Shown here: positions 1 through 64,000 of the stretch, piece by piece | Position numbering within the stretch: position 1 is the first letter of the stretch | Layout: each line of letters opens with the position of its first letter | Assembly (NCBI GenBank): GCA_051294905.1 | Contig: CM119373.1 | Coordinates: forward strand, 1,862,001 to 1,926,000 | DNA: 64,000 nt | Source of the DNA: Botryllus schlosseri | Lineage: Eukaryota | Reading direction: 5' to 3' | Notes under the pieces: generated by a model | The model's input: only the letters and a program-made list of their open reading frames with translations | Told to the model about the DNA's origin: nothing | Databases searched by the model: none | Position numbers and translations under genes: made by a program

Positions 1-312
1 AAGCCACACATTTTTGTATTTTATCACGATTCCGTTCTCATGTTTGGATATTGTGCAGTATCGTCACAGGCCGTGTCAATACAAATTAGGAGACAATACC
101 ACATGACCTGTCGTTAACATAGAAAATCGCAGTAATGTGGCTATTTTGTGAATAATTTCAACAAAATGAAAATTTTCAGGTGTTGGCAATGCTACATCGC
201 ACTAGTTTATGTCCCTAACTAATATCAATTAATTCTTGATATCTTTATCAGGCTAACACAGTAACTATGTCAAAAAATTATATAATAAAGTAGATATATC
301 CTCCATATTCAC

Positions 313-398
313 CTGTATAGATCTTTCTGTACTCTTGCCATACCCATGAATGTTCCGTAAGCTCTGTATTGAGCCACTACTATGTCCAGCACATTGCC
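313..398 (-). CDS. Possible internal coding exon of an unknown minus-strand gene running off the left edge (GNVLDIVVAQYRAYGTFMGMARVQKDLY)
   Basis: Minus strand: ttgtattttcag acceptor, 86-nt open frame, gtgaat donor. No homology recognised. Confidence 0.35.
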
Positions 399-585
399 CT
401 GAAAATACAATACAACTAATCATATAAACCATGGTGCTGAAATTATAAACACAATTCTAATGTGAGTAGGATAACGGATCGAATCATTTTCAAGGTAACG
501 TTGAGTACTGATCTATGAGCTTTTCCGCTCTGACCTTAGTCTGAACTTCGTATATCGACAATCACATCAGCCGTAAATATTTGGG

Positions 586-630
586 AAAAGCCCAGACCGA
601 AAGTGAGCCGTGCTACAAGTCGGCAGCTGA
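586..630 (+). mobile_element. 3' tail fragment of the tRNA-derived SINE family
   Basis: aaaagcccaga...gccgtgctacaagtcggcag matches the SINE tails at 54307-54360 (+), 33050-33103 (-) and 54000-54060 (-). Confidence 0.55.
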
Positions 631-1287
631 GATAACGCTGGGGGCGCGTGCTAGTGCGGTGACTGAAGATTGACTGGGAGAAGAGAATAAAAGCCGTCCC
701 CAAGATTACGAAAGGCAAAGACACTATGAACATTATCACAATTCATGTCGTGGCAGCACATAGCTTGAAAAAGCGATAAGCGCCACTGTGTTGTACCAAT
801 AATAATAATAATAATAATTTGGGTTTTCTTCAATATGAATATACTCTTCAATTTTATATTGAATTTCTGTATAGTCCTTGTTATTGACACATTCAGTCCT
901 TCACAGAACTGTTACAACTCGACGGCGAGTTGGACTGGAGCAATCGCTGCGATTACTGACTGACTGAGTATAAATAACTGGCTAATAAGTCCGGACACAG
1001 TAAGTTTCCCCTTGTGTGTATTGTAGAATGTCGATCAAACAACCCACACTATATCATACCGTTAAAAAATACGCTGGTATATACTCTAAATGAGAAATTA
1101 CATTAATACCGGTTTAAACTAACAGCGTTGCAAAGCCCTGCTTACACTGCGGAGACTACGGAAAGACTGAGCATGTGCCAAGGCACTTGGCCTCATGATG
1201 CGAGGCAGTCATGTGTGACGATATCACAGATACAGGCGGAAAACAACCGTGACATGTATATTCAAAGATATATTGGCTGTTACTTAC

Positions 1288-1344
1288 CAGTATGAAACTA
1301 TCAACTTCGGTAATAGTGTCATCCAACATAATGTCATCGTTCAT
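1288..1344 (-). CDS. Possible exon (MNDDIMLDDTITEVDSFIL) that would splice in phase 0 to the 313-398 exon
   Basis: Consensus donor CTG|gtaagt at 1288/1287; phase compatible with the 398 acceptor; upstream side abuts a transposon. Confidence 0.25.
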
Positions 1345-1349
1345 CGCAA

Positions 1350-4300
1350 TTTCATAGTATGACTTATTTACATGATGTTATTTCGTGACCTCCTGTCTGT
1401 TATATCAAAAAATATAGAACCGCCCAAACGTACTAAACTGAAAGATCATACGATTTCGGATCAGACATGGGGTAATCGTGATTAGTAATCTTAATCGATT
1501 ACGACGATTACAGCATTTTCAAGTAATCGTAATCGCAATCGATTACATTCGAAAAAAATCCGAAGTAATCGTAATCGTAATCGACTATTTCACAAAACTA
1601 ATCGATTTCTTCGTGAAAGAACGATTACTTTTTATTTGTAGAAGGACCATAACATAAACTGAACAGTGAACATTCTTGATCAATGAAGAGGGCGATAACC
1701 AGGTTATTGATGGCAGAAACGTCGGATTTTCAGATTCCACTGCCCATTATTGCATCACAAGTATTAGCTTTGCTCGTTATTGCGTAAAGAATTATTATCC
1801 ACACATAGTAAGTAGATATTCGATGTGCAGTAGTAGTAGCACAGTGGTAGATGTACAGTACAGTAGTAGTGTGATTGCCTTATCCGGTTATCAATACACT
1901 CTATTGTCCTGCCTAGTAACGTATGCATTGATGTTTGGTTAGTTTGACTGTTTCTGCTTGACTAGCAGCAGGCCTATTTACGTGCACGACACAAAAATTT
2001 TAAATTTTGTACTTGTGAAATTAAATGACGATCGCCACATCGAAGCATTAAAAATAAACGGCTGCTGATGTAGATCATAACCGAGTCGTTGTGCCGTTAC
2101 TATTATGTGTCTGTTTGCCGTTAGGCCTACTCGTTACGGGTAGCCTACTCGTTACGAGGAACGGCAACTTGCAATATCTGTATTGTAGGCAGAATTTTAT
2201 GTTCACCTTATCTTATTCTAATATGGCCCTACTTCAAACGGACACCAAACGTTATTTCGCAATTATTTACTCAGCATTTGGATCTGCCACCATAGCCGTC
2301 CACTTATACACCTTACTAGCGTGGGTTGCAGTTAATCAGGACCCAAACAGCACTTCGTGCGCGAAACGTTAGTCTGGGCCCCCACAGGGTGATCAATCAA
2401 ACTTCTTGCGCGCGTAGTCCCCCAGACCCCCCTTTTACGGCCGCGCTTTTCGCAACAACTATGGAAGACACGTTTTGATGCGATGGGAATTCGCTGTGTA
2501 TGCTCTTTCAATTCGCACCAAGTGCGAAAATTTTTCAACTTCATGACTGAAATTCGTCTATAATGTTGGTAATTGCATATATTACTATTCATTTTTGATC
2601 CACACTCAGCCCCCGCGGTCAGATTTACTGGTAGAGTTGGTGCACCCCGTTCTCAATGCTAATTTAGTGTACGTTGTTAATTAGTGACCTCCCGTCTGCT
2701 ATATAGTCAACAGATGTTGGAGTCACCCAAACGTAGCAGACTATAAGAAAACTAAAAAAAAACTTTCGTGAGATGTACACACAAATTGTCATTTTCTCAC
2801 AAGGTGCATCATTTACCTATGTGAGTGCGACGGGTGGTTTTGTATTGTTGGGCTAGTATTGTGTAAGGACAGGGTTCTTCTTCGCGCTTATCCAGCGCGG
2901 TTATTGATAATGGATACATACACAAAGTTTCGGCCAAGGTTGTTCTTTGGTAGCACACTTCGCGGAGTCGCATGTTGGCTGAAACTGAAACTACCTATTT
3001 CTACCTATTTGTACTGTTGGGCATATTTTATTCGAGGGCATGCATTTCAAAATCTAGATATTTAGCAACTTTAAATCACGAAGCGTCAACAAAATTTTCA
3101 AATAAAGGATATCTCTCGAAAATACTCTAAAATTTGTGTTGATTTACGAAATAATTCCGTGTCCCCTTCGCACTCGTTCCCGCCAAATTAGAAGGTTTGG
3201 TTACGGCCCTGGCTAGAATGCAAATCGTGTGGAAAACATCAGCTATAAAGTTGGCCAATGGGTATATTATGACGTAAACATTACATGACGTCATGTTGTT
3301 CTCTCATGGGGCCTTTTCATCGCGATCGTTATATTGCCTTCCAACAAGTCTTCAAAGATAAGTTGTAAGAACCAAAATAAATGTAATCGTGAGTAATCGT
3401 GATTACTTTTCCAATGTAATCGTAATCGTAATCGACTACTTCCTGATTTTGCTGTAATCGTAATCGTAATCGTAATCGCGAGATTTAGAAGTAATCGTAA
3501 TCGCAATCGATTACATTCATGAAGTAATCACCCCATGTCTGTTTCGGATTGGTATTTCTTTACTGGCATATAATTTTTTCCTGCGGGATGGTATTTGTCT
3601 TGTGAGGTTCAGATTGCCAAGACAGTAACATTCGGCGCCAGTCATTTAGGCGCCTATATGGACGATCAAACCTATATGTATTTTGTATATATAACGAAGT
3701 TTTCGGTCAGCATAGGGCAGTCCTTTACGGCCAAGGTTTTCTCGCTGCCAATCGTTCTGGCACACTTCTTTGAGTCGCATGTTACATGACAAAAAACTTT
3801 ATATGTCTTAATGCGTCGTGGCACGGTAATGGCCAACGCCGATATGCCCATTTCTATAAATCTAGCGTATTTTTTATTGGGCGAAGAGTACCCAATAGTC
3901 AAGATATTTGGCGACTTGAAATCGCGCGCAGTGCGAATAATTTTTGAAAAAGTTGCATGAATTTTTGAAACATAGCCTGTAATTTATGCTAATTCACGAA
4001 ATAATTTTGGGCCCCCTTCGAGCTCACCCCCCCCCCCAATTCGGGGGGTTTGGGGTGCGGCAGTTAAAGCCCTGCGACTACGAAGTGTGAACAATTCACC
4101 ATTTTTCAGTATTTTCCTCCGGTATTGCAAAAGTGTCCTCTTTTCAGATTTCCAAAATGTGGTAATCCTAGGTATTACCTTATCGACAGAAAACTCCTGT
4201 TCAAACGAATTGAATAATATCAAAATTTTTGCTGCTGAGAAGCTGATGTAATTCAACGCCCTACAGTGCATAGTTGCAGCGTTTCCCGATCAATGTTTGC

Positions 4301-4720
4301 AAGGGGATGGATTTTTCAACAATGTTGGTGATTGTACTTGCATATTCTGCATATTATCCTATCTCACCATACGTGATCAGATTTGCCTGATGAAAGTGAT
4401 GACTTCGAAAATCCACGGCATGTAACTGTACAGTAAATCTTACGCAATGTTCATGCCACACGGAGAAGACTATTCGTTAGTTTCTCGCAGATTAACTTCG
4501 CGCTAGCCCATTGTTATTTAGGAAAACCATGTTATTTCGCCATTCCCCGAAAAGATTGTGCTACTGAAATGATATCAGTATCGCTCACGCGGTTCCTTGG
4601 ATAACAACAATTAAAAAAAGAAAAAAAGTCATCTCTACGGATTTTTTGTGCGCAGCTAAGATCTTCTGTGCGCAGAGACCGGTTCAGCACTGCGCATTTG
4701 CGCACGTGCGCAGCTTAGAG
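1350..4720 (+). mobile_element. Truncated copy of the composite non-autonomous element seen complete at 50707-52798, interrupted by the 1462-3541 insertion
   Basis: 1350-1461 and 3542-4720 are colinear and highly similar to ~51475-52790, including the unique-looking 4170-4590 block and the right end gcgcacgtgcgcagcttagag. Confidence 0.8.
1462..3541. mobile_element. Non-autonomous hAT-type DNA transposon with (GTAATC)n subterminal arrays
   Basis: TIR cagacatggggt / accccatgtctg; exact 8-bp TSD tttcggat (1454-1461, 3542-3549); uninterrupted empty site gatttcggattggtatttc at 51571. Confidence 0.92.
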
Positions 4721-5083
4721 TGTGTAGTCAACCGGTCAATCATGGCATCCTGTCAATTGCATTATTCATGAAAAAAGGAAATTCTAGAATTAAAACCCTA
4801 TCACAAGAGATAAAATGTACCTATTGTGTATATATGCTCAATAAGAAAGTATTCAGCAGCATGAGGTAACATATTGTAATCGGTTAACCTGTCCGACCCG
4901 TAATGGAGTCCACTCTAGCACCCAAGCAACGCAGGCTGATGGGGTGACGGCCTAGTTTACTACAGAATATTGGGATTTAACAATTTTGTCAAGAATTCAA
5001 CAAAGCATTGTCAAATTTCAGGTGAAAACAGGTATGCGTCAACAGTGCACAGATCTGATCATTTCACTACGAGGTCTACTTAC

Positions 5084-5390
5084 CCAAAGTTTCTCTTTTC
5101 TTCAATATTGGGTGAACCCACAATCTTTTCTTTTCTTTAGTTTCAGTCAAAAGTAGCAAAGTCAGCGCCAAAAGGAGCCGCTTTTTCTTTCGGTCTCTAC
5201 TCATCAATACCGGCATCACGATAAACTGATTCGAGTGCAAGTACGAGTTGCCGCCGCTGTGCGCTTCCCTACGCCACGAAAAAAACGCTCGGAGATCGAT
5301 TTTCGAGCGCAGCGAGGCGAAGCGTAATGAAGCGTAATGAGGCGTAAAGAGGCGCTCCAAATTATAATAAACAAACAGAGCCTTCGCCTT
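5084..5390 (-). pseudogene. 5' relic of a PIF/Harbinger-like transposase gene (exon 5204-5084: MSRDRKKKRLLLALTLLLLTETKEKKRLWVHPILKKRETLG) plus subterminal repeats
   Basis: R-x-W-V-H-P-I-x-x-x-R-x-x-x-G is the typical N-terminal motif of animal Harbinger transposases (from memory); G|gtaagt donor at 5084/5083; tandem aagcgtaatg motifs at 5315-5355. No DDE region found. Confidence 0.55.
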
Positions 5391-6776
5391 CAATGTAAAC
5401 TAGTGTCCATCACCCTTTACGGTGATGCATTTTAGCTGAAGACGCAAATCGCTTGACCTGTCGATATAAGGTTCAGGCGCGATGCCGTCATTGCCGTGTG
5501 AATGGCCTTTGGTGTGACTTTCGACGGTGTGTCCGGAATGAAAGGCACCATGGTCGGCGTACTGTTTATCACACAGATATCTCCATATACGACATTTATG
5601 GATTGAGATTGAACACACCTATTTGTAATACTATGGCTAGCGGTAACTACCAATGGTAGTACATTGACCCGCGGTCAATTTTTAATTCGGTGATCCTTAG
5701 TGTAAATGTAAACGAATCTCTTTATACTAGTGATTCGCTAGTGTTAATTTACTCACTCGCTCACTCTTTCTTAATCACCGATTGCGTCGCGATGAACAAT
5801 GGCTGGAAACGTCTACCAAGCTTGATTCCATTGTTATCCTTCATTCACGGCCGTACGAGGCACTGATAACCGTTGCTATCCTTTGAATAGGAAGTGCACA
5901 CTGTACGTATACTGTCGTATTTGTACATCCCGAACGGCTGATGAACCAAGTCTAGCCAATGTATTTACCATACGTGTCAGTATAGTACGGAGGTAGTCAA
6001 CTATTTTACCAAAGGGGCAGTTACAAACGTTCAAAATTTGATATGGTACCTAATAACTGTTATAAGAACCGCTATCCATATACTGTATTATTAATAATAA
6101 TAATGTTAACTATCATTAAATAATTTTAGCTCATACAAATTTGATACGGTATAACTTTATACAAAATCCAGTAAAGCGGCATTAGCAAAAGCAATATAAG
6201 AATTGTATTGACTGCTCCGTTCGTCACAGCTAGTGGGAGAATTGTCATTTTTTATTTATTTATGGCTAGGTGAGGTGAGAGCGAGGCGAAGGCAGTGGTT
6301 TATTATTTATAACTCTTAGTAAGTAAACGCTTGTTTTTGCAAATAATCGATTATGAATTTGATTGTGTTGTGAAAATCTAAAAGTCAATACTGAGACGGA
6401 GACGTTGCGGGTTCTGCGCTTAAAAGGTCCGCAGTTCAGTATCCTGGTATTGTAATTATCTCCATACCATGAACACAATTAATCCATTACTGTTCCGTTA
6501 TGCGTCTTATTATAACCTCAACCATACTTCTAATATGAGACTAATTTATTTCATATTTGCAGCACAATGATTTTAATACAGGCAAGTAATCGTTGATCAC
6601 TAAACATACTGCAGGTAAATAAAGAAGAGTAGATAGATAACAGAACACAGGGTACAAATACGAGACACGAAGCGCAAGGACATATCGATTGTCGTTAATT
6701 ACCAGTCCTGTTCAAATAAGAGACTAACTATTAAAAATGGCGTGAACCTCTCTCTACCTTTATGAAAGGTTATGTG

Positions 6777-8131
6777 CAGGCCGTGTTATTTTTGGCATAT
6801 GCCAAAACTGCCAAAAATAAGTTATTTTTGGCATTTTTCGATTTTTATTTTTGGCAGTTTTGGCATCGTCCTCTAAATAGATAGTTTCAGCCTCGAATTA
6901 GTCACAAAAACGCTTTATTTGGGCTGGTTTGTCAAAAGGCACCGCAAAATGTGCTGCATCCACGTATAATCAGTGCCAACAAACAATAAGAAGAAAAAAA
7001 TACCCAACGATTTCATAGGTTAATAATATCAAACGAAACCACAAAATATGCAGTGTCCATCGGAATCGGTGCCAATGAGCAAAAAAAAAGAAAAGCCTAA
7101 CAAACACGCTCAACAGCTGTTTGTTACAGCTGTTGAATAGACTTAAATCGTTTGCACTGTAACAGTGCTTCCAAACTCATGTCAGCTAAGTTTCTCCTAA
7201 ATTCATTTCTCGCCCAGCGAATCTGGGAAATATCGGCCTCAACAGTAGCCGTTGAGGGAAAGAATGTTGCCAGTCATCCACAAAAGGTTTTCAGAGCTTC
7301 GAAATCTTTGGAGGGTCGAACCGGCTTCCATGCATTATGAAAAGAGATCACTTCGCCAGTGCCATCGATCTAATCGCGGAAAGAATTTTCTTCCCGATAC
7401 TTTTCCAGGAGTTTCCTGTGTTGTCTCTCAACAAATTCTATGTCGTAGCCCGACTATCATTTCTCCTTCAGTCTACAGATAGATCTTCGGAGGACTTTTG
7501 TCACTTCAGGTGGCTTTAATATTACCAACTCGCATGGAAGAGTCCTAGGAAGGTTAGCTTGTTTAAGAACATTGACGCAACAAGACTGTCTGGCAAAACG
7601 AGACTATGCAGCTCAGAATTAGCCAGACAGTTTGTTGCGTCACAATGTTCAACTTGATCACAATGCAAAAGTCGTGGTTGATTTTGGGGGTTCCAGTTTC
7701 ATGAGCAGAATATAATTTATATTTTAATAATCAGTACTGCGGCAGCTGCTCATTGATACACGTTTTATCAAATTTAGCGCTCGACAAGCCGATCAAAAAT
7801 GGTCGTAAAATTGCCTTTGGACAAATGACAAGTATGACGTAAACCAAATGCAGTCAGCCGTTCAATCTCGCTGTGCCCACACCATTTAGGACACCATGCT
7901 TTCACCCCTAATGGGTGGGCTGGGCCCAGATTAAGAAACCTGCCTTTCACAAACGCTCTTATCGCTTGTAACGCGGTCCTGTTAACACAACACCATGAAC
8001 GAAATACACTATTTGGCAGATTGTGTTATTTTTGGCATATGCCAAAAATTGCTTATTTTTGGCATTTTCAAATTTTTATTTTTGGCAGTTTTGGCATCTG
8101 GCTGCTGAAATGCCAAAAATAACACGGCCTG
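6777..8131 (-). mobile_element. hAT transposon deletion derivative retaining the transposase C-terminus
   Basis: 22-bp TIR caggccgtgttatttttggcat / atgccaaaaataacacggcctg; exact TSD gttatgtg (6769-6776, 8132-8139); repeated ttatttttggca motifs at both ends. Confidence 0.93.
7124..7560 (-). pseudogene. Decayed hAT transposase C-terminal (dimerisation) region
   Basis: One frame with four internal stops: LPRTLPCELVILKPPEVTKVLRRSICRLKEK**SGYDIEFVERQHRKLLEKYREENSFRD*IDGTGEVISFHNAWKPVRPSKDFEALKTFCG*LATFFPSTATVEADISQIRWARNEFRRNLADMSLEALLQCKRF; PSTATVE corresponds to the hATC P-x-x-x-x-x-E motif. Confidence 0.8.
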
Positions 8132-8242
8132 GTTATGTGTGAACGCGAACGTGAACCTCATGACGTCAGGTGACGTCATATTGCTAATTCCAACCCTATA
8201 TTTCAGCGAAGTGATAGCCTATATTAATGTACATGATACCTA

Positions 8243-8342
8243 TCTCCAGCTCCGGCTCCGGAGCTTTCTTCTATCATTCATTAGCTCCGGCTCCAACTCC
8301 GGAGCCGCATTATTACCACTGCTCCGGCTCCAGCTCCGGCTC
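8243..8342. repeat. (GCTCCG)n-rich low-complexity repeat, probably a MITE subterminal remnant
   Basis: Multiple ctccgg/ctccag hexamers. Confidence 0.6.
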
Positions 8343-8371
8343 TGAAAACTTTCGAAGGTGTCTGTCTATAT

Positions 8372-9048
8372 CTGGGGCGGGCAAGCCGCGGCCTGCGGGC
8401 CATATGTGGTCCGCGAGAAGGTTTTGACTAGCCCGCGAGCTAATTTCCCTTTATATTATCGAAATTCTGGTATATTATCGAAATTGAATTGCTCAGATTG
8501 TGAACTTGCAAGGCCAAAAAATTATGATTAGTCTAGCCGCGACACTTGGGATGTTGATGACTAAAATATCAGTTTCGACGCATTGGCAGATCCAGGGTCC
8601 CGTCACATTTTTAGTAAATCGTCGTGCATTACAATAAACTAAAATAGTAGTAAAATTTTTCTTCACGCTTCGCGTGTTTAATTGTCACACGATTTCTTTC
8701 TTTGTAGCCTACCCCCGCTTGCTTCAGCCGATTGAGTCTAACTATATTCGTAATTACGAGAGAAAATATTTTCTCGTTTGCGCTCGCAGGAAGATCGTCG
8801 GCGATGAAATGTAGGCACAAAATGATTGTCGTATATTAGCGGAAATCTTCGATATCGATATGTCCAGATGCCGAATAGTCCTGTCCTTGCAAACTGAGCC
8901 CAGCGGGCGGTATACAGTCGACCCGCAATATCCCCAAGTAATAATATTATTAGCTTCGAAAATTTTACGCGCCTGACGCGGCTGGTGGGCAGCGCACTCG
9001 TTCGTCAATTTCATGTGGCCTTTTAGCATTAAAGGTTGCCCACCCCTG
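8372..9048. mobile_element. hAT (Buster/Charlie-like) MITE
   Basis: Ends ctggggcgggcaa / ttgcccacccctg; exact TSD gtctatat (8364-8371, 9049-9056). Confidence 0.85.
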
Positions 9049-9101
9049 GTCTATATAGATTACTAACTTATCCGTAGGTTAGTTATCTATAGTAATCTAG
9101 A

Positions 9102-9290
9102 GCATTGCTCTTCAACCGGGGTTGCCGTACACCCTAGGGTGTACCAGAATTTGCAAAGGGTGTATACCATTCGGATGGGGTGTACAGGGGTGTACCAGAT
9201 CCGAATTACAATGAGCCGATGGCTAGCTATCATAAAGACAGGTTTATGGGTCAGTGCAGGTTGACGCACAGGTTAATGAGCAATATGGTA
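9102..9290 (+). mobile_element. Left-end fragment of the 'cagtgctcttcaacc' hAT MITE family (same as 32054 and 34432)
   Basis: Near-identical to 32054-32090 joined to 34287-34430; carries the empty ccctaggg site. Confidence 0.75.
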
Positions 9291-10131
9291 CGGTGTTATC
9301 TCAAGTAAAGAGACGCTTAGGGGTACAGAACTTCATAACACATTTGAATAAAATATTCATATTTATTCCCGAAGCTTTTCTGCTGACCCTCGTCAAGTAC
9401 ACCGCTTGATTGTGATGTCATAAAGCAAATATTTTTCTTATTCACTTAGCCGTCGGCAATAGGCCAATGGTTCCGTTTGGTGTTGGAAAGTATGCAGTTA
9501 ACAAACATGTGTTCAGCTAGTCATTCAGCTAGTCATTTGTCTTTTAGTGATTTTTGAGGAAACCGCCGCGATAGCTCAGACTTCGTGAATCGGTACTTCC
9601 TACCCGACGTTAATAAATACCGCAATGCACATTGCACATAAATGAAGTGACGTAGCCAGCCAGGGTCGAAACAGCTTCCATGTTGAAATCGATACCCTTT
9701 TGTTTTAAAATGCCGATTTTATGTTCAATATTTCGCCATACATTTGCAATTTAGTATTTTGTTATTAGTAGGGCGATTTTTTTTTTGAGATGTTAAAAAA
9801 AGTCAAAATTAGGTCAAAATTGTAGCGTTAGGTCAAAATTTTCAAAATTGTTTACAAAGTCCAACATTTTTTGACCTCTGAATTTCGTTTTTATCGTAGA
9901 TTTTGCGCTGCCGATGAACTTATCACTTGATATTTTACAGTTTGTTGCCTACTTTATAGGCCTACCGTTGTAAACGAACCCTCGTCTGCTCATTGTGAAT
10001 CATAAACGATCAAATGAAACAAATAGTGCCATGGTTTTATGGTCAACGTACCGCAATATCCTAACTGAAGCAAGACTGCTAGGACATTGCATGATTCTTA
10101 TATCAAGAAGAGCAAGCTGAAAAATTGTGAT

Positions 10132-10332
10132 ATAGACAACATTGTAAGAATGAAGCAACACGGTATGTCACCAGCAGTGTGCACATAACTTCAGTGTTGT
10201 CAGCCAACAACCGCTGCTGTTTAACGTTCTTTCTCCATTCTTGGCAAGCTACCTAGTAAGGACAAACACTTTCTACCCGTGAATGTAGGAAAGTAAGCTA
10301 TCTTTCGTTCGTTGTACTACAACAAATTTTAA
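10132..10332 (+). pseudogene. Decayed hAT-type transposase C-terminus
   Basis: IDNIVRMKQHGMSPAVCT*LQCCQPTTAAV*RSFSILGKLPSKDKHFLPVNVGK; the QPT..AV(E)RSFS motif has the catalytic-region E codon mutated to TAA. Paralogous relic on the minus strand at ~46780-46960. Confidence 0.7.
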
Positions 10333-10439
10333 TTATTTCCACCATAATACGTAATGTAACTACTGGAATTCTTCATTGGGCTAGATTTCGGTAAAATACT
10401 AGTTTTTTCATGAGCTTTTTGGAGGTACAGAACTTGAAT

Positions 10440-10830
10440 ATACAATTCAATAGTATATTCATATTGAAATGAACCCGAATATTTTCGGCTGACACTCGTC
10501 AGGGGTAATCGTTAGCAACTAGTAGAGAATTGGAAAGAACATGGTATATCAACAATCGTATCACAAAATATGACGTCACCAGCATTTAAGAGAGAGCGTT
10601 CAATGTACTATTTTTAGGTGGTACACGAACTTCTTTTTGTTGACAGAGTTTTGGTTGGTGTATTTTGATAAAAGTCGACTCCAAGTCACACAAATGACGT
10701 CATATTTTGTGATACGATTGTTGATATACCATGTTCTTTCCAATTCTCTACTAGTTGCTGGCGATTACCCCTGACGATTGTCAGCCGAAAATATTCCGGT
10801 TCATTTCAATATGATTATGCTATTCAATAG
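10440..10830. repeat. Inverted-repeat pair (arms ~10450-10578 and ~10695-10826), MITE-like, nested in the 9769-11083 element
   Basis: Arms are near reverse complements; the insert lies between two copies of tagttttttcatg (10400-10412, 10828-10840); related sequence at ~9320-9400 and ~41340-41480. Confidence 0.75.
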
Positions 10831-11124
10831 TTTTTTCATGTAAAAATTTGCTAGTTTTTGTGCCCAGAACGTTTTTTCAGGCCAATCTATTTTGTAAGGA
10901 CAGACAGTTCCAATCAGATCTGAAGATAAGTAGTACAATTTTGACGTTATGTGCGAAAACACCTAATTTGCATACGTAAAGTCAAAATTTGGTCAAATTT
11001 CAGTTTTTTTAGGTAAAAAAAAGTCAAAATGTAGATTTTTTAGGTCAAAATCTTCCGTTTTTTAGGTCAAAATAATCGACCTAGTTATTAGTGATCCAAA
11101 TTAGCGACAATAGACTGTGTATAG

Positions 11125-13132
11125 CAGTGGTTCCCAAACTTTTCCGGTGTGAGGGTCAAATTTAGAATTTCAGAGTACGGTCGGGGCCGGACGGATACTA
11201 CGGCTATGAAACGGACCCAAACAGTCATCATGGGTATTTCGGAGTAGTTTTATTGCCCTGGGGAGATTTCAAAACTGTACACTGTTTACCGCTACTTATC
11301 TGCTGCATTGGGTGTCCGTTGTGTGAATAAGCTTTTCTCTTCTAAACGCGCGAAGCGCGAGAAAGCTATATAGTTTCATGACCAAATCGGTCAATATGAT
11401 CGGGAATTGCATGTATTGCTATCAATTTTCATCTTGTCTATGTTCACGTAATCTGATTTACCGGTAGAGCTGAGTGAGGTGTGTTTGTAAAGGTATCGGC
11501 CCCCTCAATAGGTATTAAACATATCCGGGGGTATACCCGTTGGCAGGAACGTAACGGCACTTCGTCAGGACCCCGGGCTCCCATAGGGTGATACACTGAC
11601 CCCACATGACGTCGTTCGCTTTTGCCACGAAATTAAAGTTGTACTGTGTATTGAGACAGCGCGACGCCCGAATATTTCGATAATTCATGATAAGATCGGT
11701 GAATAAGATCGGTAATTGCGTGTTTGTCGTCTTTGCCCACGTAATCCGATTTACCGGTAGAGCTGGGTGAGAGGTGTCTTGAAACTGCAGACCCCGTAAA
11801 ATTAAACATCATCGGTCGGTCAGACCCCTAGGTATGACTTCTTCACATGATGTTATTTCGTGACATCCTGATGTCTGCTATATCAAAAAAATGTAGAATT
11901 GCCCAAACCTACTAAACTGGAAGATCACACGATTTCAGATTGGTATTTCTTCACTGGCATATACATTTCTTTCCTGCGGGATGGTATTTGTCTTGTGAGG
12001 TTCAGATTGCCAAGACAAGGACATTCGGCGCCAGTCATTTAGGCACCTATATGGACAAATAAACCTATATGTATTTTGTATATATAACGAAGTTTTTGGT
12101 ATTTCGAAGTTTTTGGTCAGCATGAAAGCAGTCCTTTACGGCCAAGGCTTTCTCGCTGCCGATCTTTCACACTTCTTGGAGTCACATGTTACATGGCCTA
12201 AAACTTTATATGTCTTGGTGCGTTGTGGTGCGGTCATGGCCAACGCTGATATGCCCATTTCTATAAAATATTGCGTACTTTTTCTTGGGGAGAGTATACC
12301 CAATAATCAAGATATTCGGCGAATTGAAATCGCGCCCCGCGCGAAAAATTTTTGAAGAATTTGCATAAATTTTCAAAAAATACTGTATAATTCACGAAAT
12401 AATTTTGGGCCCCCTTCGAACTCGGCCCCCTCAATTGAGGGGTTTGGGGTGCGGCAGTTACGGCCCTGAATATATAGGACTACCAATTATGCTGCATTTG
12501 GCCGACTAAGCAGTATGCATCTCGGCGTATTCAACCGTAAGTCACGTGATGCACATCTAGTTATAGGGTTACCATACGCCTTTTTAAATATGATTTGTCC
12601 TCTTTTTTGATTGTTTTTAAAGTGTCCTCGGAGGACGCCCAAATGTCTTTTTTTGAGGATTTTGGTTACATATAGGGCCAAATTCGACTGATATACATTA
12701 AGTCAGCACTGTAGGAACGCTACGGCGGCTATTTCGGAGCTGGACCGAAAAGTTTTGTTTTCAGTCAACCACGTGTTAATGTGAAAGAAAAACTGTATTT
12801 TCCGGGAGTTGAGCCTCTTTTACTTTTTTAGTCAAGCGACCACGCGGGAGAGATTTTCCTCCGGTTTTGAAAGTTATCAATACCTATTTATATCTACAGC
12901 TACTGCTCGTTCACCTAGAAAGTTAGGGCACATTGCATTGAAACAGCATTGATATAACGTTAGCAGTCTACACTCACAACTTTCCTGCAATTCTAATTAA
13001 AAACCTCAGAGGTCAAATCAAGCAAGAGTATTTTATTAATATATATTTTATTTTTGTTATTAATCGATTATTTCCTAATATTATTTGGGGGCCGCACGAA
13101 GGCTATCTGGGGGCCGCACTTGGGAATCACTG
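11125..13132. mobile_element. Composite hAT MITE (cagtggttcccaa TIR) carrying an internal 'family A' repeat copy (~11330-12468)
   Basis: TIR cagtggttcccaa / ttgggaatcactg; exact TSD gtgtatag (11117-11124, 13133-13140). Confidence 0.88.
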
Positions 13133-13474
13133 GTGTATAGCGTCATACGATCTGAGGTTACTGACATATCTTGCAGCCCATGTGCTACTATCGACTGTGT
13201 GTGGTGTGGGGCAGGCCTGATACGCAGTAGGCTGGTGAGTCTGCTATCTATCATCGCTGATCTGAATTACCGCTTCTGCCGCAGTAGCTTTACCTACTCT
13301 CTCCCCAATACTGTTACATTTAGGTTGATTATCGTTCGTAATGTCATGCTGTTTTGGGGCTGACACGAAATAAATTCCAATTTGCGTGGCGGGCGGCCTA
13401 ACTGGCTGCGAATAGACTCTGTGACCAAATACTATTTTATTCAAATCCAAAATGATTTACATTTAGAAAAACGA

Positions 13475-15865
13475 TCTACACCGATTAAGCGACGCTGTTT
13501 CATATCCGTCGAGTGAGTGAAAGTTCTTAGGTTTTGATTTAGCGAGTTAATTGTCGGTGATTCAATCACATACAACTAAGGTCTTTTAGTGACTGAGTAT
13601 TGTGATGACATTTACTTTGACGAATGACAATAGGAAGATTTTCAATTTCTCTGATCGTGTGTGTGTTTTACAAATAATTCTAGTACGCCTAACTATAGGA
13701 CGTCATGCAAATTGTTTTTGTGATGGCAACGACTTTCAGTAGTCTGGTTAGATGATGACAATTATTTCAGGCGGTTCAAATCGGTATCACTACTATGAAC
13801 GACAATACAAACAGATTTTTGTAGATTTCTGTGTAGGACATATTTCGATTTTAATACCGCTATGAGTTTTGTATATTACCCAAGTGTAGTAGAATAAGGT
13901 GCACCCAGTGAAGATATTCCAGATCGCTTCTGTGCTGATCAAAGCCTTGAAGTGTAAATCTGTAGACTTCACAACGTTTTTACATTTAGCACCTACGATA
14001 TAGAGTGCGGATGTAATTGAGTATTGGTCGCACGCTTCGAACGACGCTCGATATCCAAAAGTGATATTTTAACGCTCTGTAAAGTGCATATGTTTCAAGT
14101 CCTGTCACAACTCCGACAACAAATTGTATCAATTGCTGGATTCAATAGTAACGACATGAAATTGTGATATACTGACTCGTAGTCGTTTCAATTAGCCGTC
14201 ACGAATTCGACCAATAAAGCATTTTGCATCGGGTGTTGAGTGTTTGAATAACGAAATTGTTGTTTCATCTTTAGTCTTGGTTACTGGAAACAATTACAGT
14301 TGTAAAAATATTTTCTGATATCCGTAATACGCAGAGTGATTTGTACCAACACGTAATATCTTTCAAATCAAGAACATTTCAGGTGCGCTAATCTAGTTTT
14401 ACAAATCAATATGTAAAAAACAATGTTTCTGAAAAGTTTGTTGGTATCGTAATAACTTTTAATATAACCCCGGTCTAATTACGTCATAATTTAATAATCA
14501 AGTCGTGATCGACTATTACAAAATCTCGTATGTCAAACCAACGTGTTAATAAGGGTGTTAACAACATGATAACTTTCAATGTAACACCGGTGTTTGATCG
14601 TAAGAAATGAATTCTTAACTACTTTGGTCAGACTTTCAAATGTCGTATATCCAAAACACATGTTAATCTCAAGTCGCGCGCCAAGTAGTAATTGCTTCAT
14701 CTTACAGTTGAATAAAAAGATGGATATGGATACAACTGAGTTTGATATGATTGTGGGTTGTAGTGATTACTCGCGTAGTCTTGTCTACTTTTCGTACGGA
14801 CACTTTTTGTTTTGGTTGGGTGAGTTACAAACGGGTTGACTTGACAAGGTTTATGTATTTCACTCTTTTGTGTATGGCAAGATGTTAAAATGTTGAGATG
14901 TCACAGTGATAGTATTGCTGAAACTCTATTTTACAAACGGAAACGGAATCGTGAATAGAGTTGTAATGTTTACTTGTTTCAAATCAATGTGCGTATAATT
15001 TCGAAATGGAACTGGGTGAAAGTTGGTAGTCATGTTTGTCAATCCTATTTCAATTCAGACTATGTCAAAGTCGAAATATTCCATTTTGGATTATCTGAAT
15101 TTACCTTTAGTACATACTGCGAATGGATTCCGACACCGCACTATAACATTTTTGATAATAAGGACTCAAGGATTTTCAATCCACAATATCTGAATTTTTT
15201 GGTAATGCTAGAGTTGGCAAATGATTAGTTGCGTGTTTTTGTTAAGCGTTTGATTTCTCAGTATTAAATACAATGATTTTATGTGCATACTTGTGATTCT
15301 TGATTCTCATTGAGCTAGTTGGTATTGATTCTATAGGCGTGAAAACGACGGTGTGGAATGTGTGAATAATCCGACGCGGCTGAATGTTGGCGTCAGTAAT
15401 ATTCAGGTTACGTTCGATTCAACAAAAACGCGTCAAAAGGATTTCTCAAAAGATTAGAGTTGTACCGAATTAAAACATTCAGATACGAATTAACTTGATT
15501 TGAAGTGAGTTTCATTTCAAGTTGACAAATTGACACATTGATTGAATGTTCCTATGATTTGTATCACGCAACTAAAGTCAACTACTGTTCCGAAGTGTCA
15601 AAACATATCGCGACCACCAGAAAGTGTCAAATTGTTGGTTTACGAATCACCGTCTGCGACGGTTCTGTGACAACTAATTACGGAAATATTACCTTGTGAG
15701 CGATCGGTATGTCTGTAATACCAAATCATGAGCGATCGCTATGTCTGGAGCATTACCCTGTGAGCGGTCGTAGGATTTTAAAATTATTTCACACCACAAA
15801 AGGGTCACCGGTTCAACGCGAGTTTCGCGGCACCGGTCGAGCGGGCCCATAAGCCACAACGCTAG
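13475..15865 (+). mobile_element. Possible non-autonomous Helitron carrying decayed coding-like sequence
   Basis: A|TC start at 13474/13475, CTAG|T end at 15865, GC-rich hairpin (accggt..cgcga-gtt-tcgcg..accggt) ~25 nt upstream of the end; no TSD. Hairpin spacing is longer than canonical. Confidence 0.3.
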
Positions 15866-16275
15866 TTCGCGACCGATCTACTATACTACTAACGAGTATT
15901 TGCTCATCCGATTCATAGCAACGATAAGATAGAATCACTCGGCTCGTGCTCGTCATATCGACATGTGCAACGAAATCCTCTCTCGCATTTTGCGTAATAA
16001 TCCATAATGATCATTATTTTCGAACCGTATACAATTAGCCAACAAGGTTGTGCTGGTGATGAAATTGCGGGTATGCTGAATACCCACAATATTCACAGGC
16101 ATATTTCGCAAACCGAGGTTCGGCACTCATTGATGAAAATTATGACATATGCGTAGCAATACTCAGACGCCGAATGCAAAATCCGGAATGACCTAGCTAG
16201 ACCGTTAAGGCGTGAGCTTAATAGCTTATATTCCCTTGTAAGTCTTCGTCAAATTTATTTGTAAAGCGACGGAAG

Positions 16276-17111
16276 TAGGGTGACATTTAAAACAAACGGT
16301 GTTTTAAAACACTTGGAACCTTTAAACCAGTGGTGCCCAATGTGGGCGATTTCGCGGTCCTGGGGGGGGGGGGCGAAAATTGCGAAGGGGGCAATAGGGG
16401 CGAAAAATGGACAAAGGGGGCGAAAACAACGGATGGGGTGATATGGGGGCGATGGCGCGTTAAAACGGCTACATGGAGTCAGGACCTAACTTCCGCACCC
16501 CAAACCGCCACTTTGGGGGGGGGGGGGGGGGGCGAACTCGAAGGGGTCAAAATTATTTTGTGAATTAATATAGATTATATAGTATTTTTTTTTTAAATTC
16601 TTCCAACTTCTTCGAAATTTTTTCGCGTAGCGCGTGATTTAGTGTTATCATATATATTGATTTGGGGGTACCCTTCCCCAAACAACAATACGCATGATTT
16701 ATGGAAATGGAGACTTCGGCGCCGGCTATTACTGCGCCACGACGCTCCAAGACAAATGAAGTTATAGGCCATGTAACATACAACTCCGAGAAGTATGCCA
16801 GAACGATCAGCAGCGAGAAGAACTTGGCCGGAAAAGAATGCCCTTGTGCTGACCGAAAACTTCGATATATATACATATGTGTTTAATTGTCCATAGGCGC
16901 CCCAACGAGAATTCAGCTGTAAAAGTGTAATTTCGAGGTCGAGCCGAAAAGTTGACCTTTTTCGGTTCCCAATATTTGCGGAGCGATGATCGGTGTGGAC
17001 CTTCAAAAGGGGCGATGAGTTGAATAAGGTTGGGAACCACTGCTTTAAACGATTCGGGTTTTGTTTAAAACATGTTTTTTTAATTTGATTTTTGTTTTAA
17101 ATGCAACCCTA
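16276..17111. mobile_element. Short hAT MITE (tagggtgacattt / aaatgcaacccta) split by the 16328-17042 insertion
   Basis: Exact TSD gacggaag (16268-16275, 17112-17119); related end at ~63600-63634. Confidence 0.82.
16328..17042. mobile_element. hAT MITE (ggggcga-repeat family) containing an inverted 'family A' end (16480-16900)
   Basis: TIR cagtggtgcccaa / ttgggaaccactg; exact TSD ctttaaac (16320-16327, 17043-17050). Confidence 0.88.
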
Positions 17112-20100
17112 GACGGAAGATATTGATTTTAGGGGAATATTATGTCATTTGAATATATCCAATTGATACGTTTGGTGACGTTGAAAATGTCAGCAATCAG
17201 CATGTACTTCGGCACTTTATCATAATTTGGCCTTGCTAGGTATCATGTACACCGTACACACTAATATATCACTTTGATGGAGGTTGTAATAGAATTTACC
17301 GTATGGCATCAGGTGACGTCATAGGTTCAGGTTCACACAGGACATTTCAAAAAGGTTCGCGTTCACGCGAACCTGATCCTTTCAGAGGTTAACAACATCA
17401 CTATAAATTACCATGCCAGCCGAAACGATTTTATTGGGATAGGCACACACTTCATTTACACCTACAATGCAGGGATATCCCTGTTACAATGCCGAACGAC
17501 TAAAAAAAATCATACCATGGCAGCGGACGCCGAAATACGAATTATGATACGGCATAGCGGCGAGCATCATCTCCAGTCGTGGACCTGATATGGGAAAATG
17601 AGGTAGCCTACTTGGCGGCCGGGTTTCCCAATCGATACAATACTCGCGCATTTATCAAACTATAAAGGGAATAAATCGTATTTATTGTAAACTTCAGGTT
17701 TGATGCATGAATATAAAAACATTATTCAACAAATTCACAGCATAATTTATTTCAATAGCTATATATGTGGTCGATCAAAGTTGTCAGCAAGTTCTTCAAA
17801 CTATGGCTGCATGTGCGATCTATACAAACGATTATTATGTAGGCTACTGGGAACATCGGTTAGATTGAGAGCAAAGAAGTATCCTAGACTCAAGTATTCA
17901 CCATAATTTGACGTAATGAGCAAGAATACTGGGGAATTGTGGCAGTCTGTGGCCACGGGCCGCATTACCATGTAAGACTTGAAACTGTCCGCGGGCCGCT
18001 CAAAATCCCGCCGGGTCCCATGCGCGAGCCGTATGTTTCCCGCCCCTGTGGCATGTTATAATAGTCAAATTTTATTTTTGCTATAGTTAAAAATCTTCCC
18101 ATTTTCCGTACGTTTTGCAGTGATGAATGTTAGCTAGCATTTTTGTGTTTTAATATATTTAGATTACTCATCGCAAATGCAGACCGCTACATCTGTATAT
18201 TCTTACTGTATAGCCTACCTGTCATGGTTTGTTATTATTAGACGATATTTAAACGGATTTTGATCTCTCGTGTTTGTAGAGGCAATGATGAATGTTATAG
18301 GCTCTTTGATAATCGGATTTACCTTGGTCACTTCAGAAAGACTGCGTTTCGATTTCGAACCCCAAACCCCTGTGTATGCTATTGTACACGCCGTACCACC
18401 ACAACGGTCACGACACAACTACATACCGGGCGTATGCCTGCGACATATGATGGGTTCTCGATTTTATACCCAGCCCCAACTGATCTAAAGTATCTCTATA
18501 AACGATGTTCAAAATCACAAGCAATGCAATTACCAGATTTACTGCTGAAGATATTGAAGCAGTGACACACAAAACTTTGGCATTGACTTGGAATAACGCG
18601 AATGTATTGATACAAACGGTGCTAATCCTGGTTACCCTGTCTAATCGGAAATGAATGTATTTGTACATTAGATTCAATTTACAGTCGCATGTGAGAGCCT
18701 CGATTATGTCAAACATGGAAACTGCGCCCTTCATTGCAATATGACAAACATTATTACGAGCCGAAGAAATATATTTTATTCCGCTCAATGTGACGGTAGT
18801 GACGTTTCTACCATTCGATCATGGTTCGTTTTGGATAATTCCTCTTTTGCTCAGTGCTACTGATGACTTGCGGTTATCGTAGTTAAGTCAGTCGCTCTCA
18901 ACTGGGTTGCCGATTAAACTGCAGACGGGTGTCGCGATATAATTAGAATAGCAGTGTACATCAGTTGCCGTCGACATATAACATAAACTATAAGGACATC
19001 AAAATTCTAAGTAGGTGTGGGAATCGATTTTTCTTAGTGACCATCAGCAGAATCTAGGGTTGAATAGTCATATGACGTAGTCGTAGATGGATTACTTTTT
19101 TTTTATTCATCAGCACTCCAAATCATGCACTCCGTGTATCCTATGTGCAAGGGTGCTGCGGACTATTTTTTGTTTTCCGGTCCTCTATATAAAAAGTCCA
19201 GAGCCACTAAATTAAAGTTATGAAAACAATGTTACCGCGACATCCATAGCCAGAATTCCTTTACGTGTTGTACGGCATATAGCGGATTATAATGTATAAA
19301 TACCATCCCGTGCCATGCCCTGGTAATAAACCACTTGACCCGACTGTATATCGGCAATAAAATTTTATGTCACTACCAACGGTACATTTGACAAGTTGAT
19401 TAATGCGCGTCGGTTCGTCGCTGCGAGTCATCCTGGGGTGTTAGCCTGTTTGCATAATGCTATATGCGAACTTTTGACTAGTCGCAATATTGACAGTATC
19501 GACCATGGTAAACACAATAGGACGAACTACAATTCATCATTTACTTTACCTGCTTTACCTGCAATCCGTCACTTGGATATTTGATGTTCGATACAACGTC
19601 ACCAAGAATTTATTACAACGATAATAATCAATGAATGACAAATGTCTATGTGACTTGAAAATTATTACTACAAACATCCACATTCTGGTTTAGACAATAA
19701 ATGCAATAAAGCAAGACTCACATATTTGTGGAATCGCATCGGCGAATTTGATGGTTCACGTTTTGACGCGGCGTTGTTGAGTCGGCTTGCCATCTCTTTA
19801 ACATATTTTACGAGACGAAACACTCTCGCCAAATACTGTATCGCTGAATAATATTGTGTCGCGATAAAATAAATATGAATGTAGATTGCCAACAGCGCGA
19901 TAGAAATATCAATCGTACTGTGAAGCTTTACCACGTCATAAGTAAACGAATACGTAAGTAGGAATTCCAATTATTGTTTCTATGTGTCTTCTGCCATGTC
20001 TACGAATTGAATGTTTCAAACGGCAAAGGCATTTAGCATTTCTATTGACGTATCCCGTATTCCACAAACTTGGTATTGCGGGCATGTACCAGGGACAGTG

Positions 20101-23100
20101 ATCTAATAGAGTCGGGGTGGTGTTTCTCTCGGATAAAAAGGGGACATTGGATTCTTTTCGAGACGCGATTAATAACGCTGGTAATAAGCAATAAGGACGC
20201 GCATATCGTTGATATCGTTGGTATTGTGATCTAGCCCGAGGCCGAACCGATTTCCAGTTCTTCATTGGGGTTTATGTCTGAAAGAGGTATAGATGAAGTA
20301 GCAATCTAGATAACTCTCATGTTTTCGCAGTATCCCGCGAATCAAATCCGCACGCTGTGTAAACGGCACATCGTATCTATCGCACGTGGACACTGCAGTG
20401 TCCGTTATGATACCGATACCGATATGAAAGTGCCAATATACGTTTGCTATAAGCTCACTTTTCATTTGAGTATAGAATCGGTTATATCAATGCACTCGCG
20501 ATATTCTGAGCCAATGTTGAATTTTAATGGAAACTCGATTTCTTTATTAGGATAACTTTACCTGTTCAATGGTGTCACATCACAGGGTCACGAACCTCGG
20601 CTTCGGTAATCCGGCCCATTCCAGTTATCGTAGACCCGTACAGTATTATAAAATCCGTGTATGAAAGAGCTCGTGTACACTGTAACGAATACGCTGCTAG
20701 CGTAAGTTATACTGTAATGTAGCAACTAGGAATACACCAGCTGCGAGCGTTTACTTGCGCACAAGTTTGTGATCGCCTGTAATTCGGTCACTGCGCTTCG
20801 AAAATGATTGACTGATGTCACAATGTAAAAGAGCTTGGCATCAATTGAGGATCTGATTTCATGCCTCTACTTAATAGTATCGGTAATATCGCCAGGACGA
20901 ATGCGAGTTATTAGAGTCGTTTCACGTTAGTTAGCAAGCAAGGTTAAAAGTAGCTCGGTACAGTGTCCACTGTCCATGCTTCGTCACGGATATAGTCGTG
21001 CTGTGGCGACATAGCAACGGGTTGCATGACGGACGATGTCGGGAATGAACATTGCTCAGACGAATGAATATTTCAGAAAGTTGGTCCAAGACTAATGTCT
21101 AAAGGCCGGCGGAATATAATCGGTTCGCCGATCATATCGAGTAGATATCAAACTTTGAACGAAGATTCGGTGTCGGTCATTATAAGTGACAAAGATCGAG
21201 AATTTTCGTGACGTCACAGCATGATGATAGGGATTCTGAGAGCTACAATCTGCGATTGCTAGACATGGCATAATAATCTATTTCCTATTACTTACTGGCA
21301 GAGGTGAGCAAAGCAAACATCGCTGATTCCCAACTTGAAGAAGAAGTAACGTCGTGAATTTTTACGCAGGGCAGAATAGCGATCTCCAAGAAAGTACAAA
21401 ATTAGGTATTCTAGGACTGACCACCTAACACTATGAAGTAGAAGTCTAAAATCATAACCGCTTGAGTAATTTATGCAAGTCAGCAAACCCTATTTGATTA
21501 CTGTGACGTAGTAGAGGTAGAAGTAATAGCCCAGCAAACACATTACGGCAAGCGGATATCCGTCGGATAACTTGCCATTTGGCCCAGATTCATCCTAGTG
21601 CCATCCGGTTGCACCGAGCGTGTCGACTCCTGGTGTTATCCAGTGGGTGACCACTGACCATCCATCAAGTCATTTCTGAGTCACAAACTGGCCACTGCAG
21701 GGACAAAGTCCGGTTGGGACCGATATCCATAGACTATCCACTGATCAACCCTCTGAATACTAGCTAGCTCCTGGACCTGCATATTTCCTTACCACAGGTT
21801 AGGCGACGCACAAATACACTTACACAAGATTGATTTTCAGGCAAAAAGCTTATATTATCGAATTGTCAACAATAAAAACTAAGCAGCAACGAGTAAAATT
21901 AACAACGGCTCTAAATCACGTCAAAATCAATCACTCACTCAAGTTCAAGACATACAATAAAGCAACAGGTGGACTCAAAAATATCACAAGCAGTCGATCA
22001 ATTAATCAATCAGGCTAAAAATATGATGACTACGAAGTATGTACACTGGGAGGATTACAGAATACCACACATACACAACTTATCAGAAATACCAGAGGTT
22101 GGCAAGTTTTGAAAATCATTATAGGCAATAATAAAAACTGCAGCAAAGTAAAGCACAGCATTGAGTCAAAGCAACAATTGTCAATCAATCAAGGTAAAGA
22201 AGCATGCACACTGGAAGGATAACAGAATACGACACACGGACAAGTGTTGAAAAATTATGATAGGTCGAAGCAATAACCTAGAATTCTGCCTATGAGAATA
22301 AAACAAGACACGCACTGCATTACACATGCACATACACAAATGTATCAGAAAAACAGATGTTGACAAGTTTTGAAAATCATTATGCAAAAAGACATAGCGA
22401 TACATTCAAAATTGCAATGCAGTAAAAAAGCACAGCATCGAGTCGAAGCAACAACTGTCAAATCAAGTTGCAAAATTACGTTCACTATATGAGAATACCA
22501 TAGAAAAAAAAATTCAAAGTGGCAGGTTGAAGTTCTTCAATGACAGTAAAAAGACACGCACACTAGGGAAATACCTGACGTTGATATTTAAGAATTAAGA
22601 TGGCAAGTTTTTAAGGTGAAGAGGTAATACGAATAGAGATACAAAAAAATAGGATGTTTTATTCTGGTCAATTGCTCATTACGACATCCTCCATGTGCAG
22701 ATCTGTCACACATTGAGCAAGGTGCAGTACAACAAACAAAGCACTTCTACTTAGGTTTCGCCTACTTGTACTGCATGTTTTTTACTACTTCTACTTAGGT
22801 TTTTCAGACATAACCTGTTAGATAGCCCCTATAATGTAGCAAATAGTGAATGCAATTTAGAAATCGCACTATAATTGGAGTGCCATTACATATTTTTTGC
22901 GTACATCCTGCAATTTCGAAAGCGGCCAACTGCAGTAACCTGCAAGTGTGCGACTCGTTCTACTTTCGGAAAGTACTCAAGCAGTCACAATTTCAGATCC
23001 ACCTTTACTTGAGCAGCAAGGATGACTCACTTTCACCCCTTTTTGATCGTATATACCGTGTCTAGAGCGGATGGAAATAATAATCAGCAGATTCAACTGT

Positions 23101-23582
23101 AACTTGTAAAAAATTCCACAGCAAGCAATGCACACTTGCAATCAACAATCTCTCTAGCTGGAAATATCTTCAATCTTCATACTGGTTCAACTTGCAACGA
23201 GGTCAAAAATTGGTATGAGGGAAATGACTTTATACTGCATTCTCTTCCTCATCTGCGTAAGACTGAGACAGGATATGGACTTGTTCTGCATTCTTGTCCT
23301 AAAATAATTAGCAAGAAAATCATTACAAGCGAACATGAAACGATCCTTCAAAATGCTGCCAATTCCGAACGCTTGCAAAATTCATTCAAACACTGACAAA
23401 GTACAGCATACTATGCATAAACGCACAAATCATGAATATTAAAATTTATGATCATTATAGAACAGTAGACACTAGGGGTGTTCAAAAAAAACTTTTTTCA
23501 AATTTGATTGGCTTAGCTGGCAAATCATTAGGTTACCTAAAATACCTTGCACAAAAATTTTGACTCATTTCAACCCGTAGAT

Positions 23583-24747
23583 CAGGGGTGGGCAAACTAC
23601 GGCCCGCGGGCCGCATGCGGCCCGCCACACCGTTCTGTGCGGCCCGCGAGAGTCTAAAGAAACTTTTTAAAAATATTGATGAAATGCATACTAAAAATCG
23701 AATTAATGCAGGGACTTGATTAAACATTTTAGTATATTTCACCATGATATTTTTAAGGAAGTGGATCTCAAACTGCTGGGCGCGCCCACCTTGAGGGGGT
23801 GAAAGCATCTTAAGAAGGGCGCGAAGCTGAGATCAACTGAAAAACTGTTCGCGCACCGCGCGATTTACATCCAATTCACCGTTGTTGTTCTGTATTTAGT
23901 CTCAATTTCATATTTAAAAATCTCTCATCCACAGTCGTAGCCTTCCATGCCATCAAACTACCCGTTAGGTTTGCTAGCATCCTGGTTGCGTTTTGTGATA
24001 TGACGATGAAGGGGACACGTAATCTTTCACCATTGTACGGGGGCAAAGTTTGGTCTCTTGCAAAGTTTGAAAACCACTGTTCTAAGGTAAATAATTCCTA
24101 GATTATTTTTTATGTCTGGCGCGACAGACCGATAATAAAGCTTTCAAAGGTTCAAACTGCTAAAAATTACAGAAATCCTAAACGAGATTGACGTAATTCG
24201 GGTCACGAGTGTGATTTCAGATTGGCCACTCCAGTTTCAATTTTTTCAGTGAGGTTCTTATAAAAAACGATTCGCGCTTGTCTTAGGTAGATTCGTTCTC
24301 TGTATGCGTAGAATTAGGGTATTTATATTTTATCCATACACTGTACAAGCGTGTTTGAAGCTAACATGGTTATGATGCTGTCAGCATTGTGTATCCAGGA
24401 ACTGAACCAAAAATGGAATTAACAAATCTATGAACCGATCGCTGCTGACAGATATAAATTTAAATCGTATTTTAAGAATCGGTACCACCGACTTTCATCC
24501 CTATAGTTTTGACAAATTGGTTGTTGAGGTCGACCAGCCAATGCAATCTCGCCACTGTTTCTGGCGCATGTACGATATCATCAACGAAATGCTTGGTTTG
24601 TTTTAAATGAGCATCTACATGTCCTCACTATATAATCAAATACCAATATTGTGTTTTGGTTTATAATCTCAATTTTATATAGTGCGGCCCGCGAATGGAT
24701 TCAGATGTTGAATGCGGCCCGCGAGCTCAAAAGTTTGCCCACCCCTG
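23583..24747. mobile_element. hAT (Buster/Charlie-like) MITE with gcggcccg subterminal motifs
   Basis: TIR caggggtgggcaaact / agtttgcccacccctg; exact TSD ccgtagat (23575-23582, 24748-24755). Confidence 0.92.
23759..24079. mobile_element. Older hAT MITE nested in 23583-24747
   Basis: Ends aagtggatctcaaact / agtttgaaaaccactg; TSD ttttaagg / ttctaagg (1 mismatch). Confidence 0.65.
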
Positions 24748-25097
24748 CCGTAGATGCTGAGGTCATCCAATTCGAAAATTCCATCATTTTTCAAATAATA
24801 GTATTTACGGTGCCTAAGATGTAGGGATGCTTTTTTCCACTCATTTCCATCTTTACAGGGGCCTATGGTAGAGTTTGGATGAAGACATCGCCAGTTGACG
24901 AATAAAAGATATGACACGGTCACACGGATCAGCTGGAAATTAGTAGACTTCATTGAAATAGCTAATAGACACGTTCAAATGATGGTGATATACTTTGCAA
25001 ATAAACTACTTTTCACACTAATATTAACGACCACGAAAATGAAAAAAAAACTGACACATAGGTAAAACAAGGGTAAATATATGAGTATGGTCATGGT

Positions 25098-25345
25098 CAT
25101 AGGCGCCGAGTTACGGGGTGGCACCCCATTCAATATGCTGAAACGCAAGCCGTCTGCGATTTCAAATTTTCGTATATCTCTATTGTCTAGTCATTTCGAT
25201 ACGACATCAGCGCTGTCAATGAGCAAGTCCGTGATATCGCGTAAATGCCAACTATTTACCATTAACCGATACACTCGCAAATAATTGAATACGCAGCTTC
25301 GTAGGCGTCGACAAACTAATGCTTGAAACGCCCCAATAAATTGTA
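25098..25345 (-). mobile_element. Terminal fragment of the cataggcgccga element family (inverted relative to 57452-59716)
   Basis: Starts cataggcgccgagttacggggtgg; 25210-25280 is the reverse complement of ~59520-59595. Confidence 0.7.
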
Positions 25346-25455
25346 ACCCGGGATTTCGACATGCATTTGTCGTGTTGTCAGACTAGGTTCCGACCCATTG
25401 TGCTGTATTCAGGTTGGCGAATTACTGATTAGATGCGCCAGGCGAGGCCTACAAT

Positions 25456-25620
25456 AGAGAGAGAGAGAGAGAGAATCTTTATTCGTATACATTACATATC
25501 AACATAACACTACAAAAATGTCACAGTGAAATGCGACATGCAAGGTAGACGGGAGGCTCGATATGACAAAGTCTTCAGAGCCGAGCCACCCGGGACAGGA
25601 GAAATTTTCACAGTCGATAA
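25456..25620 (-). mobile_element. (AG)n tract next to a possible LINE (L2/CR1-like) 3' end
   Basis: (ag)n microsatellite, AATAAA on the minus strand and a ggctcg...cgagcc stem-loop; no RT-coding sequence recognised. Confidence 0.3.
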
Positions 25621-25849
25621 CTGCCCAACTTTATCAGTTGCCACTCTATTGGGAAACTCAGCGCTAATCAATTAAATATACCAGATACTCACCATTTCCA
25701 GTAGGAAATTCCCAGCAGAATGAACCTAGACGACTCTCTGTAGGAAGGGCTACTTGCTGAGACAACGTATCTGAACAGATAAATAACAGTCAGTGGCACC
25801 TCAAACACGCAATAACGGGCATGGGTTGATTAAACGCAGTCAAATAATG

Positions 25850-26610
25850 GTAATCTTATAGCTGGCGAACAGAGCGCAAAATTTAATAAAACAGGTCTCA
25901 ATATAAAGCTACTTTCGCACTGATTCAGAAAATATAAATTAAAATCTGGTCCGGGCACTAAAACCCCCCGAAAATTGCCTTTAAAATCCGAAATCGGCAT
26001 TGTTTCTAACAAAGGTAGCGGCAGTAGACAATGACAAATCAAATGTCTAGAACTGATTGTGACATCATTGAGCGCCTTGGCAAAGTCGTGCTGAATATAT
26101 ATTACAATGAAATTCATGAACCGCTGTGCCCAATGGAACAAACTGTTTTTTAGATCGGCCTGTTGCGTACCAAGAAATACGCGTTGATAGTAAATTTTAT
26201 GATATGGTATATGTTCAGGCTTTTGTGCTATAATTTATATTTATCCAAATTTTTGAATGCGCGACGACGCATAAAATACACAAACTATTCACATTACGAC
26301 TTATTCGCGCTACAGCGATTGATACGACTCGCTATACTCTGAGTCTGAGAATCACGGGGAACACGGCAAGCGACTTCGCCAGGGCGCCCAATGAGGTCAC
26401 AATCAGTACGAGACATTGAACGGTCATTGTCTACCGATGTTACCATTGATAGAAACAATACCGACTTTGACCCTTCGAGGGCGATTTCCGGGCGTTCCAG
26501 TGCCCGGACCAGATTTTAATTTCATTTTTCGGAGTCAGTGCGAAAGTAGCTTTCGATTGAGACCCGTGCAATTAAATTGTTCGTTCTGGTCGCCTGCTCT
26601 AACATTAATG
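25850..26610. repeat. Diverged inverted-repeat pair (arms ~25850-26088 and ~26371-26610)
   Basis: Arms align as reverse complements with shared blocks tagaaacaat, agtgcccggaccagattttaattt, tcagtgcgaaagtagcttt. Confidence 0.8.
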
Positions 26611-27411
26611 TTGAGTTATCAAATTGGAAGTTTCTACAGTCATCATTGCATGAGCTGAGCATAAAAAATTTCAAATAATTCATAACTTACATACGGTACC
26701 CAGCTCAGCTTTCTAGACTATATATAAGAGTTGAATAATTTTTTACAAATCAAACGGTCATAACTGCAGATTTCTTGCTGTTTTGATACCACATGGAGGA
26801 ATTAAGCTCTAACCTGCATTTGGTAAATTGGTGATGCACTGTCCGTAAAATCACTACATTACTGGCAGATTTCTTCCTCCATTTTTCTTCAAGATGCTGA
26901 GATTTCTTTTCGAAATGTTTCGCCTGAGCTTCAGCAAGATCAGTATCACTGGTATCAGTGGAACATGTGCGTTTTCTTTGAATCTTCTCGTGACCACCCG
27001 AATCAGACCTTGAATCGGAATCATATTTGGTAGATCTTCATATCCGTCGTCTTTTCCCCGCATCCGATGCCGAGCTATCCAAGTTAGTATTGCAATATAG
27101 TACTGAAACCATATATATATAGGGCTGGGTAGAATTGAATATCGGTACTTCAATAATACAATTTGGAAGCCAAACATTAATATGATGATTGAAATACCAG
27201 CAACCACGACTCTTGAGTAGGGATGTCTATCACTCAATTTGGGTTACGGGTCTAATTCAAAAATTCTGATAGCTTGCGGTCAGTCAAATGTTTCTGTACC
27301 TTCCAATCCATTTCCAGTCATAAATCACAAAACAGTAACTCTTACCTTATGTTGATCAAGAAATCAGGTTTGGTTACAATAAAAGGACGTACTATAACAG
27401 TATCAACTCCA

Positions 27412-27441
27412 AACCTACCTACCTACCTACCTACCTACCTA
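27412..27441. repeat. (ACCT)n microsatellite
   Basis: About 7 perfect tetranucleotide units. Confidence 0.9.
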
Positions 27442-29704
27442 TACCGAACATCCGTCATAATAGCTCTTTAATACTATATAGGGATTCAATAACCAAGCGC
27501 ATTTTCGTTGTGCACATACGCCACTTCTGACTATAACCGTATCATTATCATTGACTGACTACACTGCTACAACCAGTGGTTATGGTTAGGTAATCACCGA
27601 GCTAAGTGGCACACAGCAAATGTCGAAAATGCTTCTCGCCGCTGACAACAATTCACTTCTAAGAATCACGGTTCAAACTTCCCAGACGAAAATTTGAATC
27701 ACGTGAACTAGGCTCGCTGCGCAATGCGCCACTGCGCATATGGATGAAAAAGGCTAATGATCTCATTCACTTCAGGCATGGCGCGACGCACGAGGAAAGC
27801 TCGTCAATCGTTGAGTGGTATTCAGTGGGGTAACATCACTTAGCTATATAACATCGGTAAAACATTATGCGGTACAAAAATTGTAATTGTCAAATTGTAA
27901 AGTTTATTACGTGCTCGAAATAAAAGTACGAAAGAGGATGTACCATTATCGAAGTCGATAATAGAGTATACCATTAACTATTCAATATACCAGCATATAA
28001 TCCCTGTAAATTATATGGCGATCAAGTCAGATTCACTGTGCGCAGTCGCCATTTCTGCCGACCCATTGAACGCATTCAAGTGAAAAACGCTAAACATCTC
28101 ACGGCATGACGCATGCGAAAAGTTCGTAACATCTTTCGGAATTGCGAATGTTCACCGCAGGAACAAACAGTAACACGACAGCTAATAGGGCACAGAAATG
28201 GCAATGTTTAAAAGCTTGAAATGTAGGCCCGACAGTGAATATTGACCGTTCAATGCCAGCATGCATAATCCGGTTACGTGACGTCGCTATGAAGAATCAC
28301 GTCCAGTGACGATTTTCCTTCAAATTCTATTGAAATATTTTGAAATACTGAATGTGTGCAATTTGTGCATATCAGCGTCGGGAGTTAATGAGAGGTTGAC
28401 TTTATAGCTGAAACAAAATGGAGCTATCCTCACACTGTCCGAATATGATATCCATTGGAATTCTGATTCGTGCTTTCAGTGGACTATCCCGAATATCGGT
28501 GTGTAAACGTGCGATTTTCTTTCGAACTGTACTCTTGAAACATTTTGAAAGGATGAAATATGTGCCCTTATCAGCAAGAACTTGAGTGGTTGACTTTTTA
28601 GCTGATACAACATGGAAATATCCGCACACTGTCAGATTATGATATCCACTGGAAATTGAATTGGGACTTTTAGTGGACTATCCGAAATGATTTTCTGTAT
28701 GTATGTCCTAGGATATCCGAACCGGACATTTTCCAACGTGGATAGCCAAGTATTAGCCCACGTCTGTCCAAACGGACACTGGGACACTCGGACACTGCTT
28801 GGATAGCCCTAGGCAATTATGTGTTTGCTGGGAGGAGTATTTCGTTTACTGACCACCTCTGCTTACTGATGTCCAGATGCAGCCAATCTAGTTTATTTCA
28901 CGGCCAAGCAAAGCAATGGCTGTAGCGCTGTTCATAGGAAGTTCTGAAGTTTTGGAAATGGGAGTTCAGCTAGATTAGGTATCAAGATTATATTGGCTGA
29001 ATATATCGGGATGTCGGCGAAGGCACTGGTTATCGGATTTATCGGATTCGGGTAAGGCTCATGTCCATAATAATACAAAATATGACGACAAATGATAAGT
29101 AATGTGTTTCATAATATTTTGATATCTATTTACATTCAGATATTTTGCAAGCGCAGACTTGTATATTTCCTCATGGTCGATACCAACCGTTTCTCCAATG
29201 AGGTCGCATCTCTCGGTGTTACTTAGATTCAAGCAGAGTATGTCGGCTTGTTTGAGTAAACAGGCTTCAATGAAATTCAAACAATACAACGCACATATCA
29301 AACGATGAAGCGGAATGTATCGTGCCTACATAAAGTTACTTATTTACAATTACGATTTTTCGCGACTGTTAGACTGACTACAACCGTAGCGTCGTAATTA
29401 ACAACAATTCAAGTATTCATGTTTCATTCATGATACGCAAATATCCGGTAATTAATAAAAGAAAAACGTTTTCGAACTATTCCAGTATGCAGTATGTCGT
29501 TGAAAAAAGTATTATATTATTGGATTTGCGTATATAGTATATAATTAAAGAAATAATATTATTTTTATCGAGGGACGTAGGAATTAGGATGAGGGGTGAA
29601 AACAAAACCGTGCTTTGTCAGATAAGACGATATATAATATCCGGTGGTCTGGTTAGTTAGCCAGACGAAGTAACGATGCAGCATCGTGATCTGAAATCGT
29701 ATTG

Positions 29705-30260
29705 TAGATTGCCAACCCACGGATAGATGCGCAAGATGTGAGTCACGGATGAATGCACCGACAAACGTACTGCAGAGCCGGCTAAAACCAGCCAACTTTG
29801 TAGTCCTAGAGCTGGCGATTCAAGCGTCCAAATTTGATGCATCTGGTCTTTATCGTAAGCTATTGATGCACTAATTCCGAAAGTACAAATTAAAATCTCG
29901 TCAGGGCAATGTAACTGCTCCAAAATAGCCGTTTAAGGCCGACTGTTCTGAAAAGTGAGAGCGCCGCAGCAGCATGACCACAACAATGACCAATTACTCC
30001 CAGCGATTGTTCAGAACAATGCCGATTCCCAGACTTTCACGACTATTTTGGGATGGTACCATTGCCTAGAAATATACTTTTATTACGGAATCAGTGCGAC
30101 ACTAGCTTTTGATTAGGTCCATACATATCAAATTTCGACGCTTGGATCGTTAGCCATGGGACTATCAATTCTGCTGCTTTTAGCCGGCTCAGCAGTTCGC
30201 TTCTCGGCGTATTCAATCGTGAGTCACGTGTTGCGAATCCATCCGTTGGTTAGTAATCTA
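29705..30260. repeat. Diverged inverted-repeat pair related to the 25850-26610 family
   Basis: Arms ~29705-29915 and ~30058-30260 are reverse complements; tcagtgcgacactagcttttgattaggtcc resembles tcagtgcgaaagtagctttcgattgagacc. Confidence 0.7.
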
Positions 30261-30431
30261 ATAATTGTATACAATGGCAGCCGAGGCCAGCATAGCGGTA
30301 AAAATAAAAAACTTCGCCCGCAAGGGCGCAGTCAAGGGCTTCCGCGAATGGATCCACCAAATTCCTTGTCGATATTTAAAGAGAATGCATTATAAGTCAA
30401 TTATTTTATGTTGTGCTTGTCAGGTCTCAAT

Positions 30432-30602
30432 AGCAATTTAATGTAATTGAAATTGTAATTGAGCAAAATTTTTGTCAAATTACAATTACAATTACAATTA
30501 CACAAAATAAAAATGCTTCAATTACAATTACATTACAATTACATTGAAATATGTAATTAATTACATTCAATTACATTACAAATTACAATTGATCCAACTC
30601 TG
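30432..30602. repeat. (CAATTA)n/(TAATTG)n array, MITE subterminal region
   Basis: Tandem caatta hexamers in both orientations ending gatccaactctg. Confidence 0.7.
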
Positions 30603-32273
30603 CTACGTGGTAGTGAATACGGTATTCTCACAGCTCATTCAACCGCTGGACATCTGCGACGTGCAGTGACTGTGTATAAGTTTGTGCGTCGTTGGAAATA
30701 TCATTTATGAGTCGGTTGTAAAAGAACCTTGCGGTTAAGGACTTAGTCAGTAAATGGTTGCATTTGTTTAATGTGCTGTTCTCAGGCATCACAGTTTTTA
30801 TGAGCAGTTTATATCGCTGGTAACTAATGCACGGGTAAAAATCGATAGGAGAGTTTTAAGAGTCGCGGACTCATAGCGAAGGGTAATCGTCTCCTGAAGA
30901 ACTGCAATTGTTTCATCTCTCCAAAATATATTTAATCGAATGGTGAATTACAAGATGCTGAATACAATATGCATACGTAAGCGCACAATACCATAGTTTG
31001 TAATCTAGGAAGTGGATTGGATATAACATTTTCATAAAATGAAGACCTATTTAGATACTATCAGCTATTCCCCTGCGATACTGCCTACTAGATATTAAAA
31101 TAGTGAAAATAATCGGTGCATTGCTGAAGACTTGGATTCAAGGATTACTATCAGAGACGACAAATGAGTCTAAAAGTACTCTTTCATAGTCACGGCTAAT
31201 TCGATAAAAATGTCAATTGTTGAATGGTGGTGACCACTGGTTTTCAAGCTTTGTGAGCTTTGTTAGCATTGTGATTGAGGAGAGTACAGGCACATTAGAG
31301 CTTGGTATCATATGATGTTGCTTCAACTTCAGTCTCGCGAGGATACGAGAAGAGAAAATAAAGTCACGATACTCTGTGTTCGGCTCTTTAGCTCAATCTA
31401 ACTCGGGAACTCATAACGGTTTAATAACGGTAAAGCAAAATTTTGACTACCACCTACATCTGAGTTTTTGTGGCATATCGCGGCCCGAGCCTCACCCATG
31501 AAAAGGAATTCGTTTTAAATATTGCAGTTGTATGCTACGATTTTACGAACATGTATGACGGACAGAACGCGCACAAATCACAATTCTACCCAAAACAGCT
31601 CTACGAAACATGTCTGATTGCAAGAACGGAACTATTACTTGCCGAGTACGGAGCATATCCATGTCGTAAGGTTTGGCCATCCAGCATCGGTTATTTTTAG
31701 ACCAAAGTTTTGTCGCCGCTTATGTTTTTGGCACCGCATTTTATAAGCGTCTTGTTGGCCAAAACTTTACGTTCTCATGTAACCCAACGCAGAAGGGGTT
31801 GGCCTCGAAATGAATCTCATATGCCTGAACTCGTTCGTTGCACACCCCTACACTAGTTCAACCCAACGGTCTTCGACCATTTTCTCATGAAAAACTAGTC
31901 AGACAAATCTTATCCTAATTGTCATGATAAAGAAAGATTTCCTTCTTGTCTCGCTTATTGGCTACATTACCCATCATAGTGACCTTGGATATGTAAAGAC
32001 GATCGCAGGATTTGGCAGTAAATTCAACAAATATTTGTCTACATCGTCTACATCAGTGCTCTTCGACCGGAGTTTTCGTACACCCTAGGGCAGAGGTGGG
32101 CAACATACGGCCCGCGGGCCGGATCCCGCCCGCGAAGGGATTTTGTCCGGCCCGCGGACAGTTTTTCGTCTTATATGATAATGTGGCCCGCCGGCCCCAG
32201 TCTTCCGAGATTCCCAACTACTTGCTTACATACATTTTAGTGGTTGTATGTTTTTATACATATGTATGTACAG

Positions 32274-32892
32274 TAGGGCTGTTCAAAAATAACTTTTTTT
32301 CCTGAATCTTGCTGGTTACTTGATTAAATCGTTAGGTTGCCTTGAAAAACGACGCATACCAAATTTGAATTCATTCCGACAAATATTCGCGGGTTACGTA
32401 GAGTTTGAAAATTTTGGATTTGCCCAGAAACGCAAAAAAAAATTTTTCTCAAATTTTTTTGCCAACCCCATGAAATTGTTGGGCTGTCTTCAAAAACTAT
32501 GCAAAACAAATTTGACTCAATTCCAAGCTGTAGAACCGGAGTTATTTCAGTTTTTATTCGATAATTCTGGGATTATCCTTGATTGGTGGATAATCCAAGA
32601 ATTCACACCGTAAAACTGGAATAACTCCGCTTCTACGGCTTGGAATTGAGTCAAATTTGTTTTGCATAGTTTTTGAAGACAGCCGAACAATTTCATGGGG
32701 TTGGCAAAAAAATTTGAGAAAAAATTTTTTTTGCGTTTTTGGGCAAATCCAAAATTTTCAAACTCTACGTAACCCGCGAATATTTGTCGGAATGAATTCA
32801 AATTTGGTATGCGTCGTTTTTTAAGGCAACCTAACGATTTAATCAAGTAACCAGCAAGATTCAGGAAAAAAAGTTATTTTTGAACAGCCCTA
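32274..32892. mobile_element. 619-bp foldback MITE, near-perfect palindrome, third layer
   Basis: Arms ~32274-32553 and ~32612-32892 are almost exact reverse complements; exact TSD atgtacag (32266-32273, 32893-32900). Confidence 0.95.
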
Positions 32893-33374
32893 ATGTACAG
32901 CGAGCGAGGGTGGAGCTTACGCGTAAGTTCGTCGAAGTGAGAAGACTTGCATTATCGGCATTTACGATGTACTGAACCCTAATGTCATTTGTGATAATAA
33001 TGGTGTTTGTCGACGACAATGGTCATTTACACCAGGCCGATATTTCTTATTTTTGATTCCGTAACCGCCGACTTGTAGCACGGCGCACACTTCTAGGCTT
33101 TTGTAAGACACCGATTATGCCAGGTGTCGCCAACTGAAAACGGGTCGCGGGCCAATTTCAAATTTCAAGGCCGCGGCCCGCATGAATTTAATATCGAGAT
33201 AGACAGGCCGCACAGTTTAACAACCACACTATCTCGTCACCTACTTAACCCTAATGCACTGATATCTTGGTAAATTTGGGGTACCGGGCTTATTGAACGC
33301 CTTGAAATCTTAATGAAGGATTGCACCGTGTGTTGATTGATCAGAGAGAAGCAGACATGGTGGTACCTGTATGA

Positions 33375-34053
33375 CAGGGATGGCCAACCTGCGGCCGTAG
33401 AAGCATATTTGTGCGGCCGTGGACACGTAATTCAATTAGTAGGTGTTGGCAGCCGTCGACGTATAATTTGAATTTACGAATTGACTCCCGATTTCTTGAA
33501 AGATTTTTATTATTCTTGAAATTTTCTTCGCGCAGTGCGCGATTCAATGCGACTTTATTTTTCGATTTTAATATAGTTGCGCACTTTGCAATCAGAGCCC
33601 CACAGTACAGTTGCGAACAGATGCGCCACATATTAAAATACCAACTCGGAATCGTGTTCTCCTCACTATATCGACAATCCTGACGGGAGGTCAAGACATG
33701 CAAAGAACAGCATGCAACAAAGTGACTAATAATAATTGGCATGCCCTGACCGACCCTCCACCAACTCTACCGGTGAATCTGATCACATGGGATGAGAAAT
33801 AATATGTAGAACTACTAATTTTATTGACTAAATCCATGAATGAATCCGAAAAAATTTTCGCGCTTGGCGCGACTATGAACAGCCTACATTATTTAATAGA
33901 TTAGTACGAAGTTCGCCGGAAATGGACATAGACACTTTAACATGAGTATTTGGCGTCCTGCTAGTTCATTACGACTATTCCCTGGAATGCGGCCGTAGGC
34001 TACATGAGTAGTCGAAATGCGGCCGTGACTGGCAAAAAGATTGGCCACCCTTG
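33375..34053. mobile_element. hAT MITE (gcggccgt family), third layer
   Basis: Ends cagggatggccaa / ttggccacccttg; TSD ctgtatga / ctatatga (1 mismatch). Confidence 0.75.
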
Positions 34054-34697
34054 CTATATGACAGTGCTGTTCTCAAATCCACATTGTCTTCGTCATTTTT
34101 GTGCGAGAAATGGCTTTGAAGTTGCATTGCTGTCATTAAAATACATTCATTAAATACGATTTATTTCTGGTATACGTGGATAAATGGGCGAATAATGTAG
34201 CGATTCTGCAATTCGGCCCGCCAAGTACTTAATTTTACTATATCCGGCCCGCCGACTTGGAGAAGTTGCCCGCCCCTGCCCTAGGGTGTACCAGAATTTT
34301 CAAAGGGTGTACCACTCGAATGGGGTGTACAGGGGTGTACTAGATCCGAATTACAATGAGCCGATGGCTAGCTATCACAAAGGCAGGTTTATGCGTCAGT
34401 ACAGATTGACGCACAGGTTAATGAGCAATGGCAGTGCTCTTCAACCGGGTGTTTCGTATACCCCAGGGTGTACCATAATTTTTGAAGTGTGTACCAGTCG
34501 GATTGGGTGTACAGGGCTGTACCAGATCCACATTATGATGGACCGATGATACGATGACTATAGCTATCACAATAGATACGCCAGTTTACGCTTCAAAACT
34601 GGTTGACTGGATGTGTAATATCGTATAATATAATGTCATAAGCAAATGTTTCTCATCAGTTAACCTTAGGTAATGGACTTATTTCGTCCTTTTCGAG

Positions 34698-34995
34698 GGT
34701 TCCATACTATTACCAAGAATGCTATTACCGAGAATGGACACTACCGAGAACGGACATTAGTGAGAATGGACATTACCGAGAACGGAAATTACCGAGAATG
34801 GACATTACCGAGAATGGCCAATGCCAAGAATCTGGCTTAATGTAACGGACGTTGTCGAGAAATTTATACCTGAGAATCGATACCGAATGTGGCAACGTCT
34901 TGATGCACAAACCCGGCCTGTTCATATGCCTAACATGCCTGTATTGCTTGTATTGCATTCTCGGTAATGTCCATTCTCGGTATTGACCGGACACC
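34698..34995. mobile_element. MITE with tandem 16-bp subterminal repeats (ttaccgagaatggaca), 9-bp TSD (Mutator-like)
   Basis: About 6 tandem units at 34710-34820, two inverted units at 34955-34982; TSD cttttcgag (34689-34697, 34996-35004). Exact boundaries ambiguous by 1 nt. Confidence 0.75.
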
Positions 34996-35391
34996 CTTTT
35001 CGAGTAGAGCAGGGTGGAGTTAGAATGTGTTCAGCTTGCGACATCTGTCTGACGATTCTCGAGGAAACCACCGCTACTGCTCAGACATTTTGAATTGGTG
35101 CTTCCTGCGGCAAGCTTATGAATAGGGCAGAATACATGCTTGCGCAGCCAGGGGGTCGAGTTTGCGAACCACTGCGTTAGATGGTGGTCCAGTAACCTCG
35201 AGCCCTGATTCGTATTTAGCATTTCCTATACGTTGCAGCCTTGCTCAAATGTTCATTCTTATGTCGGCAAGGCCATGGGTGCTCAACCTGCGGACGTACG
35301 GCCTCGTTCAGCCGTAAACCCATAATTTTGCGACCTTCTACACATGTTTAAATTAGCGTGTGTTGGCGGCCGTCATTATGCAACCAATTGT

Positions 35392-35465
35392 TGCTGGTTC
35401 GAGTATCGGCTCAGCCATGTTTTTATGTGTCGGAGGTTTATCTAGGCTCCTCGTCGCCGTCGTAG
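35392..35465 (+). mobile_element. SINE head fragment
   Basis: ggttcgag B-box-like motif followed by tatgtgtcggaggtttatctaggctcctcgtcgccg, matching the SINE at 54080-54150 (-). Confidence 0.6.
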
Positions 35466-37651
35466 CGTCTTGAAAAGCCTAGCTAGAAGAAGAGTGAGCC
35501 GAGCTCCAAAGTCAGCAGCAGAGTCCTGAAAGTGGACGCACGTTAGCGAGAGAGAATGAAGAGTGGAAGTGCGCGTGCAAGCGAAAGTCATCCTCATTAC
35601 CCAAAGCAAAGACACTAAACTTTAAGAAATGCACTGTCGAGGCGCACAAATTCTAAACATGCGATCATCGCCACTGTCATTGATGTGTAATAGTAGAAAT
35701 ACTAATATTAACAATACAAACAATCCTGGTGGGTGGCCAAGAAATAACAACATGCAACTAAGTGATTAATAAAAACCAGAAGATGCATCATTAATATTGT
35801 GCCCAATATTTTCGAAGACACCGTTCATCAGCTCTATGGGTTATAATCTGATCACATGAGCTGAGAATGAATAAACTTTTGACAAGAATATGTGAAACTA
35901 CCAACATTTTCGATGAAATCCACTCAAGGGGCAAAATTTTCGCGCTCCGCGCGACTGCACACAACTCTAGTACCTTTTCTTGACATTTATACTCGCGATT
36001 TCGGTAGATAAATTATATATTGTAATAAGCCTGCTGGGATGTTTTGCTTCTACAATAAGAATATTTACGCAAGGCATATCTCAAGAAATAATAGTAAAGT
36101 CACAAAACACCAACCACAAGGGCTCTCCGAGGTGTTAAGTTCCCAGTATAAAATTTCATATGAGTATTTGTCGTCCATGGGCCATGGCGACTCCTCGCTG
36201 GAATCCGGACCTATTTTATATGTAATCAAACTGCGGCTTTCTGCGTTGTCGGTGTATTATATGGTCAGGGGTGTACAAGTTTTGAGAAAATGTTAAAAGG
36301 GTGTACCACGACGAAAAAGGTTGAAGAGCACTGGTCTACATAATAACAGATAGCTCTGGCACCGTGTCGACTCAGGATTATACTCTTTGTGGTCCACACT
36401 TTATTAACTCTTGAAGGGAAAAATTTGCGTTACAGTAACTTGCAAATGCGAGTCTGTAATGATGGTGTTTACTACTACTCTCGTGCCTCGCGTTAACAGT
36501 TATCACGAAAATATGGCGACTGTTTTGCGAAATGAAGCAGATAGTCAATTTGACGTCATTTTTCCAGCCTGTCGCGGGCTCAGACGGTCTGACACACTGT
36601 ATGTCTGCCGCTACATCATAGCTTCCAAACCATGCAGCATGCTTTTGGCTACGTAATAATGATTGTGCGAAAATATCAATTCACTGCGGTTTGGAGAGCT
36701 ACGATTAGTGGCGCGTCATAAGTTGAACAAGTGCGTCGCAACTATAAAAGTTACACTGACCTTAAATTTCCTCTTTTTCATTCGCACTTGATCCGGATTT
36801 TCCTTCGCACCATTCGTACCACTTTCGTCATTCGCACAAGTCGAACCACAGGTTAAAAAGCACTGGTCATGAGGATTTGGAAGTGACATCGTTGTCAGCT
36901 TCTACGGTTAACCATACGGATTGTTACCTGAACGATATTCGGAATTCCCTAACATAATAACTACGATATACGACCTGGTGATCATTCCTACTACGGAGAT
37001 AATGTATATATGTAAGGTATTTCATATATAAATCCAATAACCTATCCGTAAATGTCATGCCAGTGGTGTCAAAGCTAGTATCACAATGTTCCTTCCTGAA
37101 TGTTCTGAGGAACGTGTCACGTCATATTTACAAGGGTTGTTATCGCGTTATATGTGTTGATGTATGTATAATGTCTATAGGTCGTTTCACAGGGGTGCAA
37201 TCAGGGTACCCAAATAGGCCAAAGTCGAGGACAGAACATTTTCTCCAATAAATCGCTGTTCCACGGCAATTGTTAGAGCATGCTTGCGCTTAACAGAGAC
37301 AAATCCCAGAGATTATGATCAACGAAGTTATTTCATGTCCTTGTATTGTACTCGTAGTGATCGGGTCCGAGCCTTCTAGCACTACTGCTAAAGTGGTTGT
37401 GTTCTTATAGACCACCTACGCTTTATATTCCAACATTTTTTGGGCGAAAATCACAAATATACATTTAAGGCCCCTTCCATCTGAAAGTAGTGTTTGGGTA
37501 AAAGTGATTTGGGTAATATTGTCGTAACAGCGACAGGCAGATAGATGCATCTTGCAATTATCAATGGCGTGGCTAACGATCGACAAACATAATATTACCA
37601 TATCTTTTCCAAATCTAATAATCCGAAATATACTTCACCGAGAATTAAAAT

Positions 37652-37768
37652 ACTTTCGTTTCGTAGTTCTACTATCAATAGAAAAATAGTGTTGAAAATG
37701 TCCACTTGCATTTGAATCGAAAGTGTGTCCGTTACTTTTTATTGCACTTTGACTTTGACCTATGACCT
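37652..37768 (+). promoter_or_regulatory. Candidate promoter motifs of the plus-strand gene: ISRE/IRF-like sites and a perfect DR1 nuclear-receptor element
   Basis: actttcgtttc (37652-37662), aatcgaaagt (37715-37724), TGACCT-A-TGACCT (37756-37768), ~250-350 bp upstream of the first candidate donor (38005/38006). Motif match only. Confidence 0.3.
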
Positions 37769-38073
37769 ATTTGATCACATTGTTACATGGAACATGTTAT
37801 TGATCATACGACTATATTCAAATGGAAATGTGTAACAGAAAAAGAAACTATATTCAGCCTATACAAGATTTAATTAGCTAGCAGATAAATCTAAATTATT
37901 GACAGGAATCCGCATATGTGTCGAATTGAGCATTTCGAAATCGTAGCTATATTCTGTTGTCATCCGAATTTGACCGACAATAACGAAAATGTTTGAATAC
38001 GGCAGGTAACTAGAAAACTAGTTGCTAATCATCAAGCGAATACTACAATCAGAGAAGATAGCTAGCGGTTTCA

Positions 38074-38140
38074 ATGGCAGAAGGAGGTCACGACCCACGT
38101 GGTCAGAATATCAACCCATCATCCGAAGGTACTATCGTAG
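38074..38140 (+). CDS. First coding exon of the mini-exon gene (MAEGGHDPRGQNINPSSEGTIV)
   Basis: tcaATGG context, open frame, TAG|gtgaga donor in phase 1; preceded by a candidate 47-nt 5'UTR intron (38006-38052). Linkage to 50407 is inferred from phase; the intron is largely a 9.5-kb transposon. Confidence 0.55.
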
Positions 38141-38277
38141 GTGAGACCTTATTTTCACAATTTACCCGTTGTAGGAAACATAATTAGTATACCAATTGCC
38201 AATGCCGCCTCGCAAGAGCTTATTTTATATATTTCAATTTATAATGTACTAAATTGATCAAATGATACCGTCGTGGG

Positions 38278-38468
38278 CAATGTTCCGTCTAATTTTTCAC
38301 GAGCCTGCGCGCACTCACCAACTCATTATGCAGTCCCCTGGAGAACAGTGTGTAACGACTAAATAAAACGATCACCAATGTGAATTTTTCGTGCGCAGCA
38401 TAGATGTTCTGTGCGCAGAGACCGTGTCAGTTTTCTGTGACCGTTTTCCGTGCTTAGAAGGAACATTC
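38278..38468. mobile_element. Short simple copy of the caatgttccctctaa MITE
   Basis: Ends caatgttccgtctaa / ttagaaggaacattc; tgtgcgcagagaccg motif shared with 52617-52798. Confidence 0.65.
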
Positions 38469-39329
38469 ATGGTGGGTATCTCAGTTATCGTAGCAAGTGC
38501 CAAAGTCGCCTACTTATTCATATGTTTCTCATAACCTTGCAATTTCTCACTTCACGATTCGAAATCAATTGTATTCATCTTTACCCTGCACATCTTATTC
38601 AATAACTTTACTATCTACCTATTCGAACATTGGCCTTTCACCAAATCTACATACCTATCATATTGTTTGTTTAATTTTATGCCATCCTTCGTTTACCAAT
38701 GATGTATCTTGGCTGCGTACATATAATGTAGCCTACATATACACTGTAAATTCTGAAGTGTTGCTCAACCCGGAAAATTGAACACGAAACGTGATCCAAA
38801 AATTGAACGCCTAGAAGTGTTGCGAAGTGTTCAAATTTAAGGTGTTTACCTGAAAAGTGTTCAGTCTCAAAGTGGCTGGTTGACTAGTCACCGGAACGCA
38901 GGGCTCAAAGTAAAATCAGATTTTATTGATTCATGAATAAATGACGCTTATAATACCCAACCTGGGTGATTAAATACGTGCAAACATTGAAATTTCCAAT
39001 AGCTGCTGTGACAGGGTTTCATAAATTCAGATCAGCAGTTGAAACCGTTCCCGGAAGAGTCGATGACATGACGAACATCACAAATGATTAAGAGCAAACT
39101 TACTACAAATATCATGCAAATCGCTCTCAATGATGAAAATGAATGCATAGGGAATTAGGGATAGTGATAACAAAATATCATTTAGTATCCTGAACTTTCT
39201 TGACAAGGGCATGGAATCAAATTCATTGGTTACGTCCGTTAGCGGAAAACATGATCAACACAAATCATTACAACTTATTTAAAACTGACCAAATTACGGC
39301 TTGTAAATTTCTAATTTATTGTAAACAAA

Positions 39330-42300
39330 CAAACAATGAATGTATCAGTATCACTACCACTACCACGATAAACAACCATAAGTATTTTTTCACTCTTAAT
39401 GAAATTGGGCCTGCTGAAAATATCCTAGGGCTTGCATTAGAAGTATTTATATCAGCTTAATGCCAATCACTTTTGTTTAAATAACAAAGAAATCGTTTCT
39501 TTGAGTCCATACAAATTTTGCAGATTTACAGAAAAGATTTTGTTGTTATTTACCAGTCTGCTGCAAAATATGAAATATGGAAGTCATTAGGGCAGTGGTT
39601 CTTAAAAAATTTTGGACACGCTCCCATATGATAGCAAAACATTTCACACACTCCTTGTTGTCGTATAATAAAATCTAAAAAAGCAAACAGAACGCTAGAA
39701 ATCCCAACGGATAGTTGGATGGCAGTGACGGTAATGGTTGTTGATGAGAGAATATTCAAATATTAAATTCTGACCATACACAGAGAAATAACTACAAGCT
39801 GCCATGCATGCATGTGCGAAAAAGATTTTAGTTTACAGCGGCTTCACGTCGCTTCAAATGCTTTCTCCTGTTTGAGAACCACTCATTTAGGGTATGACAA
39901 TCCAATGCGTAGCAGCTCAAAACGTCAAGAATGTTTCTGAATACTCCATTTTCACTGAAGCAGTTTTATATTCTTGCCATCAGCTGCATTCCAGGCTCGG
40001 TCAATCTCTGATTCGTGGCGTGCCATGGCGTTTGTTTCTTTTCTACTGGTCGACTCCAAGTTGTGCTCCTTGAAAATGTGAATAAATTCCAAAGTTTTGA
40101 ATATGTCAATGAAAATTCTAAATTTTATGCAGAAATAAATATAAAGATTTCACACACGCAGGTTACACAAGCTTAGGATAGGCGCTCGGATACATGTAAA
40201 ATCCTATCACTGAGAAGGACTAAAATTAGCATAACGACTAATAAAAACATCTTGAATCAGGTCTGCGTTTTTTTCAATTCGGCCATTTTGACATTTACAT
40301 TGACATTCAAACGCACAGGCAACAGTGAGAATGCAGAACTGTAACTCAAAATGACAGTTATAGCAGAACGTCGCAGGTCTATGTAAATTTGTATGGTCCA
40401 CAAAAAAGAAAGATTACGGTACCTGTTTCAATAAGACATGCGCTTGGGTCTTGGATTATATTCGTTTGTCTCTCAATTTGGCTTTGAGATGACACTTGAC
40501 TTCATCAACCTCGTTTCGCTGAAAATGTAATTGATTGCAAACAAGATCCGACAATAAATGTAGTAGAATTGTTGTCCCTATGGGTTCGGTTTTCCATTAT
40601 TATAATTGACATAGGGTAGGCTTTACGTATAACTTTGATTCCAAGATTTTATAGGTGCTTCGAATTGAGACGAGAAAATATACCAGACAAAAGACACATT
40701 GATTGTCTTTAGTACAAAAACTTTGTGACATCTTATCGATGGTGTTGAATACTTTTCCTTCATTGCGGTAATTGTAACTGTTCTCAATCTTTCAAAATCC
40801 TTCATTCCTAATTAAATTTAACTAACAAAATTAATTGGAACTAGCACGACATGGGAAATGATCTCCATTTGATGTTCCAAGTATAGTTCAGTAAGCGGTA
40901 GTTTAAATACATGATACACCAACTCTTCACATTCAACAACACCTCTGTTCAATGTACACAGATCAAGCCTCTCTTCAGCTCATATAGCATATATAGATAG
41001 TTTTTGAGAAAATTGGGACTGCAAAAACCAGCACATTACATAATCAATGGTGATATATGAAATGAATAAATAGACTTACATAATCACATGTTTCCATGGG
41101 TTCTTGAGGCAAAAGTATGTATCACAAAAGATGACTGCACCGGTACAAAATCCGTTCAGATGACTGCTCAAGTCACTATCAACATTGTCTGTTAGCAGAG
41201 GCACGGTGGAACCAGGGTTCTTTTCGAAGAGTCGACATCAGTTGGATGAATTTGAGGATCAATCTAAGACTGTTGAAAAGAAAATACTTGTTTTAAAAAT
41301 TTGCAATACAAGGAAACTATTCAATATTCGAACAGCTTCTTCGAGGTACAAAACTTCAATATAAAATTGAATAGTATATAATATAATAATACATAGTATA
41401 ATCGTCAGCAACTAGTGGAAAACTCGAAAGAACGTTGTACATCAACAATATTATCACAAAATATGACATTACCAGCATTCAGTATTTACTTACGCAGATA
41501 TCAGACTGGATGTATTGTATGTGACAAAAGGGTGTCTTCCATAGAACAATTAATTATTGTAATGGAAAGTTGCATGTGACCTTAACACCAATTTTACTCC
41601 AGCCCGAGTACCATACTTTCCTGGATTGTTAATCCTTTTAGTGAAATTTTATCAGCAAACATTCATAAAAATAACCGAATGCAGCTGAATCAAATTCATT
41701 ATCTAAGGATATACCAGTTTACTTACGAAACATGGCGATGCTCAGCAGTATTTCAAACAACAAATCTATTTCAAAAAAGTGCCATTTGCAATACATACTA
41801 CCTGCAGTTTAGGGCATTTTTCATGTTCTTTCCATCAGCCGCAACCCAGGCTTGATGAGTCCCTGATTCGTGGCATGCCATGGCGGCTCTTTTTCTGTAC
41901 TGGTCAAATCCAATTGCTGCTCCTAGAAAATACAATAAATAATAAAGGAAAATTGTAAATTTTATGCACAACTAAATATAAATATTTCACACAGGTAATA
42001 GCTTACAGAAGCGCAGGAGAGGTGCTCAACCCCCCAGGTTGAGAACCAATGACCTAGTCCATTATAGTTCAGTAAGCAATAGTTAAAGTACAAGTTACAC
42101 GAGCTCATTACTTTCAACTACATCCCTGTTCAGTGTTCAGAGTATACAGTTCACTGTACACTGTACAGTGTACACAGATGAAGCCTTTTTCAGCTCATAT
42201 TGAATAGTCCGTAAGCTACTCTGCGAGATAGTTTGTGAGAAAAGTAGGACTGCAAAAACCAGCAAATTACATAATCAATGGTGATATACAAATTGAATAA

Positions 42301-42950
42301 ATAGGCTTACATAATCACATGTATCCATGGGTTCTTGAGAAGGTCTGCATCGCATAAGATGACTGTGCTGGCACAAAACCCGTTACGAACGACTCCTCAC
42401 GTCACTGTCAACATTGTCTGATAGCGCAGGCACGGTAGACCCAGGGGGCTCTTTTTAAAGAGTAGACATCAGTTGGACAAATTTGAGGATCAATCCAAGA
42501 CTATTGAAAAGAAAATATTTGTTGCGAAAATTCGCAATACAAATGAACTGCTCAGTAATCACGCAGATATCATACTGGATACAGTTGTTATTTTCTGCAA
42601 TAAGTTGTGCATGACTGAACGTTGTCTTTCATAGAATAATTAGGTAATGGAATGGAAAGTTGCACATGACGTTACCACCAATTTACTTTGGCACAGGTAG
42701 TATACTTCCTGGATTGTTAACAATTTTAGTGAAATTTTATCAGCAGACACTCATAAAAATCTTCATCACAAAGATAACCGAATGCAACAGAATCAAATTC
42801 ATTCTCTACGGATATTCCAGTTCACTTACAAATCACCGTGATGCTTACCAGGATTCCATACAGCAAATGCATTTCAAAAAGGTACCAATTGCAATACATA
42901 CTACCTGCGACATAGAGTTTAGTTCAGTTACCATATCATAATATAAACTC
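39330..42950 (-). pseudogene. Decayed multi-exon accessory gene of the CACTA element (SAMD3-like by recollection), with an internal duplication
   Basis: Exon-like blocks with GT/AG ends: ~40807-40630 (MKDFERLRTVTITAMKEKYSTPS), ~40519-40424 (RNEVDEVKCHLKAKLRDKR), ~40049-39900 (ARHESEIDRAWNAADGKN); candidate first exon MDILKQFLLPGGVKDHNVHVL at ~47819-47753; contains stops and frameshifts. Confidence 0.45.
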
Positions 42951-44199
42951 AGAAAAGTCAAATTTGCGGATTGGGCGAAACCAATACTACCCCTTTTGAT
43001 CCATGGTTTGTTGAAAAGATGGTTTGTTTTGCTGTGCTATTATTAGGGCGATTTTTTTGGCTTAAAAAGGGAAATTTGACTAAAAAATCCAAATTCACAC
43101 ATATTTTGATGATGAAAAACTTAATTTTGACCCCATGTACTTAAAGGGGCACTGCACTCAAAAAATGATGTGGTCTCAAATTGAAGGGCAAAACGAAAAA
43201 ATAATTTTGGCCGCAGCCGTTTTCTTCAGAACGCCACCGTAATGGAGCTGCAATTTATTGAAATTTCCAGAGTTGCATCCGGCTGCAGCTGTCGCGGCTC
43301 CGGGTCATTTCTTAACCCGTTACATGGCACGATGCCTTCATCGTCGCACTTGCTCGGCGCGATTAGGCAGTCACGCAGAGGACGAACTTTAGATAGTTGC
43401 CAGCCAATGCTACGAAGGAAATATGTCTTACACGCCAAGGTGGTGTAGATACGCCGTTCCACGGAGGATGTTTACTCAGTTCAGTCAGGAGATTTTTCTC
43501 TTAATCGGGGCTAGGGTATTCTATTTCTTGAGGGCAGGAATAGATCATGTCCTATTCTTATGTTATGTATAAAACATTACCATCACCAATCACTCAATCA
43601 GTGTGCCCTCTGAACATTTCAAAATTCAGAGCGGTCATAATTGGTTTCGCATTCAGGTTGGAGAATCATAAGATGAGGGTTTGAGGGTATCGTAAAATTA
43701 TGGCTTGGGGATTAGTAAGATTACAATACAATGAATATGTTTTAGGGTCAGCTGCGGAGTTGTGGGTTCAGGTTAGGTTTGCGTACCGTTGGATTTTGGT
43801 TAAGGATGATGAATTTTCCTAGAGTACCCGAACCCTACACCAATTTAGAATGTCATGAATTTTGTCATGTTCATGGGGAACCCTGACTGGTGGTATTCGT
43901 GTTGTGGATAAGAAATGACTGAAGTTATCCCGAAAATCGACTACAGCATAAAGTGCTTTTCAACCTGTGTGACGGTTCGTACTTGTGCGAATGAAAAGAT
44001 TTTCAAACAAATAGTCAACCAATGTTAAGCGTGAAAGAAAAACTGTATTTCCGGAGTTGAGCCAGAAAGTTGGCTTTTTTTCAGTCGACCGACAACGGAG
44101 TCTGATTTACCATTTTCCAGGATTCTACATGATCCACTATTCTATTTCTAAAAATTTTGAATAAGTGTCCTCCTGTCCCGAATCCAAAATATGATAATG

Positions 44200-44398
44200 A
44201 TTACCAGTAAACTCGGCCCTCGGTGAATTCGGCCTCACGAACTCGGCCTTCAGTGAACTCGGCCCTCGGGAAATTTTGTTATTACAGCGAATCATTGAAC
44301 TAATAATACTATTATCAAGTGATTGCTGAAAATATTAATAAACCTGAGGGAAGAGTTTGTGTCGCCGAATTCACCGAGGGCCGAGTTCACCGGCAACC
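44200..44398. mobile_element. Small MITE with actcggcc subterminal repeats
   Basis: gattaccagtaaactcggccctcggtgaattcggc / gccgaattcaccgagggccgagttcaccggcaacc; flanks atgataat / atgataac. Confidence 0.7.
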
Positions 44399-44651
44399 AT
44401 GATAACCCTACATTGTAGGTAATAGTGGGCGATGCCAGTGTTGATTTGAATGCAAAGTATTGGAATTTCGGCACACATTCATATAGCGATGACATAACAC
44501 GTCGATTTAGTGGAAAAGTGATATATTGTTCATTGGTTCGCCCTTCAAGCTTCGAAAGAAATCACTGCACGATACCCCCAGAAAAAGCAACGAATACCTT
44601 GAGAACAGCGGAAGTGCGATATCTGTGATTTTTCTACTGCAGTGATTTTAG

Positions 44652-44823
44652 TATTTGATTAATCAACAATACGATACGCTGAATGTGAAATAATGACGCT
44701 CTGTACCTATAGGAAGCCCTACAAATACAAAAGTGATATTTGATTAATCAACAATACGATACGCTGAATGTGAAATAATGACGCTCTGTACCTACAGGAA
44801 GCCCTACAAATACAAAAGTGATA
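44652..44823. repeat. 85-bp tandem duplication
   Basis: Two near-identical units starting at 44652 and 44737. Confidence 0.9.
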
Positions 44824-45002
44824 AGCTTTTCATTTTCTTTTTGTGTAATAAATTCTAGCTGGCTGGTGCGCATTAAATTGTCAAAAAAAGTGCGAATGGA
44901 GCTCAAAAAGGTTGAAAAGCACTGGTCTACGATATTGTCTTGCTCTACCCAGAGTCTTCGTAATAGTATATAGAATATACATTGACATTATTAAAAGCTG
45001 CA

Positions 45003-45560
45003 ATGACATCGACAAGTTGTGCCGTTACATCGTGTGAAGTCAAATGGAATGACGCATCGCATACTCTTCATAAAATTCCTTCTGAAATTGCACTAAGACG
45101 ACAGTGCCATATCCGTCAATAAATCACCAGTTTGCTGTGTGGTATGTCTGCAAAGGTGACTGAATACTGATATTATTTGAATCTTCTTTTGCCTGACTAA
45201 CCATTTCTCAGGACTGAAAAAAAGTTGGTGTCTCTGGGAGAGAAGAAAGGTATGGAAGACTTGCTACTATGGACAAGGAGCATCACCAAACACTTTTGGT
45301 GGTGCTGTCAGCATTGAGGTCAAGATAGCAGTGTAAGTCTACATATCAACTATGTCTGACATCACATATTAGTAACTTTTTATATACCAATATGCAATTG
45401 CAGTTGCAGGTGCTAAAAAGAAGATGGATATCTCTTCTGCATCACATCACTGGCGAACATGAGCGGACACTTGACGGGGAGACATATTCCTGCAGCCATG
45501 GCACTTTGACTGGGGATCAGTGCCTAAGAACTAGATGGTTGCAATGTGGATCTCCCAGTG
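45003..45560 (+). pseudogene. Kolobok transposase relic: THAP N-terminus plus core fragments
   Basis: MTSTSCAVTSCEVKWNDASHTLHKIPSEIALRRQ (THAP C-x4-C...H-x-x-P pattern); KKLVSLGEKKGMEDLLLWTRSITKHFWWCCQH; LKRRWISLLHHITGEHE...CSHGTL...RWLQCGSP. Confidence 0.75.
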
Positions 45561-45719
45561 GATCTGCCCCGTTGTAATACCCTACCCTGGCTATATAGTC
45601 CTCGGTTGTTTCTTTTATTACTATATTGAATTTTTAATAAATACCGAGTAAGCCATTGGTGGAATATAAGAATGCAAACAGTTCCTGTTCGCTGTACTGA
45701 TTTCGACTTATATAGCAGA

Positions 45720-46056
45720 ATCACAGTTCGTTAGAAAGCCTTCTGCCAGGACCATGTGGTTGATTGTTATTATTCCAGTTTTTTCTGTTCACAGTTCGAG
45801 CACCATTCATTGTCAAGTGTCTGAAGTTGACTCTGGTTTTCTGACGATTTCTTTGACCAATACAGTGAGATTGATAAATTGCATTCAAGAAACACAGGTG
45901 CAATACTTGAGTTTGTGCTTCTAGAGTTGCAACAAGACCGGCGAATTCCTCCTCTGAATATTGTGGCTCAAATTGACACGGCAGGCTCTCACCAAATATT
46001 GTGATATCATCGAAATCTTCATCAGAAGTTCATTCATCAACAAGATCTTCTTCCAT
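45720..46056 (-). pseudogene. Relic of the convergent second Kolobok ORF (KolX-like N-terminus)
   Basis: MEEDLVDE*TSDEDFDDITIFGESLPCQFEPQYSEEEF: acidic N-terminus with a P-x-x-F-E-P motif, convergent with the transposase. Confidence 0.5.
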
Positions 46057-49000
46057 ACCATTAATTTTAACAAATTTTACGTTATCTACGTGTCAAAGGA
46101 ATTGCATGAATGAACTGATGGAGACAGAAGATTCGTTAGTGAAACTGAGAACAACAATGTTACGATAAACATTTCCACAACAATATTGGAACTTTGATGA
46201 GAATGAAACAATGATATTTTCGTGTTGACCATCGATACATCTGTGTCTTGTACAAGTAAACTGGACCGTATCAAGGCATGATTCCTTCACAACATCGACT
46301 GACAACTATCTAAAGTTCGTCCTTTGTGTGACTGCCTAATCCCGCCGAGCAAGTGCGACGATGAAGTCATCGTGCCATGTAACGGGTTAAGGAATGACCC
46401 GGAGCCGCGACAGCTGCAGCCGGATGCAACTCTGGAAATTTCAATAAATTGCAGCTCCATTACGGTGGCGTTCTGAAGAAAACGGCTGCGGCCAAAATTA
46501 TTTTTTCGTTTTGCCCTTCAATTTGAGACCACATCATTTTTTGAGTGCAGTGCCCCTTTAAATTAGGTGTTTCTCACATAATGCTAGAATTGTATTACCG
46601 GTACTTATCTTCATTTCTGGATGGAGCTGTCTGTTCTTCCGAAGTAGTTTGACCTGAAAAAATCTTATAGCATGAAAACTGACAAATTTTTACATGAAAA
46701 AACCTTATTTTATCGAAATCTGGACCCGTGGAGAATTCTAGTATTAGTTACATCTCGTATTATGGTAGAAATAATTAAAACTTTGGTGTAGTACAACGAA
46801 AGATACTTTCCTACATTTTCGGGTAGAAAGTGTCTGTCCTAACTAAGTAGCTTGGCAAGAATGAAGAAAGAACGTTCACCAGCGGCAGTTGTTGGCCGGC
46901 TACACTGAAGTTGTGAGTACACTGCCCTCTCTCTCATTATGACAAGGTTGTCTACATCACAATTTTTCATCATACGGTTTCTAATGGAAGAACCAATGCT
47001 CACGCAGTGTTGCTTTAGTTAGAATAGTGGAGTAGGCTACGTTGAGCATTTGTTTCATTTGACAGTCTATTATTCACAATTAGCAGACGATGGTCCGTCT
47101 ACAACGGTAGGACTATAAAGTAGGCTGCAAGATGTAAATTATAAAATGATAAGTTCACCGACAGTGCAATCATCTATGATACAAATGAAATGCAAGTTTG
47201 CCAAAAACATTTTGATTTTGTAAACAATTTCGGCAATTTTTGACCTGACGGTACAATTTTGACAAAATTTTGACCTATGTTGACATGTCACAAAATCGCT
47301 TCAGTAAGCAGTACAGTGTAAAATGTGTACAGTTGAAAAACAATCAAAACCGTTGCATGACTGTCATACCGGTATTCAATTGCTGATATTGCAGTACTTG
47401 TCCACAATGGACCACAATATCGCCTACATAGAGTTATTTCAGTGTGGATGGAGAGAACATCCCTTTATCTATATATCAAAAAAGTTGGTTCGATAGCAGC
47501 TTCCCATCAGTACCTTGTACCTGGTCGCAGCCTGGTAAAATAATCAGATTCGAAGCTCGATCGTCCAGCAATAAGATCAGACGAATTATATACTACAAAA
47601 CATCTAAAGAACATTCATATGAATAAGGGATATCAGTAGCCTACTAAAACATCTAAAACAAGCGACTTTACTGTGCACAATGGCAAAACGACTTCATTTT
47701 ATGACTATTCTCACATTACATATATTCAATAACATTTACCGCATTTCCATACCTTACAGTACATGGACGTTATGATCCTTTACGCCACCAGGTAGCAGGA
47801 ACTGCTTTAATATATCCATTCTGCCAAGTCTTTTAGTGTACCCTACTCTCTGCTTGAAGCCTGACGAACCACCAATTCAAATTCGAAACTGAAATCGAGC
47901 GCGCTCTACCGTAACGAAGGTGGCGACCCCTCTGCGTCACAGGGAAATATGTATATTTTATTGTAATATTACCCTTAAACTTGATGGTTTGGTCAGTTGA
48001 ATAACATTATTATACATATACCATGATTTTATGTGATCTCCAATCCCACCGATACTTTATGAATGTGAAATTGACGATAAATTACAAAGTATAAATTTTC
48101 TTGAAAATAAGCCGCAGTGGCGAAGTGTTACATATAAACGGAGAAATACGCAGAAGCGTTGCGACGATAATGGCCCAGTGCGTTTATATGCCCAAAAAGT
48201 GTGTCTGTACGCAGAAAAAAGTGTTATGAAGTGTTCAATACGACCTTGCGGATTTACAGTGATACGTAATTATGTACACATGACAATCCCAGCTGGTGAT
48301 TGAAATAAAAACTTTGCCGTGACTGGCCGTCACACGCTCGTTTTTGAAATTTGCTACTAGATTTTTGTGGCGTGAAGAAGAAATATATTTATGTGCGCAG
48401 AAAAGTGGTTGCGACGATATGACTTAATCATGAAAATGTGTCGATATTTGTATTACGCAAATTGGTTTGATATTATAATAACACCTGTCTCACTTCCACT
48501 TCTCTGGAAAGTTGTTACTTGCGCGGGTGAAACTAGGGCAGGTTATAGAGCGAGAGAAACAGCGGCAATGCCGCACCGAATATTTGTGATTACACGAGTT
48601 AATTAAAAATACATTCAATAGCTGTATTCGCTATTTTGAAGAAAAAAACGTATTGTATTCCAAGTATCGCTAAACGCTGTCGGGGACCGTTGGTGTACTT
48701 TAGTATAATGTTACGCAACTGGGAACACATGAAGTATCGACCAACATGCGACTGGGTAAAATGCGTTGTTAAAAATTCGGTGATGATGAAACCTTGGCCC
48801 AATGCTACCCGAAATCTTCGATATAGATACTTACCGTCGTCGAAATCGCCGGCACCAAACCATCCCGAAAGATCGATAAATTGTTGAAATCACGCATAAT
48901 TCCGATTGCTCGAGAAATTGAAATCATAAATCGTTCTTAGTATTGATTTGCGTAATATTGGTTATTGCGCATTTTCTATACGGCCCTACTTTCCATATAT

Positions 49001-50406
49001 GAACGTAAAACATAGTACGCTAACGTTGAAAATATATCATTTCGATTTGCAAGGCATGGGTCGCGAGATGTCGATAAAAGTCAGAATTGAGTCGCAGTCT
49101 AAAAAGTGAAAGAACAACTGTTTCAGAATAACAGCGGATCATCTGCTGCAGCAGAACGTTTGAGTGAAAATAGAGCAACCAGAAGCAACTATGGAAAGCT
49201 GGCTGCTATGATAATATTCGGGTATTGTCGAATACCGGAACTAGCCTACATGTCGTTACCTGATCATAGTCGGGCGTGGTATCGAGAATGTGATCATGCG
49301 GTTGTGTAATTTGTAGTTATAAATGCCGAGATGTGCGAGCCATATACCGCATCGCATCGGAACGTATATTGGTGAATAATGCTGCTCTCATTGATAGTAC
49401 ATAGCACATCCTGACCCGCAGCGAAGATTCCGTATTACATATAACACGGGGTTTTAATTGTGGCAAACAATGACTCACGAGGAATGAATATGCTTTATGA
49501 ACCCGTGTGACAAACAACGATAATCCACGGAACAAATAAACTGGCACTTGCTCGGTCAAAACGGCTTTTGCTTATAGAACTGAGGCAGTTTGCGTTCGAT
49601 AGTTTCTTTGACCCTGTGGTCTGAATAGCCATTGGCAACTAAAATACATTTTGATGATGTCTTCCATTCCTCTAGTTTTAGCGTGGCTAAAAGCGGCTAA
49701 ACGGATGTATCTTATTTTTGAGACGGAATAGTCTGTAGTCTATTTACGTTGGCGAAATAATATTGACATAAAGTCATATGATCTCTCGGTAAAACGTGGT
49801 GAAATGTTTATAGTACCCCTATCCAGGATCGTAGCAGCACTTGGTCAACCAACCCCAAAGGCCGGTCTTGGGCACCCATATAGTGTTTTCAACACAATTA
49901 ACTTGGTTTTCAGGAAAGGACAATTGCGACTGAAGATATTAATATCGAAATTTTCGCCGATGTCCCGTGATATTAGGGTCCGAATGTCAGTCGGTGCACC
50001 GAAACTTTGCAGGTCCAGGAATCTTTCGGCCAGCGCCCAAATGTCCATGTGTGATAGTCCCGCCCCAGTAATTTCACACCTCTGGACTAAAGCCTCCTAC
50101 CGGCCTCCAGGCATCATTCTCTCACAATTGCGAAAACATCTGTACTCATTTCTTTAACTCATGTTGCATGTTGTATTGCTAGCCTCCAATTATTTTGTCG
50201 GAGGGAATGGTTTACCCAAATTAACAGCAAGAATTCTCTAGAAAAGGAAACTCGCCCAGCGCCAAAAAAATTTACGTGCTGAAGAAATTTGGCTAATATT
50301 ATTATTCTTCATGCTTCACCTATTTGGGACTTCGTAACCCCGTGGACCCCTGTTGTTTAAGAAACACCGTTCTGGATAATTCAAGATTCAAGTTTTCACC
50401 TTTTAG

Positions 50407-50466
50407 ACAAGCAAGAAGCATTAAGTGCAGGAGAAAGCGGAAGAAAAGAACCGGTGAACGAGAGAG
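50407..50466 (+). CDS. Mini-exon, 60 nt, phase 1-1 (DKQEALSAGESGRKEPVNER)
   Basis: ttttag acceptor, gtagat donor; same length, splice context and SAG core as the paralogous exon 56407-56466. Confidence 0.7.
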
Positions 50467-50706
50467 GTAGATTACTTTCATATAATTTACAGTATGACTT
50501 GCGCGTATGACGCGTTCAAGATTATATGCCCGTGGTATATAGTGCCGTACTGGCTGCCAGGTTTATTGATAGCCCCTGTCGGCGTAATTCCGTGATTGAG
50601 GTCAGTCGTCCGGCCACGTTCAGGCTATATCAGTTTCACTGCAACGAAAAAGCTCATTCATCTATCACTGTTATTTGCTTTTCAGATGGAAATCAAGTGT
50701 CATTGC

Positions 50707-52798
50707 CAATGTTCCCTCTAATTTTTCGCGAGTCTGCGCAAACATGCCAACTCACTGCGCAGGCCCCTGGACAATAGTGCGCAACCAGGCCCCCCATATC
50801 GTGATAAGTCGGACTTCAGGGAGGCTTCGCTTCCCAGACCCGCCTCAGGCTGTACGCTGTTTACCGCTACATCCCTGCTTCGTTCGGTATACGTTTATTG
50901 ATTCACCTTTTCGCGCCTAAACGCGCGCGAGCGAGAAATTTTGATAATTTATGACTGAATCGGTCAATATGTTAGGGAATTGCGTATATATTGCTCTAAA
51001 TTTTTATCCTCTCTCTGCTCACGTAATCTGATTTACCGGTATAGCTGAGGGAGGTGTGTTTAAAAAGGTAGGACCCCTCAATAATAATTTATCATCTCCC
51101 GGTGTATATACCCGTTGGCAGGAACGAAACAGCACTTCGTTAGCCCCTAAAAACCCCCACCCTCCCCCCAAAAAACTTGACTCTTGGGCTCCCATAGGGG
51201 GATAAACTGCCCCCACCCATTACATTGTTCGCTTTTGCCAAGAAATTATAGCTGTACTGTTCAGGGAGCCAGCGCGGAGCGAGAAAATTTTCGATAATTC
51301 ATGATAAAATCGGTCAATAAGATCGGGAAAAGCATAATTTTTGCTATCAATTTCTTGTCCTCTCTGCTCACGTATAATCAAATTTACCGGTAGAGCTGAG
51401 TGAGGTGTCTTTAAAACTGCAGAGCACGTAAATAATAATTGAACAAATGAACATGTTCCAGCGGGCTGACCCGTTGGTATGACTTCGTTACATGATGTTA
51501 TTTCGTGACCTCCTGTATGCTGTATCAAAAATATTGAATCGCCCAAACGTACTAAACTGAAAGATCACACGATTTCGGATTGGTATTTCTTTACTGACAT
51601 ATAATTTTTTCCTGCGGGATGGTATTCGTCTTGTGAGGTTCAGATTGCCAAGACAGGAATATTCGGCGCCAGTCATTTAGGCCTACATATGGACGATTAA
51701 ACCTATACGTGTTTTCGGTCAGCATATGGCAGTCCTTTACGGCCAAGGTTTTCTCGCTGCCGATCGTTCTGGCGCACTTCTTGGTCTCGCATGTTACATG
51801 GCCTAAAACTTTATATGTCTTGGTGTATCGTGGCGCGGTAATGGCCAACGCCGATATGCCCATTTCTATAAACGTAGCGTATTTTTTCTTGGGGGAAGAG
51901 TATACCCAATAATCAATATATTTGGCGACTTAAAATCGCGCGCAGCACGAATTTTTTTTGTTTAAGTTGCTTCGAGCTCGACCCCTGCCCCCCCCCCCCC
52001 TTATTGCAAAAGTGTCCTCTTTTCAGATTTCCAAAATATGGTAATCCTAGGTATTACCTTATCGACAAAAGATTCCCGTTCAAACGAATTGAATAATATC
52101 AAAATTTTAGCTGCTGAGAAGCTGATGTGATTCAACACCTTACAGTGCACAGTTGCAGCGTTTCCCAATCAACGTTTGCAAGGGGATGGATTTTCAGCAA
52201 TGTTGGTGCTTGTACTTCCATATTCTGCATATTATCCTATCTCACCATACGTGATCAGATTTGTCTGATGAAGTGATGACTTCGAAAATTCACGGCATGT
52301 AATTGTACAGTAAATCTTACGCAATGTTCATGCCACACGGAGAAGACTATTCGTTAGTTTCTCGCAAATTAACTTCGCGCTAGCCCATTGTTATTTAGTT
52401 AAATCATGTTATTTCGCCATTCCCAGAAAAGATTGTGCTAAACTGCAATGATATCAGTATCGCTCACGGGTACGAGACCAAACTAAAAGAAAAATCTCTT
52501 TCGTGAGGCGCACGTGATTGCAGATTATCATTTCTTCGCAGAGTGCAATATTCAACTTTACTGGCCGCACTTGTACCTCGGTTTCAGACTTCACCGATAA
52601 CACTATTTGCTCCTGGCAATGTTCCCTCTAATTTTTCACGAGTCCGCTCGCTTGCGCGGTCCCTTGGAGAACAACAATTAAAAAAAGAAAAAAAAGTCAT
52701 CCCTTCGGATTTTTTTGTGCGCAGCTAAGATTTTCTGTGCGCAGAGACCGGTTCAGCACTTCGCATTTGCGCACGTGCGCAGCTTAGAGGGAACATTG
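50707..52798. mobile_element. 2.1-kb composite hAT element (family A repeat, captured block, internal MITE end)
   Basis: 15-bp TIR caatgttccctctaa / ttagagggaacattg; exact TSD gtcattgc (50699-50706, 52799-52806); second internal left TIR at 52617. Confidence 0.9.
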
Positions 52799-53357
52799 GT
52801 CATTGCCCCTTGACGAAGGTGCCAAATGCGAAACAACGCATGCCACTGTTAATGAATTGCAATGTTACCGTCCATTGTTCATTATATCAGACGTATGGCT
52901 TAATAAGTTCAGTTCGGAAATTTTATAAAGCAACTTTTGATATTTACCTAAGCATCGACTGGCTAGCTCTTCTCTCGCAGTCTATATTCTGTCCAAAATT
53001 AAAATGCTTTCATTAAAACATACACAAAATACGAACCACGGAACATGAATGGCCGCGCAATATATTAAAGTAATTTAGAACATCATAACTTGAAATTTAC
53101 CCGTAATAAAATACTCATCTCAGTTTATTTGAACACATTCTTCAATGCATAGGCAGCAATGTTTATCAAGAGCTCCGAGCCGGAGTTATGTCTTTAAAAA
53201 AAAAAAAATTTATACCAAAAAATCTTTGAACGCAATTCCATGTATTCTAGGCTGATCGATCAAATCGCTTCGCTACATTTGTTTGACTATCGCCATGTAA
53301 GGCTCAGATGCCATTTCGATATCTGAAATCTCACTGCCATGTCGTAATACTTTATAT

Positions 53358-53692
53358 CAGTGGTTCCCAACCTTTTTCGACCCATCGCCCCCTTTTCAAG
53401 GTGAACACCGATCATCGCCCCCCAAATTTTGTGTACCGAAAATTGGCCATACAAACTGTAATCAACGGCGGGTTGACTGAAAAAAAAGGTCAAACTTTCG
53501 AATCGATGGCCACAATGACACACTTTTGTAACTAAATTTACGTGGGTTGACTGAAAAAAAAAGGTCATCCGTTTTGACGCGTCATCGCCCCCTTCGCTAT
53601 TTTCGCCCCCTGTCGCCCCCTTCGTCATTTTCGCCCCCTAGACCGCCAAATCGCCCCCTGGGGGGCGATATCGCCCACGTTGGGAACCACTG
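53358..53692. mobile_element. hAT MITE (tcgcccc-repeat family; same family as 16328-17042, opposite orientation)
   Basis: TIR cagtggttcccaac / gttgggaaccactg; exact TSD ctttatat (53350-53357, 53693-53700). Confidence 0.92.
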
Positions 53693-53994
53693 CTTTATAT
53701 CTTACTGACGACTTTAATTTCATCATTTTATTTACTTATGATTTGATGATTCTTCACGACGAAGGCAATCGAATAGTTTTCACGAGTGTGCAGAAATATT
53801 TTGCAGTAAACCTTTTATTACGAGCAATTTGTTTTCAAAACCATGGTGTTATTATTAATATACAACATACAACAGTGGTGCTTATAGCCCGATTAGGGCT
53901 TTGTGCTCCACGACATCACATTTTTTATAACACAGTTCAATGTCATTTCTTCGCGCTCATTGCTCATGCGCTCGCAGTCTTTGCAGCTTCAAGG

Positions 53995-54155
53995 CTTTTA
54001 TTCGGATCTTCCTTTACCGTCGACTTATAGCTCGACCCACTGTCGTATCTGGGCTTTTTAAGTCACCGCAATTGGAGTGAGGTCGGCGATGAGGAGCCCA
54101 TATAACCTCCGACACATAGACGTTAGTCCGAACCGGGATTCGAACCACGACCATG
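53995..54155 (-). mobile_element. tRNA-derived SINE, 5'-truncated
   Basis: Minus strand B-box GGTTCGAATCC, shared body tatgtgtcggagg, tail aaaaagcccaga...aataaaa. Confidence 0.7.
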
Positions 54156-54174
54156 GTGTCTACTAGCCTACTTA

Positions 54175-54360
54175 AAGCAGTGGGTTGCGGGTTCGAGTCC
54201 GACCGAGGTCGACTTCCGAATTCCTATTCCTAGGCGTTGGAGGTTTATCTATGCTTCTCCTAGTCTCCTCGTCAACTCATCCGCGTAAGCTGGGTAGCCC
54301 TATAACAAAAAGCCTAGAGGTTTGCCGTGCCATAAGACGGCAGTTACGGAATAAAAAAAA
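54175..54360 (+). mobile_element. tRNA-derived SINE
   Basis: B-box GGTTCGAGTCC at 54190-54200, tail aaaaagcctaga...gttacggaataaaaaaaa. Confidence 0.75.
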
Positions 54361-54595
54361 TATCGGCCTGATGGTGTAAATGACTATAGTAGTCGACAAA
54401 CGCCATGAACACCACAAACAACAACAACGCGTCAATGAATTCTTGCCCATTGCCATTTTATTCATATCTTTACGGGCCTGTTCAATCAACTGGTGCAGTA
54501 GAAAATCATCAGCTCAGTTATGACTAACAGCGCAGTGTCACCAAGAAAAAAATTAAAAAGATCAGAAATGATTTATATGGTTTCAATGTCTACAG

Positions 54596-54637
54596 GTGGT
54601 GAAAATAAAAACGCATCTGCTGAACGTAACATTTCAA
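54596..54637 (+). CDS. Mini-exon, 42 nt, phase 1-1 (GGENKNASAERNIS)
   Basis: gtctacag acceptor, gtgagt donor, open frame, phase compatible with neighbours. Confidence 0.6.
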
Positions 54638-56226
54638 GTGAGTATTTACTGATTTAACAAGCTGATAAAAATAACTTGATAGATCAGCAATGTTTTTCGG
54701 ATAGACCTAAGCTTTACTCATCCATCGATTGAGCCATCAGCAAGTAGTTACGAACTGAATATAGGCCTCTGCGACCTCTCGCTCTCCCTTCACGTGTGTA
54801 TGGCATCATAATTTCTATATGTATTGATGCTTGATGTACATTCACCACTCATAGTATTACCTATATGCATAATTGTTATTAATATTAAAGATTGGGGGGT
54901 TATTGGTGAAATATCTCTTTTTAATTCTATGATAAAATCAAGTTTGAAAATTAATCAAAATATTTATTTCGGACACTTTCCAGCCTGGAAAATATACCAT
55001 GTCCAATTACTATTCATCCTTTATCAAAGTCATGAATTTATAAAATAATTTTAGCAATTCTTTATTATGAGTAAAATACAAATGTCATCGCTGAAAATGT
55101 TCAATTTAACGCAATCCCATACTTCGTTCGATATGCCAATAGTATAATTCCGCAGATATTCGTGTCGTATTATTCCGGCGATTTCATAATGGTTTCGCGT
55201 CATCTAGGTTACCCTATATGTTCATTTGAAATTTATGTGCATTTCTCATCGATTTCAAATTTTACTACCATTTGCCATAAATGCATCTGAGTGGGCGCGA
55301 ATAAGCGGTCAACTTAGAAAAATTTTCGCGCTCAGCGCAATTTACCAACAATTCAGCGGTGTTTCGCTATATACAGACCGCATTTCATGTGTTTTAATTC
55401 TCTTGTCAACAGCCATAACCTTTCCTGCCATCAAACAATCTGTTGGGATTGCTATTTTCCCGGTTGGATTTGTGATATCACGATAAGGGGGCGCGAAAGT
55501 TTTCGTGTCTGAAAAAAAGGTTGAGAACCACTGCTCTATAGAAAGGGCGGGCAAACTGCGACTCTTTCAGCTATGTTTGCGGCTATTCAATGATTGCTCA
55601 TGAGTTTCGCCATTTTGCTAGACAGGTTGAACCTGATGATAAATTGATGCATTCTATCGCGAATTACCTATATGCGATTTGTTTTCGTGTTGTTTCTTTC
55701 CTCAATGTTTACGCAAAACTTGTAAAATTTTTGGGAAAGTGGCACTAAGGTTAAATTTTCCAATTGAACTCTCAAATCAAGTTGACATAAACGTTTTACC
55801 CGTAGCTATGGTGGCTGGTCATCAATCAATCATAAATCATCGTGTGCAACAATGAACTTGATAATTATTCCCGCCAGCGCATGTAACGACAATTCCCGGG
55901 CTAGCAATGGTTAATACAGTTCTTCCATTTGTATTATAAAGGCTAGCAATAGCTGCAGAGTTTGACCAAGATACTCAAGCGATAAGTGCAGGAAAATAAA
56001 GTATGGCCAGGAAAACAGCAAATTGAAACCTCATTACGAAATCAAACACTAAGACTTTGGTAAACGAAGACCGGAGTAAACTTCATTCGATAGCCTACAT
56101 ATGAATGTGACGTAATAAATTCGTATTTTGGGTTTTTGTGTTGTGGCTCTTCTAAATCCAAGATTGTTGATATGCTGCTTAACAAGCTCTACCCCTGCTC
56201 TATAATGAAGTGTTGTGCCATGTTAG

Positions 56227-56325
56227 GGCATGCGATCTTGGCTGAAGGAGATCAGATATTTCAAGATTTTGGAAATGCTACCGTGAATGTTGTTGCAGGA
56301 GACCAGTACACGACAGTGATTAATG
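56227..56325 (+). CDS. Exon, 99 nt, phase 1-1, amyloid/RHIM-like repeat 1 (HAILAEGDQIFQDFGNATVNVVAGDQYTTVIN)
   Basis: gttag acceptor, G|gtaagc donor; paralogous to 60406-60507 at the protein level. Confidence 0.78.
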
Positions 56326-56406
56326 GTAAGCTCTAAAATGAAGCACTTGGGACCATATTCAAATAAGCCACTGTTAAGGGATAATCTCTGTGATTGCTCT
56401 TTTTAG

Positions 56407-56466
56407 GTGAGCAACAAATAATAAGTGCTGGACGAAGCGCAAGGAACGAGTCGGTGGACGAAACAG
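56407..56466 (+). CDS. Mini-exon, 60 nt, phase 1-1 (GEQQIISAGRSARNESVDET)
   Basis: ctctttttag acceptor, CAG|gtagag donor; paralog of 50407-50466. Confidence 0.7.
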
Positions 56467-56670
56467 GTAGAGTCTTTTCCAACGACCGTGTGAATTCCCT
56501 TGAGCTGGTATGAAGTAAAGCTGGCGACCTAGTGTGCATGATGAACAAGACTACAAGGTCGCATTCTTATCAGTACCGGTTACAGGCCCCAGCGTTCAGT
56601 ATATACACAATTCACTGCTATGATTAAAAGGCTCATTCATCTTCCTCTACCTTTACCATTCGCTTTTCAG

Positions 56671-56733
56671 AGGGTAATCAGGTGTCATCGTGCACGGACG
56701 TAACCGTGGAATGTGAAACAACGCATGGGGCAG
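56671..56733 (+). CDS. Mini-exon, 63 nt, phase 1-1 (EGNQVSSCTDVTVECETTHGA)
   Basis: Long pyrimidine tract ending cttttcag, CAG|gtaata donor, open frame. Confidence 0.68.
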
Positions 56734-57451
56734 GTAATATGATAAATACATTAACCAGTCGTACAGTTGAATCGCATACAATCTAACCCGCTTAATTCGG
56801 ACATCGGACAACTCGTACAACTGATTTATTCGATGAAAGTGCTCCAGTACGGAACCAATGTAAAAATTGCATGCGAAAACCCGGTTTAATTCCGACCATT
56901 CTACGCTTCATCAGGACATGAGTTCGCAATTCCAATCACTATGGGATATGGGCTTATGGCACTAGTTGGTGAAATAATGACAAACTATGCTATAATCGGC
57001 AATGAACTCAGATAATGTCGAATCAGCTATATAGTCGCTTGTACTTGGTACAATTGTATCCATCTTCTAGAACAGAATGATACCTAAAATACCATTTCAA
57101 CCGTTACTGTTTTTTGAAGAATTATTACCTATGAAAAACCTATGTGAGTATGTTACACAATGATGTAGTCCATGGTACTTGTTTAATAGTTTGGAATCGA
57201 AATACTGCAAAATACAACTAGCACAGTGGTTCTTACGCTTAGTCACCAGCGTAACACCAACGCTGATCTACAAGCCTTCGCAGTACCCCAAATCTTCGTC
57301 GACCCATAAAATCAAAAATATATCACAACACAAATCCAACTACACAATACAGTATAGATTACCGGTGCAAAAAATGAGCAGCTCGTCAGCATAGCGGTAA
57401 AATAGCGAAACCAGATATTATTTTCATACAAAATGAAAGTATTCTTATGAG

Positions 57452-59716
57452 CATAGGCGCCGACATTTATTTTTGCATGGGGTGGCGGCAGGCGCGTAGC
57501 CAGGGGGGTGTCGAAACCCCGTCCTTTTGAAACGCAATACCCCGTCCTTTTGAAATGACCATTCTGATGCTAATATTCCGTTGCATTAAACAAGTCGTAT
57601 AATTAGTGTTACGCGCGGTCGCAATCAATTAGCGAGATTCGTCTGTGCACGCAACGCGATCTCCCGCTGAGATCATTGCGAAATTAGGTCATTGATTGCC
57701 GAGCACTCGGCATTCAATTCTGGACTGAGCACTGAGCAGTGGTAGGCACAACAATTCTGGAACACGAAAGACAGACAAGAAATATGATTACAAACGCGTA
57801 CGGTCAATCAGTAATTATTCCTTACCTCCAACACAATGGGATTTTACTTCGTATTGAGTAGCTCACATCGCGACAATTGGTTGCCGATCAACTTTGCGCT
57901 CAGAGAATATTTATCACAAAAATGGTTCACAAAATATTTTAAACGCGGCTTGCGGCCCTCATCGATGCAAATATTGCACTTTAATTTGTAGAAGGTGACC
58001 GCATATTTGGTCGTCAAATCGCGATAGGAGATGGTGTTTCTCAGAGCGCGCGATGAAATCCAAGTTTCTAGCGATGAGGTCGAATTTTTACATCTCATAA
58101 CGATCGTTAGTTTGCTGGAATGAGCATCAGTGCGCTGTGCGAAATACATAGTAGTGATCAATTTTATCGGACTGTACAATTGGCCGGCAAGGTTGCGATG
58201 ATACCGAAATTGTAGACATGCCGCAAACCAGCGATAATTACAATAACAGGGCGCGCTAGTAGTACCTAAATGCCCAGATTCGGCAATGGCAACGAGCACG
58301 ATTTGTTCAGATGCGGGCACAAGTTTTAATCAAAAAGATACATAAACAGTAAACACAAGCAATATTACAGTCAGAGATTGTTACTGCATGCAGACGCGCT
58401 AAATCAAATCACCGACGACAGTGCACACGAGATATCGATGACCCATTTCGCATACGAATGATTCCCGCTAATTTGGAGTACTCAGCATCGATAACACGAA
58501 TTGTGAATTGAGATTTCAAAAGGACTTGATTTCTAGTTTTAAATGAGAAACTCACTGGCTACGCACGTATAGTGTTTTAATTCCGACAACGCGCTGGTTA
58601 ATATCAGCCCCGAGCCTACGGCCTACGTAGGTCCCGATCAGCCAGTCGAATTAAATCGTGAAATGGTGCGATTTTAATTATCAAGGTGCTATTGCAGCAA
58701 GAGCAATATGGGCACATTCCGCAACCTTACAATGCGAGTACAAATCCCAATGGTTTGAAATTTGTTCCGCGATATGGTTGCGCCCGATAGAGTCCGTCCA
58801 GCAATGAAGTCTATAGGAACATAGAAGGTTCCCGCTCAAACTAATCGATTAAATTTAGAATTTGCGCCACAGAGAATCTCTTGTTGCAGCAATATTTGTC
58901 AACGTAATTCAACGCCGTGCACTGCACAATGCGCAGTATTAATAACAAATTAAACGCTGACAAGTGACATCAAGGGAATACGAATGTATAAAGCAGACAA
59001 GAATTAGTAGCCTACAGTTGTTAGCAAACGAGAAAGCGCTCCTAATCAGTTATTCCTCAACTTGCGTACAGCACAATGAGGTTCCGAGTCTGATATCGCG
59101 ACAATTGTTTGCTCATTATAACGACGTTGGAGATGCATTGCTGCATTTCCCGATAAAAGTCAGCAAAGCCTTGTTAGAGTAATGAATATGTACATTTTGC
59201 GCAGGAATGTCTTTCTATTCGCAGGCATACACTTTCCTATTCCTCGTTCCAATTAAAAAGACTATCATGAAACTAACTCAAGAATTAGTTTGTGAACGAA
59301 TATGCGCGCAAATACAATTTAATTGAGAGAAGTAGAACGTGAATACGTTCGTCTGGTCAAGAGAGGAGCTGTTGTTTCTCAGCACAAGCGTGTCGAAATC
59401 GACGCCGTCAACGAGGTCGCTTCGATTGTATGATTAGTGATTAGTTGATTACTAATCAATCACGGATTACACTTTATTGGGGCGTAGTTCGTCGTCGCCG
59501 ACGAAGCTGAGTATCCAATTATCCACGCGCGTATTGGTTAATGGTAAATAGTTGGCATTTACGCGATATCACGGACTCGCTAATTGACAGCGCAGACGGA
59601 GGGCGTTAAGCATTTTGCATGGGGTGGCCGCCACCCCATAATTGTGTCATGGGGTGGCCGCCACCCCATAATTGTGTCATGGGGTGGCTGCGCCACCCCG
59701 TAACTCGGCGCCTATG
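57452..59716. mobile_element. 2.3-kb non-autonomous hAT element in an intron
   Basis: TIR cataggcgccga / tcggcgcctatg; exact TSD cttatgag (57444-57451, 59717-59724); 30-bp tandem units at 59618-59700. Confidence 0.9.
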
Positions 59717-60405
59717 CTTATGAGTATTTGTTGAAAATCGGCGTGACTTCTATTTTTTTCATCAATATACCAGTTCGAAATTGGTGAGCATCACTTTGGA
59801 AAGAGCTATCACATGGTATGTTGAAAAGTCGAAACGCAACAGCGTGATGCCGATTGCTTTTAAATAGGAGCTTACAAATGTTGGACGTAGAATCATTCAA
59901 CATTTCAGAAGGATAAGGTTTGAATTTTGAAACCAGCGTTTCCTGACTATTACAATGCATACAACGTACACCACAACCGTACAAATAAGACTAGTGATCG
60001 CGCCTAATCGACTGCAGCCAATCATGGTCAGTACTGGTATATCATTACAAATATTATGTATGACTTGCGGATGTGTCGTGGCCCTGATTGTTCCATTGAA
60101 CACCGGTTAAGAACCAATGAGGGTTCAAATCGAAGGATTTGATGCGTTCACTCCAACTAATGTAGTATAGTGCAGCATCAATTTATCAATTTTTAGGCGT
60201 TGTCAAACTTTGCGAATAACCAATGACCATGACACGAACAATTGATTTTCCAACTAATTCAGGGAAAGCCTTTTCTCCGCTCAATTCGACCCGAAGTGAG
60301 CGTAATTAAACTGTCCGCATTAAACGGAGTTGACTGTATTTACAATTACTGTAATAGAAATATATGTTGCTAATCATCAGATATTGGGGTTTACACTACC
60401 AGCAG

Positions 60406-60507
60406 GTCTTGCAACATTGGCCGAAGGTAATCAAGTCAATCAAAGGTTTGATAACAGCACCCTGAACGTTGTTGCAGGAGACCTGAATATCACCAATGTG
60501 ATCAAAG
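60406..60507 (+). CDS. Exon, 102 nt, phase 1-1, amyloid/RHIM-like repeat 2 (GLATLAEGNQVNQRFDNSTLNVVAGDLNITNVIK)
   Basis: ccagcag acceptor, AAG|gtgagc donor; paralogous to 56227-56325. Confidence 0.78.
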
Positions 60508-63500
60508 GTGAGCTATATGTTATGGTGTAATCATCAAGATATTGACTGTTGTACATCGGGCGTCGGTAAATGTAAGACATCAAGTTCTAGATCCATTGAT
60601 TACCATCTGTGCATGTAGATATGCTTTCTTATCAGTAGGCCAAGTTTTTTTTGCTCTAAAATCGTAAGAAAGTTGCACTTAATTTTAAATAAATTGCATT
60701 AAAAAGTTGCATTTTTAATATTTTATATATTATGCGGGTATGAGGTACTCGAAAGGGTCCGTTGTATAACCTAGTTCTTAAAGAGCTGTCAAAATTTTTA
60801 CTTTCCATTTTCACGGAAGCTCTGGCGAATCCGCCAAAATTACAGTTTTCCTGGTAGACAGTTAAAAGATGACGCAATGTGGAATAATGTTCTTCCGAAA
60901 AGTCAAACAGCATAGCGATAATCCACCCCTCTCCTAAAACAAGTCGAATGCCACATCCCAAACCCATCAGGTCTGCAGACCTGTCCCAAGGCATTGCAGA
61001 AACACTCAATCCTGCCGCCGACTTTACCAAAATCTATCGCCTGAAAAAGATGTCCCATTAAAAATGTAATTTCAGGCGGTCTTGCGTGGGGGTTCGTGAA
61101 ATAGGAATCTTAAGGACATCCATTTACATCTTGTTCCGGCACGATCGTGCTAGGCAGGGGTATTTGGAGTTCTAGCTTGCCACCCAATGGGTCACAGATG
61201 ACAATGAGATACTATAAAATCCCTCCAACCAGCATAAAGCAGATTAGTTCATAGATTCTGAATCAAGGGTGCTGCCGGAGAATGTAAAAAAGTTGCAAAA
61301 CCTGCGCTACTTCTCAGCTTACCACGAAATAAAATATCGGAAACAAATGAAAGGCAGGCAATATGAAATTGTATTTCTAGAAGATGACCGTCTCATATGG
61401 AGTCGAGTTCGTGTCCATTCCTATGCGATTTATATCCAATAAAATATACCTTCTTTCGTCATCTGAAGCCACGCTGCAGCAATAAATTATTACTTTCAAA
61501 TATTATAGAGCTGCGTCGCCTCTTGGACGGCATCCGATTAATACGGTATAATAGTCCATAACTATTGATTCGAACACTATATAGTGCTACCTGCGAATTG
61601 ATATGATTAGAAACGGGAGGTTCGTACGGTTTTACACTATGCAACACTACGTCAAATAATTTGAAACTGCTATTCGTACGCCCCTTTTTATTAGTACGGG
61701 GCGATTCAACGAATTCCATAGTCCGGCTCCTATCATGTTTCTTCAAAAGAAAATACGCTTCCGATCCGAATCTGATGCCGGAGTCTTGAAGTGAGCGTCA
61801 TCCTGAGTTTGTCAATTTAGTCACCGTCGATACTCAAGAAGAAGTACATTTCGACTCATATAGATGTAGAAGTAGCGATTTGCAAGTAAGAGAAACTGTA
61901 ACTATTGTAGACCTAGTTTTGCCTAAAAAAGAAAAACCGTAAAGTAGAAGTAGTATAAAATCATACCCACTTCGAAAAGTAGAATTACTTCATTACTGAC
62001 CACCTCTGGCAGCATCAGAATCGAGAAAGTCCGATGATGATCATTTACGGGCGCCGGAACTTAGTAAACTACAAATAGTATATGATACGGTAAAACCTCC
62101 TTAATACGGTTAGTTTACATATGCGTTTGACTTGATGGTTAGTGGTCCAATGGTTCTAAAAACGTGGGGAATTAATCATTTCCTGGTCGGGAACAAACAC
62201 ACTTGAAAAATCAATACATACAGTAAATATAAACAGCTGCGGAGGCATAATCTATCAATTTTGTCGGACATACTTTCATATCGAAATCTTCGACTCGGCC
62301 TCCGACTCCACGGACAGCTTCTAAAATTTGGAACTCCTAACTCCGGCTCATGTATGACCCTGACCGCAAGCCTGTTTACATCCTTTGAGCGGCTTTTAAC
62401 ACTCGCTCTCTTTCATCACCGGCCTCCCCCGATTTTCATGCGCCCGTGGGCGTATCCTTGTCCCTACTGCCGACTTCTGGGCTCGAGCTTTTCATACAAT
62501 GCAATGGCAGCGAGGTTAGCGTCGAGGAAGCAAGATAAAACTCCGACACAAGAGGGGTTTGCCATTGGGTTTGCCACGGCTGGACTTATCCGCATTTCCC
62601 GGTAATGTGTGGTGTTGACTAAAAAAAAAGGTCATCATTTCCACTCGGATCACGATTCCCCTGACGTTCGCTGCGACGAACTCGAGTTTTTTGATCGCAC
62701 TTTAATACTCTTCCCACAAAAAATAAATGGTATGGTATCACTCCGTCTGATTACGGAAAACTGATTGCAAATTAGTAATGTACATTTTATACATCTGGGA
62801 TGGTTGTCGATTTAGTGTGATTATCGAAAGATATGATGATAATTTTTTTCCAACCCAAGGTAGATTTTTTTGTGCTCGACACGCATTTTTCGCAGCTTAG
62901 AGGGAATATGCAAATCATACTATCTTCGATTTGTCAAATCGAATACATGCCTCAGAAAATCGTCCATTTGACAGTTGACAGGTCTTTTGTTATATCAAAT
63001 TGCGATTCGGACTCACCCATCCTGATCATCATCTATTTGAAGTTGTGCCACTCACATATGAAGAAAAGTAATTTTAATGATAATTAGTCCATCTGCGTAT
63101 TGTTAGAAACTAACAATACTCGACCGCGGTCTTGGTACAACGTCACAGCTTATATTTCCTTATCGTAACCTCCACACCGTAAACTATACCAAGAGGAGTT
63201 TTAAAATCGTAGACTCTATGAAAGTAGCAGTTACATGAATACGAATACTTATATCAATTTGTTGAAGGTAGAAGTCATTTCCAAATAGGGTTTCATTTAA
63301 AACAAAAATGAAATTAAAACAAACATGTTTAAACCAAGGTCCTATAATTAATATCGTGTTGTTTGAAGAAATAACGTCACGAATATCCGATTGTGAGGTC
63401 ATAATGTATTGAGATTGTCAATTTAAAATATAGGGTAAATATAGATTCTTTGACGAAATATCTGCACTCTAAATGTTGAACCGACTATATTGAGGGTTCC

Positions 63501-63709
63501 AACCATCCCATATCAATATACGTCAGCTAAATCGGGTGGTAATTGTCCGTAGGCTCATGCCACATGTTTTTGGAAAGTATTTACACAATTATGGTCTTTT
63601 TTTTAAAACACCGTTTGTTTTAAAGGCAACCCTATTTCCCACACTTTGCTCGAATAATCACGAGATGGCTATTTTACATATGCATCATTGTCAATTCGAA
63701 ACTATGTAG

Positions 63710-63812
63710 CTATGTCATGCCGGACTCCAAAATGTAATAAGTTAACTTCTTTAAATTTGATTTTCTCCGATAAACGAATGGATATTGGATTGCATGGTTT
63801 GGAACGATTGAG
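63710..63812 (+). CDS. Possible downstream exon with a single LRR-like segment (AMSCRTPKCNKLTSLNLIFSDKRMDIGLHGLERL)
   Basis: tatgtag acceptor gives phase-1 entry into the 63688-63996 open frame; L-x-x-L-x-L...IG-x-x-G-x-x-x-L pattern; gtgggt candidate donor. The acceptor is weak. Confidence 0.3.
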
Positions 63813-64000
63813 GTGGGTATTTAGTATAGAAATTTCCAATTCCAGTCCACACCATATGCCCTGCTTTTTCCACGCGAACAAGTTGTTCACTGACCGCAAT
63901 CACACAATCGAAAATGTGTCTAAGCCTGCAATATACGAGGACATTCCGTCATCTGTGGTGGAACTTTATGATAAATTAGTTACAATGAGGTATTGATGAA

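What the first reader, a model, noticed from the sequence alone, without database searches (positions are those of the whole stretch)
38074..60507. Hidden mini-exon gene with tandem RHIM-like/amyloid-signalling motifs: candidate invertebrate amyloid-based immune or cell-death protein
Seen: seven plus-strand exons with GT/AG ends, all joined in phase 1 (38074-38140, 50407-50466, 54596-54637, 56227-56325, 56407-56466, 56671-56733, 60406-60507). They splice into one open frame: MAEGGHDPRGQNINPSSEGTIV-DKQEALSAGESGRKEPVNER-GGENKNASAERNIS-RHAILAEGDQIFQDFGNATVNVVAGDQYTTVIN-GEQQIISAGRSARNESVDET-EGNQVSSCTDVTVECETTHGA-GLATLAEGNQVNQRFDNSTLNVVAGDLNITNVIK. The two ~33-aa repeats share LAEG[DN]Q-x-x-Q-x-F-x-N-x-T-[VL]-NVVAGD, lack proline and are rich in N/Q/G/V/T, set in polar linkers. 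Established: short motifs of this composition mediate amyloid signalling in RHIM proteins (RIPK1, RIPK3, ZBP1; core [IV]Q[IVL]G), the Drosophila Imd/PGRP-LC cRHIM, and fungal/bacterial NLR N-termini. Inference: this is the N-terminus of an NLR-like receptor or adaptor carrying a non-canonical VVAGD amyloid motif. No NACHT or death-fold domain is visible in the window.
Basis: partly seen in the sequence, partly recalled or inferred. Interest (0 to 1): 0.8.

Follow-up and report, generated by a model that had tools for sequence, protein, structure and literature searches.

The report
Shared motif links NLRs to kinases
These small exons are the front end of a sea-squirt-type immune receptor (NLR) gene. 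Their repeated 26-residue motif also sits in front of about a hundred sister receptors and six IRE1-like kinases, which points to an undescribed, possibly amyloid-type, receptor-to-enzyme signalling tag that has not yet been tested.

Summary
All seven exons are there, with AG/GT ends in phase 1 and one open frame. They lead in frame into a NACHT exon 3.4 kb past the window, followed by many LRR-like exons. This is the 5' end of an NLR, probably ascidian.

The repeat is a conserved, self-contained exon with 147 copies found (pooled dN/dS about 0.15). Of these, 102 lie upstream of a NACHT exon. Six lie 1.5-5.5 kb upstream of an IRE1/RNase L-type kinase exon (chance mean 0.4), with no listed NACHT nearby. 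In the five checked, the motif and kinase exons join in frame. One locus continues into a second IRE1-type kinase and KEN-ribonuclease exons.

It is not a RHIM: 0 of 40 copies have the tetrad or a RHIM Pfam match. It fits only the loose cRHIM pattern VxxG.

Best reading: a lineage-specific homotypic, probably cross-beta, tag through which activated NLRs cluster oligomerisation-activated kinases and RNases. Splicing, binding and amyloid formation are all untested. The motif is N-terminal on the kinases, unlike known amyloid effectors.

The parts
38074..38140 (+). Exon 1 (ATG, 22 codons, phase-1 donor): first coding exon of this NLR subfamily
   Evidence: 18 paralogous copies, 16 upstream of a motif exon; same ATG and donor in paralogues
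50407..50466 (+). Exon 2, polar linker, duplicate of exon 5
   Evidence: 42 of 60 nt identical to exon 5
50686..50703 (+). Truncated twin of the start of exon 6 with an intact acceptor; remnant of an internal duplication, probably not used
   Evidence: alignment of the exon 2 and exon 5-6 regions
54596..54637 (+). Exon 3, polar linker; least supported exon
   Evidence: splice scores; no paralogue in the loci held
56227..56325 (+). Exon 4, motif copy 1
56407..56466 (+). Exon 5, polar linker
56671..56733 (+). Exon 6, linker
60406..60507 (+). Exon 7, motif copy 2. Its phase-1 donor fits the acceptor of the NACHT exon at G000:C3:1929392, 3.4 kb past the window end. Related, intron flanks included, to the motif exon of the kinase locus at C3:57845.

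Best explanation
The gene is an NLR (motif-motif-NACHT-LRR-like repeats). The 26-residue motif is a portable homotypic interaction tag that takes the place of a death-fold domain.

Proposed steps:
1. The LRR-like region senses a ligand and the NACHT oligomerises (inferred from NLR biology).
2. The clustered N-terminal motifs stack into a short cross-beta nucleus (inferred from the strictly kept pattern: alternating V-x-Q-x-F-x-N, an Asn-rich V-N-V-V strand, an invariant Gly, almost no Pro).
3. The nucleus recruits proteins that carry the same motif, here IRE1/RNase L-type kinases (inferred from shared motif, shown only at gene level).
4. Crowding switches these on by trans-phosphorylation or dimerisation. 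At one locus this could activate a KEN ribonuclease (inferred from IRE1/RNase L biology).

Shown: the gene anatomy, the conservation of the motif, and its presence on both receptor and kinase loci. Not shown: transcripts, binding, fibrils, outcome.
For: - NACHT exon in frame after exon 7.
- 102 of 147 motif copies have a listed NACHT downstream on the same strand within 50 kb; 6 have one upstream and 2 on the other strand.
- 6 of 147 have a kinase exon within 10 kb downstream, 0 upstream, 0 opposite. Local-shift null: mean 0.43, maximum 4 in 5000. None of the six has a listed NACHT on the same strand within 200 kb.
- In 5 of 5 such loci with DNA in hand, motif and kinase exons are open and phase 1 on both sides. 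In three of them the first in-frame Met lies after the catalytic lysine motif, so the kinase exon needs an upstream exon.
- The best PDB matches of the one such kinase searched are IRE1 (E 1e-24).
- At C3:57845 a second IRE1-type kinase and two KEN exons follow on the same strand.
- Purifying selection on the motif: pooled dN/dS 0.15, pN<pS in 772 of 780 pairs.
- NLR-side versus kinase-side identity averages 53%. The BASS paper gives 43-56% for cross-seeding pairs (passage).
- No listed Death-domain hit lies within 20 kb of any of 121 copies on the same strand.
Against: - No RHIM tetrad in 0 of 40, no relevant Pfam match, no PDB sequence match.
- Known effectors carry the motif at the C-terminus and, in fungi and bacteria, lie next to the NLR gene. 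Here it is N-terminal and unlinked.
- Only 6 of the 57 closest kinase hits have a listed motif within 10 kb upstream. A close paralogue at C1:39286682 shows none in the 2.7 kb upstream that was read.
- 39 of 147 copies have no assigned downstream domain. Three extra fetches looking for one found none.
- The Styela clava homologue has no detectable motif, so there is no support from a second species.
- The KEN-bearing unit at C3:57845 has an ATG at the start of its first kinase exon and may be a separate gene.
- One motif-linked kinase has HRN in place of HRD.
- Sharing an exon does not prove binding.
Confidence: 0.5

Rival explanations
1. The motif is a short linear docking, localisation or turnover signal that binds a common third protein. 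NLRs and kinases share it because they use the same adaptor, without amyloid and without binding each other.
For: N-terminal on both protein types, unlike known amyloid effectors. One unaligned single-chain model shows a two-strand hairpin at residues 17-30 (pTM 0.28, weak). Strong conservation fits any binding site.
Against: 26 conserved positions are long for a linear motif. The Asn/Gln/Val/Gly alternation, invariant Gly and near absence of Pro (2 of 40) are the pattern of amyloid signalling motifs (established knowledge).
Confidence: 0.25
2. The motif works only in cis on NLRs (auto-inhibition of the NACHT, or NLR-NLR assembly). The kinase-side copies are by-products of phase-1 exon shuffling or are not spliced to the kinases.
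For: About 17 NLR-side copies per kinase-side copy. Nearly all exons examined in these genes are phase 1-1, so shuffling is easy. No transcript evidence.
Against: Kinase-side copies are open, keep splice sites and the core pattern although diverged from each other (65-87% nt in the nearest-neighbour rows). They sit at a regular short distance in six loci, and three kinases need an upstream exon.
Confidence: 0.15
3. The motif is a much diverged descendant of RHIM/cRHIM rather than an independent invention. This is about ancestry and is compatible with the best explanation's mechanism.
For: VxxG, the cRHIM pattern given in PMC13506858, is present at the invariant Gly in 35 of 40 copies. RHIM-NACHT proteins exist in amphioxus.
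Against: VxxG fixes only two residues. No tetrad, Pfam or PDB match. Kajava et al. state tunicates appear to lack RHIMs.
Confidence: 0.2
4. The seven-exon model is partly wrong (for example exon 3 or 6 unused, or alternative use of the two motif exons), although the gene is a real NLR.
For: No RNA test was obtained. Exon 3 has no paralogue in hand. A remnant exon at 50686 shows internal duplication and decay. The two motif exons are nearest to different paralogues.
Against: All are phase 1-1 with good splice sites and no stop.
Confidence: 0.2

Closest known systems
Fungal and bacterial NLR amyloid signalling motifs (HET-s/NWD2 R0 and other HRAMs, PP, sigma, PUASM, BASS1-10); passages of PMC7889193, PMC9815663, bioRxiv 10.1101/2020.01.06.895854 read
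   Same: Short N/Q/V/G-rich motif at the N-terminus of NACHT-type receptors in place of a folded effector domain. The same motif occurs on non-NLR proteins. Many receptor copies, few effector copies (as reported for basidiomycetes).
   Different: Animal host; LRR-like C-terminus; partner is an IRE1-type kinase with the motif in front, not a HeLo/Bell/PNP domain with it behind; genes not adjacent; motif on its own shuffled exon; no Pfam match. The authors' own BASS/FASS profiles were not available to test.
RHIM (RIPK1, RIPK3, ZBP1, TRIF; amphioxus RHIM-NACHT proteins); passages of PMC4262963 and PMC12119088 read
   Same: A short motif shared by a sensor and a kinase; sometimes in two copies separated by polar linkers; crowding would activate the kinase.
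   Different: No V/I-Q-V/I-G tetrad; kinase is IRE1-like, not RIPK; motif precedes the kinase; RHIMs reported absent from tunicates.
Insect and crustacean cRHIM (PGRP-LC/LE, Imd, STING, SRB2); PMC13506858 section 7 read
   Same: VxxG pattern at the invariant glycine (35 of 40).
   Different: Different host proteins and a longer conserved frame. The pattern alone carries little information.
IRE1 / RNase L kinase-KEN enzymes; passages of PMC10400998 read
   Same: Kinase closest to IRE1 in PDB; KEN exons downstream at one locus; RNase L activates by dimerising (passage), IRE1 by high-order assembly (cited title only).
   Different: No luminal or ankyrin sensor seen in the DNA held; a motif exon stands in front instead. 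One locus continues into PARP14-like KH exons (weak Pfam matches).
Ascidian NACHT-LRR proteins said to lack an N-terminal domain (PMC11508797, passages); Styela clava LOC120334672 (P0008)
   Same: NACHT-LRR build without a death fold; best full-length homologue of this NACHT (E 6.5e-13, 21% identity).
   Different: Here the apparently empty N-terminus holds a conserved motif. The Styela protein does not score with the motif profile.

Membership tests
NLR (NACHT-LRR) | NACHT NTPase domain in frame | tested here: met
   PF05729 E 3e-13, over cut-off; phase-1 acceptor fits exon 7
NLR (NACHT-LRR) | C-terminal LRRs | tested here: inconclusive
   Nine 56-aa repeat exons plus related ones over about 105 kb match the Styela repeat region only weakly (E 0.05-2.6); two single units gave no Pfam match; one gene not shown
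NLR (NACHT-LRR) | Spliced transcript joining the parts | not tested
RHIM | Core tetrad [IV]Q[IVL]G / G-phi-Q-phi-G | tested here: not met
   0 of 40
RHIM | Match to the RHIM profile or to solved RHIM chains | tested here: not met
   0 of 40 members in Pfam at E<=10 (that Pfam holds a RHIM model is and recall); no PDB chain at E<=10
cRHIM | VxxG pattern | tested here: met
   35 of 40, 38 allowing Ile; low information
NLR amyloid signalling motif (HRAM/PP/sigma/PUASM/BASS type) | Short motif at the NLR N-terminus | tested here: met
   102 of 147 copies upstream of NACHT
NLR amyloid signalling motif (HRAM/PP/sigma/PUASM/BASS type) | Same motif on a non-NLR effector | tested here: met
   6 kinase loci, 5 checked in frame; genomic only
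NLR amyloid signalling motif (HRAM/PP/sigma/PUASM/BASS type) | Motif C-terminal on the effector, gene adjacent to the NLR | tested here: not met
   motif precedes the kinase; no listed same-strand NACHT within 200 kb (list is a lower bound)
NLR amyloid signalling motif (HRAM/PP/sigma/PUASM/BASS type) | Sequence match to a described family | tested here: inconclusive
   no Pfam match; the authors' BASS/FASS profiles were not seen
NLR amyloid signalling motif (HRAM/PP/sigma/PUASM/BASS type) | Forms cross-beta fibrils and templates the partner | not testable with these tools
   needs experiment
IRE1/RNase L-type kinase (partner loci) | Kinase domain nearest to IRE1 | tested here: met
   one motif-linked kinase and the second kinase at C3:57845 searched: IRE1 chains rank first
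IRE1/RNase L-type kinase (partner loci) | KEN ribonuclease after the kinase | tested here: inconclusive
   PF06479 over cut-off downstream at 1 of 6 loci; may be a separate gene

The most novel reading that the evidence does not exclude
This animal, a probable invertebrate chordate, has a fungal-style amyloid NLR system of its own. About a hundred NLRs signal through a new amyloid motif family, unrelated in sequence to RHIM, that was exon-shuffled onto IRE1/RNase L-type kinases with different tails (KEN RNase, KH array). An activated NLR would directly nucleate and switch on kinase and RNase effectors, with no death-fold adaptor.
Probability: 0.4. Interest if true: 0.92.

Novelty: new variant of a known kind. 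Interest (0 to 1): 0.8.

Why it matters
NLR-linked amyloid signalling is described as appearing specific to fungi and bacteria (PMC9815663, passage). Ascidian NLRs are described as lacking an N-terminal signalling domain (PMC11508797), and tunicates as lacking RHIMs and RIPK1 homologues (PMC4262963, PMC12119088). How these receptors signal is therefore open.

This finding supplies a candidate tag and, beyond what earlier notes on this genome list, candidate downstream enzymes that carry the same tag. The question becomes testable with two 30-residue peptides and one RT-PCR. If true, it would be a convergent RHIM/RIPK-like design built from an IRE1-type kinase, and a route from NLRs to an RNase L-like nuclease.

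Tried and rejected
- RNA: no RNA holder was listed for the exon 4-6 stretch, and no reads could be laid. Neither is evidence either way.
- Complex prediction of NLR-side with kinase-side motif never ran, so there is no verdict.
- Single-chain AlphaFold models are uninformative (pTM 0.28). Fold searches with one of them found nothing.
- Protein databases: the motif profile found five short unnamed Logan/ENA fragments that look like the same exon family and two unrelated repeat proteins. With the 40-row profile, one of those fragments only. No full-length motif-bearing protein from any named species.
- ESM Atlas gave only sub-0.8 hits for the motif and none for a domain behind the C5 kinase.
- Viral contigs: 44 pattern matches, none confirmed. 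Prokaryote genome and metagenome collections could not be scanned with this alignment.
- A look-alike stretch in the Styela N-terminus was rejected: 333 of the 630 scored shuffles (of 1000) did as well.
- MLKL_N search rang nowhere, controls included, so it says nothing.
- Death-domain hits are not linked to the motif.
- Two separate captures of the motif by kinases: suggested (one copy sits in a 96/96 clade with 14 other copies; 0% of bootstrap trees need a single change) but not shown (AU p 0.058 and 0.28; 78 columns).
- Unassigned copies followed by DNA: one had an unlisted NACHT (C12:3141456). Six showed no long domain frame in the 5-7 kb read (C1:11609761, C3:16440081, C8:3917728, C1:17089530, C4:15078651, C3:13119640). 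Two 2.5-kb guesses for a kinase behind C3:21620750 and C3:21788098 found none.
- Literature searches listed no paper on this motif; the string NVVAGD gave 0 papers. Subscription papers are not covered, and the BASS preprint's supplements were not seen.
Full report
Observation. The window is G000:C3:1862001-1926000 of a 495.5-Mb animal genome. Exon 1 has 18 further copies, and 16 of them have a motif exon downstream within 30 kb. Exons 2 and 5 are duplicates, 42 of 60 nt. A truncated twin of exon 6 lies at 50686-50703. Exon 3 rests on splice signals only. No RNA reads could be laid, so splicing is inferred.

The gene. A 483-codon open frame at C3:1929367-1930815 matches NACHT (PF05729, E 3e-13). 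Its acceptor at 1929392 is phase 1 and continues exon 7 in frame. Nine near-identical 56-residue repeat exons and related ones follow over about 105 kb. They resemble the repeat region of a Styela clava NLR only weakly, and no other NACHT frame of 150 codons or more appears in the 120 kb read. That Styela protein is the only full-length homologue found (E 6.5e-13, 21% identity). The animal is therefore probably an ascidian; the species was not determined.

The motif family. Exon 7 finds 121 places at E<=10. With two kinase-side queries the union is 147; weak hits are included and counts are lower bounds. Of 44 profile hits in DNA held, I dropped 2 stop-containing chance hits. The other 42 (one duplicates exon 7) all have a phase-1 AG and a phase-1 donor under a lenient search, and three donors were corrected by eye. 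The 40-row alignment (two redundant rows left out) gives L-A-E-G-[ED]-[NQ]-V-x-Q-x-F-x-N-S-x-V-N-V-V-A-G-D-Q. Gly is invariant and Pro occurs in the core of only 2 of 40. Pooled Nei-Gojobori dN/dS over 26 codons is 0.15, with pN<pS in 772 of 780 pairs; pairs are not independent and dS is near saturation. Against 167 NACHT places, 102 of 147 copies have one downstream on the same strand within 50 kb, 6 upstream and 2 opposite. No listed Death-domain hit is within 20 kb of any of 121 copies on the same strand. Two copies in one gene, as here, is the exception.

The partner side. Two copies without a NACHT proved to lie about 1.1 kb in front of a single-exon protein kinase. A genome search with that kinase gave 118 hits, from 150 scored of 248 candidates. 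Six motif copies have such a kinase 1.5-5.5 kb downstream, none upstream or opposite; shifting the motifs locally gives a mean of 0.43 and at most 4 in 5000 trials. For five of the six I hold DNA: motif and kinase exons are open and phase 1-1. In three, the first in-frame Met comes after the catalytic lysine motif, so an upstream exon is required. The one motif-linked kinase searched against PDB is nearest to IRE1. Four keep HRD and one has HRN. At C3:57845 the same strand continues with a multi-exon IRE1-type kinase whose first exon is phase-1 compatible but also holds an ATG, and then two KEN-ribonuclease exons. At C5:3175229 it continues into exons with weak PARP14-type KH matches below cut-off. 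The C3:57845 motif exon resembles window exon 7 into the intron flanks and falls in a 96/96 clade with 14 other copies. A single origin of the kinase-side copies is nevertheless not rejected (AU p 0.058 and 0.28). Against the partner reading: only 6 of the 57 closest kinases have a listed motif, a close paralogue shows none in 2.7 kb, and 39 copies are unassigned.

Mechanism. My best reading (0.5) is that the motif is a homotypic, probably cross-beta, tag. NLR oligomerisation would nucleate a stack that recruits and crowds motif-bearing IRE1-type kinases, which activate by proximity; at one locus this could fire an RNase. Gene anatomy, conservation and sharing are shown. Transcripts, binding, fibrils and outcome are inferred. 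NLR-side and kinase-side cores are 53% identical on average, within the 43-56% reported for cross-seeding BASS pairs. Rivals: a docking motif for a common adaptor (0.25); a cis-acting NLR element with passenger copies on kinases (0.15). Two further possibilities are not exclusive of these: descent from RHIM/cRHIM (0.2) and errors in the exon model (0.2).

Comparison with what is known. It is not a RHIM: no tetrad in 40 copies, no relevant Pfam match, no PDB match. The cRHIM pattern VxxG is present in 35 of 40 but says little. It works like the fungal and bacterial NLR amyloid motifs in sitting at the NLR N-terminus and on a second protein. It differs in being N-terminal on that protein and unlinked to the NLR gene. 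The Styela homologue does not score with the motif.

Papers. Seen as passages only: PMC4262963, bioRxiv 10.1101/2020.01.06.895854 (supplements not seen, and they hold the BASS motif data that bear on membership), PMC12261475, PMC11508797, PMC12119088, PMC7889193, PMC9815663, PMC10400998. PMC13506858: passages and section 7. Nine searches listed no description of this motif; this does not cover subscription journals. General statements on NLR oligomerisation, kinase catalytic motifs and amyloid sequence patterns are from my own knowledge.

Earlier notes of this scan. Several describe the NLR-side motif in other windows of this genome, and others describe unusual IRE1-type fusions. The summaries shown do not mention the motif on kinases. 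These are unchecked AI notes and not independent support.

Verdict. Real; an NLR N-terminus carrying an undescribed conserved motif shared with IRE1-type kinases. New variant of a known kind; interest 0.8.

Noticed in passing
G000 genome-wide, e.g. C4:20656892+ / C4:20667428-: 66 of 116 Death-domain hits have an opposite-strand twin 4-25 kb away, in open frames of about 100 codons with near-identical scores. This looks like a mobile element carrying a Death domain in its terminal inverted repeats.
   Followed up: partly
G000:C3:1938000-2043000 (L032-L042): The LRR-like exons lie in multi-kilobase tandem duplications 85-97% identical, introns included: recent expansion of the sensor region of this NLR.
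   Followed up: partly
G000:C3:16.1-17.6 Mb and 20.0-21.7 Mb: Large clusters of single-exon IRE1-like kinase domains, several dozen copies, mostly without a listed motif exon.
   Followed up: partly
G000:C3:13.05-13.79 Mb: Cluster of eight weak KEN/Ribonuc_2-5A hits, most in open frames of about 600 codons.
   Followed up: no
L044 and L048 (G000:C5:3176822-3190800): Behind the motif-linked kinase lie exons with weak PARP14-type KH matches and an internally duplicated exon; the architecture is unresolved.
   Followed up: partly
L051:198-347 and 525-635 (G000:C1:17089198-17089635): A second locus with two motif exons in tandem, both divergent; no domain frame in the next 5.4 kb.
   Followed up: partly
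L040:6887-8203: Open 439-codon DDE_Tnp_4 (Harbinger-type) transposase frame among the LRR-like exons. Window 5085-5267 (-) looks by eye like the start of a related element; no Pfam match.
   Followed up: partly
window 32267-32899; 43141-43429 / 46273-46561: A 312-nt inverted repeat with a 9-nt spacer (95%) and a 289-nt inverted pair 2.8 kb apart (95%): MITE or foldback-like elements.
   Followed up: no
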